A stretch of DNA of 64,000 bases from an uncultured Methanosarcinaceae archaeon. Its GTDB lineage: Archaea > Halobacteriota > Methanosarcinia > Methanosarcinales > Methanosarcinaceae. The stretch spans positions 218,738 through 282,737 of the forward strand of contig CAVRJG010000039.1 of the NCBI GenBank assembly GCA_963721455.1, in the 5' to 3' direction. The translations under genes and the position numbers were made by a program. Below the pieces are notes generated by a model. The model did not search any database and was not told the DNA's origin. It was given only the letters and a program-made list of their open reading frames with translations. Shown in pieces: positions 1-64,000 of this stretch (the stretch's first letter is position 1; every line of letters starts with the position of its first letter).

Positions 1-98
1 CCGAATAATAATTATAAATAGGAAATATATTTATAAAATATGGGTAATAAGGGATGAAGATTGCCAAAAGAATTATAAACCCTTTAGGAATTCCATTA

Positions 99-150
99 TT
101 GAAGAAAATGGTCAACACAGGATTTTGAAAAAAATGGTCAACATAGGTTT
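99..150 (+). repeat. 26-bp imperfect tandem duplication covering the mtd start
   Basis: ttgaagaaaatggtcaacacaggatt (99-124) followed by ttgaaaaaaatggtcaacataggttt (125-150). Confidence 0.8.
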
Positions 151-964
151 TATAAAAATGGGCAACCTGGGAATGAGCCAGGTTATCAATCTGATCCAGG
201 ATGAAATTGCAGCAAGAGAGGGAATCACAGTACGGGTATTTGGTACAGGTGCCAAAATGGGCCCTGCCGAAGCCGCAGATACTGAAAGTTTCAAGCAGTG
301 GAATGCAGACTTTGTGGTAATTATCAGCCCTAACGCAGCAGCTCCAGGCCCCACCGCAGCCCGTGGAGTATGGAAGGACGTGCCCTGCATTGTGGTCTCG
401 GACGGCCCAACAAAGAAAGAAGCCAGAGAGGCTTTTGAGCAGGAAGGCTTCGGATACATCATCCTCCCGGTAGACCCTCTCATCGGAGCAAAGAGAGAGT
501 TTCTTGATTCAGTGGAGATGTCATCCTTCAACTCAGATGCAATGAAAGTGTTATCTGTATGTGGTGTTGTTAGACTCATCCAGGAAGAACTGGATAAAGT
601 AACCGACCAGGTTGCTTCCGGAAGATCGGGAAAAGAACTGGAACTTCCACACATTTTCGCAAAACCAGAAAAATGTGTTGAGCATGCAGGTTTTGCAAAT
701 CCTTACGCAAAGGCAAAGGCCCTTGCCGCCCTTCACATGGCTGAAAAAGTAGCACAGGTTAACTTCCCTGCATGTTTCATGTTAAAGGAAATCGACCAGG
801 TATGCCTGACTGCCGCAGCCGGACATGAGATAATGGGAGCTGCCGCCCAGCTTGCAACTCAGGCAAGAGAAATTGAAAAATCCAATGACACAGTATTCAG
901 GCAACCCCACGCAAAGAACGGGAACCTGTTGAGAAAAGTAAAATTATACGAAAAGCCAGAGTAA
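134..964 (+). CDS. mtd: F420-dependent methylene-H4MPT dehydrogenase
   Basis: N-terminus VNIGFIKMGNLG, SPNAAAPGP and DPLIGAKREFLD motifs typical of Mtd; ATG at 134 preferred over TTG at 125. Confidence 0.93.
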   Translation: MVNIGFIKMGNLGMSQVINLIQDEIAAREGITVRVFGTGAKMGPAEAADTESFKQWNADFVVIISPNAAAPGPTAARGVWKDVPCIVVSDGPTKKEAREAFEQEGFGYIILPVDPLIGAKREFLDSVEMSSFNSDAMKVLSVCGVVRLIQEELDKVTDQVASGRSGKELELPHIFAKPEKCVEHAGFANPYAKAKALAALHMAEKVAQVNFPACFMLKEIDQVCLTAAAGHEIMGAAAQLATQAREIEKSNDTVFRQPHAKNGNLLRKVKLYEKPE

Positions 965-1129
965 ATGCCGGAAAACCATTTAAGATTTTGAAACCGGAAC
1001 CTTAATTGGAGGAACATAGAAATGATGTCCCTGAAAAATAGGCAGGGACAAATCCTCCAATAACAGCTTCTTTTTGATTAATCGTATGAGTTTCGGGTCA
1101 TTATTTTACTAATCATTATTTTACTAATT

Positions 1130-1513
1130 TTACTTCTTTGCGTCCTCGACTTCTTCCAGTACCGACGTGTATTCCTGAAAAACGGAGGGGATATCTATAG
1201 TAGCCAGCAGATCCACAATCCCAAGAGCTGCAATAACTTTACCGTTCTTTGAGCGAATGGGAGCAACAACCACATGTTTTCCGCTGTATACACCTTCTGT
1301 GGGAACCTCATGGGCAACTTTGTTTGTCTTTAATACCTCTTCGAGCACAGGCCCTGTATAGTCCCTGTCGAGGATTTTCCCTTTTTCCAGACGAAGCCCT
1401 TTTCGCTTGAGACTGCGAATGGTCGTAGGAAGTCCAATGACCGAGTGCACTGCGACTGCTATTGCCTCAAGGTCTTCGGGCCCTGAGTCTTCTGAGATAG
1501 ATAGGGAAATAAT
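1130..1513 (-). CDS. DUF2111-like conserved methanogen protein
   Basis: ORF 1130-1450 stays open upstream (IISLSISEDSGPEDLEAIAVAVHS) to an ATT at 1513 preceded by a GGGGGTGA RBS; YTGPVLEEVL and VVVAPI motifs. Confidence 0.7.
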   Translation of the reverse strand: MISLSISEDSGPEDLEAIAVAVHSVIGLPTTIRSLKRKGLRLEKGKILDRDYTGPVLEEVLKTNKVAHEVPTEGVYSGKHVVVAPIRSKNGKVIAALGIVDLLATIDIPSVFQEYTSVLEEVEDAKK

Positions 1514-1635
1514 GTTTTCACCCCCGTAAATTACTGGATACCGAATTGGGTAAAAGGCCAGGGCTTTTCATAAATGAAAAGCCGGGTTCCACTTTTCGGG
1601 CATATTTAGAATATGTTTTTTCAAAGAATATATAA

Positions 1636-2301
1636 TCACTCCCTATCCTCAAGTGCTTTTATAAACGCCTGCTTATGCAGTTCCCCTGACTCATGGATTC
1701 CACCAAGATCGCCACGGGAAGCCCGGCAGGGGTAATGCTGGATCAACAGCCCGGCTCTGGGGGGCGCATCTTTTACAGGAGTTCCAACGATTTCTTTTGC
1801 CATATGCCAGGTACTCCCACATGGAGCGCCTTTTATTACCTCGACGCCGGCGATTTTTCCGTCTTTTGTCTTTACTTTCAGGATAGGAGACCCAAAGATA
1901 TCCGCAAATGGCCTGTTGAAGGCATTGGGTTCAAGGCTACAGCAGAGCTCATCTACCTCGATATCCATGCCTGAAACTTCGGAGATCTTTTTGAGTTCGG
2001 GAATCGAAGCTCTGGACGGCCCACCCGGAACGATCAGGGAACGCACACCAGCCTCTGCCGCGAGCCTTGCAATTGCAGATGTCAGATCCGAATGCAGAGA
2101 GTAAGTAATTACGATTTCGGCAGAAAAAACGCTTCTGTCGAAATTAAGAGTTTCCAGGAATTCATCAGGCTCTTCAATGAATACAGGCACGAACTCAGGC
2201 AAGTCCGCAGTTACAACTGAAAAATCGCTGTGTTCCCTGACAGTCTCGATCAGGCGGTGCCCGTACTTGCCCCGCGTAATAACTCCTATTATAGTCATCA
2301 C
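1636..2301 (-). CDS. DUF166-family protein
   Basis: GKYGHR, CC, KGAPCGSTW and HYPCRA Cys motifs recalled from this family. Confidence 0.65.
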   Translation of the reverse strand: MMTIIGVITRGKYGHRLIETVREHSDFSVVTADLPEFVPVFIEEPDEFLETLNFDRSVFSAEIVITYSLHSDLTSAIARLAAEAGVRSLIVPGGPSRASIPELKKISEVSGMDIEVDELCCSLEPNAFNRPFADIFGSPILKVKTKDGKIAGVEVIKGAPCGSTWHMAKEIVGTPVKDAPPRAGLLIQHYPCRASRGDLGGIHESGELHKQAFIKALEDRE

Positions 2302-2451
2302 TCCAAGCTATTTTTAATATTGTATAAATAGATGCTTATTTTATTTGGAACTCCTGCCCTGACTCGCCATCCATATGGAAATCCCTATAGAATATAAATA
2401 CAGATAGTGCGTTTCAATAAAAACCTTTAAAGAAAAAAAAAGACGGTTCTT

Positions 2452-3069
2452 ATGAGAGGCAAACTGATCACACTTGAGGGTATTGACGGTTCGGGTAAAA
2501 GCACAGTTGCAAAAAAACTTCAGGAAAACCCTGAAATTAAAGCCTTTGAACCTGTTTTTACAAGGGAGCCAACGAGAGGCACTCTTACTGGAAATGCTGT
2601 GGAAAAAGCCATCCAGTCGGATACCGACCAGCTTGCCGAACTCTTTCTTTTTACAGCTGACCATGCCGAACATCTGGCAAAGCTTGTAAGGCCTGCGCTT
2701 GAGAGTGGAAAAACAGTGATTTCTGACCGCTATTCCGACAGCCGATATGCTTACCAGAGCATAACCCTGAAAACCCGCCTGGAAAATCCACTTGAATGGG
2801 TAAAGAATCTGCACGAAGGCTGGACTATTGTTCCGGACCTGACTTTTCTGTTTGATATCAGGCCCGAAATCTCAGTTGGACGCTGCGGGAAGCGAGGAGA
2901 GCAAAGCAAGTTCGAGAAAATAGAGTTTTTACGAGGAGTCAGGGAGACTTTCCTCAGGCTTGCGGCAGAAGATTCTGAACGTTTTATTGTAATCGATGCT
3001 TCCTTCTCCCCTGAAAACGTCGAAAAGGAAGTCGCCGAAAAAATTCTGGAGTTCCTGAGCAGGAACTGA
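2452..3069 (+). CDS. tmk: thymidylate (dTMP) kinase
   Basis: LEGIDGSGKST P-loop, TREP and ISDRYSDSRYAYQ motifs. Confidence 0.95.
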   Translation: MRGKLITLEGIDGSGKSTVAKKLQENPEIKAFEPVFTREPTRGTLTGNAVEKAIQSDTDQLAELFLFTADHAEHLAKLVRPALESGKTVISDRYSDSRYAYQSITLKTRLENPLEWVKNLHEGWTIVPDLTFLFDIRPEISVGRCGKRGEQSKFEKIEFLRGVRETFLRLAAEDSERFIVIDASFSPENVEKEVAEKILEFLSRN

Positions 3070-3124
3070 CCAGACAGACGGGTCAAACCGGAAAAATTAA
3101 ACCCGAAAAAAGAGAAATATCCTG

Positions 3125-3385
3125 TTAGAGCTCGTTATCATCCGCGAATTTGATCAGGGCTTCCCCTAACATCCTGACATGGGTAGGGTTAAGGTTGAAC
3201 CTGGACTTTTTTACTCCTCCCCGTTCCTTTGCGAGCTCGACATATTCCTTTTCGAAACGGTCACTGTGAGCCAGGGAGATGGTCATGTACCAGCCTCCCC
3301 CCATCTTGATCTCCACATACCCATCTCCGCTTCTCTCTTCAGTATTTTCCTCAACATTCTCTTCAGACATGTTTTCCTTTACCAT
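3125..3385 (-). CDS. small hypothetical protein with acidic N-terminus
   Basis: 86-aa ORF from ATG 3385 with coding-like composition; function not recognised. Confidence 0.6.
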   Translation of the reverse strand: MVKENMSEENVEENTEERSGDGYVEIKMGGGWYMTISLAHSDRFEKEYVELAKERGGVKKSRFNLNPTHVRMLGEALIKFADDNEL

Positions 3386-3505
3386 ACTGTAAACCTCACA
3401 ATTCTTAGTGTTTAAAGTGGAATCTGCTGTTTGAATATAAAGATATTCGATAGATTGTATACCAGACATATAAGGTAGGAGTAAAAACATTCCCGATATG
3501 CATGA

Positions 3506-4240
3506 TCACCTTTTGTTATCCGCTTTAAGCCCTGAACTCAGCACATCCGGAGAAACCAGCCCTGAGTGAACTGCAGTTGCGACCAGTGCCCCTTTTATCC
3601 CGAGTCTATCGAGAGTAAAAAGGTCTTCCATATCCTTGACTCCTCCTGCAAGCAGCACACTGTGCCTGGAGCTTTCAACCAGTTTGCGAAGGAATTCAGG
3701 ATCAAAGCCTGAGGCAGTTCCGACCCTGTCAAGGTCAAGAAAAATAAGGTCTTTTAAGGGGAAATTATTTAACACTTTTACGATTTCAAAAGGAGATTCA
3801 GGAATCTCGGGATCTTCTTTCAGGACTTTTCCATGCTTCATATCAATGCTAACACTGATCCTTCCCGGGTTTCCGAAAGCTGCGTCTTTGATTGCTGAAA
3901 GCGTGCCTGTTTCTGTGCCTATCACAGCAGTCCCCGCAATGGAAAGAGCTTTGTCCACGCCTTCTGGAGATGAGATCCCGAAATCAAGCATCGTGTCTGC
4001 TCTTAAACTCACTTCCCGGATAATTCCGGCATTTGTTTCGAGAGGTCCCTTGCCCTGCAGTACATTAAGGTCGGCAATATAGACTTCCCTGGGCTGCAGG
4101 AGTTTGACCATTTCCACAGGGTCCGAGCTGCCACATACAGCACTTGAATCCGAAACCGGAAGATACTTTTCCCTGACACCGCCTTTTGCAAGAACTACTC
4201 TACGGTTAAATATATCCATCACAAAAACTACGCGGAACAT
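3506..4240 (-). CDS. HisA/HisF-related TIM-barrel protein (methanogen hisAF_rel type)
   Basis: VFVMD...VV, YIADL, LDLDRVGT, AGGV and GALVATAVH motifs. Confidence 0.8.
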   Translation of the reverse strand: MFRVVFVMDIFNRRVVLAKGGVREKYLPVSDSSAVCGSSDPVEMVKLLQPREVYIADLNVLQGKGPLETNAGIIREVSLRADTMLDFGISSPEGVDKALSIAGTAVIGTETGTLSAIKDAAFGNPGRISVSIDMKHGKVLKEDPEIPESPFEIVKVLNNFPLKDLIFLDLDRVGTASGFDPEFLRKLVESSRHSVLLAGGVKDMEDLFTLDRLGIKGALVATAVHSGLVSPDVLSSGLKADNKR

Positions 4241-4352
4241 ACTTATTCCATAGTTGCATCATCCTATAAAAAAATATAAAATAAAGTTTATTGTATAAAA
4301 AGGATAATATTCCTCATATGATTCAAATTCCATGTTTAGTTAGAGGATTTTT

Positions 4353-5057
4353 ATGAAACTGCTTGTAAGTCCAATCAATAGAGAGGAAGCAATTATCGCT
4401 TCCAGAGGCGGCGCAGACATTGTGGATGTCAAAAACCCGAAAGAAGGTTCCCTTGGTGCGAATTTCCCGTGGATAATAAGGGATATAAAAGAGGCTGTAG
4501 ATGGTAGACAGCCGATAAGCGCAACCATAGGAGATTTTAATTACAAACCAGGGACTGCTTCCCTTGCAGCATTTGGAGCAGCAGTTGCAGGAGCGGATTA
4601 CATCAAGGTGGGCCTTTACGATATTCAGACTGAAGCCCAGGCCCTTGAGCTTCTCACAAAAATAACACGAGCTGTAAAGGATTACGACTCGACAAAGAAA
4701 GTAGTTGCCTCAGGATATTCGGACTACAAACGTATCAATTCGATTTCTCCACTATTGCTTCCTTCAATTGCCGCAGAGGCTGGGGTAGATGTAGTAATGG
4801 TTGATACAGCGATCAAGGATGGAAAATCTACCTTTGAGTTCATGGATGAGAAAGAACTTAAAAAATTCACTGAACTTGCCCATGAATACGGACTTGAAAA
4901 CGCGATTGCCGGTTCCCTGAAATTTGAGGATCTTCCGGTACTTGAAAGGATAGGACCAGACATTATTGGTGTCCGGGGAATGGTCTGCGGCGGAGACAGA
5001 GGAACTGCAATCCGGCAGGAACTGGTAGAAAAGCTTGTAGCTGAGTGTCAGGCCTGA
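4353..5057 (+). CDS. mfnB: (5-formylfuran-3-yl)methyl phosphate synthase, methanofuran biosynthesis (DUF556)
   Basis: MKLLVSP, DIVDVKNPKEGSLGANFPW, VDTAIKDG and GVRG motifs. Confidence 0.9.
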   Translation: MKLLVSPINREEAIIASRGGADIVDVKNPKEGSLGANFPWIIRDIKEAVDGRQPISATIGDFNYKPGTASLAAFGAAVAGADYIKVGLYDIQTEAQALELLTKITRAVKDYDSTKKVVASGYSDYKRINSISPLLLPSIAAEAGVDVVMVDTAIKDGKSTFEFMDEKELKKFTELAHEYGLENAIAGSLKFEDLPVLERIGPDIIGVRGMVCGGDRGTAIRQELVEKLVAECQA

Positions 5058-5159
5058 GAAATCCTGTGAATTCAATATAAAACTTGAAATTTATGCCGGC
5101 AGGTCGTTCAGGCAGGCCGGCCAAAACATAAATATACGCAGATAACTATTTTTAGACTG

Positions 5160-5693
5160 ATGTTTATTTTTGGACATATTGGGATTACTCTGGGGATCTT
5201 TTATTTCCTGAGCTGCTTATCTTCAAAAAATAGCTTCTGGGAAAAAGTTCCGTGGATTGCAATCGGGGCGCTCCTTCCGGACTTCATAGATAAGCCTCTT
5301 GGCAGAATAATCCTGGCTGAAACCATAGGAAGCGGGCGCATCTTTGCCCACACTCTACTTTTCGGCATTCTGCTGGGCCTGGCAGGCTATTACCTCTACC
5401 ACACGGGGAAACCCAAACTCCTGATTATTGCAGGGGCGTCTTTTTGCCACCTTCTTGAAGACCAGATATGGAATACGCCTGAAGTATTTTTCTGGCCATT
5501 TTTAGGCTGGGAGTTTCCGGAAGATACGATTTCCGGGAACTTTATCGAGTATCTGATGATAATCTTCAATAGATCATACGATCTCGCATTTACAGGTGTT
5601 TTCATCTCAGAAATAATTGGATTGCTTATAATTGTCCTTCTTACTGGCAAATATATTCAATCGAAAATGAAAGAAAATTCTGTAGTAAAATAA
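5160..5693 (+). CDS. membrane-bound metal-dependent hydrolase (YdjM/DUF457-like)
   Basis: GH, LLPDFIDKP, AHTL, HLLED and WPF motifs within hydrophobic helices. Confidence 0.8.
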   Translation: MFIFGHIGITLGIFYFLSCLSSKNSFWEKVPWIAIGALLPDFIDKPLGRIILAETIGSGRIFAHTLLFGILLGLAGYYLYHTGKPKLLIIAGASFCHLLEDQIWNTPEVFFWPFLGWEFPEDTISGNFIEYLMIIFNRSYDLAFTGVFISEIIGLLIIVLLTGKYIQSKMKENSVVK

Positions 5694-5724
5694 ATAAAGA
5701 GAAAAAGAGAGAAAATTTAACTCT

Positions 5725-5790
5725 AAGGTGGGAAGTCCCCTTCCTCAAGAACCCGAGCTTTCAGGCAAAGGTCCGGGGAGGGGCAGTTCA
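5725..5790 (+). mobile_element. short palindromic remnant resembling an IS200/IS605 right end (REP-like)
   Basis: ggaagtccccttcc...ggggaggggcagttca stem-loop ending in GTTCA; abuts the stop codon of the convergent gene. Confidence 0.45.
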
Positions 5791-7587
5791 TAGTTTGTGT
5801 TCATAAATTTCTATATTAAGAGAATCGTAGATCTTGTGTACAGGATAATCGTTCTGAGCCCTTGAGGTGTTTCCGGTAGAAACTGACGCTTCATCGGATT
5901 CTTGTTCATTCAGGCTCAAAGCCTCTGAAAAGGCGGTTACCACAAGATAGGAAGGTTCGTTTTCTGCTGCTTTATCTAAAGGTATAATCCCTTCAGAATC
6001 ACTTTTAGAGGCATAAATAGGTCTTGCAGAGATCTCAGCAAATTCAGCCGACCGGCTAAGATTGCCGCTAAAGGTTCCTGGCAGGGTGCTGCTTCTTTCC
6101 TCACCTCCGGAGGACATAATATATGGATAAGTTTCTTTTACTCCGGATAACCACTGAATTCCTTCTACCTCATTTTGTGAAACTACTTCAGAAATTTCAC
6201 CGGTATATGGAGAACTGAAGCAGGTAAAGAATCCCAGGGTCCAGAGAAGGCAAAGAACCAGGACTGCAGAGCCAAGGCCAAGGGTATATCCTTTTCTGAG
6301 GAAAATGACATAAAGAGAATACCCCAGCAGAGGGATCTGAGCAAAAATAATGAAACTCAGATTTGCAAACCTATCTGGAGGGTAAGGAATAAAGGGGTTT
6401 AAAAGGAAGGCAAGCTCCAGGAAAAAGGTTGCGATATAGAGGATCAAAAAGCGGGGATACCTGCGGACGAAATGGTGGCAAAATCTTTTACGGTTCTGCC
6501 ATACGATTACGGAATTGATCAGAATAAAAATTAATGGAATATAGTACTTGCCGTAATAGAGATTTGAGAGATGCACGAACTCGAAAAAACCATTTTCTGT
6601 TCCTGGCACTCTGGAAAAGGCTGTCGCCATTAACGTCTCAGTGCGCAGGACAAGAGTTGAAAGGAAGACATCGAAAAACTGGGAAGCGTATTTTGCATAG
6701 AGCAGGAAACCTCCCGAGGCAAACGACAGGAAGATAAATACAGGGACTTTCCTTCCCTGGTGGGAACCGGAAAGGAAATTAAGACTCCAAATTTTACGGA
6801 GAGATCCGGACTTCAATATTTTGCTCGAAATGCCAAGGCTCAGGGAAAAACAAACCATGTATGCAAAAATGAAAGGATGGGCTAACGGAATCAAAGGCAA
6901 CATTAAAAGAAGGCAAACAGCCATTGCCCTATTATTATCATAAAGAGCGTTTCTCAGCACAAAAAGGTAGAGAGGCACCAGGCAGAAGCACAGATAATAA
7001 GGATCTGTCGATGCCTGAAAATGCCCGAAATAAGGAATGAACGAGGAGAGAAATGCTACTGAGACTAGTTTTTCCCTGCTCATGAAGACTCGGTAAAAAA
7101 GGAACATTCCGGTAATAAACATGATTGAAAAAAAAACTGGCAAAAAATAGGAGAGTTCCCACGTCTCCAGGCCTGAAACCGAAGATAGGGATGAAACGAG
7201 CAGAGGACCCGTAGGAGAAAGGCTGGAAAAGCCTGAAGGATCGGAAAGTGCACTCTGTCCTGCAAGCCCAATGTATGAAAAGTATTCACCCCTGCCTGCT
7301 GAAACATAGCCAAGCATGTAAGGGATGATCAGTACCGTAATGTGAACGAGCAGCAGTATAAGAACTGCACTTATTTTTCTGTATGCTAGGAGCAGAACGC
7401 AGGCTGAAAGGTAACAAAGTAGCAGGGCTAGGTAAAAGTGAAAAGGAAGCTGCTCATAGATGTTGACTGTATACCCCTCGGGCGGGATTCCCCTGAGAAT
7501 AAAGAGACTGTAAACCAGTAGTAACAGAGAAATCGAGGTTACAAGATTTAATATGTTATTGGTGATTTTAGACAATGTGTCCCCCAT
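5788..7587 (-). CDS. polytopic membrane protein, GT-C/Wzy-like (DUF2206/DUF6541-like); paralog of 25859-27643
   Basis: Many TM helices; GYxVxIY, HP and SPYTG motifs and C-terminal KIYD motif shared with 25859-27643. Confidence 0.6.
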   Translation of the reverse strand: MGDTLSKITNNILNLVTSISLLLLVYSLFILRGIPPEGYTVNIYEQLPFHFYLALLLCYLSACVLLLAYRKISAVLILLLVHITVLIIPYMLGYVSAGRGEYFSYIGLAGQSALSDPSGFSSLSPTGPLLVSSLSSVSGLETWELSYFLPVFFSIMFITGMFLFYRVFMSREKLVSVAFLSSFIPYFGHFQASTDPYYLCFCLVPLYLFVLRNALYDNNRAMAVCLLLMLPLIPLAHPFIFAYMVCFSLSLGISSKILKSGSLRKIWSLNFLSGSHQGRKVPVFIFLSFASGGFLLYAKYASQFFDVFLSTLVLRTETLMATAFSRVPGTENGFFEFVHLSNLYYGKYYIPLIFILINSVIVWQNRKRFCHHFVRRYPRFLILYIATFFLELAFLLNPFIPYPPDRFANLSFIIFAQIPLLGYSLYVIFLRKGYTLGLGSAVLVLCLLWTLGFFTCFSSPYTGEISEVVSQNEVEGIQWLSGVKETYPYIMSSGGEERSSTLPGTFSGNLSRSAEFAEISARPIYASKSDSEGIIPLDKAAENEPSYLVVTAFSEALSLNEQESDEASVSTGNTSRAQNDYPVHKIYDSLNIEIYEHKL

Positions 7588-8418
7588 CCTTTTAGAAAGT
7601 TACAGAGTCCAGTTTCCGCACCCAGGTATGAACTATCCCTGAAACAGTGGTTTCACTCCTAAGAGTTTTGCTTTAACAGGCAGCACACAGGCCCAAAAAC
7701 TTTCGTTCCCACCATGTTCGTCGTTCGTTATTCGTTTCTCCTCTTTCTCATTTTTCCTTATATCCAATCGGCCCAACAAATAATTAATGGTTGTGCCCGG
7801 AACGCAGGTTGATATACCTGCCTCAACCTAATTAATGTTTTCATGGATTAAAAATTTTCAACAATTAAAGGCTTTCGGGCATTATGCTTCACTTTACTAT
7901 TTTTGCCGGAATAATTCACGGCATATAACGTTATATTTTCCTTGAATACGGATTTTGCTGCTATTAGAGTTATACCCGGTCTTAACTTCCCGGATTGAAG
8001 ATTGAGCTATCCAGATTTATTTTCCTATTCCCGCCTCCGACGGGGTGATCCCGGGATATTCCCCCAAGAGAGAGAGCATTAAGATCAGAATAATGAGGTG
8101 TTTTCCTCTAAAGGCAGGACTCAGGGCAACCGCCGGGACCACATGCCGCATTCCGAAAAAAGGCAAATTCAATTCCGGATCGACTGGATTAAGGTTAATT
8201 TACGAGGAGGAATTTTCCAAAAAATTAGAAGCAGACAGCTAATCCATATAAACAATATAAAGTGACTGCACTCAACTACCATAATATGGTTTTTAAGCAG
8301 GTCGGACAATGAGTCCAATAGGAGTTCTGGTCTTTATTTACCGGCTCCGATTAGAAAATTTTGAAGACTTTGATAAAGTATCAGACTATTCTAAAGGATT
8401 ATACTCCTGAGTAATTCC

Positions 8419-9315
8419 TCATACTCCTGAGTAATCCCTCAAGCATATTTTTTTAATCTCATTCAGGGTTCTCAGAATGTGACGGATTCTATTTTCTATA
8501 AGCTTTCCTTTTATGCTCCAGTAAAGGGGCCTGTTGTTCCCTACTGAAGGAAACCTGGCACAGGAAATGTCAAGCGGGTGGAAATAGAAGATCGTATGTC
8601 CTCTTTTCAGGCTCTGGATAAGCCCATTTAATACTAAAGGAGCTCCCAAAAAGCGTAGGATTGGGCCTCCGGATGTCGGAATTTTCAGTCCGTTCTGATA
8701 ATAGGCCCAGGGAAACTCAATGAAGTTTCTATCATTACCTGCATCAAGCCTGCTTTTTACAGGATAGTAGGGAAAAGATGAAACTGTATTAAGGGACGAA
8801 TCAGTTTTATTATAAAGAGAATTTACGGATACTGATGAGTCATATTTGAACCCGATCTGTTCCAGTGAATCCAGCATCCAGCCGCCTATAAGGGCATTCG
8901 GGGCCCTGTACCCTACTACCTTTTCCCCACTAATTTTTTCCAGGATTCTTTTTGCAAGCAATGTCCTCTGCTCAAATTCCTGATTACTCATTAACCGCGT
9001 CTTCGTCTCAGGATCGATTTTGCAGGCGTGGTGCAGCCCATGACATGCAAGCTCATGTCCTCTTTCCACAATTGACTCGACAAGTCCAGGATAGTGCTCT
9101 ACGATGTCCGCAACTACAAAGAAAGTGGCAGTCACGTTAAACTCATCAAGAATATCCAGTACCCTGTTTGTAGGCTCGGTCAGGAAATCGTACCTACCCT
9201 CCCATTTTTCAAAGAACTCATTTACATTCCTGTAAACGGCATACGGAGAACTGCAGACTGAAGGAATGTGATACCAATCCTCAAGATCCACTGTAACCGA
9301 AAAACTTCCCCTCAT
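8419..9315 (-). CDS. polysaccharide deacetylase (CE4, DUF3473-type)
   Basis: TVDLEDWYH, HELACHGLHH, GYRAP, YDSS and FYFHPLD motifs; ATG 9315 follows a G-rich RBS (9345 is an alternative start). Confidence 0.88.
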   Translation of the reverse strand: MRGSFSVTVDLEDWYHIPSVCSSPYAVYRNVNEFFEKWEGRYDFLTEPTNRVLDILDEFNVTATFFVVADIVEHYPGLVESIVERGHELACHGLHHACKIDPETKTRLMSNQEFEQRTLLAKRILEKISGEKVVGYRAPNALIGGWMLDSLEQIGFKYDSSVSVNSLYNKTDSSLNTVSSFPYYPVKSRLDAGNDRNFIEFPWAYYQNGLKIPTSGGPILRFLGAPLVLNGLIQSLKRGHTIFYFHPLDISCARFPSVGNNRPLYWSIKGKLIENRIRHILRTLNEIKKICLRDYSGV

Positions 9316-9984
9316 AAGACCCCCCGCACTACCAACCGCACTCATAAACAAGTAATAAATGCCTGAGTTATACCGAAAGTTATACCGAAAATTATATGGG
9401 AATGGAGATATGCAGATTCCCACTTAATAAAAAACTTACTATTTAGTAAAGGATCACAAGAGTATAAAAAATTTTTGAACTGTTCAGTTAAAATAAAAAA
9501 AGTGCGATATCCGCAGAAATATTTTATCGTTAACACTGAGAATACAATTATTAAATAAACGGATATGTGTAAATATAAATACCGGATGATCCTTGCAAAT
9601 CGTCCTGCTGGGATATGAATAAGGGGTTTCAGGATCTGAAGAGAGAAACAAAGCGTTACCTCAACGGATGATCCCAAATCTAAAGCAGTCACTCAAAAGA
9701 GCCTTTAAAAATGTAAAATTAATCGAATCCATCGAGTTTTCTCAGAGTGCTCAGACGAATACTATGATAATAAACCATATGGGCTATTATAGAAATATCT
9801 TCATAGAGATGTGTAATAAATATGTGGGAAGGATAACACTACTTACTTTTTTGCCTCCCTGTTGATCCCTTCCATTTAAGACAGGAAGAAATTCAACCAC
9901 TGTGTAGGAGAATTACGAAAATGGTCAAAATAAATGAGGAGCAGGGCAAAAATAAATGGTTTTGGCTGCAGCCCTCTAAAGCCG

Positions 9985-10233
9985 TTAAAAAAGTGCAACA
10001 ACTTTGAAAAGAATGATTGCACCAAAGGAAAATAGCAGTGGAATAATTCCCATATTCAAAGAAACTTTCACGGCATTTTCCCAGTGCTTCGACACCGGGA
10101 GAAAGTCCCTGAGCAAAAGCAGCAAAAGTAGAGTTGCGGTGGCCACGGATGCACCTTCAGGGATCCCTGGTACGGCCATACTTGAGAGCGCACCTGAAGA
10201 AACTGAATTAGATGAAATTAAACTTGTAAGCGT
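9985..10233 (-). CDS. small Ser-rich two-TM micro-protein, copy 1
   Basis: Homologous to 42014-42277 and 43081-43329 (PG[IL]PE, HW..SLNM[GA]I.PL.F.F..I..FK); frame open to an ACG at 10233, 8 nt after GAGGAG; first ATG is at 10179. Confidence 0.75.
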   Translation of the reverse strand, partial: TLTSLISSNSVSSGALSSMAVPGIPEGASVATATLLLLLLLRDFLPVSKHWENAVKVSLNMGIIPLLFSFGAIILFKVVALF

Positions 10234-10771
10234 AGTTAGAACTCCTCGAGTTGATTCGCATATTTAAGAAACAAATACGCAATCTAATATAAAAATTCTC
10301 CTCATACTACTTGAATAATTTGAGGAGAAAAAGTATCGAACCAAAAGTTTGGAGGAAAAGCGGAAAACGGGCCAATAGATCCTAAAATGTTGAGAGTTTT
10401 ATTAGTATGAAAATTAAAACGCTGAGGATCCGTAATTGCAAGAGCATTTGAAAGCCTGAAAAAAGGGCATACTTCCAGATTTAACCGGGGGCCCGATTTT
10501 CCCAGATAGTCTAAGCCAGAGGAAAGATTAGATTCAAACGATTGTAGAAAATTCACCTGATTTTTAGCCGAGATAAAAACATGCTTCTGGTTTGAGCAAT
10601 GGAAGATTTATGTTTATTGATTTTCGGTACGAGATGTAATTATACAAGATGTAAATATAATAATATTGAAAATCAAAGACTGGAGACTGTAATGCAAAAT
10701 TACGAATGAAAAAGAGAAGGCATGGATTAAAGAACTTTACCAGAAAACGTAAAACAAACGAGGGGCAGGGA

Positions 10772-10831
10772 AATAAACCAAATCACTTAAATAATTACAA
10801 AGTGTATTCAACTAAAAAATTAAGATAGTTA
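10772..10831 (+). promoter_or_regulatory. conserved ~60-bp promoter element, copy 1
   Basis: aataaaccaaatcacttaaataatt...gtgtattcaactaaaaaattaagatagtta closely matches 19837-19894; contains a BRE/TATA-like cttaaata. Confidence 0.7.
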
Positions 10832-11023
10832 CGGACGTCAATGGGAGTGTACATCGGGAAAAATAAATCGCAATCGCTATGGGGTTTACCTCGAGCGTAT
10901 AGATTAGCCCTATCATTGGAAACGTGAAAAACCGAAAGCTATGTAAAGAGTGACCAGGGATTTTCATGCTCCAACAGAAAGAGCACCGGGTCAATTAAAA
11001 AAACCAGATAAACGGGGGAAACA

Positions 11024-11692
11024 ATGAACTCGACTGAATTTAAAATCCACAATTCTTCTAAAATATACGGCACCTCTGTAATCGGGAAAGACACAGTAAT
11101 ACTGGAAAATGTGATTCTGGGGTATCCTGAACACAAGATTCTGATGGAAATCCTGAAACAAAATATCGAAATTGAAGATTTTGAGTTCTCAGGCTGTTCC
11201 ATAGGCCCGAATTCGATTATAAGGGCCGGATCAACGATATTTTCCAACGTAAAAACCGGAAAAAACTTCAAAACCGGACATAATGTAATGATCAGAGAAA
11301 ATACGGAAATCGGAAACAATGTCCTCATCGGAACCAATGTCATTATAGATGGGCATGTGAAGATCGGAAATAATGTAAGCATCCAGGGCAATGTTTACAT
11401 TCCAACCAATGTTATTATCGAAGACAATGTATTTATCGGGCCCTGTGCTGTTTTGGCTAATGATAAATATCCTATTCGAAAGAAATACGAATTGAAAGGC
11501 CCCGTATTGAGAAAAGGTGCATCCATAGGTGCAAACGCCACCCTGCTTCCGGATGTGGAAATCGGGGAAGGGGCAATGGTTGCCGGGGGAGCGCTTGTGA
11601 CAAAAAGCGTGCCCGCCTGGAAGCTTGCAGTCGGAGTGCCTGCCAGTATCAGAGAACTTCCAAAAGATTTAAAGGAATTGAATCAAATATAA
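11024..11692 (+). CDS. hexapeptide-repeat sugar N-acetyltransferase (WbpD/WlbB-like)
   Basis: Left-handed beta-helix repeats, NDKYP and GASIGANATLLP motifs. Confidence 0.88.
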   Translation: MNSTEFKIHNSSKIYGTSVIGKDTVILENVILGYPEHKILMEILKQNIEIEDFEFSGCSIGPNSIIRAGSTIFSNVKTGKNFKTGHNVMIRENTEIGNNVLIGTNVIIDGHVKIGNNVSIQGNVYIPTNVIIEDNVFIGPCAVLANDKYPIRKKYELKGPVLRKGASIGANATLLPDVEIGEGAMVAGGALVTKSVPAWKLAVGVPASIRELPKDLKELNQI

Positions 11693-11758
11693 ACTTATCA
11701 AAAAACCAAAATTAAGTCGGATAAAGTTTTATTGAGATTATTAAAAAGAGGTCCGAAA

Positions 11759-12841
11759 ATGATCCCAATTGCCAAGCCCCTGCTGGGTAAGGAAGAGATT
11801 GACGCAGTATCGGAGGTCCTGAATTCAGGCATGATTGCCCAGGGCCCGAAAGTAGAAGAATTCGAGCTAGCTTTTTCCGAGTACACAGGTTGTGAGTACG
11901 CAGCCGCTGTAAACTCTGGCACTGCGGCCCTGCACATTGCGCTTCTTGCCCATGGAATAGGAAAAGAAGACGAAGTGATTACAACTCCCTTCAGCTTCAT
12001 TGCAACAGCAAATAGCATCCTTTATACCGGGGCAAAACCTGTTTTTGCAGATATCGAGCCAGATACATATAATATAGATCCTGAAAGAATTCAGGAAAAA
12101 ATCACTTCAAAAACCAGAGCCATTATGCCTGTCCACCTCTACGGACACCCTGCAGACATGAAAGCCATAATGGAAATTGCAGATGATAATAAGCTTGTTT
12201 TGATCGAAGATGCCTGCCAGTCCCATGGCGCAGAATTCCTTGGACGAAGGGTAGGAAGCTTCGGAACAGGGGCTTTCAGCTTTTACCCGACAAAAAACAT
12301 GACGACCAGCGAAGGCGGAATGCTCACTACAGACGAAAAAGAAATTGCAGAAAAGGCAAAAATGATCAGGGCTCACGGCTCAAAAGTCCGTTACCTGCAC
12401 GAAATGCTGGGTTTCAATCTGCGCATGACTGATATTGAGGCTGCAATCGGGCTTGTCCAGCTTGGAAAACTGGATAGATTTACAGCAGCCAGGCAGGAAA
12501 ACGCAGGAATACTTTCAGCAGGGTTAAAAGGCATATCCGGAATTGTGCCTGCAGAGACAAAAGCCGGCTGTACCCACGTATTCCACCAGTATACGGTCAG
12601 GGCTGAAAAGAGGGATCAACTGGCAGCTTTCCTGAAGGAAAAAGAAATAGGAACAGGAGTCCACTATCCGATACCTATTCACAAGCAACCCGTTTACAGG
12701 GAACTTGGATACAACGATTCCCTGCCTATTTCGGAAAAAGCAGCAGAAGAGGTCCTCTCCCTCCCTGTACACCCCGCATTATCCAGAACCGACTTACAGG
12801 AAATAGTCGAAGCAACCAAAGAATTTTATGCAAAGGATTGA
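11759..12841 (+). CDS. DegT/DnrJ/EryC1/StrS sugar aminotransferase (WbpE-like)
   Basis: [17 protein letters not shown] and [14 protein letters not shown] (PLP lysine) motifs. Confidence 0.93.
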
Positions 12842-12886
12842 GTAATTTTCCAGCCAATGCATTTTCAGAACCAGGAAGTGAGACTT

Positions 12887-13825
12887 TTGATAAGAGTAGG
12901 AGTAATAGGTACAGGTGCCATGGGACAGAACCACGTAAGGATTTACAGTGAAATGGAAGGCGTGGAACTTGTCGGGATCTCGGATGTAGACCAGAAACGC
13001 GTCGAAGCCATGGCTACGCAGTTCAAGACAAAAGCCTTTACAGATTATAATAAGATGTTTGCTGAAGGGCTTGATGCGGTAAGTGTTGTTGTGCCCACTA
13101 AGCTGCATATGCAGGTCGTACTCGATGCCCTTGATGCGGGAATACATGTCCTTGTGGAAAAACCTATTGCAGATACGACTGAAAACGCTGACCTGATGAT
13201 CGCAGCCGCAAAAAACGCGGGGAAAATCCTTATGGTAGGGCATATCGAGCGTTTTAACCCCGCAGTCATAAAGCTCAAAGAAATTATAAACTCAGGCACT
13301 TTGGGAAAGATAGTTTCAATCTCGACCAAACGAGTGGGCCCTTATAACCCGAGGATCAGGGATGTGGGAGTAATCCTGGATATTGGTGTCCATGACATAG
13401 ATGTGATCTCATACCTTTACGGCAAGAAAATAAATAGTGTCTATGCTATTGCAGGTGCAGATATTCATTCATTTGAAGACCATGCCTCAATAATCCTGCG
13501 TATGGACCATAACTTTGCAGGAGTTGTGGAAACAAACTGGCTGACTCCCCATAAAGTAAGGCAGTTGACAGCGATCGGAGTTAAAGGTGTTGCATATCTT
13601 GATTATATTAATCAGACAGTTCAGCTTCATGACAACGAATGGATAAGAAAAGCCAAGGTGGAACCAAGCGAACCCCTGAAAAACGAACTCGCCTATTTCA
13701 TAGATTGTGCTGCAACCGGCAAAGCCCCCAACCCCTGCGGAGAAGATGGAAAACATGCCCTTGAAGTGGCAATGGCAGCCATAAAATCCTACGAAGAAGA
13801 AAGATTAATTGAAGTAGGAAAATAA
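12887..13825 (+). CDS. Gfo/Idh/MocA oxidoreductase, UDP-GlcNAc(A) 3-dehydrogenase (WbpB/GnnA-like)
   Basis: GVIGTGAMG, VEKP, GHIERFNP and DIGVHDID motifs; TTG start. Confidence 0.88.
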   Translation: MIRVGVIGTGAMGQNHVRIYSEMEGVELVGISDVDQKRVEAMATQFKTKAFTDYNKMFAEGLDAVSVVVPTKLHMQVVLDALDAGIHVLVEKPIADTTENADLMIAAAKNAGKILMVGHIERFNPAVIKLKEIINSGTLGKIVSISTKRVGPYNPRIRDVGVILDIGVHDIDVISYLYGKKINSVYAIAGADIHSFEDHASIILRMDHNFAGVVETNWLTPHKVRQLTAIGVKGVAYLDYINQTVQLHDNEWIRKAKVEPSEPLKNELAYFIDCAATGKAPNPCGEDGKHALEVAMAAIKSYEEERLIEVGK

Positions 13826-13905
13826 GCTGGAAAAAGTTTTGAGAAAGTAGAATCCCGAAATTTTCGGAACAAAACATATCTGAAAAAAATTAAAAAGTGA
13901 TAAAT

Positions 13906-15333
13906 ATGAGTAAATTGGAAAAACTTCTCAAGGAAAGAGGCCCTATAAAAAAAATTGGAGTACTTGGAATGGGCTACGTAGGTATCCCTGCGGCTGTCCT
14001 TTTTGCAGATGCCCCTTGTTTTAATAAGGTTCTCGGCTTCCAGCGCAATTCGGAAAGTTCAAGTTACAAAATCGATATGCTCAACCGCGGAGAGAGCCCT
14101 CTCAAAGGAGAAGAGCCAGGCCTCGAAGACCTTATTGGCAAAGTTGTGAAAGCCGGCAAGTTCGAGTGCACTCCCGATTTCTCAAGGATATCAGAACTTG
14201 ATGCAGTCACCCTTGCAATCCAAACTCCTTTTGCAAATCCCAAAGATCTGGAGCCTGATTTTTCCGCACTCATTGAAGGCATCAGGAATGTAGGGAAATA
14301 CCTCAGGCCAGGCATGCTTGTAGTACTCGAGTCCACAATCACCCCTGGCACGACCGAAGGCATGGCAAAACAAATTCTTGAAGAAGAGTCCGGCCTGAAA
14401 GCAGGAAAAGACTTTGCCCTTGCCCATGCCCCTGAAAGGGTAATGGTAGGCAGGCTTTTGAAAAACATCAGAGAACATGACAGGATAGTGGGCGGCATTA
14501 ATGAGGCAAGTACCCGACGGGCTGTTGAGCTATACTCTCCTGTACTGACTGTCGGAAAAGTAATTCCTATGAGTGCAACTGCAGCCGAGGTCACGAAAAC
14601 TGCAGAAAATACTTTCCGCGACCTTCAGATTGCAGCAATCAACCAGCTTGCCCTTTATTGCGAAGCCATGGGAATAAACGTGTATGATGTAAGGACAGGC
14701 GTGGACAGTTTAAAAGGAGAAGGCATTACAAGAGCTATACTCTGGCCAGGGGCAGGGGTCGGAGGACACTGTCTTACCAAGGACACATACCACCTGGAAA
14801 GAGGGGTTAAGATCGGAAGCGGGCAGCTGGATTATCCGGAAGGTGCAGATTCGATCTACGTGCTTGCACGAAAAGTCAATGATTTCATGCCTGTACACAT
14901 GTATAACCTGACTGTTGCAGCCCTTGAAAGAATTGGAAAGGAGATGAAAGGCTCAAAGGTTGCGATGCTCGGCTGGGCTTTCATCCGGGACTCGGACGAT
15001 GCCAGGAACACGCCTTCGGAACCTTACAGGGACCTCTGCCTGAAAGCCGGTGCGACAGTTACGGTGCACGACCCTTATGTTTTGAAATATCCAGGGGTTG
15101 AGATTTCGGATGATCTTGAAAAGGTTGTCAGGGACGCGGATGTTGTGGTGGTTCTTGCAGGGCACAGTGCGTACTTTAATGTAAGGGCCGACTGGGTAAA
15201 GGAAGTAACAGGTAAAGCAAATCCGGTTATTGTGGATGGAAGAAACGTAGTTGAACCGGATGAGTTTATTGGCAAGGGGTTTGTCTATAAGGGGATTGGG
15301 AGGGGAGATAAGAACAAACATGTAATAGTATGA
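13906..15333 (+). CDS. UDP-N-acetylhexosamine 6-dehydrogenase (WbpA/WecC family)
   Basis: GMGYVG, LESTITPGTT, PER, KTAEN, GVGGHC and DDARNTP motifs. Confidence 0.92.
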   Translation: MSKLEKLLKERGPIKKIGVLGMGYVGIPAAVLFADAPCFNKVLGFQRNSESSSYKIDMLNRGESPLKGEEPGLEDLIGKVVKAGKFECTPDFSRISELDAVTLAIQTPFANPKDLEPDFSALIEGIRNVGKYLRPGMLVVLESTITPGTTEGMAKQILEEESGLKAGKDFALAHAPERVMVGRLLKNIREHDRIVGGINEASTRRAVELYSPVLTVGKVIPMSATAAEVTKTAENTFRDLQIAAINQLALYCEAMGINVYDVRTGVDSLKGEGITRAILWPGAGVGGHCLTKDTYHLERGVKIGSGQLDYPEGADSIYVLARKVNDFMPVHMYNLTVAALERIGKEMKGSKVAMLGWAFIRDSDDARNTPSEPYRDLCLKAGATVTVHDPYVLKYPGVEISDDLEKVVRDADVVVVLAGHSAYFNVRADWVKEVTGKANPVIVDGRNVVEPDEFIGKGFVYKGIGRGDKNKHVIV

Positions 15334-15394
15334 ATATAAACTCTCTTTTGAGAGATTAATTCAGTCTTTCAAATCTGGAAAACGGGCGAAAACC

Positions 15395-16441
15395 ATGATT
15401 GAGAAATTAAAACAAAACGAAGAACTTTGGGATCTTTTTACCAAAAAAGAAGAATACAATTTGACCTTTTCTGACCAGTACGAAAGGTTTCCTTACTATT
15501 TAAGCAGTCAGAGGAATGTTTTTGATCCCAGAGTTTCCAGATTTCTGGTAGAAAACGGGTTACGCCCTGAGTATCCGGACGGAAAGAAATTCGCTGTTTG
15601 CCTTACTCATGATATTGATGTGGTCTATCCGGAAAAACTGTACCCGATCATTGGAACTGCCAAAGCATTTGCTAAAGGGAATTTAACAGATGCTATGAAG
15701 ACTCCTTTTTCCAGAATTAACAAGAAGTGGAATCCGTGCTGGAACTTTAGAGAAATTATGGAGATGGAAGCAAAATATAATGCCAAATCCAGCTTTTATT
15801 TTTTGGCCTTGCGTCCTGGAGAAAAGGATTTCAATTACGAAATTGAGGATCTTGAAGGAGAATTAAAGTTTATATCTGCCCATGGGTGGGAAGTCGGCCT
15901 GCATGGAGGACACGAATCCTACAAGAGCTTAGAGGACATAAAGGAAAAAAAGCAGAGACTTGAAAAGGTTCTCGGCAAAAAAATTATAGGTTACAGGAAT
16001 CATTATTTAAGGTTTAAAGTCCCGGATACATGGGAATTATTAAGCAAAGCAAACTTTAAGTATGATACAACATTCGGGTATGCAGACTGTGCAGGCTTTA
16101 GAAATGGGATGTGCCACCCTTTCAGGCCTTATAATATAAATACCGGAAAACAAATCGATATTCTCGAGCTTCCTCTTACTATTATGGATCGGACTTTACT
16201 AAGAGATTACATGCGGCTTGACGTTAAAAAAGCCTGGGAGCTCATAAAAAACCTTATTGATAAAGTTGAGCAGTACAATGGCGTGATTACAATTCTCTGG
16301 CACAATAATACATCTATCGAGGGAAAGAACCTTAAATATTACGAAAAATTCCTCGAATATGTTTACAGCAAAAAAGCGTGGATTACAAGTGGAGAGGAAA
16401 TCTTTAACTGGTGGTCTAATAACGTCGAAAAGAGACAATGA
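15395..16441 (+). CDS. polysaccharide deacetylase family protein
   Basis: LTHDID, EVGLHG, GYRNHYL, YDTT, GFRNG and ILWH motifs. Confidence 0.85.
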   Translation: MIEKLKQNEELWDLFTKKEEYNLTFSDQYERFPYYLSSQRNVFDPRVSRFLVENGLRPEYPDGKKFAVCLTHDIDVVYPEKLYPIIGTAKAFAKGNLTDAMKTPFSRINKKWNPCWNFREIMEMEAKYNAKSSFYFLALRPGEKDFNYEIEDLEGELKFISAHGWEVGLHGGHESYKSLEDIKEKKQRLEKVLGKKIIGYRNHYLRFKVPDTWELLSKANFKYDTTFGYADCAGFRNGMCHPFRPYNINTGKQIDILELPLTIMDRTLLRDYMRLDVKKAWELIKNLIDKVEQYNGVITILWHNNTSIEGKNLKYYEKFLEYVYSKKAWITSGEEIFNWWSNNVEKRQ

Positions 16442-16617
16442 AAATGTCCACACAATCTGAGAATATCTGACAATTATCAGAACTATTTAAATAAATCAAG
16501 TATTCGTACATAGATGAAACTGCACCAATAAGGACAATAGCGCTAAGTAGCTGTTTAATAAAATTCTTTTGGTTCTTCGCTGTTTTGTAGGGATTGAAAA
16601 TAATTGCTTAGTTAGAA

Positions 16618-16865
16618 CTGACTTTCCGCAGATGTCCGTTTAATTTTCACAATTTTTTCTGCTATCGTTTTTCTGAAAATTGCCCTGCTTATTCAAACAT
16701 GTTTTTTTGAAATGTCTTACACTTTTCAATCTTGTACCTTCATTGAAAGCTTCTAACTTATTTCGGGAAGCTTCAGTTGAGATAATAATTGCAATTTTAG
16801 AGCAAATATCCAAAAACGATAGCAAGAGAGAGGTTATTTTCTTGAGGACATCTGCGGAAGGTCGG
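16618..16865. mobile_element. MITE copy 1 (248 bp), IS1634-like termini
   Basis: TIRs ctgactttccgcagatgtcc / ggacatctgcggaaggtcgg; 6-bp target duplication ttagaa (16612-16617, 16866-16871); near-identical inverted copy at 43589-43838. Confidence 0.92.
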
Positions 16866-17415
16866 TTAGAAAGTAGCCAGGCTAAAAAGAGAAAACTCAA
16901 GCTTGAATGTGATTTCCAACAACAAATGTTTCGAAATTTTAGATATGCTACTTTAATATTTAGGAGATAAATGGAAGTTACCCACTTAAAACAGCGAAGA
17001 GCCATTCTTTTTTTTAATTGTGCAGGCTACTTAAAAGAAGTTAAGACGATTGACCTTGATTTCTGAAAATATTAATTTTTATGAAGTTAACAGTGAATAG
17101 CTGTATAATAACCTGTTCGTTACTGCAATGGCACCCGGCTCGACACCATAAAAAGAGCCCTCCAGTAGAGGGTCATTAAGAAAAACATCCTTATTTCAAC
17201 TTAATTGTGCTGCAAAATGAGGGGAGCAGAGAAGTTTATTCAGAAAGGATTTATCTAGAAGGGATTTTAGAAAGGAGATAAGATAAATACACACATACCA
17301 GCTGGGGAATAAACAACTATGAGGGGTCAATTTTCTTCAAATCGACGAAGTAGTGCATACTGTTGGAGGTCCCTGAAGCCGAACTCAATGCATAATGTAA
17401 GTTAAGGTACTGGCT

Positions 17416-18909
17416 ATGGATGACACAACAGCAGAAGCGACAGAAAACATATCTCAAAATAACAAGAAGGAAAGCTTTGCATTTGATGTACTGACACTTG
17501 CAGGCGGGACAACCTTTGCTCAAATCCTTACAATTCTATCTGCTCCTGTGTTGACCCGCCTGTATGGGCCTGAAGATTTCGGAGTGTGGGCTCTATACAT
17601 TTCTATCACCAGCATTATCAGCGTTATTGCGTGTATGAGGTATGAATATTCCATAATGCTGCCCGAATCGGATGAAGATGCCGTAAATCTGTTAGGGCTG
17701 AGTTTTCTGGCAGTACTTTTCGTAAGCGGTTTAACCCTTCCAATAGTATGGTATTTTAAAGAACCCATAGTTGAGATTCTGAATTCTCAGCAGATAGGAG
17801 ACTATCTCTGGCTCGTGCCTCCATTTATTTTTGCAAATGGGTTATTTCTTGCGCTGAACAACTGGAATTCAAGAACAAAACTTTTCAAAAGGCTTTCCCT
17901 TTCAAGAGTCTTCAGTTCGGTCTCGGCTACTACAACACAGATAGGTTTCGGGCTTGCAGAAAAAGTCGGTGCAGGCGGATTAATAGCTGGAAGTCTTGCC
18001 GGGCAATCTATTGCAACATTTGTGCTTGGAGGGCAGATCTGGAGAGATGATAGGAAGCTGATTGTGAGAAGCCTGCACTGGAAGAAAATCTATGAGGGGT
18101 TTAAGAAGTACCGCAAGTTTTCGCTTATAGATACCTGGGCTGCCCTTATGAACTCAGTCTCCTGGCAGCTTCCTGCCTTTCTTCTTGCGGCTTTCTTCAC
18201 GCCTGCAGTAGTAGGTTTTTACTCTCTTGGCTTTCGCCTTTTACAGCTTCCAATGAGTTTCATTGGAGGTTCGATTTCACAGGTATTCTTTCAGAGGGCA
18301 TCAAGAGCCTTATCCGAGGGCACCCTCCCTTCCCTTGTTGAAAACGTTTTCAGAATGCTTGTGATCATAGGCATGTTTCCGATACTGATCCTGACAATTG
18401 TCGGCAGTGACGTCTTTACAGTCGTTTTCGGAAAAGCCTGGGCAGAAGCAGGCGTTTACGCCCAGATCCTGAGTCTCTGGGCTTTTATATGGTTTATCTC
18501 GTCCCCATTGACCACGATATACGTAGTAGTCGAAAAGCCCCACTTCGGCTTTCACTACAATTTTTTCAACCTGATTACACGTCTTCTTTCACTGATTATA
18601 GGCGGCCTGCTGGGAAGCGCACGTCTGGCACTGATCCTTTTCTCGATCTCAGGAATTCTGGTATACGGTTACCTGTGCCTGAAGATGATGTCCTATTCCG
18701 GAGTAAAAGCTTCAACAGCCCTGAAAATAGTATTCTCCAATTTTATCCTCTTCGTCCCTGCAGGAATTGTGCTTGTTGCCTTCAAAACTGCAGAAATAAA
18801 CCAGACTCTGCTTGTTATCTTTTCAGGCGTGATTATCGGCATTTATTACCTGTATATTTTAAAAACCGATGTACAACTAAAAAAGATAATGAGCGAATTC
18901 CGAGCCTGA
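17416..18909 (+). CDS. Wzx-type oligosaccharide flippase
   Basis: LTRLYGPEDFG and VGFYSLGFRL motifs, many TM helices. Confidence 0.9.
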   Translation: MDDTTAEATENISQNNKKESFAFDVLTLAGGTTFAQILTILSAPVLTRLYGPEDFGVWALYISITSIISVIACMRYEYSIMLPESDEDAVNLLGLSFLAVLFVSGLTLPIVWYFKEPIVEILNSQQIGDYLWLVPPFIFANGLFLALNNWNSRTKLFKRLSLSRVFSSVSATTTQIGFGLAEKVGAGGLIAGSLAGQSIATFVLGGQIWRDDRKLIVRSLHWKKIYEGFKKYRKFSLIDTWAALMNSVSWQLPAFLLAAFFTPAVVGFYSLGFRLLQLPMSFIGGSISQVFFQRASRALSEGTLPSLVENVFRMLVIIGMFPILILTIVGSDVFTVVFGKAWAEAGVYAQILSLWAFIWFISSPLTTIYVVVEKPHFGFHYNFFNLITRLLSLIIGGLLGSARLALILFSISGILVYGYLCLKMMSYSGVKASTALKIVFSNFILFVPAGIVLVAFKTAEINQTLLVIFSGVIIGIYYLYILKTDVQLKKIMSEFRA

Positions 18910-19180
18910 TGAGCTGGCTCAAAAATTCGTTCGTCAAAGAGCCCTTTCTTTCCAGCAATCGCCATCAAGTTTTTTGCTGCAGGAATTATTCGGGTAAGAT
19001 TTTTTTTCAAAGGGCTTTAATGTGGCTCTGGGCATAAAGGGGCCGTGAAACTAGTAAACTGATGAATAGAGTTTTTACCAGTAGAGGTGTAGCTCGACGA
19101 TGCGCGGTCTGTTTCGCTTCGCTCAAGCAGGCTTCTGTAAATACATAGAAGATAAAAACCTGAAAAATCCCGGCCGTGTA

Positions 19181-19336
19181 TCATTCACCAGCTGATAAAC
19201 AACCTTCTTGATGCCATGGACCTTTCCGAACCTTTGCCAAGCATTCAAGAGTGCAGTAAACCGCTTTTTCTTCTGCAGTTTTCAAAACAAAGAACTCATT
19301 ACCACAAATAGGGCAAATTTTTCTCACATATTCCAT
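19181..19336 (-). CDS. 51-aa Cys4 zinc-finger micro-protein (not in the ORF track)
   Basis: Read from sequence: MEYVRKICPICGNEFFVLKTAEEKAVYCTLECLAKVRKGPWHQEGCLSAGE*; GGTGA RBS upstream of the ATG. Confidence 0.7.
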   Translation of the reverse strand: MEYVRKICPICGNEFFVLKTAEEKAVYCTLECLAKVRKGPWHQEGCLSAGE

Positions 19337-19836
19337 AGATAAATCACCATACATAGATTTTTAACAAAGAAACTTGTGTTTATTTGACACACAATCACAT
19401 TAAAATAAGTTAAGAAGTTTTAATATAGGACTGGCCAATAGATAAAAAATTTTTAGGACAGAATCTCCCTGAATCTTTCTACACCATATTTTCTCAACAA
19501 TCACGTCCATCCTAGATCAGAGATTTTGTCAGAGTACTTTCTCAGCCGTTTCAAGCCATTCCCTGTCAGCAACGACCTCTCTTACATCGTAAAGTGTCCT
19601 TACTTCAGGAGCGTGGATGGTTTCCCCAAAAATCAACACGTTTTGCATCTTTTTTCCCTCATTACAGGTTAAAAAGGTAAATTTTTAGCATAATTCCGAA
19701 AATTTTCGATTTGTAAGTGATTTGAGAATGTAATATTTCAGAGTGAAGTTATAAAATTTTTTGTGTAACTAATACAAAAACAGGATTATAATTAAGAAAG
19801 AGAGAATTAAAAAAAGCAAGATAGGGTGGTAATAAG

Positions 19837-19894
19837 AATAAACCAAATAGCTTAAATAATTTAAGGTGTAATTCAATAAAAATTAAGATAGTTA
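19837..19894 (+). promoter_or_regulatory. conserved ~60-bp promoter element, copy 2
   Basis: aataaaccaaatagcttaaataatt...gtgtaattcaataaaaattaagatagtta matches 10772-10831. Confidence 0.7.
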
Positions 19895-20023
19895 AAGGAA
19901 TCTTTAGGGAAAAAAACAGTAAAAAAACAGAAATTTAACCATTTTCGTTACCTTACTTGCATCAGATACAAAATTCAATCAGAAAAATAGTCACCTGAAC
20001 AGAAAATTTTCGGAGAAAAAGTC

Positions 20024-21790
20024 ATGTTTTCTCAAATTAGAGATCATTCGATTAGCCCAAAAGGCCCACAGAATGAAATGAGTACATTCATCGAGCTTAC
20101 CACTCATACTAGAAACTACTCGGTTAGCCCAGAAGGAGAAGAATTTTCATTGCCTGAGCCTGAAGAATATGAAGAAGAGTTTAAAAGAATTGAAACTTTA
20201 GTAGGTAAAGCTCGCAAAGAGGGAAAAGAAATTGTTGTCGTCATGGGAGTTGGATTCGTCGGAGCTGTAATGGCTGCGATTATTGCAGATACAAAAGATA
20301 AAAATGGGAATTACAGCAAATTTGTAATTGGCTGCCAGAGACCAAGCACTCGAAGTTACTGGAAAATTCCCCTGCTCAACAGAGGACAATCTCCGGTAAA
20401 ATCGGAAGATAAGGAAGTAGATGAGATAATAAAACGATGCGTCCTTAGAACAAAAACGCTGGCAGCTACCTATACAAATGAGTGCCTGAAATTAGCTGAC
20501 GTTGTTGTTGTGGATATTCAGTGTGATTACATAAAGTGTGAACTCGGAAACGTCAGGGCAGGTGAAGCAGACATGGCTGCACTTGAAGCTTCCATGAAAA
20601 CAATCGGAGAAAATATCTGTCCTGATTGTCTTGTCTTGATTGAGACAACAGTTGCTCCTGGAACAACCGAATTCGTCGCACTTCCGCTCCTGAAAAAAGC
20701 ATTCGAGAAACGTGGGATTAAATCAACTCCTCTTCTTGCACATAGTTTTGAACGTGTAATGCCTGGAAGAGACTATGTAGCAAGCGTACGTGATTTCTGG
20801 AGAGTCTGTGCTGGTTGTACTGACGAGGCAAGAGTAAAAGTTGAAGAGTTCCTTAAAGAAGTGATAAACACTAAAGACTATCCCTTGACAGTAATGAATA
20901 GGCCGATAGAATCTGAAACCGCAAAAATTATTGAGAACTCATACCGTGCAACAATACTTGCGTTCCTTAATGAATGGAGCCTATTTTCCGAAAGAAACGG
21001 TGTGGATCTTATAAAAGTTATTGATGCTATTAAAATGCGCCCAACTCACAGTAACATTATCTTCCCTGGACCGGGAATCGGAGGTTACTGTCTTCCAAAA
21101 GACGGAGGTCTGGGTTACTGGGCTTATAAGCATATTCTGGGCTTTGAAGACGGAGATGAAGTATTCAAGATTACTCCAACAGCAATCGATGTTAATGACA
21201 CAAGAGCTCTCCACGTAGCCGAACTCACAAGGGATGCTCTTAGAAACATGGGCAGATATATCGCCGGCGCAGATGTACTTATCTGCGGGTCAAGTTACAG
21301 GCAGGACGTAGGAGATACCAGATACAGTGGAAGCGAAATTGTTGTAAGGAAACTTACGGAAATGGGAGCCGAAATGAGAGTACATGACCCCTACGTAGAC
21401 CACTGGTATGAAATGGAAAGCCAGGACGAATACCCTGTATCCGGCCAGTCCTGGAAGCGTTTTTTTAGAAACCAGGATGGATTGACGGAATTAAAAATTG
21501 AAAAAGATTTTGCAACCGTTATTAAAGATATAGAAGCCGTTATTTTTGCGGTCCCACATAATGAATATCTTAACATGGAACCCGAAACAATTGTAGAAAT
21601 GGCTGGCGGCCCTATAGCTGTAATTGATTGTTTTGGAATGCTATCTGACGACAGGATCAGAAGATACTTTGAACTTGGCTGCGAAGTCAAAGCTCTTGGT
21701 AGAGGCCACATTCAGAGGATTAAAAAAGAAGTGCAGGCAAAAAAGTTCCAGAAAGTGTCTGCAAAATTAACTTTTGAAGGGGCTATTTGA
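20024..21790 (+). CDS. UDP-glucose/GDP-mannose dehydrogenase family nucleotide-sugar dehydrogenase
   Basis: GVGFVG, IETTVAPGTT, AKIIENSYR, GIGGYCLPKD and DVGDTRYS motifs; the start may be the second Met (20078). Confidence 0.9.
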   Translation: MFSQIRDHSISPKGPQNEMSTFIELTTHTRNYSVSPEGEEFSLPEPEEYEEEFKRIETLVGKARKEGKEIVVVMGVGFVGAVMAAIIADTKDKNGNYSKFVIGCQRPSTRSYWKIPLLNRGQSPVKSEDKEVDEIIKRCVLRTKTLAATYTNECLKLADVVVVDIQCDYIKCELGNVRAGEADMAALEASMKTIGENICPDCLVLIETTVAPGTTEFVALPLLKKAFEKRGIKSTPLLAHSFERVMPGRDYVASVRDFWRVCAGCTDEARVKVEEFLKEVINTKDYPLTVMNRPIESETAKIIENSYRATILAFLNEWSLFSERNGVDLIKVIDAIKMRPTHSNIIFPGPGIGGYCLPKDGGLGYWAYKHILGFEDGDEVFKITPTAIDVNDTRALHVAELTRDALRNMGRYIAGADVLICGSSYRQDVGDTRYSGSEIVVRKLTEMGAEMRVHDPYVDHWYEMESQDEYPVSGQSWKRFFRNQDGLTELKIEKDFATVIKDIEAVIFAVPHNEYLNMEPETIVEMAGGPIAVIDCFGMLSDDRIRRYFELGCEVKALGRGHIQRIKKEVQAKKFQKVSAKLTFEGAI

Positions 21791-21803
21791 AGAGGGATTT
21801 CTT

Positions 21804-22742
21804 TTGAAGAATAAACAAGTTATAGTTACTGGTGGGATGGGATTCATAGGCTCTCACCTTACTGAGAGATTACTTGAAAATAATGAAGTAACAGTAATTG
21901 ATAATGAATCTACAGGTAAGATCGAAAATATCAAACATTTACTTAATCACGAGAACCTGACAGTAATAAAAGGCAGCATAGTAGACCTGAACCTGACAGA
22001 AATCTTCAAAGAAAAAGACTATATCTTCCACCTCGCAGCAATTCCCAGTGTTCCGAGAAGCGTGAAAGATCCTTTCAGTTCAAATAATTCCAATGTAACA
22101 GGGACATTAAATGTTCTAATAGCTGCGAAGGATGCAGGGATTAAGAAAGTTATATTTTCTTCCTCTTCATCAGTCTATGGCGACACTCCAACTCTTCCAA
22201 AAAGAGAAGACATGCCCATAAACCCGATGTCCCCATATGCTATTACGAAAGCAACCGGAGAGATGTACTGCAGAGTCTTTCAAGATCTCTATGGACTTCC
22301 AACAGTCAGCTTAAGGTATTTTAACGTTTTTGGTCCTCGCCAGGACCCGAACTCGCAGTATGCGGCTGTAATTCCTAAATTCATAACTGCTATATTGAAT
22401 GATCGAAGTCCTACTATATATGGAGATGGGGAACAGAGTAGAGATTTTACTTTTGTAAAACATGTTGTTGATGCCAATGTTCTTTCATGTGAGTCCCAGA
22501 CAAGTGGAATTTTCAATATTGCGTGCGGGAGAATGATAACCATTAATGAGTTGGTCGGTTACATCAATGAAATACTCGGCAAGAATATAAAGCCTAAATA
22601 TATTGATCCAAGGTTAGGAGATATCAAACATTCTCTGGCGGATATATCGAAAGCTCGGAATTTTGAATATATTCCTAAAGACAATTTCAATGAACAACTC
22701 GCAGAAGTAGTAAAATGGTTTGACATTGGAATAAATGAATGA
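21804..22742 (+). CDS. NAD-dependent epimerase (UDP-HexNAc/HexNAcA 4-epimerase, WbpP-like)
   Basis: TGGMGFIGSH, SSSSVYG, YAITK and RYFNVFGPRQDP motifs. Confidence 0.9.
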   Translation: MKNKQVIVTGGMGFIGSHLTERLLENNEVTVIDNESTGKIENIKHLLNHENLTVIKGSIVDLNLTEIFKEKDYIFHLAAIPSVPRSVKDPFSSNNSNVTGTLNVLIAAKDAGIKKVIFSSSSSVYGDTPTLPKREDMPINPMSPYAITKATGEMYCRVFQDLYGLPTVSLRYFNVFGPRQDPNSQYAAVIPKFITAILNDRSPTIYGDGEQSRDFTFVKHVVDANVLSCESQTSGIFNIACGRMITINELVGYINEILGKNIKPKYIDPRLGDIKHSLADISKARNFEYIPKDNFNEQLAEVVKWFDIGINE

Positions 22743-22829
22743 TAGTAGTTGAATTGCTGGATAAATAAGGAACTCTGGAAAAGCTATTTGCTAAAAATAT
22801 AAAATTTATAGAAAGGTAGTTTTGAGATT

Positions 22830-24311
22830 ATGCTATTAAAAAATTTTTTTATTCGTATAATGTCTATAAGCGAAGTTAAACGGCAGAGCATTGCCTCTTT
22901 TTCTAGCACAATGGCATGCACACTTTTTGGTTTCATAAGTACAATATATTTTGCACATACTATTGGACCTAGTATATTAGGTACGTATTTTCTATTTATT
23001 GCATATTTTGGTATAACTGACATGATAAGCGATGGTGGTTTTGGCCGTGCTGCTATAAAACGTATCAGTGAAGGAGAAGAGCAGGACGAATACTATTCTG
23101 CTTTCTTCGTTCTTCGAATAATATTAACAATTTTAATAGTTGTTTCATTAATCGTAATCAAAACCTTTATCTCAGATTCCATAAATCGACAGCTTTTTTA
23201 TTGGCTTATGTTAGCACAGTTTGCTGCATTGTCCTACTGCCTAGTATCCAAAGGGATTGCAGGGCGTGGTAAAATGGGAGTATACGCTGTAGGAGAATTT
23301 ACAAATGATGTGTCACGCATAGTTATTCAGATTGTCGCAATATATTTGGGATACTTAATGGCTGGTCTTGTAGCAGGATTTATAGCAGGTTATGCAGTCT
23401 CAGCTATAATTCAGCTTAAATTCTTCGACTTACACTTTGCCAAGTTTAAATGGAGACATGTGAAGAGCCTGACTGTATTCTCTTTCTGGTTATTCTTAAC
23501 TTCGACAGGAGTTGTTCTTTATTCATATGCAGATGTTATAATGATTGGATATTTTATTGACGATTCAAGTGTTGGTATATATAAAGTGGCTTTTCAGCTA
23601 GCAACCTTTGCAGCACTTATAACTACAGTAATAAATAAAACACTTTGGCCAAAAGTTAGTAGCTGGGGCAAAAAAGGACAGATGGATTCTACGGAAGAAT
23701 CACTTGCACGTGCTTTCACCTTTTCTCTTCTTCTAGCACTACCCATACTTGTAGGTGGAATATTACTAGGCGAAAGAATCTTATATTTTTTCTATGGTAA
23801 AGAATTTACGTCCGGATACTTAACTCTTGTAATACTATTATGTGCCCAGGTAGTGAATATATTTCAACAACTCTTTACTATGTACCTTGGTGCACTGGAT
23901 AAACAAAAAGATTCATTCAAGGTGACAGCAATTGGCTCAATTACTAACGTCATTCTCAATGTTTTTATGATACCACTTATTGGAATTGAAGGAGCAGCCA
24001 TTGCTACTCTTGTTACTTTAGGAATTAATGCCTTTCTCGCAATGAAAATACTTTCCACAGTTATAACTATCAATATTGAAAAAACGAGTTTAATCAACAT
24101 TTTAAAGGCAACCACTATTATATCAATTGTTGTTTCAATTTACAAATATTACATCAATTTGGATAATATATGGCTAACAATATTGCCCATTACATTTGGA
24201 GCTTTAATATATATATACCTCATATTAAAACTCGATTCAAAAATATATGATGAGTTTAAAGATATCGTTACAAAAATGAATTTACAATGGCCTCGTTTTT
24301 TAGAACCTTAG
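22830..24311 (+). CDS. Wzx-type flippase
   Basis: LGTYFL and ADVIMIGYF..VGIYKVA motifs, many TM helices; AT-rich. Confidence 0.88.
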   Translation: MLLKNFFIRIMSISEVKRQSIASFSSTMACTLFGFISTIYFAHTIGPSILGTYFLFIAYFGITDMISDGGFGRAAIKRISEGEEQDEYYSAFFVLRIILTILIVVSLIVIKTFISDSINRQLFYWLMLAQFAALSYCLVSKGIAGRGKMGVYAVGEFTNDVSRIVIQIVAIYLGYLMAGLVAGFIAGYAVSAIIQLKFFDLHFAKFKWRHVKSLTVFSFWLFLTSTGVVLYSYADVIMIGYFIDDSSVGIYKVAFQLATFAALITTVINKTLWPKVSSWGKKGQMDSTEESLARAFTFSLLLALPILVGGILLGERILYFFYGKEFTSGYLTLVILLCAQVVNIFQQLFTMYLGALDKQKDSFKVTAIGSITNVILNVFMIPLIGIEGAAIATLVTLGINAFLAMKILSTVITINIEKTSLINILKATTIISIVVSIYKYYINLDNIWLTILPITFGALIYIYLILKLDSKIYDEFKDIVTKMNLQWPRFLEP

Positions 24312-24438
24312 TTTGATATAACCGACTTTCCGTAGATTTACACAAAGATGACACCTATTTTCTCAATAAGGGCAGTAGTTTAAATGTTCATCTTATCTTT
24401 AAGGAATAAATTGGGAAAATCAGTAAATAAATTCTACA

Positions 24439-25681
24439 GTTCATGTCCACATACCTCCTGCAGTAACACTCAATGAAACTCCCGAGGAATTCCATATTTC
24501 CACTGGACTTCGATAGTTGAATGATGAATGCTCACGTAAATTGTATCCATTTTTCGCAATCACAAGAAAGTTCTGAAAATCATTAAACGTTGCATGGTAT
24601 TGTAAATTTATGAATTCATATTGCAAAGTCTCTATTGCTCGTTCAATGAAAGCGTTTAACCACGGATGTGCCTTTGGAAGAATATAGTATATAATATTAT
24701 TTTTATTACAATATTCACGCACAGTCGCATTATTAAACTCCAAACCTCCATCAGATCGAATCTCGATTACAACATCTTTTGGTACCATTTTACGTAATTG
24801 GTGAAGAGATTCTACCACATTCGCACCAGATTTTGTCTGATGGGCATCAAGAATTACAATACCACTGCTAAAAATACCAAGCACACCAAAAGCATACGCA
24901 GTCTCACCACTTCCAATTCTCCGTTGAGTATAGTCCATATTGAATGAGCTCAATGGTTCTTGAGGGCGTTGAAGATGTTTGGAATCTACAGCCGTCTTCT
25001 GTTTTCCAGTAAGCCCAGCAATAGCAAGAATATGATGAACCCATGATTTGCCAACACGAACTGAGCTTTTTTGTTTTCCTTTTTTCTATTGAATAAAGCT
25101 GTAATTCTTCGAACTCCCTTCATGGCTTTATCCATTAATCCCGTCAATAGCTGTACTTTCTCTGGCTTTAAGACATGGTCTGTTTTTTCCATTGCATCAG
25201 AAAACGCAAGTTTAGATGATTCGATTCTGTTTGTATCATCCAAACGGAGATTTATTATTTCAGCTTTATCTTCATCCGTTAGCTTTCGATACGGATTTTT
25301 GGGATTCGAAGGCCTGTCTTTTAAGTCTTCTGCTATACTTCCGTCTTTTGCTCGTTCACAAAGATCATAGAAAGTACGTTCGCTCATTTCATACATTTCC
25401 CACAGTTCTCTATCGGTATATTTTCTAGACTCTCGCAGTTCAAGGATTTTGGCTCGAATTTCTGCCACTCTTTCAGATGGAAAATATTTTCGGATATCTC
25501 CCCATTTATACACATTTATTTCAGACATTTAGTCACGCCTATAATTGCTGCAACAAATAACATTTTGTAGCTCATCTAAAGTTGCAGTATTTAGCCTCTT
25601 GACTATGGATGTTGATTTGTGTTTACAAATATGTCAGAAGATTTAAATCAAATTTACTGCGGAAGGTCTCTGGACATGAAC
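24439..25681 (-). mobile_element. IS481/IS3-like insertion sequence (~1.24 kb)
   Basis: Inverted repeats gttcatgtccacatacctcctgcagtaa (24439-) and ttactgcggaaggtctctggacatgaac (-25681) enclose a split DDE transposase. Confidence 0.85.
24441..25528 (-). CDS. integrase-core (rve) DDE transposase in two frames, joined by a putative -1 frameshift
   Basis: OrfA (HTH-like) 25528-24986; the -1 frame is open from 25082 and contains FNMD, RSDGGLEF and IERAIETL (D-D-E); slippery A-AAA-AAG at 25085-25079. Confidence 0.8.
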
Positions 25682-25858
25682 CCTAGGTTTATTGAGGATA
25701 TATGGAATCGATGCACTAGGGTTTATACACTGATTTAGAAGGACTCTAAATACTAATAAACTTGGGTTATGACATTTTCGTTCCATTATCGTAGGTCTTT
25801 GGGCTACGGCTGTTTAAATGATGAGTAGATACCATAATTAGATCATGGCTAGAATAAA

Positions 25859-27643
25859 TTAACTGCCTACTTTCCACACTATGAACTCCCCATTAGTATA
25901 ATATTTAGAGACACTTCTGTCTTGATTTAATCGTTCAAAATCCGAATTTAAATATGTAGGATATCGCTCTTTCTCAGATTTAAAGACAGAAGACTGAAGA
26001 TATTTCATACTCTCGTCTGTTATTAGGTAAATCATGCTATGATCAAAATTGCTAACAAAAAGCAGATGTTCGGTATAGCCGAAGTGAGAAGGGATTTCGT
26101 CTTTCATTAAATAGGATCTTTGAAGAGGCTGAGAATTAAACTGAGAATAATACAACTCATATTTAGATAAAGATTTAATGTTTGTTAACAAAGGAATAGA
26201 GTTATTATTGTTCTCGAGGTACCAACTTAAGCCATTTGAATACATTTTAGTCATATGGGATCCTGTAGTTCCTTTCCAAGGGCTGTCATAAATACTTGCT
26301 AATCCTAGAGCGCTCGAAAGAAAAACTACACCAATTGTGAAGATGGCAATAATTTTTTTACTTTTCACCGAAGATTCTTTCTCCATGAGATAATTAAAAG
26401 ATATTCCAGATAAAATAGTAGCAAAAACAGTTGGAACTGACAATACTCTTACAGGTTCATTTATTACTGAAAACAAAAAAAATTGTAAAACTGCGAAAAA
26501 TAATGTTGTTACGAAGACTAAACTATAAAGAGAAAACGTTTTGCATCTGTTTTTAGAATAAGTTTTTTTAAATAAGAGAAGAAGAAAAAAGGATGCTAAA
26601 AACAAATATAGAAATAAAGATCCGTACATTTTCATGAATATTGTACATATTTCAAATAAACCCGAGTTACTAATTGCTAGATTTTCAGTTTGCTGTCCTA
26701 TGATAACGTTTTCCGGAGTAAATATACTATAAACTAACCTATGAGTGGTATCCAGAAATTGAGAAAAGTTCATATACCAAACAAGTAAGGCAACAATAAG
26801 AATTAAAATTAAATTTTTAAAATTAACTTTTGATTTAATAGCAACACTCCGTTTAAAAATAAAAGAGAAATAGATATGGAAAGTGCATAAAATAATTAAA
26901 ATCGTTAATAATATTAATGGATGAAAAAAAACTATTGAAACGGAAACTAAAATTAATAAAATATTAAATTCCACTGAATTTTTATTTACTGTTTTTTTAT
27001 GTAATAAATACATAAATAGGGGAATCATAAAAAGTGCAAATCCATATGGCATAAATGCTTGATGAATAAAGGAAAAGATGAGAGGAAATGCGAAAAATAC
27101 GAACATTAATGACCCACTAAATGTTCCTGTTATTTCTTTGCCTAAGATGATAAAAGATAGAAGATATATTAGATAAAAGTAGTAGCTTAGGAAATTAATA
27201 GACATTATCCCTAAATCTAAACCAAACAAATGAACAATTGCAGTAAGTATGTGAGTTGCTGGATATATCACATATGTTTCCAAATGGCCTGACGTTAGAA
27301 TGTATTGAATCCATGCAAGATGTGCAAAAAAATCATATCCAGTATTTGCAAAAAAGAAATAACCTCTTATAGCAGGGAGAAAGAAAACAATGGCATGACT
27401 ACAAAAAATTGCCATTAGACCATATATCCAAACATTGGAGTGATCATTGTATGAAAACCCAATACATATTATGCCCAACCAAGCACTTAAAATCACAAAA
27501 ATCCAAAATAAAATTGAGTAAGTTGTATAAATAGAAACTTCATAACCATTAATATCTCCTTTTATGATTAATGTGTAAAGATTAAAAAGAATTAACATAA
27601 AAGATAAAAGAGCAATAAGTTTTATTTTTGTCTTCCGTTTCAT
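25859..27643 (-). CDS. polytopic membrane protein, putative GT-C glycosyltransferase or polymerase
   Basis: Many TMs; GYDFFAH..YP..H loop motif and FFHP; last gene of a glycosyltransferase operon. Confidence 0.65.
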   Translation of the reverse strand: MKRKTKIKLIALLSFMLILFNLYTLIIKGDINGYEVSIYTTYSILFWIFVILSAWLGIICIGFSYNDHSNVWIYGLMAIFCSHAIVFFLPAIRGYFFFANTGYDFFAHLAWIQYILTSGHLETYVIYPATHILTAIVHLFGLDLGIMSINFLSYYFYLIYLLSFIILGKEITGTFSGSLMFVFFAFPLIFSFIHQAFMPYGFALFMIPLFMYLLHKKTVNKNSVEFNILLILVSVSIVFFHPLILLTILIILCTFHIYFSFIFKRSVAIKSKVNFKNLILILIVALLVWYMNFSQFLDTTHRLVYSIFTPENVIIGQQTENLAISNSGLFEICTIFMKMYGSLFLYLFLASFFLLLLFKKTYSKNRCKTFSLYSLVFVTTLFFAVLQFFLFSVINEPVRVLSVPTVFATILSGISFNYLMEKESSVKSKKIIAIFTIGVVFLSSALGLASIYDSPWKGTTGSHMTKMYSNGLSWYLENNNNSIPLLTNIKSLSKYELYYSQFNSQPLQRSYLMKDEIPSHFGYTEHLLFVSNFDHSMIYLITDESMKYLQSSVFKSEKERYPTYLNSDFERLNQDRSVSKYYTNGEFIVWKVGS

Positions 27644-27659
27644 GCACTGTCGCCCCTTA

Positions 27660-28874
27660 TTATCTACTTCCCAAAAGATTAATGGCAGCTTTAAATTTCA
27701 CCAAGCTTTCTTCATAACTAAATTCAGTTTCAATAAATTTCCTTGAACGATTTGCCATTAATTCCAAATCAAGATGATCTAGTGCTCTTAACACATTTTC
27801 TGCGATGCAAGCTGGAGAATTATTATCCATAATAAAGCCAGTTTTTTCATCTATTACAAGAGCTGGAATTGCACCCACAGGGGTTCCAAGAATGATTGTT
27901 CCACATGCCATTCCTTCCATAATCATATTAGGAAGTCCTTCTTTTATAGAAGGAAGAACAAGTAATTTTAAGTTATTTAGACATCTAGGAAGACGCTCAT
28001 GGGATATCCATCCTTCTAATTTAATGTTAGGATGGTTCATATATTTAATTCGATTTTCTACTTCTTCTTTCTGTACACCATTGCCAGCAATAAATATTTT
28101 CAAGTTAGGTTTAGTTTCTAGAATAAAAGGAATACTTTCAACAAAATTCATAACTCCCTTTACTTCACTAAAACTGCCAATATATCCCACATCATATTGT
28201 CTTGAAGTTAAAGGAGTTTCGAACTTAAATTTATGATCTACAAAAAGATTTGCGACATGAGTTTTATTGTATTTTTCAAAATCGTTTTCTCTAATTGCAT
28301 ATTCACACTCAGTAAGTATAACATCAGCTAGATTGTAGTTAACTTCCTCAATTATTTTGAAAGCTTTGGTCTTAATAATTGATTTTGATTTTAAATTTTT
28401 TTCAATAATAAAAGTGGGTCTACCAGAACTACGAATAATAACTTTTTTCCCCAATGCTTTTGAGATAATTATTGGAAGTACCTGTAAATCTTGCCCCATT
28501 GTAAATAGTACAATGTCAAACTTGTGCTTAATATAATATGATATTATGTGAAGACTATCCATTATTTGTGCATAGATAAAAGTAGCAGCTTGATTACTAA
28601 ATAATTTTAAAAACGAGATATTATTTGGATCTAACAAGTTTTTTTTATTGAGTATATGGATATATTTCTTATCACAAAAAGTAATATAATAGACATTGTC
28701 AAAAATAGCAGTCAGAAGTTGTAATAATTTATTTTGATTAGTAGCTACTGACTCGCTGTTAAGAGTGCCACCTGCAATAACTAGAAGGCTTTTTCGCTCT
28801 TTATTTAAATTTTTGTTAGTTTGAATCATATAGTCACCTATAACTGTACTAAATGTATTCTTATCTTGGATCAT
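27660..28874 (-). CDS. GT4 glycosyltransferase
   Basis: KG, PSIKEGLPNMIMEGMACG motif. Confidence 0.9.
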   Translation of the reverse strand: MIQDKNTFSTVIGDYMIQTNKNLNKERKSLLVIAGGTLNSESVATNQNKLLQLLTAIFDNVYYITFCDKKYIHILNKKNLLDPNNISFLKLFSNQAATFIYAQIMDSLHIISYYIKHKFDIVLFTMGQDLQVLPIIISKALGKKVIIRSSGRPTFIIEKNLKSKSIIKTKAFKIIEEVNYNLADVILTECEYAIRENDFEKYNKTHVANLFVDHKFKFETPLTSRQYDVGYIGSFSEVKGVMNFVESIPFILETKPNLKIFIAGNGVQKEEVENRIKYMNHPNIKLEGWISHERLPRCLNNLKLLVLPSIKEGLPNMIMEGMACGTIILGTPVGAIPALVIDEKTGFIMDNNSPACIAENVLRALDHLDLELMANRSRKFIETEFSYEESLVKFKAAINLLGSR

Positions 28875-29152
28875 TTCTATAAATTATTCCAGCAGCTTAC
28901 TAATATTTTATAGAAACTCATTGTTAAGGAGAATCTGGATCTTCAAAGATTGACATTTCAATAAGATTCCAAAATTGTCAATAGAGTTTGATCTTATTAA
29001 TAAATTTTATGACCATTATGAAGAGCAAATATTATCGATTTTGAACGCAATTTTCCACACTAAGTGTCTAAAATTATATGTATTGAGCTCACATAGAAAG
29101 TACTGTAAATGCTCGGTTTATTTATGGGCCACTCTCATAACTCACTTTGTCC

Positions 29153-30334
29153 TTAATCATTTAGACTTGATACGCTTATAGAATAAATTTTCTCAATTTT
29201 CTTTACAGTAGATTCAAGGGATAAGTTTTCATAAACGAATTTTTTACCATTATCAACAAATTCATTACCTCTTTGTGGATTTTTAAGAATATTTCTCATT
29301 TTTTCTTTTAAAGAATTCACATCGCCATACTTGATGATATATCCGCTTCTAGACTCTTTGATTAATTCCCCACACCCACAGTTATCAGTCACAATCACTG
29401 GCGTACCACACATAATGGCTTCAAATGGAACAAGTCCAAATATCTCAAAAGAGGAGGGATAAACTAAAACATCTGCATCAAGATATGCAGCAAATTTATC
29501 TATTCCAGATATGTATCCTATGAACTTTACATTGTTTAAATTCAGTTGAGAAATTAGCAATTCCGCTTTATCTTTGAAACCGTCATCAGGACCAGCTAAA
29601 ACTAATATAAGATCATCGACTTCAGAAGCTAATTCTGCATAAGATTTGATTAAAAAATCGATACCTTTTATTTTATTTAGACGTCCTAAAAACAAAACAA
29701 CGTGTTTTTCAGAAATATTATATTTCTGTTTAAATGTACCTTTTTTAGGTAAAAATTTAAAAGATTCGATATCTATCCCATTTGGAATATTAACTATTTT
29801 CTCATCTGGCACCCCTATTTGCTTATATTGATTAACTTCAATATTGGAAACTGCAATTAACTTAGATGCGCCTTTTAAAATTTTGTTGCCCCATAACGTG
29901 TCAAATATCCTTTTTTGATTCTGATTTCCAATTGTAGTTGGAATCGATCCATGCGCCTGTAATATATAGGGGACATTATATTTTTTTGCGTAATAATGAG
30001 TGATTATTGCAAGCAGTGTCCGATGTTCATGAATATGAATTATATCAAAATCCTTAATTTTTTTTATAGCTATAAAAGGTAAATAATAAGGAATGGTAAT
30101 ATTATTTTTTGATAAATAATTGGACAAATTTCTAAAGTAATAAGTATTTATTCCATCAACATCTACAGGCTTATTTTTATTAATTTTCAACCTAGATTTA
30201 AATCCATCTGTAGTATAAACTGTTACTTCATGACCTTCGCTTACTAGATTTTTTGAAACTTCATATGCGACTCTTGCCACTCCCCCTGCTTCCCAAGAGG
30301 GTTTAAAAAAATTAGTTACCTGTAAAATTTTCAA
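29153..30334 (-). CDS. GT4 glycosyltransferase
   Basis: GGVA, IPNGID, GRLNKIKG and PSSFEIFGLVPFEAIMCG motifs. Confidence 0.92.
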   Translation of the reverse strand: MKILQVTNFFKPSWEAGGVARVAYEVSKNLVSEGHEVTVYTTDGFKSRLKINKNKPVDVDGINTYYFRNLSNYLSKNNITIPYYLPFIAIKKIKDFDIIHIHEHRTLLAIITHYYAKKYNVPYILQAHGSIPTTIGNQNQKRIFDTLWGNKILKGASKLIAVSNIEVNQYKQIGVPDEKIVNIPNGIDIESFKFLPKKGTFKQKYNISEKHVVLFLGRLNKIKGIDFLIKSYAELASEVDDLILVLAGPDDGFKDKAELLISQLNLNNVKFIGYISGIDKFAAYLDADVLVYPSSFEIFGLVPFEAIMCGTPVIVTDNCGCGELIKESRSGYIIKYGDVNSLKEKMRNILKNPQRGNEFVDNGKKFVYENLSLESTVKKIEKIYSISVSSLND

Positions 30335-31521
30335 GATAAATACCCCAAGGATTTTTCAAACTTAAGAACTAGTGAATCCCACCCATAATCTTGAGTATAC
30401 TTTAATGATCTCTCACTGTATTTCCACATTAAATTAGTATTAATGAGTTCGATAGCCCTGTTCAAGGCTTCTTTAGGATCATTTATATATATAATTCCAC
30501 TATTATTGCCGAATTCCTTTTTAATTCCAGGAAGGCTTGTGGCTATGACTGGTTTTCCCATAGCCATATATTCATATAGCTTAATTGGTACAATATTCAT
30601 CATGATTTCATTCTTATAAGCCGGCAAAAGACATATGTCAGCAGCAGCAATATATGATGGAATCTGTTCAAAAGGCACTTTCCCGGTAAGAATTAATCTA
30701 TCCTTAAGATTTTCTTCGGTACTCATTTTGTGTAAAGTATTATAGAGATCACCGTCGCCAACAATCATTAACTTTGTAGAGTTGCCTTCAAAATTAGCAA
30801 GACTTTCAGCTACTTCTCTCATACCTGAAAATTCGTAAATCCAACCCATGAAAAATAATAGTGTATCATCCTTTTTTATATCGTATTTTTTTCGGATTAT
30901 TGAACCATCTATCTGTAAATTGAACTTATCAAGGTCAACTCCAGAAGGAAGAACATATACTTTATTCAGATTCCCCCCCATCTCCCCAACGTAATCTTTC
31001 AGTCCTTGATTAAGTACGAAAATTTTATCAGCACATCGAATATTACTTTTTTCAAATTGTTTTGCAATTGTCTGGGTTAATTTGCTAGGTAAAAGGCAAT
31101 GGAGATGATCCAAAAGATAATATACAAATGGAATCTTGTGCTTATTAGCATAGTGTAATCCTAGATACGCATTTAGGATGCCGAAAGCGATTATTACATC
31201 AGGCTTAAATTCTTTTATTTGCCTTTTTATTTCGATTGTATGGAAATATAAGATAGAAGCCATATCTAGACCAGAAATTTTAATCATTCCAGGTCTGATG
31301 AGAGTAATATTAGAATTTTCTAACGTCTTGTAGGCATTTTCAAATACCCTTCTGTGAGTAAAAATTTTCCTTTCAGAATTTTTTTTCCAAAGGTAGTCAT
31401 AGTCAATTACGCGAATTTTATGACCTCTTAAAGCCATTCGATCCATAAGATGATGCTGAGTATGAGGACCTCGTTTAATCCAATCAGTTTCCTGAATAAC
31501 CAATATTTTCATAATCCTCAC
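30331..31521 (-). CDS. GT4 glycosyltransferase (WbuB/CapL-like)
   Basis: PSGVD and PIKLYEYMAMGKPVI motifs; adjacent to the FucNAc synthesis genes. Confidence 0.88.
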   Translation of the reverse strand: MRIMKILVIQETDWIKRGPHTQHHLMDRMALRGHKIRVIDYDYLWKKNSERKIFTHRRVFENAYKTLENSNITLIRPGMIKISGLDMASILYFHTIEIKRQIKEFKPDVIIAFGILNAYLGLHYANKHKIPFVYYLLDHLHCLLPSKLTQTIAKQFEKSNIRCADKIFVLNQGLKDYVGEMGGNLNKVYVLPSGVDLDKFNLQIDGSIIRKKYDIKKDDTLLFFMGWIYEFSGMREVAESLANFEGNSTKLMIVGDGDLYNTLHKMSTEENLKDRLILTGKVPFEQIPSYIAAADICLLPAYKNEIMMNIVPIKLYEYMAMGKPVIATSLPGIKKEFGNNSGIIYINDPKEALNRAIELINTNLMWKYSERSLKYTQDYGWDSLVLKFEKSLGYLS

Positions 31522-31580
31522 GTCTAACTTTAAATTTTAAAATTCGAATATTTCAACAGTTAAGTCTTATCAGTTATTCA

Positions 31581-32705
31581 TCACAAATAATATTTTTTCT
31601 TCGGAACAATTTTATTCAACCCTACAACCAGTCTAATCACTTTGTCAGAAACGTTCTCTTCCTGATAATCCGAAGGATTTCTGAATTTAATGTTATTTTC
31701 TGCCTGTTCTCTAACAATCTCGATTGAGATTAATATTGTTTGGGGGTTTACACCAGTCAGTATAACATTACCAGTATCGAAGGCCTCAGGCCTTTCAGAG
31801 CTCTCTCTGACGACCAATGCAGGAATCCCCATTATCCCGGCGTCCTCATGAATAGTTCCACTATCAGAAAGGACACAATAAGCATTTTTTTGTAACTTCA
31901 CAAAATCAAACATCCCGAATGGTTTATGGAAATTAAATAGGTCACTCATCTTAGAATTCAGTTCATCAATACGGTTTCTTGTCCTGGGATGAGTTGAAAC
32001 GATTAGCGGATATCCATACTTGTTAGCTATGGATTCAAGAGCACTAAGGATCACTTTCAAATTAACGGGATTATCTACATTTTCTTCCCTGTGAATACTT
32101 ACGAGGAAATATTTTCCTTTCTCAAGATTCAACTCGTCAAGAATAGAAGAGCTTTCTATTTTGTGGAAGCTCGCTTTAAGGACTTCAGCCATTGGAGAGC
32201 CGGTAACATAAATACTGTCAGGGCTCAAGCCTTCTCGTAATAAATTCCTTCGAGCATGCTCTGTGTAAGGGAGATTGATGTCAGCTGTGTGATCTACAAT
32301 TCTCCGGTTTATTTCTTCAGGCACTCTGTCATCGAAACACCTATTTCCGGCTTCCATATGAAATATGGGAATTTTTAGTCTTTTAGCAACAATGCAGGAA
32401 AGAGCGCTATTCGTATCTCCAAGGATAAGTAATGCATCAGGCTTTTCCTTTAACATGACCTGTTCGGTTTGTGCCAGAATATTTCCGATTTGCCCTCCTA
32501 CAGAGCTGCTTTTTACGTTCAAAACGTAATCCGGTTTTCTGAGCTGAAGCTCGTCAAAAAATATTTGATTTAATTCATAATCGTAATTCTGGTTGGTATG
32601 CACAAGGACGTGATCCACAAATTTATCGAGTTTTTTAATAGTCTCTGAAAGGCGGATAATCTCTGGCCTTGTTCCAAGGATGGTCATCACTTTTAAATTA
32701 TTCAT
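31581..32705 (-). CDS. non-hydrolysing UDP-HexNAc 2-epimerase (CapG/FnlC/WbjD-type)
   Basis: GTRPEIIRLS, QNYDYELN, HMEAGNRCFD.RVPEEINR and SDSGT motifs. Confidence 0.92.
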   Translation of the reverse strand: MNNLKVMTILGTRPEIIRLSETIKKLDKFVDHVLVHTNQNYDYELNQIFFDELQLRKPDYVLNVKSSSVGGQIGNILAQTEQVMLKEKPDALLILGDTNSALSCIVAKRLKIPIFHMEAGNRCFDDRVPEEINRRIVDHTADINLPYTEHARRNLLREGLSPDSIYVTGSPMAEVLKASFHKIESSSILDELNLEKGKYFLVSIHREENVDNPVNLKVILSALESIANKYGYPLIVSTHPRTRNRIDELNSKMSDLFNFHKPFGMFDFVKLQKNAYCVLSDSGTIHEDAGIMGIPALVVRESSERPEAFDTGNVILTGVNPQTILISIEIVREQAENNIKFRNPSDYQEENVSDKVIRLVVGLNKIVPKKKYYL

Positions 32706-32709
32706 AATC

Positions 32710-33081
32710 TCACAAATCCTGGGGTCGGAATGTATCAGGATCCTTTTCGTCGTATTCTTCGCTTATTATGATCAGTAACTCACTGTCTTCCTCAGAACTC
32801 GAGTTAGTAATTATATGATTCTCGAAAGGATCGACTTTAATAAATTCGCTATTAGAATCATCAAGTATGATAGACTTAGAGAGTTTAGTATTGATATTTG
32901 TCAATTTTAGCTCACATTTTCCATGAAGGCAGCAAAACCATTCTTCTTTTCTTGTATGGTAATGATTCCCACGCCAGCTGCCCGGAGAAATAACCAAGTG
33001 GCTTAGTTGTCCAAATTTTACGTCATTTGCCCTTGCAAGTTCTTGAAAACTTCCTGTTTCATTTTTATGAACCGGATACAT
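32710..33081 (-). CDS. cupin sugar epimerase domain (equivalent to the CapF/FnlB C-terminal domain)
   Basis: GSFQEL, GQ.S and RGNHYHTRKEEWF motifs, and DPDT. Confidence 0.85.
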   Translation of the reverse strand: MYPVHKNETGSFQELARANDVKFGQLSHLVISPGSWRGNHYHTRKEEWFCCLHGKCELKLTNINTKLSKSIILDDSNSEFIKVDPFENHIITNSSSEEDSELLIIISEEYDEKDPDTFRPQDL

Positions 33082-33737
33082 CAGCCTACCTTCCTGTAAA
33101 AATCAAAACAAGCCTTCAATTTATCATGTTCGCCAAATCGATCTGTCAGGAGAGAGTAAATTTCACCAATTGAAAGTGTTTCTCCTTCAGGATACTTGTA
33201 AGAGTTAAACTCAGGGTTTAAAAATTCCTGGATCAAATCATCGATGTAAATAAACTCCCTTAGAACAGAGGGATCATGAATAGTCACCTGCTGTCCTTTA
33301 GAAAGCTGATAACAAAATGTGGCTACAACAGAGTTATAGAACGGTTTACCGCCTGGACCATAAACATTCGGAATTCTGAAAATACACCATTTAGTAGCTT
33401 TTTTGAGAAGTTCTTCTTCCAAAATTTTTGTAAAGCCATATTCGGAGTCAGGATTCCAGATAGTCTGCTGGGATGACGCAAAGATGATTTCAGGGAATTT
33501 ATTTTCTAATTTCATTGCAAGAATTATGTTGGCTGTTGAAACGAGATTGTTCTTTAAAATTTCCCCACAGTTCGCCCTATTCTTACCTGCCAGATGGTAA
33601 ATCCGATCACATTCCCGGACAAATTCCCTTACCTGAGCTATATTATTAAGATCTCCCTGAAAAATAAACGGATTTTCTAAAGCGTTTTTTAAGTGTGTAC
33701 CTATGAATCCATTTGCTCCAGTAATCCCAACCTTCAT
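33081..33737 (-). CDS. NAD(P)-dependent sugar reductase (equivalent to the CapF/FnlB N-terminal domain)
   Basis: ITGANGFIG, HLAGKNR, YGFTK and PNVYG...PFYNSVVATFC motifs. Confidence 0.88.
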   Translation of the reverse strand: MKVGITGANGFIGTHLKNALENPFIFQGDLNNIAQVREFVRECDRIYHLAGKNRANCGEILKNNLVSTANIILAMKLENKFPEIIFASSQQTIWNPDSEYGFTKILEEELLKKATKWCIFRIPNVYGPGGKPFYNSVVATFCYQLSKGQQVTIHDPSVLREFIYIDDLIQEFLNPEFNSYKYPEGETLSIGEIYSLLTDRFGEHDKLKACFDFYRKVG

Positions 33738-33749
33738 GCCAATACACCA

Positions 33750-34748
33750 TCACAAAAGTTCAGCTTTTTTAATTAACTTCAGAGTTTCTTCTATATTTAG
33801 TATAGTAGTATTGGCGGAAGTGAAAGGTTCAGCGATTTTACAATCTTTTCCGTGATAGAAATAGTCTCCAATATTACCATCGAGCCTTGGAATCTTCATA
33901 TACTCAATACCATTGTCAGTAAACGTTTTTGCTCGGCAAAGTTCTTCAGGTGTAAGGAGAGTTTCGTCCATCTTCTCTCCAGGACGAATTCCTATAATTT
34001 GTTTCTCAAGTGCTTTCCCATAGTTTAATTCAAGTGCATCAACAACTGTTTTAATGGTAGCTGCTGGAGGCCTTATAACAAAAAGATCACCACTTTGCCC
34101 AATTTCTAAACACTTTTTAGAAAGAGCGACAGCATGACTCAGGGGAAGCAAGAACCTTGTCATGTTTTCATTTGTTATAGTTAGGGGCAAATTATGCTGA
34201 GCCTTGTCGATGAATAGAGGAATTACAGATCCTCTTGAACCGATAACATTACCATACCTGAGGCTTACACAAGCAGTGTCTCCTCTGTGAGCACTCATTA
34301 ATTTTTCAGCAAGAGCTTTACTCATTCCATAAGCATTGATGGGGTAAACGGCTTTATCAGTACTAAGGTTTACTATTTTTTCAACACCACATTCTTCAGC
34401 AGCTTCAATAACATTTTTTGTACCGAGAACGTTGGTGTTAATAACTTCTTCAGGGAACTGTTCGCCAGTAGGAACGTGCTTCAAAGCGGCAGCATGCATT
34501 ACATAATCTACGTCTTTGAAATGTTTCAAAACTCTACTCTTGTCTCTGATATCACCTACAACATACTCGATATTATTATCGTTTCTTTCAACAAACATGT
34601 CATGCTGTTTTTTTTCATCTCTGCTGAAAACAACGAACTTTATATCACAATCTTTTGAGAAATCAATGAAAGCATTTCCAAAAGAGCCTGTACCGCCTGT
34701 AATTAATATTCTTTTTCCGTTTATCAGATTCATAAAATCACTTTCCAA
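33750..34748 (-). CDS. UDP-GlcNAc 4,6-dehydratase (CapE/FnlA/WbjB-type)
   Basis: TGGTGSFG, SRDEKKQ, HAAALKHVP, STDKAVYPINAYG and RYGNVIGSRGSVIP motifs. Confidence 0.93.
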   Translation of the reverse strand: MESDFMNLINGKRILITGGTGSFGNAFIDFSKDCDIKFVVFSRDEKKQHDMFVERNDNNIEYVVGDIRDKSRVLKHFKDVDYVMHAAALKHVPTGEQFPEEVINTNVLGTKNVIEAAEECGVEKIVNLSTDKAVYPINAYGMSKALAEKLMSAHRGDTACVSLRYGNVIGSRGSVIPLFIDKAQHNLPLTITNENMTRFLLPLSHAVALSKKCLEIGQSGDLFVIRPPAATIKTVVDALELNYGKALEKQIIGIRPGEKMDETLLTPEELCRAKTFTDNGIEYMKIPRLDGNIGDYFYHGKDCKIAEPFTSANTTILNIEETLKLIKKAELL

Positions 34749-34808
34749 AAATGACGGGTATTAAAATTAAGGTGGGGGTTGAAATCAGTATAAAATAATA
34801 TACTTCTC

Positions 34809-35780
34809 TTAAGCTACCCTCGCTTCCTTCATGATTGCAGATACCGAATGCAACAGGATTCCTGTAAGAGCCATGAAGGTTCCTACAACAATGAACAGAA
34901 CCATTAGCATAGTCGGTCCAAACTGTAAGCCTCCTCCCATAGTGAAGTTTTGCAAGAATACAGCACCCATGTAAAGGCCACCGACTCCAAGAGAAAGGCC
35001 AGGAACTGTGAAGTAGTAAAGGGGCTTGTTGAATTCGATATCTTTTAAGACCATAATGAAAACACCAAAACCATGTTTTATCGGGCTTATGGTTGAGCAG
35101 TCCACATCGTAACGGACGCCAATTTCGACTTCTTTTATGCGGAGGCTGGATTTGCCTGCGTCTGCAAGCATTTCGCTTTCTATTGCCATACCCTGGGCGT
35201 TGAAGCGGAAAATATCTTTTGTAGAGGCTGCAAAGGCACGAAAGCCACTCTGGGAATCTGTGATCTTGAGGCCTGAGTTTATATTGGTGAACCTGTCCAG
35301 GATTGTCTGCCCGAAGCGGCGGTAGATTGGAGTGTTTTTGTCCAGGCCGTTTAGATAGCGGCTGCCGTTGACCATATCTGCGCTGCCTTCAATGATGGGA
35401 GCGACGAGTTTCGGGATGTCGACGGGGTTGTGCTGGCCGTCTGAGTCCATGGTCACTATTATATCGGCTCCAAGGTCAGATGCGGCTGTAAAGCCGGTTT
35501 TGAGAGCTCCACCTTTTCCTTTGTTTATCTCGTGGACGATTACTTCGGCACCTGCTTTTCTGGCAACGTCGGCTGTGCGGTCTGAACTGCCATCGTCGAC
35601 CACGATCACGTTGTCTGCGTAGTTTCTGGTAAGGAGGACGATGCTTCCAATAGAGACCTCTTCATTGTAGGCTGGAAGGATCACCGTGATGTTTTGGGGG
35701 GCGGTGCCTCCCCTGCACGCTTTTCCCTCATTTTTACTCATGCGCCTGGCGCTTTTGCCCATAAGCAGTTCATTGTTCAT
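34809..35780 (-). CDS. GT2 polyprenol-phosphate glycosyltransferase (DPM1/ArnC-like) with two C-terminal TMs
   Basis: PAYNEE, VDDGSSD, NKGKG, DSDGQH and DSQSGFRA motifs. Confidence 0.9.
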   Translation of the reverse strand: MNNELLMGKSARRMSKNEGKACRGGTAPQNITVILPAYNEEVSIGSIVLLTRNYADNVIVVDDGSSDRTADVARKAGAEVIVHEINKGKGGALKTGFTAASDLGADIIVTMDSDGQHNPVDIPKLVAPIIEGSADMVNGSRYLNGLDKNTPIYRRFGQTILDRFTNINSGLKITDSQSGFRAFAASTKDIFRFNAQGMAIESEMLADAGKSSLRIKEVEIGVRYDVDCSTISPIKHGFGVFIMVLKDIEFNKPLYYFTVPGLSLGVGGLYMGAVFLQNFTMGGGLQFGPTMLMVLFIVVGTFMALTGILLHSVSAIMKEARVA

Positions 35781-35917
35781 TTTGAATGACCCCATAATGA
35801 TATTATGAAAATTATGAAAGAAATTGTAACTATTCAGACACCAGCGTAACAAAATTAATAGGCTGAATTTGCATGTTTTTCCCAGAGCAGGTGTCTGAAT
35901 AACTGAATAACATATAT

Positions 35918-36889
35918 TTATACAGTCTCGGTTTGCGTGGTCACCTCTGCCAGGGAATGCATCACAATTCCACTCATTGTCATATAGACCCCGGCAACAG
36001 CGAGGAAAACCATCAGGAATACCGACCAGCTATGCAGACCTTCTACTCCAAGGAGAAAGGCTTCAAGAAATTTCAAACCCATATAGAAGCCGCATGTAGC
36101 AAGGGCAAAACCTGGAACTGCATAGAAGTACAGCGGCTTATTGACCTCTATATCCTTTACTACATTCTTCAGGGCTCCAAGAATGTACTTGATCGGATCT
36201 CTGACCGGGTCTTCAAAATCATGAAAGGTCTTGATTTCGACTTCTTTTATGCGGAGGCCGGATTTGCCTGCGTCTGCAAGCATTTCACTTTCTATTGCCA
36301 TGCCCTGGGCGTCGAAGTGGAAGAGATCTTTTGCGGAAACCGCGAAGGCACGAAAGCCACTCTGGGAATCTGTGATCCTGAGGCCTGAGTTTATATTGAT
36401 GAACCTGTCCAGGATTGTCTGTCCGATGCGGCGGTAAACAGGAGTGTTTTTTCCCGGGCCGTTCAAATATTGGCTGCCGGTGACCATATCTGCACTTCCT
36501 TTAATAATTGGGGTAACGAGCCTGGGAATGTTGGCAGGGTTATGATGGCCTCCCGAGTCCATTGTCACAATTATATCAGCGCCAAGATCGGCTGCGGCTT
36601 TAAAGCCTGTTTCGAGAGCTGCACCTTTTCCCTTGTTAGACGTGTGTACGATCACTTCTGCCCCGGCTTTTTTTGCGATCTCGGCTGTTCGATCTGAGCT
36701 GCAGTCATCAATCACGACCACATTATCGGCATAGAGCCTGGTGAGAAGGATAATGCTTCCGATGGAGACTTCTTCATTGTAGGCAGGAAGGACCACCGTG
36801 ATATTTTGAGGGACTCTGCCCTTAGCACATCTATTTTCTTTACGGGCTGTAGACTGGATGCCCTTGCCCATAAACAGTTGGTTAATCAT
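35918..36889 (-). CDS. GT2 tandem paralog with degenerate DxD motif
   Basis: Highly similar to 34809-35780 but DSDGQH becomes DSGGHH and DDGS becomes DDCS. Confidence 0.85.
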   Translation of the reverse strand: MINQLFMGKGIQSTARKENRCAKGRVPQNITVVLPAYNEEVSIGSIILLTRLYADNVVVIDDCSSDRTAEIAKKAGAEVIVHTSNKGKGAALETGFKAAADLGADIIVTMDSGGHHNPANIPRLVTPIIKGSADMVTGSQYLNGPGKNTPVYRRIGQTILDRFININSGLRITDSQSGFRAFAVSAKDLFHFDAQGMAIESEMLADAGKSGLRIKEVEIKTFHDFEDPVRDPIKYILGALKNVVKDIEVNKPLYFYAVPGFALATCGFYMGLKFLEAFLLGVEGLHSWSVFLMVFLAVAGVYMTMSGIVMHSLAEVTTQTETV

Positions 36890-37599
36890 TTTGGATGACC
36901 CCTGAATGTATTATGTAAATAATGTAAATATTTTGTTTGTGTAAATGTTTTGAAAATATTTTAGAATTAATTTATGTATAAAGACCTTAAAGGCTATTTT
37001 ATCTGAATGAAATTAAGACCGTTGAATATGCCTCAAAATATTAATTTTTTAAAGTGTGATTTAGGAGAAGACTATATAAATTTATTTACCGCTGTAACAC
37101 AATAAAATAATAATTAAAAAATAGAAGTAGCGAGAGAACCTTTATCAAAATAAATGTAATATTATACGATTGAGCTAACGGTCTTTGAAAATCAGTCTTG
37201 ATTATAAGATCATAAGAATATAAATTTAGATCGATAAAGAAGATGAGTTTCAAAACCAACGTCATAGAAGCTCAGTACCTTCAACACTCCAGTCCCGCAG
37301 ACCTGGAGACATTCTTGAGAATTTATTTCAGATATCTGAAGGTTTAAGACTGCGCTATTATTACTCACTACTTGCCACACTTTCCCAATATTGGAAAGAA
37401 GAGGAAGGAAGCAAATTCTCAGAGATAAAACGGGTTGAATGAATCTGCCTGATCCAGAGGAAAAGAGGGGCATGAAAAAGTAAAGTCGGACAAAAAAAAT
37501 TCATGTAAATAAAATAGTTAAGCTGGCAGGCCAGATAAAATAATCCAGAGAATAAGTTAAGGAAAAGAGAGGTAAAGGAAAAGTAATAAAAGGAATTTA

Positions 37600-38570
37600 T
37601 TTAACGCTGTAATTTGCCAAAGTAATCTTTGACTTGCTCTTTGCACTCATCAGTATACTTTTTCATTTCTATTAACAGTTCATTCATCTCTTTAGATTGC
37701 TGTTAAATTCTCTTCAATTCAGTAAGTTCTCTCTGAGATGAGCGTTGCAGAGAGCGTGATCACATTCATAACGTTGTAGGATTTCATCATCATGAACTGC
37801 TATTCTTTAAACGGAAGAATTCATAGCACATTGCTTCTGACTCTTTTTGGATGAGCAAAATAACAGGTGTATTTGTATTAGAAGCTACGTGAAGCTAACG
37901 GCTTCTTTCTTGATATTCAGTCTTGATTATCGCAATGGATAACAGGAGAAGCTGTAAATTTAGCTCGAATAAGATTTTCAAATTCCTCAACGTCGGATAG
38001 ATGCTCGTTCTGCTTTAATTATGGTGGCAGTACAGATTTTAATCCCATAACATCGTCAAAGAACTGGAGATCATTCATAGAGAATAAACTGGTGGTTATT
38101 TCAGTATATTGCTGAAGGTAAAATATTAAGACCATATTGGACCGGATAATTCACAGATTCTTGAACAACAGCTTTATTTGATTTTGGACAGTGAGTACAG
38201 GTCTTAATCGACTTCGATGTTCAGAGACAATAAGATTTACAGGTTGAATGTCGAAAATCTGTCTGATCTCAGAAGCTTAACTTCAACATGCGCAAGAACA
38301 AGTCACAGTCTTCGCAGCAGTTCAAAGAATGTTCATTACTAATCAGGATAGTTAACCATTTCAAGAGTTGTTCTGGATGACTTCTTGACTCAGGTTTCTT
38401 ACTCTTTTTACGGGACTCTTGGGATTAGGTTTTTCTTTGACAAAAAAGTCAGTCGAAGGGGGTTTACTGCTGTTTCTGCTGTTTTGATTCAAGCGAGATT
38501 CTAGAATCCAGAGACGCTTTTAGTTCAGCAATTAGAAGAGTTTGTTCTTAATGAATAGCAAGTAATGAAT
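37600..38570 (-). pseudogene. decayed IS66-family transposase
   Basis: Minus-strand fragments LESRLNQNSRNSSKPPSTDFFVKEKPNPK (~38500) and ECDHALCNAHL...KEMNELLIEMKKYTDECK (~37700), broken by many frameshifts and stops; boundaries approximate. Confidence 0.78.
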
Positions 38571-38911
38571 AAGAAAACTATGAATAAAGTGAGAAGTGTT
38601 GGGTAGGAGAATGACAAACAAGTGGTATGGGATCGAATAGAGATGGGCATAAGAATTGGAGAAAAAATTCTGAATATTCCACATCTTGGCAAAAATAGAG
38701 CGAAAGAATAAAATGCATTAGAAAAATATTTAATCTCCTGAAAGAAACTGGGTCTTGTCCGTGAGTTATTGATCAGTTCTGAAAAAATGAGTACATCCAT
38801 CATGTTTGCGGAAAATGAATAGAGATTCTCATGCTTATGGGTTTCAATAACTCACCCCCACGACCAGAAACTGAAAAACATATAATTTTGATTACAAGCT
38901 GGATGACCTGC

Positions 38912-39855
38912 ATGACCGGAAAAAAAGTTCCCTCAGACCTCTTGACCGTTATGGGGCTCGTGCTCCTTACGAACATCTTTGTGCTCACTCCCGGACTAAG
39001 TGAAACTTGCTCCGGAGCATACTTGGGCTACCTCTTGTGCTTTTCCTGCCAGGGTATGCTCTGATTGCAGCACTCTTTCCTGCAAAATCTGATCTCGACG
39101 GGATCGAGCGGACAGCTCTCTCTTTCGGGCTGAGCATTGCAGTCGTGCCCCTGATAGGTCTTGGACTTAACTATACGCCGTGGGGAATCAGGCTCTTGCC
39201 AATCCTCATAAGCCTGTCCATTTTCACCTTTGTCACGTGCGGGCTTGCATATCTGAGGCGGACAAAGCTGCCGGACGCAGAGGCTTTCAATGTCCCCTTC
39301 AGGGCAGCTGTCCTTTCGCTCAAAGCCGGGATACTGGAAAAACCAGAGTCAAAGCTTGATAAGGCCCTTACGGCCTTCCTGGTTCTTTCTATTCTCCTGT
39401 CTGTAGCGGCCCTGATTTTTGTAGTTGTGAGCCCGAAAGAAGGAGAACATTTCACAGAGTTCTATATTCTTGGATCTGAAGGAAAGGCGGATAACTATTC
39501 CACAAAGTATATTCTCGGGGAGAACGGGACCGTAACAATGGGAATTGTAAACCATGAGTATAAGCCCATAAATTACACAATGGAAATAAAACTTGAAAAT
39601 GAATCGATGCCCCTCCCGGAGAATTTGCAACATATTACCCTTGCTCATAATGAGACATGGGAAGAATCAGTTTCTGTTACCCCTCCCTTCGAGGGAAAGA
39701 ATATGAAGCTTGAGTTCTTGCTCTTCAACGAGACCGAGAAAAATACGCCCTACAGAGACCTTCACCTCTGGATAGATGTAAACGCAACTGAAGCAATTGA
39801 GGGATTAGGAGTTCCGGAAGTGGGAGAGATAACTGTAAAGAGCCAAAAATCTTAA
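38912..39855 (+). pseudogene. DUF1616 membrane protein with a 1-nt frameshift near 39005 (or a sequencing error)
   Basis: MTGKKVPSDLL...TPGLSET (frame of 38831) continues as LRSILGLPLVLFLPGY (frame of 39007); colinear with the intact paralog 48980-49867; GEHFTEFYILG and PYRDLHLWI motifs. Confidence 0.75.
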
Positions 39856-40443
39856 ATTCTCAGGTTAGCAACCTCATATGCCGGCCTCTAAGCTATATCT
39901 ACCTGCAGCCCCAGGTTTTCATACTGGGGCACTCAATCATCCAGACTGAGCCATTTTCCTTTAAAAAACTCCCTGATATTACTCTTATAAAAGCTTTTCG
40001 CAGTCCATATATGAACTCATTATGAATATTCTTGCTTCCTGGCAGTGACTAACCTGCAAAAAATAGTTATATGTCAATAAGTTACGCCCGTTGTAGAGAA
40101 TGGGTAGTTGTTATATCAGCGAAACAAACGCTTTTACACTGCTCGTGCGGATCTGTGAGTTCCTTTTGCTTATGATTTCCAGCAGCTGGCTAAGGGCTGA
40201 AATATGAGAGGGCATGGATGAAAACTCTATTCTTCCCAGCCTCTCAGGACTTCGTAAAAATTCCTACCTATCATAAAAGCCGCTGACTGTAAACCAAAAT
40301 TTATATTGTACTTGCAATAAAGGGTTGTATACTATCAGGACTACACAATACCCCTGATAATTTATTGTAAAAAATGATAAAAAGCTTGTCAAGAAGTATA
40401 CAAAATAAATCTGAACTCGCTCTATTTGAAAAGGAGCTATTCC

Positions 40444-41643
40444 ATGCAAAAAATAATTAATTTCCACAGAAGGCGAAAAAAACTGAATTTTCTGATCATC
40501 GCATCAGTTCTTATTATGGCTCTACTGGCAATTTCTCCTGAAACCGCATCCTGTGGTAACCTGGGGTTTTCCTCTTCTCAAGAGACGGGGCCTACTACGG
40601 AGCAGATACCTGCCAGGGTCCTGGAAGAAGCAGGAAATGTCGGAGTTACTTTAACCTTATATGAAAATATGGGGCTCTTCAAAAAATTTGGAATATATAT
40701 AGATAGATATATGCTTGGGGGAATGGGGGCAGCAGTTCTGGTCCTTCTCGTATATTCACGCGTGACTTGGAGAGAGACCACAGTTATAAAGAATCCTCTG
40801 AAAGCTCTATATTCGCTTAAAATCTGGAAAACAGCCAAAACTGAGGAAACAGACAAAGGAAATTCCGAGATCAAAGAACGAAGACTCTTTACTGCAATTC
40901 CGGTCCTGTGCATAGCCTTTGCCGAACTCTTGATCTTTTCGGGAAGAATGGGGGCAGCCGTCTGGGTGCATATTGGAACCCTTATTGCTCTTTCCCTTTC
41001 CAATATATTCATAAAAGACCTCGAAATCCAAAAAATCCACCAGGCACTTATGCTTCTCCCGATCCTGAGACTCATAAACCTTTCAATGCCTATCTTTATT
41101 GAGACTACACTTTATACCTTCATTTTCATCTACGGCACCCTGGCAATTCCAGTGGCGGTTATAATAATCCATCAGCGTCACTCCTTTGAGCAGATAGGAA
41201 TTTCCCTGAAGAATATTGAAGCCTACATGTTCCTTTCGATTCCTCTGGGTTTTCTACTTGGGCTTGGGGAGTACCTGATCATCCAGACCGGGTATCTGAT
41301 CCCTGAACTCACTTTCGGAAATCTGCTTAAACTCACGCTTATCATGGTTTTCTTCGTGGGCCTGGTTGAGGAACTTATTTTCAGAGCAATCCTCCAGACT
41401 AGGCTCGAACAGGCACTCAGTGTGAGAGAGGCCCTGTTAATCACAAGTCTCCTGTTTGGACTCATGCACTCAGGGTACGGCACCTTCTATGAAATTCTTT
41501 ATACCTGCTTTGTGGGATTTGTCATGGGCCTCGCCTTCTACAAAACAAGAAGTCTGCCCTTTGTTGCTGTCCTGCACGGCTTCGTCAATGTTTTCCTTTT
41601 CGGGATTTTCCCCCACTACCTGAGCGACTGGGCAGGGTTCTGA
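40444..41643 (+). CDS. CPBP (type II CAAX/Abi) intramembrane glutamic protease with N-terminal fusion
   Basis: EELIFR, FGLMH and HGFVN motifs; ATG 40444 after AAGGAG; N-terminal ~110 aa resemble both ends of 44166-45137. Confidence 0.9.
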   Translation: MQKIINFHRRRKKLNFLIIASVLIMALLAISPETASCGNLGFSSSQETGPTTEQIPARVLEEAGNVGVTLTLYENMGLFKKFGIYIDRYMLGGMGAAVLVLLVYSRVTWRETTVIKNPLKALYSLKIWKTAKTEETDKGNSEIKERRLFTAIPVLCIAFAELLIFSGRMGAAVWVHIGTLIALSLSNIFIKDLEIQKIHQALMLLPILRLINLSMPIFIETTLYTFIFIYGTLAIPVAVIIIHQRHSFEQIGISLKNIEAYMFLSIPLGFLLGLGEYLIIQTGYLIPELTFGNLLKLTLIMVFFVGLVEELIFRAILQTRLEQALSVREALLITSLLFGLMHSGYGTFYEILYTCFVGFVMGLAFYKTRSLPFVAVLHGFVNVFLFGIFPHYLSDWAGF

Positions 41644-41992
41644 TCCTGTCTTGAAAGTTGCCTTGCAAAATAAATTTTCAGATTCATTAAAGCCTTATTT
41701 TTCGATGCACATATAACTTTTTTAAGTTTTTACATCTGAATTTATTATCATTTTACAGTTTTCGATTCCTTTTGATTCTTAATTCTCTTTGCCCGCGGAA
41801 AAGTTTGAGAAATTGTGGGCCTTAAAGAACTGAAAGCTGAACTTGAGAATGAAAGAAATTAGACAGAAAAAGATGTATGAAAAAAAATGTCTGAATAAAG
41901 AATTTGGAAAGAAAAGCTTTACAAAGAACCTATAAAATGTAAGAAAAATAAGGATCTGAAAGCAGCAATTTACAAAGGGAAAAAGGTAAAGA

Positions 41993-42365
41993 AAATGTTC
42001 CGGAAATCCGGAATCACATAACCTCTGCTATCTTATAAAAGACGATCAGCGCAAAGCAGAAAATCAAAGGAAAGATTGCCATATTAAGAGAACTGTTAAG
42101 AGATTTGCTCCAATGTTCAGATGCTGAAAGGACCTCCTTTAAAGAAAGAAGAGCTATGAGCCCAACAACGACTGCAACCCCATACTCAGGAAGACCAGGG
42201 CTTGTAATCATGGAAATTGCACTCGAGGAGATAGCGCTCGAGGAGATAGCACTTGATGAGATAATGCTCAATAGTATAATAATGCCCCCTTACAATATCG
42301 TAGATTTATTCGATTTATCGTAGACTTATTAGAATAAAAGGACTAAATCATATAAAAAACTTTTG
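41993..42365. repeat. ~370-bp direct duplication (with 43060-43416) carrying the micro-protein gene and its promoter
   Basis: Near-identical from aaatgttccggaaatccggaatcac to catataaaaaactttt; differs by one 15-bp SSSAI unit and a few SNPs. Confidence 0.92.
42014..42277 (-). CDS. small Ser-rich two-TM micro-protein, copy 2 (three SSSAI repeats)
   Basis: LLSIISSSAISSSAISSSAISMITSPGLPEYG-TM-KE..HW..SLNMAI-TM; start at ATA 42277 or TTG 42271 after a GGGGG RBS. Confidence 0.8.
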   Translation of the reverse strand: MLLSIISSSAISSSAISSSAISMITSPGLPEYGVAVVVGLIALLSLKEVLSASEHWSKSLNSSLNMAIFPLIFCFALIVFYKIAEVM

Positions 42366-43080
42366 GAACATGTGAAAGAAATTAGTAAATCAATTTCGAT
42401 AAAAGTAGTAAAAATGCATGGAGTAACTTATACAGAAAATATCAATTGAAACATGATAAATTAATTTAACATTATATTCGATAGAAATAAAAAGATAACA
42501 TCAAAAAACTGGGAATGTGTATGGAAAAAAATGAGTAAGTGAGAGAAGTATCAAAATATTATAAAAATTGTTCATTTGGATTCGGTCAAGGTTTAAAACG
42601 CCAAAAAGTGTTATTTTTTATGCTATATACCTGGGAATTATGTTGGAAAATCGCTGTACTTGGTATTTGAAGTTGTGCATAAAATTCGTTAACTGATCCC
42701 AAAAGAAAAATTATTTACATATTTCCCAAAATATCAGATTTTTAAGGATTAATACTTCTTATATTAAGAGCAAAATAGTAATTTAATGTTTCTAATAAAA
42801 CTATAAGCTATGAGTAGGCTTTCTTTTGTCTAAGCTCTAAAAAAGACTTAATTTCCCTCATAGTCCAAAAATTTTTTCAAATCCTTTTCGATTACCTATG
42901 ATCTTCTTTTTTCTGCCGCATAAAACACTTTAAAAAATTGAAGACTTCGAAACACCCTCTAAAGCCTAACCTGAAGACTGATACCGCGAACAAAAGCCAC
43001 AAAAAAGAAAGTAAAATCTAAAACTAGCCGAAGTCAATCAGCAGTAAAAAGAGTAGAGTAAATGTTCCGGAAATCCGGAA

Positions 43081-43329
43081 TCACATAACCTCTGCTATCT
43101 TATAAAAGACGATCAGCGCAAAGCAGAAAATCAAAGGAAAGATTGCCATATTAAGAGAACTGTTAAGAGATTTGCTCCAATGTTCAGATGCTGAAAGGAC
43201 CTCCTTTAAAGAAAGAAGAGCTATGAGCCCAACAATGACTGCCGCCCCATACTCAGGAAGACCAGGGCTTGTAATCATGGAAATTGCACTCGAAGAGATA
43301 GCACTTGATGAGATAATGCTCAATAGTAT
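43081..43329 (-). CDS. small Ser-rich two-TM micro-protein, copy 3 (two SSSAI repeats)
   Basis: Nearly identical to copy 2; start at ATA 43329 or TTG 43323. Confidence 0.8.
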   Translation of the reverse strand: MLLSIISSSAISSSAISMITSPGLPEYGAAVIVGLIALLSLKEVLSASEHWSKSLNSSLNMAIFPLIFCFALIVFYKIAEVM

Positions 43330-43588
43330 AATAATGCCCCCTTACAATATCGTAGATTTATTCGATTTATCGTAGATTTATTAGAATAAAAGGAGTAAGT
43401 CATATAAAAAACTTTTGAGAGATATTAGATGATTGACATTTAGTATTAGTAGGAGAAATAGTACGAAAACTGAAATTAAAAATGATGTAAACACACAAAA
43501 ATCGGCATTATCCTGAGCATTAAAGAGAATTAAGCGAGATAAATATTCCTAAACTCATTGAGGAAAAGTGAGAAAGTAATATAAACAT

Positions 43589-43838
43589 CCGACCTTCCGC
43601 AGATGTCCTCAAGAAAATAACATTTTTCTTGCTATCGTTTTTGGATATTTGCTCTAAAATTTGCAATTATTATCTCAACTGAAGCTTCCTGAAATTAAGT
43701 TAGAAGCTTTCAATGAAGGTACAAGATTGAAAAGTGTAAGACATTTCAAAAAAACATGTTTGAATAAGCAGGGCAATTTTCAGAAAAACGATAGCAGAAA
43801 AAATTGTGAAAATTGAACGGACATCTGCGGAAAGTCAG
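43589..43838. mobile_element. MITE copy 2 (250 bp), inverted relative to copy 1
   Basis: TIRs ccgaccttccgcagatgtcc / ggacatctgcggaaagtcag; 6-bp target duplication aaacat (43583-43588, 43839-43844). Confidence 0.92.
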
Positions 43839-44165
43839 AAACATCCAATCATTTTACTAAAACAATTATTAAAAATGTGAAGACGCACAAATAAAAAATA
43901 ATTTCAGGGGCTTAAGAAAATTCAGAGATTAGCAACAGCCACAAAATAGGTCCAAATCTCAACAATATACATAAATTTACAGATATAATGCCCTAAAAGC
44001 CAGAAACTATCAATAAAAATTTATAGAATGACCATAGTAAAAGTTTACATAATATCGGGTAAACAGGATATTTCAGCGTAGTTTACTCTCTAAAAAATCT
44101 GATTGAAATAATTAAAATACGATATAAAAAATTAGATAAAATCTAATTTGAAAAGGAGCGACTCC

Positions 44166-45137
44166 GTGCACAAATTAATTAGTCTCCGTAAGAAAAGAAA
44201 AGAACTGGCTTTTATGGTCACCTCCCTTTCGATTCTGGTTTTACTGGCAATTTCTCCTGCAGCCGCATCTGTTAACAACTGGGAGTTTTCCCCTCAAGAA
44301 CCTGTTTCTGGGGACACCCTTAGCATAAAAGGGGGTGCATCTCCGCAGGAGGAAATCGATGTGTTCGTGACCTTTGAAAAAACGGTTCCTGTCTCTGGGG
44401 GAGAGTTTGAATATATTCTTGAAGACGTAAAAATCCCTGGAGGTTTAAATAATCTCTTTAAGGTTGAGGCAAGGGGAGCCAAAAACCTCAACGTGAGGGT
44501 AAAAATGATCCTCTGGGTAACAAAAAGCTCAGAGGTTTCAGGGGATGTTGTAACCGTATCTCAGTCAAGTGTCCCTCCAGGAACCTACATAATAAAAATC
44601 GACGGGCATGCTAAAGAAGGAGCTTCAAACGTGAACCTGAAGATTACAGCTTTTCAGGGGATAGAAGCTGATTCGAACGGAGATTTCAGTTACTCCTATA
44701 ATACAAAAGCTGTTCCTTCGGGAGACTTTGAAATAAAAGTGGGGAGTGTAGCAAAAAAGGTAACTATTCAGCCTGAGGAAACCTCAGACTCAACTTCAGA
44801 CTCAACTTCAGCAAGTTCGTCTTCAGCAAGTTCGTCTTCAGCAAGTTCGTCTTCAGCAAAGACAGAATTTTCCCCATCAGCAGAAACTGAGACTTCTCTT
44901 TCGCCAGAGACTGCGCCTTCTCTGGAACCAACAGCTTCCGAAACTCCGAAAGAAAATAATGATTCTGAAGTATTGACTCCAGACAAAAATCTCGAAGAAA
45001 GGAACATTCAGGCACAGCCCTCCGAAAAAGACACACGAAAATCCGGATTTCTCCGGCTATTTGTAGACGAGTTCTATCTGCTGGCAGGAGTGGGAACAGC
45101 AATTCTGATTCTGATTATATATTCAAGAAGGAAGTGA
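44166..45137 (+). CDS. secreted cell-surface protein: signal peptide, beta-rich domain, Ser/Thr/Pro linker, C-terminal TM with basic tail
   Basis: Basic n-region plus LLAISPAAA signal; SASSSSASSSSASSSSA linker; YLLAGVGTAILILIIYSRRK terminus; GTG start after AAGGAG. Confidence 0.85.
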   Translation: MHKLISLRKKRKELAFMVTSLSILVLLAISPAAASVNNWEFSPQEPVSGDTLSIKGGASPQEEIDVFVTFEKTVPVSGGEFEYILEDVKIPGGLNNLFKVEARGAKNLNVRVKMILWVTKSSEVSGDVVTVSQSSVPPGTYIIKIDGHAKEGASNVNLKITAFQGIEADSNGDFSYSYNTKAVPSGDFEIKVGSVAKKVTIQPEETSDSTSDSTSASSSSASSSSASSSSAKTEFSPSAETETSLSPETAPSLEPTASETPKENNDSEVLTPDKNLEERNIQAQPSEKDTRKSGFLRLFVDEFYLLAGVGTAILILIIYSRRK

Positions 45138-45234
45138 AGCAAAAAATATCAATTCCGGGTGAAAAACCATGCAAGAAATATTGATATCATGAGATGGGGC
45201 TGGTTAAAAAATATCTGATAAATAGGATGGAGGT

Positions 45235-47441
45235 ATGTATTTGAAGAAAAGTTTACTGATAATTGCATTAACTGTATTTATATTAACTTCTGCAACAGCA
45301 ATTGCAGGCAACAACGAAAAAGATGTAAGCCCTATTGGTAGTATAAACTTTACCGATAGGGCTGTTTATGTTCTGGACCATACCAGCGACCCGGAAGAAG
45401 GAAATTGGATTACAATGGGATACACGTATGAAGGAAGAATGATCCAACTCCCCAAGCCGATAAAGCTCACATACTCAGGCCCTAAATTTAAAGAATATGG
45501 AGGAGCTTCCGGAACACTCTACAAAGACGAAAATGAAAGTTACACAATAACTTACCCATCAAGTTCTTTTTACCTCACCCATCCCGTCTACCTGCCTGGG
45601 GAGAAAGTGAACATGTCTTTCCATGGGGATTCCTCTCTAAAAGGAACTGTGGATATCTATCTTTTCAACATCACCTCAGACTCCGCGTACGGAATTTTTG
45701 ATTCCTTCAAGGCAGGAGATGTAGGAAACTTAGACAGCCTCTTTCACAGCAACATAGACGGGAATTATAAAAAATACTCTGCTGTTCTGGGAAAGGATGG
45801 CGATTTATTAAATTACGATTTTGGACCGCTCGATGCAGGACAGTACTGTATAGTAATGATCCAGGAAAATGAAGACAACAGCCTGACAGTCCTTTCTGCA
45901 ACAGCCTTTGTAGTTGAGAAATACGAACTACACGTTTCAGCTCCTGCAAGCATAGTAAAAGGGGAAGACCTGGATATAAGTATGGCACTTGAGAGTGCCC
46001 CAAATGAAAGTAACTGCACGTATGGGGCTGTGCTAATCAGGGAGAAGGCATATAAAGCGAACATAGAAATCAACTCTGATGGCACCAGGAATGGCACTTC
46101 AGTAATAGTAAACGAAGTAGACCTTATTGATGAATTTGACATCAATTCCTCAAATTACAGGTCAAAACTTACCAGAGACGAACTCCAGACAGAAATCCAG
46201 ACCATAATAGGAGAAGGCAAAGGCTCCATAGCAATAGGAGAAAAAGGCCAGAAGAAGCTGTCACTTACAGCTTTTGACCTGCCTCCAGGCTCCTATTACC
46301 TCCTTGCGGGAGCATACAGCCCGGGAAAAGGGCTAGTCGGGCTTACCCAGCTTGAGGTGGAAATTAAGTCAAAGGGTGGCTCAGACGATGACTCTGGAGG
46401 AGACAACGGATCTGACGACAATGGATCTGATGAACAATGGATCTGATGAAAATGGATCTGATGAAAATGGATCTGATGAAAATGGATGTGATGACAACGG
46501 ATCTGATGACAACGGATCTGATGACAACGGATCTGATGACAACGGATCTGATGACAACGGATCTGATGACAATGGATCTGATGACAATGGATCTGGATGA
46601 CAATGGATCTGATGACAATGGATCTGATGACGATGACTCTAGAGAAGACGATAACTCCGGCAGCGGAGGAAACGGAGGAAACGGAGGAAGCGGAGGAGCA
46701 GGAGGATCTCCTGAACCTGCTAAAAATGTCAAGTCAAAAGAGCTCTCCCAGCAGTTCATTTCAAACGGCAAACAGATAAGTTTCAAGTTTATACAGGAAG
46801 CAACTTCTGTCGAATATGTGGGATTCAATGCCAAAAAGACTGCCGGAAAAATTACAACTATTGTCGAGGAGCTTAAAGAGAAGTCTTCACTGGCACTTTC
46901 CGAACCTGAAGGTGAAGTCTACAAATACATAAATGTCTGGATAGGAAATGGGGGCTTTGCAAACCCCAATAACTTTGAGAATGCCGTTGTAGGGTTCAGA
47001 GTAAACAAAGAGTGGATCACAGGAAATCATATTAATGCTGACTTGATAGTCCTCCAGCATTTCAACGGGAACGATTGGGATGCTCTTCCTACAAAAAAAT
47101 TGAGCGAAAATGAAGAATATATTTATTTTGAGTCTGAAACTCCCAGTTTTTCTCCGTTTGCAATCACGGCCGGAAAGAATGTAATGGTGACAGAGGAGAA
47201 AACAGGAGAAAACCAGGTACCTTCTGAGGCAATGCCAAATGACGAAACCGGGACAACCACTGAGACTGGCGCTGCTTCCCAGGAAAATAAAAACACGGAG
47301 ATTCTAAAAATTGCCCGTTTCTTTGTAGGGTTCCTTATAGTCCTCCTTATGGGCGCGATTATAATTAAGAAAACGGGACCTGAGCAAGAGGAACCTGAAA
47401 AAAGGGACATGAGCAATAAAAAGGGATATTCTAAAAGATAA
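45235..47441 (+). pseudogene. TIGR04279-type extracellular domain plus PGF-pre-PGF domain surface protein, interrupted by two +1 insertions in a repeat linker
   Basis: Signal peptide and DHT..PEEGNWI domain (45235-); GGAGGSPEPAKNV...ETPSFSPFAIT domain with TM in another frame (-47441); extra bases at ~46433 and ~46595. Confidence 0.75.
46402..46632 (+). repeat. 15-bp tandem repeat (gatgacaacggatct)n encoding DDNGS/DENGS
   Basis: About 15 units, two of them 16 bp long. Confidence 0.95.
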
Positions 47442-47634
47442 AAACAGGAGACAGAAGGTCTTCTGTTTTAATTCTCTTTTTGCACCTATTAAACCTGGGA
47501 AAAACAACATCAATAGCCTTCCTTAGTAAGATTCAATAGGCAAATTTCAGTGAGCTGATTTTCTTTAATTGTTGATTATTGATCATGCATTTTCTTTTTC
47601 CATCAGTTAGTAAGTAAACAGCCCTTAAAGCCGT

Positions 47635-48531
47635 TTAAATCAGGCTTTTTAACCCGTCCTGCAGCTCAACCTTCCCTTTCCACCAGCCGGAAATTTTTGA
47701 AACATCCGCCTTTGAGTCCCGAACATCGCCTGCTCTAGACGCGGCGTGTACGATCCTGCTGGAAGAGCCAGTCAACTTAATAATATTTTCGGCAAGCTCC
47801 AGCACTGTCACGCTTTTTCCCATAGCCACGTTGAAAACCTGCCCGTCGCCGTGCTCAAGAGCTGCAACATTTGCCCTGACCACATCTTTTATATGCACGA
47901 AATCCCGGTTCTGAAGTCCGTCCCCGTAGATAACAAGGTCTTTTCCTGCCTTTGCTTTTTCAAGGAAAATGGGGATAACAGCTGCATATGGGGATTTCGG
48001 GTCCTGGCGGGGACCGTAGACATTGAAGTAGCGCAGGCAGGTGGTTCGAAGCCCGTGACTTTCATAAAACATTCTTGCCAGATATTCCCCATCGAGTTTG
48101 GAAATAGCATAAGGAGAAGTCGGTTCAGGATACATATCCTCGCGCTTTGGGAGGATCGGGTTATTTCCGTAAATAGCAGCCGAAGATGCAGTTACAAATT
48201 TATCGACCCCGGCTTTAACGCAGGCCTGCAATACATTAAGAGTCCCAAGAGTGTTAACCCGGAAAGCCTCAGCAGGCCTTTCACAGCTGAGAGGTACGGA
48301 TACAAGGGCAGCTTCATGAAAGACACAATCCATGCCAGAAACCGCCTTTTCGACTGAAGGAGAGTCACAGATGTCTCCCTGAATGAACTCGATGTTTTTG
48401 TACGGCGGGACATTTCTCAGGAAACCTGTGGCAAAATTATCCAGAATCCTGACAATGTGCCCTGCTTCTGCAAAATATTCAGCTATATGGGAGCCTATGA
48501 AACCTGCTCCTCCTGTAACCAGCACTTTCAT
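47635..48531 (-). CDS. NAD-dependent epimerase (UDP-Glc/GlcNAc 4-epimerase-like)
   Basis: TGGAGFIGSH, YAISK and RYFNVYGPRQDP motifs. Confidence 0.9.
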   Translation of the reverse strand: MKVLVTGGAGFIGSHIAEYFAEAGHIVRILDNFATGFLRNVPPYKNIEFIQGDICDSPSVEKAVSGMDCVFHEAALVSVPLSCERPAEAFRVNTLGTLNVLQACVKAGVDKFVTASSAAIYGNNPILPKREDMYPEPTSPYAISKLDGEYLARMFYESHGLRTTCLRYFNVYGPRQDPKSPYAAVIPIFLEKAKAGKDLVIYGDGLQNRDFVHIKDVVRANVAALEHGDGQVFNVAMGKSVTVLELAENIIKLTGSSSRIVHAASRAGDVRDSKADVSKISGWWKGKVELQDGLKSLI

Positions 48532-48979
48532 GCTTGCAGAAAAGGGAAAAGTACAAAATAAAATTTTCTATGCATACCCAGAGATTTCTGAGATTGAGCT
48601 AAAACTTTTCCGGAATATTCGGAAAATGGCTCAGGCTGTAAAAAGCTTTTCAAAAGAGGGGAAAATTTTTCATACAAAGAAGCCTTACTAATGAAGGGGA
48701 GTCAAAAAAATTGGGAAATTAAGGGTATTTCTCAGAAAACAGAGAACCTGATAAAAGAGAGTATGTCATACTCGAAATTGGAATTTTGGAACCGAGAATG
48801 GCAACATTCGACACTGATTTAAAAATGTAAAAGTGATTTCCCCTTATTTTCCTGCAACAGGACCACCTGAAAGGATAAGCCTGGCGTGGAAAAAATGCAA
48901 AAAAGCGGGTTGATGGAAGGCTTACATAAGTATAAATTCAAATAAGACAGAGTATAAAAAAATTTTATTTGTGGTAAAA

Positions 48980-49867
48980 ATGGCCGGAAATAGACAACTT
49001 CCTCTGGACCTGTTGCTTGTTGCAGGTTTTGTTCTTCTTACTGACGTCCTTGTACTTGTGCCTGTACTTAATGGCAGTTTCCTGCGCACAGGCTTGGGCA
49101 TTATTCTAGTGCTCTTCTTGCCAGGCTATGCCCTAACTGGAGCTGTCTTTCCGGCAAAAAAAGATATTAACGGAATTGAGAGAGTTGCAATCTCCTTCGG
49201 ACTGAGTATTGCAGTCGTCCCGATAATGGGACTTGGCCTGAACTATACTACCTGGGGGATCAGGGAGATTCCTGTGCTAACGGTGCTTTCGGTTTTTACT
49301 CTCTTGACATGCGCAGTTGCGTACTACAGAAGAAGGCTGCTGCCTGAAGCCGAAGCTTATGGAGTTTCACTCAAAGCGTTTTTCCTGAGCATGAAGACCG
49401 AAATTCTTGAAAAGCCCGAATCAAAAACCGATAAAATTTTTGCACTCCTCCTGATTCTTTCTATCCTGGCCTCTATGGGCAGCCTTGCCTACATAATAGG
49501 AAACCCTAAAGAAGGAGAGCATTTTACCGAATTTTACATTCTTGGAGCTGACAGGACAACCGAAAACTATCCTACAGAATTTGTACAGGGAGAAAAAGGG
49601 ACAGTCAGTGTAGGGATCGTAAACCATGAATATAGGCCCGTAGAGTATACAATGGAAGTAAGGCTTGAAAACAATTCTCTGCCTCTCCCGGAAAGTCAGA
49701 GACAGGTAAGCCTTGAGCATAATATGTCCTGGGAAGAGCCGATTACTTTTACGCCGTCTTTAGAAGGAAAGAATATGAAGCTAGAGTTTCTGCTATTTAA
49801 TGAAACCGAAAAAACCGTGCCTTACAGAAACCTGCATCTCTGGATTAATGTTACTGAGGAGGCCTGA
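48980..49867 (+). CDS. DUF1616 membrane protein
   Basis: LFLPGY, IERVAISFGLSIAVVP, GEHFTEFYILG and PYRNLHLWI motifs. Confidence 0.85.
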   Translation: MAGNRQLPLDLLLVAGFVLLTDVLVLVPVLNGSFLRTGLGIILVLFLPGYALTGAVFPAKKDINGIERVAISFGLSIAVVPIMGLGLNYTTWGIREIPVLTVLSVFTLLTCAVAYYRRRLLPEAEAYGVSLKAFFLSMKTEILEKPESKTDKIFALLLILSILASMGSLAYIIGNPKEGEHFTEFYILGADRTTENYPTEFVQGEKGTVSVGIVNHEYRPVEYTMEVRLENNSLPLPESQRQVSLEHNMSWEEPITFTPSLEGKNMKLEFLLFNETEKTVPYRNLHLWINVTEEA

Positions 49868-49869
49868 AG

Positions 49870-50745
49870 ATGGCAATTCCGGATTTTCCACCTTCAGAAC
49901 TGGAAGCAGGACATGTCTCTTTGCCTGAGCTTGGGAAAATGTTCAAAATGCAAACTGAAGAAAAAACCGGATTCCTGAAAAAGATATTTTATGCAGGAAT
50001 CCCTGTAATTGCAATTACTTTTGCCGAAATGTTGATTTTCGGAGAAAGGTTAAAAGAAGCCTCAATAGTATATACCCTGCTTCTCCTGGTCCTTTCATTT
50101 TCAATAGCAGTTACGAAAAAACATGAGGTACGAAAAGTCTACCAGGCCCTTCTGCTTCTGACAATTTTCCGACTGGTAAACTTTTCAATGCCGATTTTTT
50201 ATGAGAGAAATCTTTATTCGTTCATGTTCATCTATGCACCTCTGGCAATTCCGGCAACAATTGCTACCATTCATCAGAAAGTCATATATGAGAAAAGAAA
50301 AGATACGCTCAGGAAGATATGGATCTATCTTCCTTTCTCTGTCTTTGCAGGCCTTATCTTTGCTGAAGCAGAATATATATTGATAGGGGCCAGAGAACTT
50401 ATTCCGGATCTCTCACCGGAAAACTTGCTGATACTCATAATCACAATGGTGTTTATTGTGGGACTGATAGAGGAACTTATCTTCAGGGCAATCCTCCAGA
50501 CGAGAATGGAAGAGTTCTTAGGGCCAGCTGGGGGGATCTTCCTCGCAAGCCTCCTTTTCGGCGTAATGCACTCCAGCTACGGCACTCCCTACGAAATGGC
50601 ATACAACTTTCTTGTAGGGGGCTATCTCGGATACCTATTTTATAGAACCCGAAGCCTTCCCCTTTTGATAATGATTCATGGCTCGATAAATGTGTTTTTG
50701 TTCGGGATAATCCCGCATGTAGGCCCGGGACTCGGGTTGATATAA
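49870..50745 (+). CDS. CPBP (type II CAAX/Abi) intramembrane glutamic protease
   Basis: EELIFR, FGVMH and HGSIN motifs; starts 2 nt after the DUF1616 stop. Confidence 0.92.
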   Translation: MAIPDFPPSELEAGHVSLPELGKMFKMQTEEKTGFLKKIFYAGIPVIAITFAEMLIFGERLKEASIVYTLLLLVLSFSIAVTKKHEVRKVYQALLLLTIFRLVNFSMPIFYERNLYSFMFIYAPLAIPATIATIHQKVIYEKRKDTLRKIWIYLPFSVFAGLIFAEAEYILIGARELIPDLSPENLLILIITMVFIVGLIEELIFRAILQTRMEEFLGPAGGIFLASLLFGVMHSSYGTPYEMAYNFLVGGYLGYLFYRTRSLPLLIMIHGSINVFLFGIIPHVGPGLGLI

Positions 50746-51132
50746 AAAATTTAAAAGGGTTGTAAACAGCATAACGCATAAATTAAATAAGTCTGTCAGC
50801 TAAAGTACCGGGATTAATTAAAAATTATATTTACATTGATAGTACTGCCAGCAAATGAATCCGGAGAAATTACATTAAACATTTTGAGGCTGATTACAGG
50901 AAATACACTTAGAATCTGCGAACTCTCTTCCCAGAAGAGCAGAGCAGTAAAGTTAATTTCTTCTACTTGCTGGAATCTCAATAGGGACCGGATTTCTGCT
51001 GTCAATGCGGAGGAAAAGATAAAAGACTTGCCATTTTTCCTAGGAGAACCAGAAATTATATAATAGATCTATCTTTAAAGAAGGCTGTCGTTCTTTGTGA
51101 ATGGAATTTCAGGTTTTTCCGGAGAAAAATTT

Positions 51133-51897
51133 ATGGCCAGGCATGCAGACCGCTTCTGGGAGATTGATTGTCTGCGAGGATTTGCCGTCCTTTTGATGCT
51201 TCTTTACCATTTTCTTTATGATCTGGACTTTTTCGAGCTTGCGGACATTCAGCTCAGGTCCGGCCCCATTCTATATGCAGGCAGATTCTCAGCTTTCCTC
51301 TTCATCCTTATCTCCGGAACTGCCCTCTCAATAAGCCATTCAAGAGCCCTTGATAAAGAGTTCGATGGAAACGGAGCAGAAAATTTTTTGAAATACCTTA
51401 AAAGAGGGCTCAAACTCTATTTCATGGGGCTTTTGCTCACATGTATAACCTGGATCTTTTTACCTGAAGAGTATATTGTCTTCGGAATTCTGCATTTTTT
51501 TGGGGTTTCGGCAGTGCTTGTATATCCTTTCCTGAAATATGGGAAAGAAAACCTGTTCTTCAGCCTGTTCTTTGGCCTTTCAGGACTCTATCTCAGGCAG
51601 AAAACTTTTGGATTTTCCAGTCTGCTCTGGATAGGTTTCACTCCCGAAAATTTCAGGACCCTCGATTACTTTCCTATATTTCCCTGGTTTGGGGTACTGC
51701 TCGCAGGAATTTTCCTCGGAAATTTTCTGTATACAGGCGGAAAAAGGCAATTTGAAATTCCCTATATGGGAAAGAATCATCTCTTCAGTTTATTTTCCAG
51801 CGTGGGGCAAAATTCTCTGGTCATATATTTCATTCATCAACCGCTCTTTCTCGGGCTTCTATTCCTGAGCGGACTTATTGACCCGGGAATGTTATGA
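51133..51897 (+). CDS. heparan-alpha-glucosaminide N-acetyltransferase-like membrane protein (DUF1624)
   Basis: RFWEIDCLRG..LM..YH, FGILH, DYFPIFPW and SLVIYFIHQP motifs. Confidence 0.85.
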   Translation: MARHADRFWEIDCLRGFAVLLMLLYHFLYDLDFFELADIQLRSGPILYAGRFSAFLFILISGTALSISHSRALDKEFDGNGAENFLKYLKRGLKLYFMGLLLTCITWIFLPEEYIVFGILHFFGVSAVLVYPFLKYGKENLFFSLFFGLSGLYLRQKTFGFSSLLWIGFTPENFRTLDYFPIFPWFGVLLAGIFLGNFLYTGGKRQFEIPYMGKNHLFSLFSSVGQNSLVIYFIHQPLFLGLLFLSGLIDPGML

Positions 51898-51975
51898 AAA
51901 TACTTTAAAAAGAGGTATAAATACATTTGAGACAATTTAAGAGGAGATTTGGAAAAAGTACTGTGGGGAAGTAAG

Positions 51976-52371
51976 ATGTTTCCGGATTCAAGACCATTTA
52001 CGCTATCTGACCTCTCATTGATGATGCAGATTTTTGCCTTTGCCGTCCTTTTGTATGCAATTTACAGTAAAACAAAAAGTATAGCCAGGCATGGAAAGAT
52101 TGCAGGAGTTGCCTTTTATCTGGTCTTGACTTCAGTGTTCTATATGCTGTACAGTAAAGGAAGAGGTTTTACCCTGCCCTATTACAATTCACTCCTGAGT
52201 CTGCACATGCTCCTTGGCACACTGACAATTTTCTTTGGGATCCTTTTTGTTACCAATCGGTGGAAGTGGAAAGTCAAAAAGTACATGGATCTTGAAATTC
52301 TCCTGTGGACAGGGACTTTTCTTCTCGGCATCACAGTTTATTTGCTACTTTTCGGGCTCATTTTTTCTTGA
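51976..52371 (+). CDS. small four-TM membrane protein
   Basis: Hydrophobic ORF with His residues in the helices (RHG, LHMLLG); family not certain. Confidence 0.6.
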   Translation: MFPDSRPFTLSDLSLMMQIFAFAVLLYAIYSKTKSIARHGKIAGVAFYLVLTSVFYMLYSKGRGFTLPYYNSLLSLHMLLGTLTIFFGILFVTNRWKWKVKKYMDLEILLWTGTFLLGITVYLLLFGLIFS

Positions 52372-52664
52372 ATATATTCGGCTATTGTATTCTACGCAAA
52401 AGATTTCTTTTTGCCACTCTATCTGTTTTAAGAAAAATATCCGAAGAAGCCAAACCTGCTGGTTTTATATATTATCTAACATACGTAATTTTACATATTT
52501 ACCTGATTGCAATGATTTACCTGATTGCAATGATATACTGATCAAATCACTGGCATCCTGCAAAATGATCGGGACACGGGATCAAAAGAAGATCAAATTC
52601 CTACTTATCAATTCAATAAAGGAGCAGGAAGTGCGAAATCAAAAAACAGAAGATGGAGAAAAGA

Positions 52665-52964
52665 ATGTATCTGAAAATTGCGATGTTTGCCTATTTTGTA
52701 GTCCTCTTCCTGACCCTCCGGGATATTCGGATCTTTAAAAGAACAGGCTATCGTTCCTACAGGAAAGGAGCTCTTAGGGGACTTGCAGCTTCTTCCCTGA
52801 TCCTGATAGGAGCAATTACTGTTGAGGCAAAACCGGAACTTGGCCTGCTTATTGTTTTAATAGGACTCTTTATTAACCGTAAAGGAATTAGAGAGCGTGT
52901 TTTCACTGGTGCAGGAACTCTTGACCGTTTTCTAGGAAAAACCGATTATGTAAAGAAGAAATAA
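52665..52964 (+). CDS. small membrane protein, hypothetical
   Basis: Three hydrophobic segments with basic loops; GGAG upstream of the ATG. Confidence 0.65.
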   Translation: MYLKIAMFAYFVVLFLTLRDIRIFKRTGYRSYRKGALRGLAASSLILIGAITVEAKPELGLLIVLIGLFINRKGIRERVFTGAGTLDRFLGKTDYVKKK

Positions 52965-53405
52965 GAAAAATACACGAAAGGATACAGAATACATTTAAAT
53001 GCAGGATATATTCAAATGTCATGCAATGAAGTTATACTCAAAATGAAATTATCAATGATGCAAAAAATATATATTTAAATGAGAATTGTCAGCCACATGG
53101 TGCACTTCACTTAAACAATTGAGAGAAAGAATGATAAGCCTCACAACTTTAGCCTGAAGTAGCGACCCCAAAACTTATAAATCTCAAGTGACCTATTAGT
53201 CGACAAAATCATAATCAATCAAATTTTTGCATCCAGTTTTCACTAAATCCATCAATCCGGGAGAAGAAAACAGACACTAAAGAACTGTTTTCGGCCTTCG
53301 GCTTCACGTTAACCAGAATTCACAGGAAAACATGATGAGATAAACTAGAAGTAAACTTGAATAACTGGACTAAAATACCGCAAAAAACATCCAAGAGGAG
53401 ATACG

Positions 53406-53600
53406 ATGGGAAATATAAGACAGACAAACATAAAAAGAATCGCATTCAGACTGATTGAACACCACGGAGATGTCTTCACAAAGGATTTTGAGACTAACAA
53501 GATTCTTGTGACAAAGTACACAACCATTGAAAGCAAGGTCATAAGGAACAGGGTTGCAGGCTACGTCACAAGAAAAGTTGCACGCATGAAAGTATACTGA
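53406..53600 (+). CDS. rps17e: 30S ribosomal protein S17e
   Basis: MGNIRQ..IKR, FT.DFE.NK and [14 protein letters not shown] motifs. Confidence 0.96.
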
Positions 53601-53626
53601 ACAGAGAATTTACTTCCGGGAAACAG

Positions 53627-54517
53627 GTGGGGATATCTGACATGTTTGAAGGAGCAATGCCTGCCCTGATAACTCCTTTTACTAAGGACGACAGGATTGA
53701 CAGGGAAGGCCTACAAAGGAATATTGCATTTGTTGAAGAGGGGGGAGTTTCAGGGATCGTGCCCTGTGGTACTACCGGAGAATCGGCAACCCTTTCCGCA
53801 CTCGAACACGAAGAAGTAATCGATATTGCAGTGGAATGTTCAAAGGTTCCTGTGATTGCAGGAACCGGCTCAAATAATACAGGGGAAGCTCTCCAGTTTA
53901 CAAAACACGCTGCAGATGCGGGCGTTGACGGTGTACTTCTGATATCTCCCTATTATAACAAGCCAAATCCTGCAGGCCTGCTTGCGCACTTCAAGAAAAT
54001 TGCAGAGGCAGTCGAAATTCCTATGATTCTCTATAATGTCCCCTCCCGTACAGGGCAGGACATGCCGGTAGATGTTATCGCCGAACTTGCAAAAGTGGAA
54101 AATATCGTGGGAATTAAGGAAGCCAGCGGAAACGTCGCCAAAGTTTCCCAGATCCTGGAAAATACTGCAGATGAAGATTTCGTGGTGATTTCAGGCGAGG
54201 ACGGGTTGACACTTCCGATCATATCTATAGGAGGCAGTGGAGTCATTTCTGTTGCTGCAAATATAGTCCCTGACAGAATGTCCAGAATGGTAAATGCGGC
54301 TCTTGCTGGAGACTACGAAACCGCAAGAAAGATCCATTTTGAGATTGCCCCTCTGATTCGTGCCCTTTTCCTGGAAACGAACCCGATCCCGGCCAAGAAA
54401 GCTGCAGAACTTGCAGGGCTTGCAAGCGGGCACCTCAGGCTTCCACTTGCGCCCCTGAGCAAGACAAATACTGTAAAGCTTGCAGATGAACTCAGGAAAT
54501 TAGGGGTTATGGAATGA
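53627..54517 (+). CDS. dapA: 4-hydroxy-tetrahydrodipicolinate synthase
   Basis: GTTGESATL, PYYNKP, YNVPSRTG and GIKEAS motifs. Confidence 0.96.
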   Translation: MGISDMFEGAMPALITPFTKDDRIDREGLQRNIAFVEEGGVSGIVPCGTTGESATLSALEHEEVIDIAVECSKVPVIAGTGSNNTGEALQFTKHAADAGVDGVLLISPYYNKPNPAGLLAHFKKIAEAVEIPMILYNVPSRTGQDMPVDVIAELAKVENIVGIKEASGNVAKVSQILENTADEDFVVISGEDGLTLPIISIGGSGVISVAANIVPDRMSRMVNAALAGDYETARKIHFEIAPLIRALFLETNPIPAKKAAELAGLASGHLRLPLAPLSKTNTVKLADELRKLGVME

Positions 54518-55305
54518 TCAACGTAGCAGTACTCGGAGCCTGCGGCAGGATGGGCTCTTTAATTGTGGAAAATATTACCTGCTCTACGGATATACAGCTT
54601 GTTGCTGCTTTTGACATCAGTAATTTTGGAAAGGATGCAGGAGAATTTGCCCATGTCGGGAACCTGGGAGTCCAGATCTCAGACGTGAAAGAGATTGAAG
54701 CTGTCCTGAAAAAAATCAAGGTTGATGTCCTTATTGACTTTACAGCAGCTGGCGCAACCGTAGTTAACGCTCCAATAGCAGCCAGGTCCGGAGTAAATCT
54801 TATTATAGGAACCACAGGCCTGACTGCTGAACAGCGAGCGGTAATTGACGACGCTATCCAGAAAAACCAGGTAAGAGCGGTTATCTCCCCGAACTATTCA
54901 GTAGGCGTTAATGTCTTTTTCAAGATCATAAGGGAAGCTGCAAAATACCTTGCAGATTACGATATCGAGATTATAGAAGCCCACCATAACCAGAAAAAAG
55001 ACTCTCCGAGCGGGACCGCCCTTCGGGCAGCCGACGTTATCAGTGAAGCTCTGGGTGGAAAAGAATATATCTACGGCAGAGAAGGCATAGCCCCACGCGG
55101 AAAAGAAATCGGAATTCATGGAGTCCGTGCCGGAGATATTACAGGAGACCACACTGTCCTTTTTGCAGGCAACTCCGAAAGGATTGAAATCAAGCACATG
55201 GCTCACTCTCGCCAGATTTTTGCCAAAGGAGCAGTCAGAGCAGCAGAGTGGGTCTGCGGGCAGAAACCCGGAATTTACTCTATGGACGATGTGCTTGGCT
55301 TATAA
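54514..55305 (+). CDS. dapB: 4-hydroxy-tetrahydrodipicolinate reductase
   Basis: GACGRMG, IDFT, GTTG and EAHHNQKKDSPSGTA motifs. Confidence 0.96.
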   Translation: MINVAVLGACGRMGSLIVENITCSTDIQLVAAFDISNFGKDAGEFAHVGNLGVQISDVKEIEAVLKKIKVDVLIDFTAAGATVVNAPIAARSGVNLIIGTTGLTAEQRAVIDDAIQKNQVRAVISPNYSVGVNVFFKIIREAAKYLADYDIEIIEAHHNQKKDSPSGTALRAADVISEALGGKEYIYGREGIAPRGKEIGIHGVRAGDITGDHTVLFAGNSERIEIKHMAHSRQIFAKGAVRAAEWVCGQKPGIYSMDDVLGL

Positions 55306-55837
55306 AGCAATAGCTTAAACCGACAACCTTAAAACAAAGTTTTAAAAATAACAGGCATGGGCATCTTATCAGGCCCGCCTTCATTTTAAGCCCGGAATAA
55401 CAGCTATTTACTTTTTTCCAATTTTTCTGAACTTAGCTGGAACCATACCTGTTTTGTTATAATAACAATATCATACTGACGGCTTAGAAAGATATATATA
55501 ATATTAGATAGGAAATAGGATACTGCTTGCTTGCAAGTATTGCGCCCTGAAATCTCAAATATCATCATCCCACAACAATAGGGATACTTGCTTGCAAGCA
55601 ATATTCCAGTAAAACATTCCAGTAAAACAGTTCCCTTCCGAAAGATTACACAGGCTCATAAAAAAGAAAAATCGAAACTGGAAAAATGGAAGCTTTCAGC
55701 GGATTTTATATTGAAGAATCAGAGGAGCTGGCAAATATTCCAAAAAGAAAAATAATAGAAAATGAGTAAAAAGAAGAAGTTTAATGTGAGATTTTAATTT
55801 CCTGAGACTGCAAATGTCCTGAGAATATAAAAAAACT

Positions 55838-56311
55838 TTATTTCAGATCTTTTAAAAGCTTTTGGAAGAGCTTTTCGTCTACTATCTTCTGAGTATTGAG
55901 CATCCTTTTAAGTTCGTCGGCACTCTCTTCGCCGCCCTTTCCCTCAAGCCTGTCCTTTAATTCCATTGCAGCCCGCAAAAGTCCAGTTGCTTCTTCATAT
56001 AAAGCCTCGGCCTCGGCCTTTGTGAGTTCCTCTGTTTCCAGCAGTTCTTCATCTGCTTTTGCCCTTGCTTTGAGCTTTGGAATAAGAGCCTTTACTTCGG
56101 AAACTTCATCAGGATTGAGTGATTCTTTTTCCCCCAGTTCCCTGACCAGATCCTTCAGTCTGTATTCCTGTCCTTCAATCTCCACGCTTTCAGGGATTTT
56201 CTTCCCTGCCCAGGCAAAATCACTCCTGAGACTCCAGAGTAGTTTATTACGCTCTTCATAACCAATATATTCCGTATCTGCTTTTTTAGCATCTGGCTCA
56301 CCTGTTAGCAT
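55838..56311 (-). CDS. DUF5788-like helical protein
   Basis: ER.KLL..L...F.W.G..IP and LYEEATGLLRA motifs; paralog of 58014-58490. Confidence 0.7.
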   Translation of the reverse strand: MLTGEPDAKKADTEYIGYEERNKLLWSLRSDFAWAGKKIPESVEIEGQEYRLKDLVRELGEKESLNPDEVSEVKALIPKLKARAKADEELLETEELTKAEAEALYEEATGLLRAAMELKDRLEGKGGEESADELKRMLNTQKIVDEKLFQKLLKDLK

Positions 56312-56517
56312 GAATTTTTCCTCTGAAACCCGGATTTATTTTATAATTTTTTTTCTCTCAATCCTTATTCTTTTTGTTCCTAGCTGCAAACATTCTCCCG
56401 GAGAAAGCCTTTGTCAGAAGCCAGATACCCTCAATCCTGAACTTATTGGTTCCCTGATGGGACTTTAAGATAAAAATGAAAAATTATACTTTGACCTTAT
56501 CTAAAATTCTCTTCCGG

Positions 56518-56988
56518 TTACAGCAAATTTTCGGCTATGTCTTCCGAAATTACGTGTTCGCAGTACAGGCAGCGGAGAGTTACTCCTACTTCTCCGGACT
56601 GGAGCACGGAAAATTTGGATTTTATGGGTTCGCTACTGTTAGAAATACAGTTTGAATTAATACAGCACACGACGCCTTCAACATAAGAAGGAAGTACAAC
56701 ATTATTCTTCTGGACTACTTCAAAGTCCCTTATGATATTGATGGTAGCTTTCGGAGAGATAAGGGCAATCCTGTTGAGCTCTTCGACACTGAGTTCTTTT
56801 CCCTCAATTTTCACGACGTCTTTTTTACCTCTGGCACCAGGAGCATTCATAACAAAGCTGATAGTTGCCCTAAAAGCGCTGGAAATCCCCAGTATGCGCA
56901 GAACATTTAACGCCTGGCCTGCATTTATATGATCAATCACTGTTCCGTTTTCAATTGCCTGAATCTTCAGGTCCCGTTTTTCTTTCAT
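56518..56988 (-). CDS. pyrI: aspartate carbamoyltransferase regulatory chain
   Basis: IENGTVIDHI motif and zinc-binding C..NSNC...CLYC. Confidence 0.96.
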   Translation of the reverse strand: MKEKRDLKIQAIENGTVIDHINAGQALNVLRILGISSAFRATISFVMNAPGARGKKDVVKIEGKELSVEELNRIALISPKATINIIRDFEVVQKNNVVLPSYVEGVVCCINSNCISNSSEPIKSKFSVLQSGEVGVTLRCLYCEHVISEDIAENLL

Positions 56989-57911
56989 TCAATCACTCCC
57001 ATGGCAAGAGCAAGAAGTGCCATCCTAATAGGGACCCCATAGAAAGCCTGCTGGAAGTAACATGCATGAGGCGTTGAATCCACCTCAGGGGAGATTTCAT
57101 TGACCCGCGGGAGAGGGTGAAGAATCTTGAGGTTCGGATCTGCAGTTAGGAGCAGGTCGCCTGTAACCCTCAACCTGTTTTTAACTTTTTCATATTCCTC
57201 AGGATCGGGAAAACGTTCCCGTTGAACTCTTGTCATGTAGAGAACCTCGACATCTCCAATTATTTTCTCAAGGGAATCGGTTTCTTTTACCCCGATTTTA
57301 TTCTTTTGAAGGTCTCTGACAATTTCCGGAGGCATCCTGAGTTCAGGAGGCGAAACGAAAGTCATTTCAGCTCCGTACAGGGATAGAGCATGGCAGAGGG
57401 AATGGACCGTTCTCCCGTACTTCAGGTCTCCTGCCATAGCAATCTTCAGTCCCTCAAGATGGCTTTCCCTGCGGATAGTATAAAGGTCAAGGAAAGTCTG
57501 CGTAGGATGGTGGACAGAGCCGTCTCCGCCGTTGATCACAGGGACACTTGCAAATTCAGCCGCCATCCGTGCCGATCCGTCAAGAGGATGACGCAACACT
57601 ATAAGATCCGCATAATTGCTGATCACACGGATAGTATCGGCAAGATTTTCTCCTTTCATTACGGAACTTGCCTCCACGGAACCCAGATTCAGAATCTGCC
57701 CTCCAAGCCTCTGGGCAGCAACTTCAAAAGACAGCCTTGTCCTTGTGCTTGGTTCAAAAAAAAGAAGAGCTATAATCTTTCCATCCAGCAGGTGGGATCT
57801 CTCTTCACCTCTGGCCACAGGCTCAAGCTTTTCGGCAGTGTCCAGAACGTAGTCGATTTCTTTCCGCGAAAAGTCTTTCATTGAGATGACGTGTCGGTTC
57901 TTAAATGACAT
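56985..57911 (-). CDS. pyrB: aspartate carbamoyltransferase catalytic chain
   Basis: FFEPSTRTRLSF, HPTQ and HPLPR motifs. Confidence 0.97.
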   Translation of the reverse strand: MSFKNRHVISMKDFSRKEIDYVLDTAEKLEPVARGEERSHLLDGKIIALLFFEPSTRTRLSFEVAAQRLGGQILNLGSVEASSVMKGENLADTIRVISNYADLIVLRHPLDGSARMAAEFASVPVINGGDGSVHHPTQTFLDLYTIRRESHLEGLKIAMAGDLKYGRTVHSLCHALSLYGAEMTFVSPPELRMPPEIVRDLQKNKIGVKETDSLEKIIGDVEVLYMTRVQRERFPDPEEYEKVKNRLRVTGDLLLTADPNLKILHPLPRVNEISPEVDSTPHACYFQQAFYGVPIRMALLALAMGVIE

Positions 57912-58013
57912 CCTGTTTTCATAAAATGGTTCCCAGAGATATAACCTTTGCTCCGGAAATTTACTAAGAGTACGGAAGTAATTAAATCTGGTTTGTATCT
58001 CAGTTTTGGCACT

Positions 58014-58490
58014 TCATTTGGATACTTTTTTGAGAAATTCAAGCCAGATCTTTGCGTCTTTAATCCTCTGATTACCAAACTGTTCCTGAAAGCGTGTTGT
58101 ATTTTCTTTAAAGGTTCCGCTCTCTATTTCCTTCAGATCCATTACTGCGCGCAATAGGCCTGCAGTCTCATGATAGAGATTTCCGGCTTCTTCATGAGTG
58201 AGGGGCTTTTCTTCAAGCTCCTTTTCATCTTTCGTTTCCTTTGCTAAAATAATTTCGATACATTTATCTATTCTTGATATTTCTACCTCAGTGAGGTTGT
58301 CTTTCTGAATCAACTCCCATACATAGCTGTGCAGAGGATAAGTTTCTCCCTCAAATTCCATATGATCAGGAATATGCTGGCCGACCCAGAAAAGGCGGGA
58401 GTGCAGAGCGGAAAGAAGTTGCCTGCGTTCCTCGTCGGTTATATGTTCTTCTGAGCTTTTTTTCTCGCTTATTTTAAGGCTTTTTTCCAT
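58014..58490 (-). CDS. DUF5788-like helical protein
   Basis: ERRQLLSALHSRLFWVGQHIP and LYHETAGLLRAVMDLK motifs. Confidence 0.7.
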   Translation of the reverse strand: MEKSLKISEKKSSEEHITDEERRQLLSALHSRLFWVGQHIPDHMEFEGETYPLHSYVWELIQKDNLTEVEISRIDKCIEIILAKETKDEKELEEKPLTHEEAGNLYHETAGLLRAVMDLKEIESGTFKENTTRFQEQFGNQRIKDAKIWLEFLKKVSK

Positions 58491-58807
58491 AGTATTTCCC
58501 CAGAATATATTGCTTTCATTAACCAAAAATCTTGTCTGGTGACGATCTACTGCTACACTCTTTATCTGTAAACGCGGGATATAAAACGATAACATTAACA
58601 CAAAAAACAGTCGTAAATAAAAAGAAATATAGATAATGAAGAGCTCAAATACAAAAAATAAGGTAATAACAGAATCAAATAGATATAAAAACCGGAAAAT
58701 TCAACAGAATAAATCCGAAGTAAAAAACCAGAAATAGAAACATACAGGGCAGCTGATAGAGAAATGTTTGAATATTTCAGCTTTTTCGGTTTCCCGCTTG
58801 AGGTGAT

Positions 58808-60091
58808 ATTATCGTTCCCATAATTCAGGTTGCACTTGATCTTCTGGAATTGGATCGCTCGGTAGAGATTGCAAGAGAAGCAATAGTAGGAGGTGCGGAC
58901 TGGATCGAAATAGGCACGCCCCTGATAAAAAGTGAAGGAATGAACGCAATCCGCACCATGAGAAAAGCTTTTCCGGACCGGACGATTCTTGCAGATATGA
59001 AAACCGTGGATACAGGAGCCATGGAAGTCGAGATGGCAGCAAAAGCTGGAGCCGATATTGTTATTGTGCTAGGGAGTGCTGATGATTCTACATTACTTGA
59101 TGCGCTACGTTCAGCCCACAAGTATGGAGTCAGGTTGATGGCAGACCTCATCTCGGCTCCTGACCCGGTAAAAAGGGCAGTAGAACTCGAAGCTCTGGGA
59201 GTGGACTATGTGAACGTGCACATAGGCATAGACCAGCAGATGACAGGAAAAGACCCCGTTTCCCTTCTTCGCGAGATTTCGGAAAGAGTAAGCGTGAAGC
59301 TTGCAGTCGCTGGAGGGCTTGATGCAGACAGTGCGGTCCAAGCAGTCAAGGCCGGAGCCAGGATTGTGATTGTCGGAGGAAATATAACTCGTTCTGACAA
59401 CGTAACCGAAGCCGCCAGAAAAATCCGGCAGAGTGTGGACTCCCCAGACGCTGTGGAAATCCGGAATGTCGGAACTGTGGACCAGGAAATCAGGGCAATT
59501 CTTAAGGAAGTATCCACTTCAAATATTTCGGATGCTATGCACAGGAAAGGTGCAATGAAAGGCATTCACCCCCTGGTAAGAGGAAAAATAGTAGGAACTG
59601 CAGTTACTGTGCAGACTTTTCCAGGAGACTGGGCAAAGCCTGTAGAAGCAATTGATATTGCAAAAAAAGGGGATGTAATCGTAATTTACAACGAGAACAA
59701 AGATATTGCCTGCTGGGGAGGACTTGCAACCATGAGTTCCTTGAACAAGGGAATTACAGGCGTGGTAATAGAGGGTGCTGTCAGGGATATTGACGAAATC
59801 GAAACTCTGGGACTCCCGATTTATACGAGCAACACAGTACCTAACGCCGGAGACCCTAAAGGTTTTGGAGAAATCAATGCTGAGATTACCTGTGGCGGCC
59901 AGACCGTGAAGCCAGGAGATTACATCGTGGGCGATGAAAGCGGGGTTGTAGTAATTCCCGCGGAGAGGGCCTACGAACTGGCAAGAAGAGCAAAAGAAGT
60001 CAACAAAACCGAAAAGAGACTCTTCGATGAGATCCGGAGAGGCGGAACTCTGTCTGAGATTCTGGAACTCAAGAAATGGGAAAAACGTTGA
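58808..60091 (+). CDS. bifunctional 3-hexulose-6-phosphate synthase / RraA(MenG)-like fusion
   Basis: [15 protein letters not shown] and ADMKTVD (HPS) motifs, then SNISDA, GAVRD and [11 protein letters not shown] (RraA) motifs; frame open to ATT/ATC at 58808/58811 after GAGGTGA. Confidence 0.85.
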
Positions 60092-60155
60092 ATGACTATT
60101 TCTGGAAACTCAAATAAAAAGAGAGAAAAAACAGGAGAATTTGCAGGAAAGGACT

Positions 60156-62807
60156 TCATTCGCAGTCTTCGGACTGAGAAAAGCAGATTCGGGACAGAAG
60201 GAGAGCCTTAACAAGTTTCATTTCTCCCTCCTGACAGTTCTCACCTATCCTTGCCCGGAGCCGGGAATCCAGTTCAATTTCTAATGTTTCCAGTGCAGCT
60301 TTTATCTGCTGTTGTCTTTCCGGGGATAAAAGTCCTCCAGTGTCCCTGATCTTTCCAGAGAGAGCAAGCTGTTCAAGCTGCCTGAAAATAGTTCTGGTAC
60401 TCATGCCCTGGATTTCAGCAATTTCATCGATCCCGAGCCCCTGGGAAAAGAGAGAAAAAATCCTTTGCTGAGATTCCATTTCAAGAGAGTTCGATTCAGA
60501 AAAATCTGTTTTGAGTAAATCTACGATTTCTGACTGAGTAGAACTTCCTATAGAATCTATTTCTTTAGAGCCGCCTTCAGAAGAATCCGTCTCTGACCAA
60601 TCCTGAATGCTCATATCGAGATACTTTGCCCTCTTTGGAGGGAATTTGCAGACTTCTGAGCTGTTTACTTTATCAGATTCGGGAATGGACATTTTAATCC
60701 CGAACATTTCCATTTCAGTTTCGGAATTTTCATTCCTTTGAGCCATGCCTTTTGAAATTATTTCCTCTTTTTCAGCCCTTTCACAGGCAGCACCTGAATT
60801 TTCAGGCTTTTCGGCAGGTACCAAACTATAATCTCTACAGTAATTTTCAATTTCTTTGAGAAAAGCATCCCCATACTTTCTCAGTTTATGTTCTCCAACT
60901 CCTGTAATCGAATGGAACTCTTCAGAGCTGTGCGGAAATTTTGTAGCCATTTCCTTAAGGGTGGTATCAGAGAAAATAATGTAAGGAGGAAGATTTTTCT
61001 TTAACGCGATTTCCTTTCTCAGAGCTTTTAACCGCTCAAAAAGTATAGGATCAGGCTCTTTTCCGGATTTTACGGCCTTTCTGACATTCTTTGTTTTCAG
61101 GATATCGGCAGCAACTGAACATTCTTCTGTAGAGGTCTTTTCTGTAGAAAAATGCACGTCATCGGCTTCTTCATTGTTTATACCGACAGCTATCGAAGGC
61201 ACGAAGCTTTCTTCAGCCTCCGGAGCAAACCCTTCAGGGCAGACAAGCTCTATTCTTTCCAGGCCTTTCAGTATTTTCCTGCTCATGGCGTTCAGTTTCA
61301 ATACAGGGTACTGCGCACCACTTACGTCCAGAAGACCCGTATTTGTTATTTCGGAAGCTAATGATCTCCATTGTTCTTTTGTAAACTCCCGGCCGCTACC
61401 ATGACTTTTCAACCTCTCATGGTGATTTTGCTTGATCTTTTTATTCTTTGAGCCCGTGAGGACATCAATAACATAGTTAGTGCCAAAGCGCTGGTTAAGT
61501 TCCTGAACGCAGGTCATCAGTTTTCGGGCAGTTTCAGTCCCGTCGAAGGTGCCTTTTGGCCTGAGACACGAGTCACAATTCCCGCAGTACCCCGAAAGTT
61601 CCTCGCCAAAGTATTCCATCAGTGTCTGGCGTCTGCATTTATTTCCCTCACAGTAGGCTACCATCTGCCTTAACTGCACAAGAGAAATGTCCTTCTCCTT
61701 TTCATTTGTCTTCTGCGAAATAAAGTACTCGATCTTGAAGCGGTCGCCCCTGCTGAAAAAAAGGATGCATTCGCAGGGGCTGCCATCTCTACCCCCTCTG
61801 CCTGTCTCCTGGTAGTAGCTTTCAAGGTTTCTGGGAAGGTCATAGTGTATAACAAAACGCACATTGGACTTATCGATCCCCATTCCAAAAGCTATTGTAG
61901 CTACTATAATGTCCACGTCGTCTTTTATGAACATCTCCTGGTTTCGGGCTCGCTCGGTATCTGAAAGGCCCGCATGGTAGGGAAGAGCCCTGAAACCCGC
62001 AAGGTTCAATTTCTTTGTGAGTGTTTCGACGCTGTTTCTGCTCTGGCAGTAGATAATCCCTGCTTCGCCTCTATGCCTGTGCAGGTAGTCAGTGATTTCG
62101 GAGAAAGTCTCCTTCTTTGGCCTGACCTCGTAGGAAAGGTTTTTCCGGTCAAAACTGGCAACATAAGGGCCTTTCTCCGGAGATATGTCAAGGTTCAGCT
62201 GTGATACGATATCTTTTCGAACCCTTTCTGTGGCTGTAGCCGTAAGCGCGATAATGGGTATATCAGGAAAGCCTGTCTTCGGATCTCTTAAAAGCTTCAA
62301 TTTCCTGTACTCAGGCCGGAAATCGTGCCCCCATTCGGAAATGCAATGTGCTTCGTCAACCGCAAAGAGGCTGACCGTCCCTTTCTTTAAAAAGGCAAAG
62401 GTTCCGGGCATCATGAGCCTTTCTGGCGCAACGTAAAGAACTTTCAACCTGTTTTCGAGAAAAGCCGTCTTCACGTCCCGGATTTCCCTGGCACTCTGGG
62501 TGCTGTTCATGCAGGCTGCAGCAATCCCGTTTGCATCAAGCCCGTCCACCTGGTCTTTCATGAGGGAAATCAGGGGAGAAACAACGACTGTAACTCCTTC
62601 CATCAGGAGGGAAGGCAGCTGGTAGCAGATTGATTTGCCTCCGCCTGTAGGCATGAGCACAAAGACGTCTTTCCTTTCCAGAACATCCCTGATGATTTCC
62701 TCCTGCAAGGGGCGAAAAGAAGTATATCCGAAATACTGGTGCAGGGCAGAATACATTCTGGCAGACAGGGAAGGCCCCGGCTCAAGCTCGCGTTTACCTG
62801 CCCTCAA
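60156..62807 (-). CDS. recQ: ATP-dependent DNA helicase RecQ
   Basis: MPTGGGKS, DEAHCISEWGHDFRP and QETGRGGRDG motifs; RQC and HRDC domains; the start may be ATG 62756. Confidence 0.95.
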   Translation of the reverse strand: MRAGKRELEPGPSLSARMYSALHQYFGYTSFRPLQEEIIRDVLERKDVFVLMPTGGGKSICYQLPSLLMEGVTVVVSPLISLMKDQVDGLDANGIAAACMNSTQSAREIRDVKTAFLENRLKVLYVAPERLMMPGTFAFLKKGTVSLFAVDEAHCISEWGHDFRPEYRKLKLLRDPKTGFPDIPIIALTATATERVRKDIVSQLNLDISPEKGPYVASFDRKNLSYEVRPKKETFSEITDYLHRHRGEAGIIYCQSRNSVETLTKKLNLAGFRALPYHAGLSDTERARNQEMFIKDDVDIIVATIAFGMGIDKSNVRFVIHYDLPRNLESYYQETGRGGRDGSPCECILFFSRGDRFKIEYFISQKTNEKEKDISLVQLRQMVAYCEGNKCRRQTLMEYFGEELSGYCGNCDSCLRPKGTFDGTETARKLMTCVQELNQRFGTNYVIDVLTGSKNKKIKQNHHERLKSHGSGREFTKEQWRSLASEITNTGLLDVSGAQYPVLKLNAMSRKILKGLERIELVCPEGFAPEAEESFVPSIAVGINNEEADDVHFSTEKTSTEECSVAADILKTKNVRKAVKSGKEPDPILFERLKALRKEIALKKNLPPYIIFSDTTLKEMATKFPHSSEEFHSITGVGEHKLRKYGDAFLKEIENYCRDYSLVPAEKPENSGAACERAEKEEIISKGMAQRNENSETEMEMFGIKMSIPESDKVNSSEVCKFPPKRAKYLDMSIQDWSETDSSEGGSKEIDSIGSSTQSEIVDLLKTDFSESNSLEMESQQRIFSLFSQGLGIDEIAEIQGMSTRTIFRQLEQLALSGKIRDTGGLLSPERQQQIKAALETLEIELDSRLRARIGENCQEGEMKLVKALLLSRICFSQSEDCE

Positions 62808-63464
62808 GAAATCATAATCAGTGCTCGTTTTCTAATCCTCCTGACCTGCAGAATTGGTATCACGCCAGAATATAGACCCCGGAAGGTCCAGGAAAATTAA
62901 CGTATGGATATGCTCTCATGCACAGCTATATCCTTAATATTTCGATGTTTATGATAGACCAGACACTTATATAAAATACGCCTGGTCTGGAATCCTGACG
63001 CTGTGATGTTTCAAGCTTATCATATTTAAGTTACAGGTGTGCAGGGTGAAAGTATTCGGCTGTAAGCTCTCGATATGCGTCCGGGATACTTCTCGGGATA
63101 GTAGAGTTCAGAAAGAAAAAGTGAAATCGCTAAATTCGGAAAAGGGTTGATAAGTAAGAGTGAACAGAGAGAATTGCTGATCTCTGGCGTCAACGTTATT
63201 AATGTTTGATCTGAGGTAAAGATAGGAAGGTAAGGAGTGCGGCTACACCCAGGCACTTCTTGTCTTCCTCTATCAGTCATACTCTTTTTACATAATCAGT
63301 TAATTTTCGTTCCCCTGCGACCTTTTCTTTATTTCTGTTATTTTTCTTACTCCGGAATTTTATCGAGATTTTACCTCAGTAAAACCCCTGAGACAGTTTC
63401 GGCTGCGGCAGGAAAGAAGTCTGCAAACACCGCCAGAAAAGTTATTTATTACTATGGGAGCGCA

Positions 63465-64000
63465 GAGGGTCACGAATACCGTGACCTTTAGGTCGGGGAT
63501 GAAGTGAACCCTCGCTGGCTGTTTTGTATTCGCTTAAACTGTATCAATCATCGTTTTTTTGTAAAATGAGGTTTTTTGACACCATAGCCACAGGTGGTTC
63601 CAGCTACCTATGGCTAGGATGTGATAAGCGTTGGAATTGCGCAGTTTTAGCCATGGCTATGGTCAGATTACCTACCACATCGTGTTGGTGCCTAAGTATC
63701 GATACAAGATATTCTACAATAAACGAGTTAAAAAGGATTGCGAGTCTATATTCCATAATATTTGCACAGAGAAAGGCTACAAAATCCATGCTCTGGAAGT
63801 TGTAGGTAATCATCTTCACCTGTTCCTGGAATTCCACCCAAGCACCTCTCTATCAGAGGTGGTTCAATACTTGAAAGGAGGCAGTTCTTACAGATTGTTC
63901 AAGCTTCATCCTGAACTGAGAACACGATATTGGGGTGGAAGTCTATGGTCAAGTGGTAAGTTCTATCGATCCGTTGGAAATGTAACCGCTGACACAATCA
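63465..64000 (+). mobile_element. IS200/IS605-family element, left end, truncated by the window
   Basis: Subterminal hairpins (gggtcacgaataccgtgacc...; ccatagcc...ggctagg) followed by tnpA. Confidence 0.8.
63631..64000 (+). CDS. tnpA: IS200-type Y1 (HUH) transposase, partial
   Basis: Read from sequence: LELRSFSHGYGQITYHIVLVPKYR...NHLHLF...LKGGSS...LWSSGKFYRSVG; runs off the window end. Confidence 0.9.
   Translation, partial: MELRSFSHGYGQITYHIVLVPKYRYKIFYNKRVKKDCESIFHNICTEKGYKIHALEVVGNHLHLFLEFHPSTSLSEVVQYLKGGSSYRLFKLHPELRTRYWGGSLWSSGKFYRSVGNVTADTI

Follow-up and report, generated by a model that had tools for sequence, protein, structure and literature searches.

CPBP proteases are, to our knowledge, among the commonest prokaryotic membrane proteases that still lack known clients. 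In bacteriocin loci (Abi/CPBP proteins), as with MroQ of Staphylococcus, the CPBP gene lies beside genes for small hydrophobic peptides. A three-part arrangement around another intramembrane protease is known from Bacillus, where SpoIVFB is accompanied by BofA, an inhibitor of ~87 aa with two transmembrane (TM) helices, and by the membrane partner SpoIVFA, and BofA with SpoIVFA gates the protease. In pilins of the VirB2/TraA/CedA1 type, a leader precedes a helical hairpin whose loop is basic. DUF1616 proteins have no function that we know of. In the literature, the domain is mentioned through HVO_2173, listed as an N-glycoprotein. Myxosortases (MrtX, MrtC, MrtP, MrtJ, MrtS and archaeal MrtA), which are glutamic intramembrane proteases of the CPBP type and process C-terminal sorting signals, were compared here, CPBP-type sorting proteases being established (10.1101/2023.06.07.544157; PMC11980579).

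The window, the whole stretch of 64,000 nucleotides analyzed here from an uncultured Methanosarcinaceae archaeon, carries an undescribed three-gene module made up of a small membrane protein (hereafter micro-protein), a CPBP protease and a DUF1616 protein. The module shares with myxosortases the protease superfamily and catalytic motifs, a dedicated membrane-embedded protein that combines a short motif with a TM helix and a basic residue (the micro-protein, if it is indeed the client), and the genomic association through which the link was found. Unlike myxosortase signals, the micro-protein motif is not C-terminal, as the chain continues through a loop into a second TM helix, and it has no invariant Cys (in a 43-sequence alignment, no column that is invariant or nearly so is a Cys); furthermore, the putative cargo is a Ser/Thr tail of 22 to 80 aa, and a DUF1616 partner exists. 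Against the Mrt core model (NF040914, cut-off 100), the CPBPs scored 25.4, 24.1 and 23.5 bits, and they fell far below the NCBIfam cut-offs for MrtJ, MrtS, MrtP, MrtC and MrtX. Assignment of the module CPBP as a myxosortase was rejected, since it lies below the core and every equivalog cut-off.

The ArtA/PGF-CTERM system (with PEF/PEP-CTERM) has the layout of motif, TM helix and basic residue in common with the micro-protein and is also an archaeal cell-surface system, and PGF-CTERM proteins and a PGF-pre-PGF protein occur near the module. However, its enzyme family is unrelated to CPBP, and four micro-protein paralogs gave no match to the PGF-CTERM model (PF18204) at E ≤ 10, in a search whose HMMER filters may drop weak matches. 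The SpoIVFB system likewise has three parts, with sizes and topologies like those of the module, whereas SpoIVFB is a site-2 metalloprotease, another class than CPBP, with no sequence or Pfam similarity found, and the micro-protein is made in excess over its protease according to published footprint tables. Compared with Abi and MroQ loci, the micro-protein is a conserved core gene with two TM helices and no export leader. The leader, hairpin and basic loop of VirB2/TraA/CedA1 pilins also recur in the micro-protein, but the module has no secretion ATPase or VirB-like genes, and no fold match was obtained. The original prediction had considered a pilin-like filament subunit; this reading found no support, as Foldseek returned 0 matches in the PDB for the micro-protein model (pLDDT 66.7) and the window's module has no assembly ATPase.

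Micro-protein genes and family

Three paralogous micro-protein genes were recovered in the window as predicted, together with the predicted PG[LI]PE, the K/R after TM1, the HW...SLNM loop and TM2. Copy 1 (9985-10179, minus strand) is an ATG-initiated ORF of 64 aa with PGIPE, of the "module-B" type; its in-frame Ser-rich stretch extends to ~10251, with no ATG, GTG or TTG in that stretch, and its orthologs adjoin DUF1616-CPBP in other genomes (loci L041, L044, L048, L051 and L053). Copy 2 (42014-42271, minus strand) encodes 85 aa from a TTG, with an (SSSAI)x3 tail, PGLPEYG and two TM helices. Copy 3 (43081-43323, minus strand), 80 aa from a TTG with (SSSAI)x2, is a tandem duplicate of copy 2, both lying in a duplicated segment of ~390-440 nt with 93% identity. 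The SSSAI repeats correspond to a 15-nt tandem repeat, which copy 2 carries 3.0 times and copy 3 carries 2.0 times. The window's own genome yielded 6 profile matches, namely, the three window copies, two further copies and a fragment.

Across the family, a Ser/Thr/Ala-rich tail is followed by a conserved juxtamembrane motif (S-M-x-T-x-x-G-L-P-[EQ]-Y-G), TM1, a basic loop (KE.LSAS..W.K...SLNM) and TM2. The tails are 40% Ser, and a charged residue occurs in only 3 of 110; the loop holds on average 2.4 lysine and arginine residues, compared with 0.2 for the C-tail. Because of this charge distribution, the predicted topology is N-out, with the tail outside the cell and the loop cytoplasmic. An AF2 model of copy 2 (pLDDT 66.7) shows a disordered tail (residues 1-28) and then a helical hairpin. 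Tail length ranges from 22 to 80 aa, some lineages having poly-Thr or ~80-aa tails, and in a 450-aa relative, a signal peptide and TPR repeats precede the same motif and two TM helices. One database protein, absent from the 284 genomes of the order that were searched, is a CPBP fused to the micro-protein body, and it has neither the Ser-rich tail nor the HxxxN Asn.

The micro-proteins make up a family of small membrane proteins that is translated and has not been described before. Their profile matched 59 of 59 Methanosarcina genomes (1 to 7 matches per genome, mostly without internal stops), a recovery which argues that these ORFs are not due to chance, and it matched 138 of 201 Methanosarcinales genomes in 20 of the 28 genera of the order. 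Database relatives number 379; among the best 120 of these, source names are all "hypothetical protein" and lengths are mostly 82, 87 or 92 aa. No Pfam or NCBIfam model covers the family, and a Pfam search at E ≤ 10 matched none, BofA included. Translation of the predicted genes is shown by published Ribo-seq of M. mazei Go1, in which the micro-protein genes MM_1187 and MM_1188 appear as translated (PMC11456600). For MM_1187 and MM_1188, each counted over 198 nt, the footprint base means given there are 1265 and 194, respectively, and the CPBP MM_1186 has 263 over 936 nt (PMC11456600); by these tabulated values, per-nucleotide density is ~23 times (MM_1187) and ~3.5 times (MM_1188) that of the protease. 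Furthermore, variable sites in the tail fall at codon positions 1/2/3 in numbers of 7/10/18, 12/7/22 and 13/7/20 (three ortholog sets), a bias that the body shares, and tail length varies by whole 5-residue units. These patterns indicate that the Ser/Thr-rich N-tail is translated and under codon-level constraint. Conservation is much stronger in the body than in the tail.

DUF1616, CPBP and surface protein genes

Pfam bore out the two predicted DUF1616-CPBP pairs (39007-41643 and 48971-50745), the first with a frameshifted DUF1616. In this first pair, designated module A, the DUF1616 gene (38831..39855, plus strand) matches PF07760 over 39007-39855 (E 2.9e-100), with its N-terminus in another frame (38831-39064) and one TGA inside the Pfam match, a break that we read as a frameshift or an assembly error. 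The long, Rce1-like CPBP that follows (40426-41643, plus strand; PF02517, E 3.5e-19) is convergent with micro-protein copy 2 and has an N-terminal extension similar to two parts of the surface protein at 44148, its signal peptide and its C-terminal anchor. The second pair has no adjacent micro-protein gene and joins a DUF1616 (48971-49867, plus strand; PF07760, E 3e-96) to a short CPBP (49870-50745, plus strand; PF02517, E 1.2e-20) with intact catalytic motifs, whose ATG lies two bases past the DUF1616 stop codon.

Both assignments are well above threshold, the DUF1616s matching full-length at 335.8 and 322.7 bits (cut-off 31.6) and the CPBPs scoring 69.3 and 74.0 bits (cut-off 22.4). EExxxR, FxxxH and HxxxN are present in both window CPBPs, and in a 42-sequence alignment, E315, E316 and R320 are invariant and H348, H384 and N388 at least 90% conserved. 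By these motifs, the module CPBPs are catalytically intact glutamic intramembrane proteases of the CPBP/Rce1 type. DUF1616 is modeled as a polytopic membrane protein that exposes an Ig-like domain outside the cell, the AF2 model of 48971-49867 having seven helices and a C-terminal Ig-like sandwich.

The surface protein at 44148-45137 (plus strand) is secreted; it contains a Ser-rich linker and ends in a TM anchor and a basic tail. Proteins of this type lie within 5 kb of the micro-protein in 21 of 42 named loci and occur in 11 of 17 loci chosen by the micro-protein alone, and they are thus a recurrent fourth component of the module. At the C-terminus, they share a conserved motif-TM-basic domain with no invariant Cys, the anchors vary between genera (some are PGF-CTERM-like), and the long CPBPs bear an N-terminal signal peptide and anchor homologous to them. 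Two further surface protein genes nearby (45235-47441, plus strand) matched NCBIfam models, one TIGR04279 and one the PGF-pre-PGF domain, and are taken as context.

Synteny and co-occurrence

The recurrent gene order is DUF1616, CPBP and a convergent micro-protein gene, often with a C-terminally anchored surface protein; in M. mazei, the module is MM_1185-MM_1189, where MM_1189 is the ortholog of the surface protein at 44148. In five complete genomes, 18 of 28 micro-protein matches lie within 2 kb of a PF02517 match; since these genomes hold 34 PF02517 matches in ~21.6 Mb, ~0.2 such adjacencies would be expected by chance. Loci chosen by the micro-protein alone contain CPBP in 13 of 17 cases and DUF1616 in 12. 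The 42 named loci, also chosen by the micro-protein gene and drawn from Methanohalophilus, Methanolobus, Methanomethylovorans, Methanococcoides and ANME-2, contain CPBP in 31 and DUF1616 in 23; micro-protein and CPBP are nearly always convergent and thus not cotranscribed. In the remaining 11 named loci, three of them truncated by contig ends, no CPBP lies within 5 kb. Orphan micro-protein genes exist; otherwise, there are one to three per CPBP.

Among 201 genomes, 134 have both micro-protein and DUF1616, 4 (all incomplete) the micro-protein alone, 27 DUF1616 alone and 36 neither, so that 134 of 138 micro-protein-positive genomes carry DUF1616; because related genomes are not independent, these counts and those of synteny overstate the support. 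The association anticipated in the original prediction is seen across many genera, where micro-protein homologs co-occur and are syntenic with this CPBP subfamily and DUF1616. Judged by gene content and order, the micro-protein joins DUF1616 and CPBP as the third component of a conserved module of the cell envelope.

Glycan context

The window also contains a glycan-biosynthesis island (8419-36889) with a deacetylase, sugar-nucleotide enzymes, two flippases, GT4, GT2, an IS element and a low-GC core. The predicted flippases (17416-18909 and 22830-24311) and GT2 genes (34809-35852 and 35918-36889) were identified by Pfam, along with three GT4 genes and the sugar-nucleotide enzymes. Of the predicted pair of GT-C-like proteins, a single 594-aa membrane protein remained (25859-27643), with a subthreshold DUF6541 match (23.1 bits, cut-off 29) and no GT-C among its matches in a PDB sequence search; no match to DUF2206 was seen. 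Window copies 1, 2 and 3 and a fifth paralog lie inside or beside glycan loci. In other genera, the module stands amid housekeeping genes, YdjM genes or giant PGF-CTERM proteins as often as sugar genes, and no glycosyltransferase is a constant neighbor of micro-protein loci. The proposed tie to an exopolysaccharide or methanochondroitin locus is thus not general. Methanochondroitin is, as far as we know, restricted to Methanosarcina; the micro-protein family extends well beyond this genus, and the module occurs in genera not known to us to make this polymer.

Discussion

We favor, with a probability of about 0.4, the reading that the micro-protein is a dedicated, abundant client (substrate) of the DUF1616-CPBP pair. 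The micro-protein would insert in the membrane with its tail outside, and CPBP would cut in or close to the conserved motif, where TM1 meets the outer face of the membrane; the cut would either free a Ser/Thr-rich peptide or mature the hairpin. We infer the binding and cleavage of the micro-protein, as well as any glycosylation. Several observations weigh against a client role, namely, DUF1616-CPBP pairs with no micro-protein (48971-50745, and the 27 of 201 genomes with DUF1616 alone) and the 11 of 42 loci in which no CPBP is close, the genes not being cotranscribed.

Synteny and co-occurrence would fit equally well if the micro-protein were an accessory or regulatory subunit of the DUF1616-CPBP complex that controls the processing of other clients and is itself uncut, a doubtful but serious contender. 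The natural tailless fusion suits a subunit better than a cleaved client, the conservation of the body over the tail points the same way, and the trio may be cast like SpoIVFB, BofA and SpoIVFA (protease, two-TM mini-protein and membrane protein with an outer domain). However, a subunit would hardly be expected at ~3.5 to 23 times the footprint density tabulated for the protease or in tandem arrays of up to three genes per CPBP, it has no obvious need for a Ser/Thr tail of 22 to 80 aa, and no Pfam similarity to BofA or any other family was found at E ≤ 10. The adjoining anchored surface protein is a second plausible client, which also counts against the micro-protein as the substrate: it would be sorted as by myxosortases or archaeosortases, with the micro-protein as helper or passenger. 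Its frequency in the loci, its conserved C-terminal domain, the copy of its anchor in the long CPBPs and the reports on CPBP-type sorting all agree with this unlikely alternative, but its anchors differ by genus (PGF-CTERM-like ones would point to archaeosortase), it has no invariant Cys, it is absent from about half of the loci while the micro-protein is the constant partner, and the scores of the CPBPs stay well under all of the Mrt model cut-offs.

Two other readings involve O-glycosylation of the tail. Being uncharged, Ser/Thr-rich, variable in length and predicted to lie outside, the tail could, in line with the original prediction, be an O-glycosylated core peptide, anchored in the membrane, on which a surface polysaccharide is carried or primed, and CPBP would release or sort it. 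The position of the window copies and the fifth paralog would agree. This reading is very unlikely, the glycan setting not being general, no glycosyltransferase being a constant neighbor, and the family reaching well beyond the one genus known to us to make methanochondroitin. Quite unlikely, too, is that the motif and two TM helices form a new membrane sorting or anchor domain, read by DUF1616-CPBP, whose variable external cargo, usually Ser/Thr-rich and mucin-like, is O-glycosylated and then released or passed to the envelope. If true, this domain would represent an archaeal proteoglycan-like or peptide-display system without a described counterpart. Finally, the small size, hydrophobicity, tandem copies and adjacent CPBP/Abi-family protein could suit a membrane-active peptide (bacteriocin-like or a type I toxin) with CPBP as Abi-type immunity or processing protein, and the convergent layout may recall some type I toxin loci. 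Such a function is extremely improbable for a core gene found throughout its genus with a strongly conserved body and, by the Ribo-seq tables, constitutive high-level translation. Moreover, a class II bacteriocin precursor was ruled against, as the micro-protein sequences have no double-glycine leader and Pfam identified no dedicated ABC exporter among the 37 ORFs scanned in the window (8419-51897).

The preferred client reading, like that of a partner, would give an archaeal CPBP a candidate in the genetically tractable Methanosarcina. The module may also bear on how the surface of Methanosarcinales is built and decorated, a question relevant to their aggregation and contact with partners. 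On diverse metagenome contigs, relatives of the micro-protein, some with poly-Thr tails, also pair with CPBPs, suggesting that the principle extends past Methanosarcinales.

The micro-protein family

The three small open reading frames claimed by the original prediction were found, all on the minus strand of the window, and all share the PG[LI]PE motif, the basic residue past TM1, the HW...SLNM loop and the TM2 attributed to them. Copy 1 (9985-10179) encodes 64 aa from its ATG and has an in-frame Ser-rich stretch upstream. Copies 2 (42014-42271) and 3 (43081-43323) are near-identical, lie within a duplicated segment of ~390 to 440 nt with 93% identity, and have SSSAI tracts with a 15-nt tandem repeat of 3.0 and 2.0 units, respectively. 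Beyond the window, the same genome holds two more full copies and one fragment, the latter (contig C64, 62909-63025; locus L006) comprising only the loop and TM2 and probably being a pseudogene. Another contig of this genome (C66, 1-3216; locus L007) starts with a second long CPBP intramembrane protease gene and a convergent micro-protein gene, between which an IS605 TnpB gene is inserted; a truncated TnpB lies further on.

No Pfam or NCBIfam model matched the micro-protein, and a protein atlas search returned unnamed clusters only. The best 120 of its 379 database relatives are all named "hypothetical protein" at source, and most of these 120 are 82, 87 or 92 aa long. A profile built from five paralogs matched 59/59 Methanosarcina genomes, one to seven times each, and 138/201 genomes and 20/28 genera across the order. 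The micro-protein is a new small-protein family, and the module in which its gene faces a DUF1616-CPBP gene pair is a new variation on CPBP-centered envelope modules. No description of this module was found in the literature on DUF1616, CPBP in Methanosarcina, methanochondroitin gene clusters and myxosortase, and bioRxiv supplements outside that scope could hold more.

The family extends further, with micro-protein matches in 57/301 genomes of the phylum and 440 relatives at an E value of ≤1e-3 in a representative library. A distant branch carries the source labels Chloroflexota bacterium, Methanobacterium and Halobacteriota. Outside the order, a CPBP lies within 1.5 kb in 3/11 loci. Additionally, 71 metagenome contigs were found for the Chloroflexota-labeled protein, and a convergent CPBP occurs within 2.5 kb in 16 of the 33 that have at least 1.5 kb downstream.

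Synteny with CPBP and DUF1616

The original prediction also expected the micro-protein to co-occur, in conserved synteny, with CPBP and DUF1616, and this was borne out across genera. In five complete Methanosarcina genomes, a CPBP domain match lies within 2 kb of 18/28 micro-protein matches and within 4 kb of 20/28, against a background of only 34 CPBP matches in ~21.6 Mb; most of these CPBPs have DUF1616 directly upstream. Similarly, of 13 matches in five genomes that represent five other genera, 8 are within 2 kb of a CPBP. Loci L040 to L062 were left out of these counts, as they had been picked with the association already known. Among 17 loci picked from the micro-protein match list alone, 13 have CPBP and 12 have DUF1616, and the four without CPBP all come from a single genus and lie on short contigs. 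When species-representative genomes were scanned for the motif, 42 named loci were obtained (Methanohalophilus, Methanolobus, Methanomethylovorans, Methanococcoides, ANME-2 and MAGs), with CPBP within 5 kb of the micro-protein in 31, DUF1616 in 23 and a surface protein of the type encoded at 44148..45137 in 21; contig ends cut 3 of the 11 loci without CPBP. The micro-protein gene nearly always faces the 3' end of the CPBP gene.

Across the 201 genomes of the order, which are related and therefore not independent, so that a calculated Fisher value was given no weight, both the micro-protein and DUF1616 occur in 134, the micro-protein only in 4 (all incomplete), DUF1616 only in 27 and neither in 36. 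The micro-protein is missing from six genomes of one genus, five of one or two contigs and one of 20 contigs, where the DUF1616 matches are only weak (E values of 1e-29 to 1e-62).

Partner proteins

Both window CPBPs (40426-41643 and 49870-50745) have intact EExxxR, FxxxH and HxxxN motifs, which vary little or not at all across 42 sequences. The window CPBPs score far below every myxosortase cut-off. The DUF1616 model has seven helices and an Ig-like or CARDB-like sandwich; in a fold search, residues 183 to 298 matched generic Ig-like/CARDB sandwiches only and the transmembrane part had no match, while PDB sequence searches gave nothing useful. In the sole paper that we found using the term DUF1616, Haloferax HVO_2173 is listed as an N-glycoprotein. 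A frameshift close to the N terminus splits the DUF1616 gene of the module bearing copies 2 and 3 (38831-39855); the gene may be a pseudogene, or the 73-contig draft may contain an error there.

A sorting signal common to the micro-protein and the surface proteins' C-terminal anchors was considered and rejected (hhalign of alignments A2 and A5, probability of 0.3). In Methanolobus (L068 to L071 and L102 to L112), the surface-protein gene lies between CPBP and the micro-protein gene, and its anchor starts with K-[LI]-P-[ED]-[LI]-G, which recalls the G-L-P-E-Y-G of the micro-protein. A profile comparison with Methanosarcina anchors gave no relation, and the LPELG/LPEYG likeness, in one genus, is a lead only.

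Translation, start codon and topology

That the micro-protein is translated is supported by Ribo-seq of Methanosarcina mazei Go1 in the supplementary tables of PMC11456600. In tables 6 and 12 of that source, MM_1185 (DUF1616) and MM_1186 (CPBP) are followed by MM_1187 and MM_1188 (micro-proteins, opposite strand) and MM_1189 (surface protein), the same arrangement as in the window, and the footprint base mean per nt relative to CPBP is ~23-fold for MM_1187 and ~3.5-fold for MM_1188. In one metatranscriptome run, contigs cover parts of copies 2 and 3 and none covers CPBP, which, in contig data where the share of words is small, is a weak hint only. A search of the proteomics supplement of PMC12704099 with three terms gave no entry for the family.

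Most homologs start with M-L-L-S or M-L-T-S. In some, window copies 2 and 3 among them, the start codon position has GTG, ATA or ATT, and TTG follows two codons downstream. An internal Met directly before x-T-x-P-G-L-P is nearly universal, being replaced in 4 among the best 120 of 379 relatives. Variable sites at codon positions 1/2/3 of the tail number 7/10/18, 12/7/22 and 13/7/20 in three ortholog sets; third positions predominate, just as they do in the body, and the tail is therefore read in the micro-protein frame. The Ser-rich stretch upstream of copy 1 contains no ATG, GTG or TTG, and no such canonical start precedes the conserved Ser-rich tail in the genes of this type (module-B type: window 9985-10330; L041, L044, L048, L051 and L053) in several species. 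In two species, the internal ATG is missing as well. The tail of the module-B type genes nonetheless shows third-position variation. A conserved AGGAGG with a TTTATAT box after it is located ~55 to 60 nt upstream, and ~30 nt further on there is an out-of-frame ATG. These genes may have non-canonical or leaderless initiation.

The tail is 40% Ser, has a charged residue in only 3/110 cases and varies in length by five-residue steps. In other genera it is Thr/Ala rich, reaching ~80 aa in two MAG contigs, and in another family of the phylum it is poly-Thr. K/R counts average 2.4 for the loop and 0.2 for the C-tail, and the N-terminal tail has about none; because these residues concentrate in the loop, both termini are predicted to lie outside. 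The layout of a 450-aa relative (P0235 of the representative library), with a signal peptide and TPR repeats ahead of the motif and two TM helices, agrees with this orientation. In the AF2 model, of modest confidence (pLDDT of 66.7), the tail is disordered and a helical hairpin follows; Foldseek gave no match for this model.

Possible roles of the micro-protein

A functional link, of whatever kind, between the micro-protein, CPBP and DUF1616 can be regarded as established. Our favored reading, with a probability of about 0.4, is that the micro-protein is a client of the CPBP, because its translation exceeds that of the protease, it occurs in tandem arrays and as orphan copies, its conserved motif sits at the predicted outer edge of TM1, and its external tail varies and is replaceable by a larger domain. 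A less likely role is that of a subunit or regulator of the protease, for which the strong conservation of the body argues, as does a natural fusion of CPBP and the tail-less micro-protein body (P0225, representative library). This fusion lacks the Asn of HxxxN, did not turn up in a search of 284 genomes from the order and may be rare or an artifact; a search for longer, fused micro-protein forms gave none.

It is unlikely that the neighboring surface protein is the real client of the CPBP. The CPBPs of 400 to 430 aa (window 40426-40800; L046 and L047; A5) have an N-terminal extension in which a signal peptide precedes a short external segment and a TM anchor, and this extension is homologous to both ends of the adjoining surface protein (signal peptide and C-terminal anchor), so that the long CPBP looks, from sequence, as if a protease had been fused to a client-like anchor. 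A role as glycan carrier seems improbable. The glycan tie did not hold as a general feature, as glycan genes are not constant partners outside Methanosarcina, where a scan of 84/182 collected ORFs gave mixed neighbors, among them some sugar genes, YdjM genes and genes for giant PGF-CTERM proteins, as well as housekeeping genes (for example, those for adenylosuccinate synthetase and ribosomal protein S19e). DUF1616 and CPBP are the constant partners, often joined by the surface protein. We give very little credence to a toxin with an immunity protein. The module, with the micro-protein as the favored client, is directly testable in model methanogens.

Glycan locus and neighboring genes

In the window, Pfam upheld the predicted glycan surroundings, with two DUF1616-CPBP pairs, two flippases and two GT2 genes alongside three GT4 genes and numerous sugar-nucleotide enzymes. 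The "GT-C-like" assignment proved weakly founded, its basis being one 594-aa membrane protein (25859-27643) with a DUF6541 match below threshold; a comparison of DUF1616 with this protein gave no relation (hhalign probability of 0.2). The GT4 genes and the 594-aa protein lie in a low-GC stretch (24000-32000; 29 to 36%), at the edge of which is an IS element (24441-25528; rve integrase and HTH ORFs), and this portion of the glycan island resembles a swapped-in cassette. The ~1.9 kb between island and module (36890-38800) contains only short, poorly conserved ORFs and is possibly degraded sequence. In other genomes, genes for YdjM-family inner-membrane proteins lie beside the module or an orphan micro-protein gene (L080, L087, L101 and L118; Methanohalophilus, Methanomethylovorans and Methanococcoides). 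Finally, a 15-nt unit repeated 15.5 times (46402-46635) spans the overlap of a TIGR04279 gene and a PGF-pre-PGF gene and encodes the (MDLMK/TTDLM)n N terminus of the PGF-pre-PGF protein.
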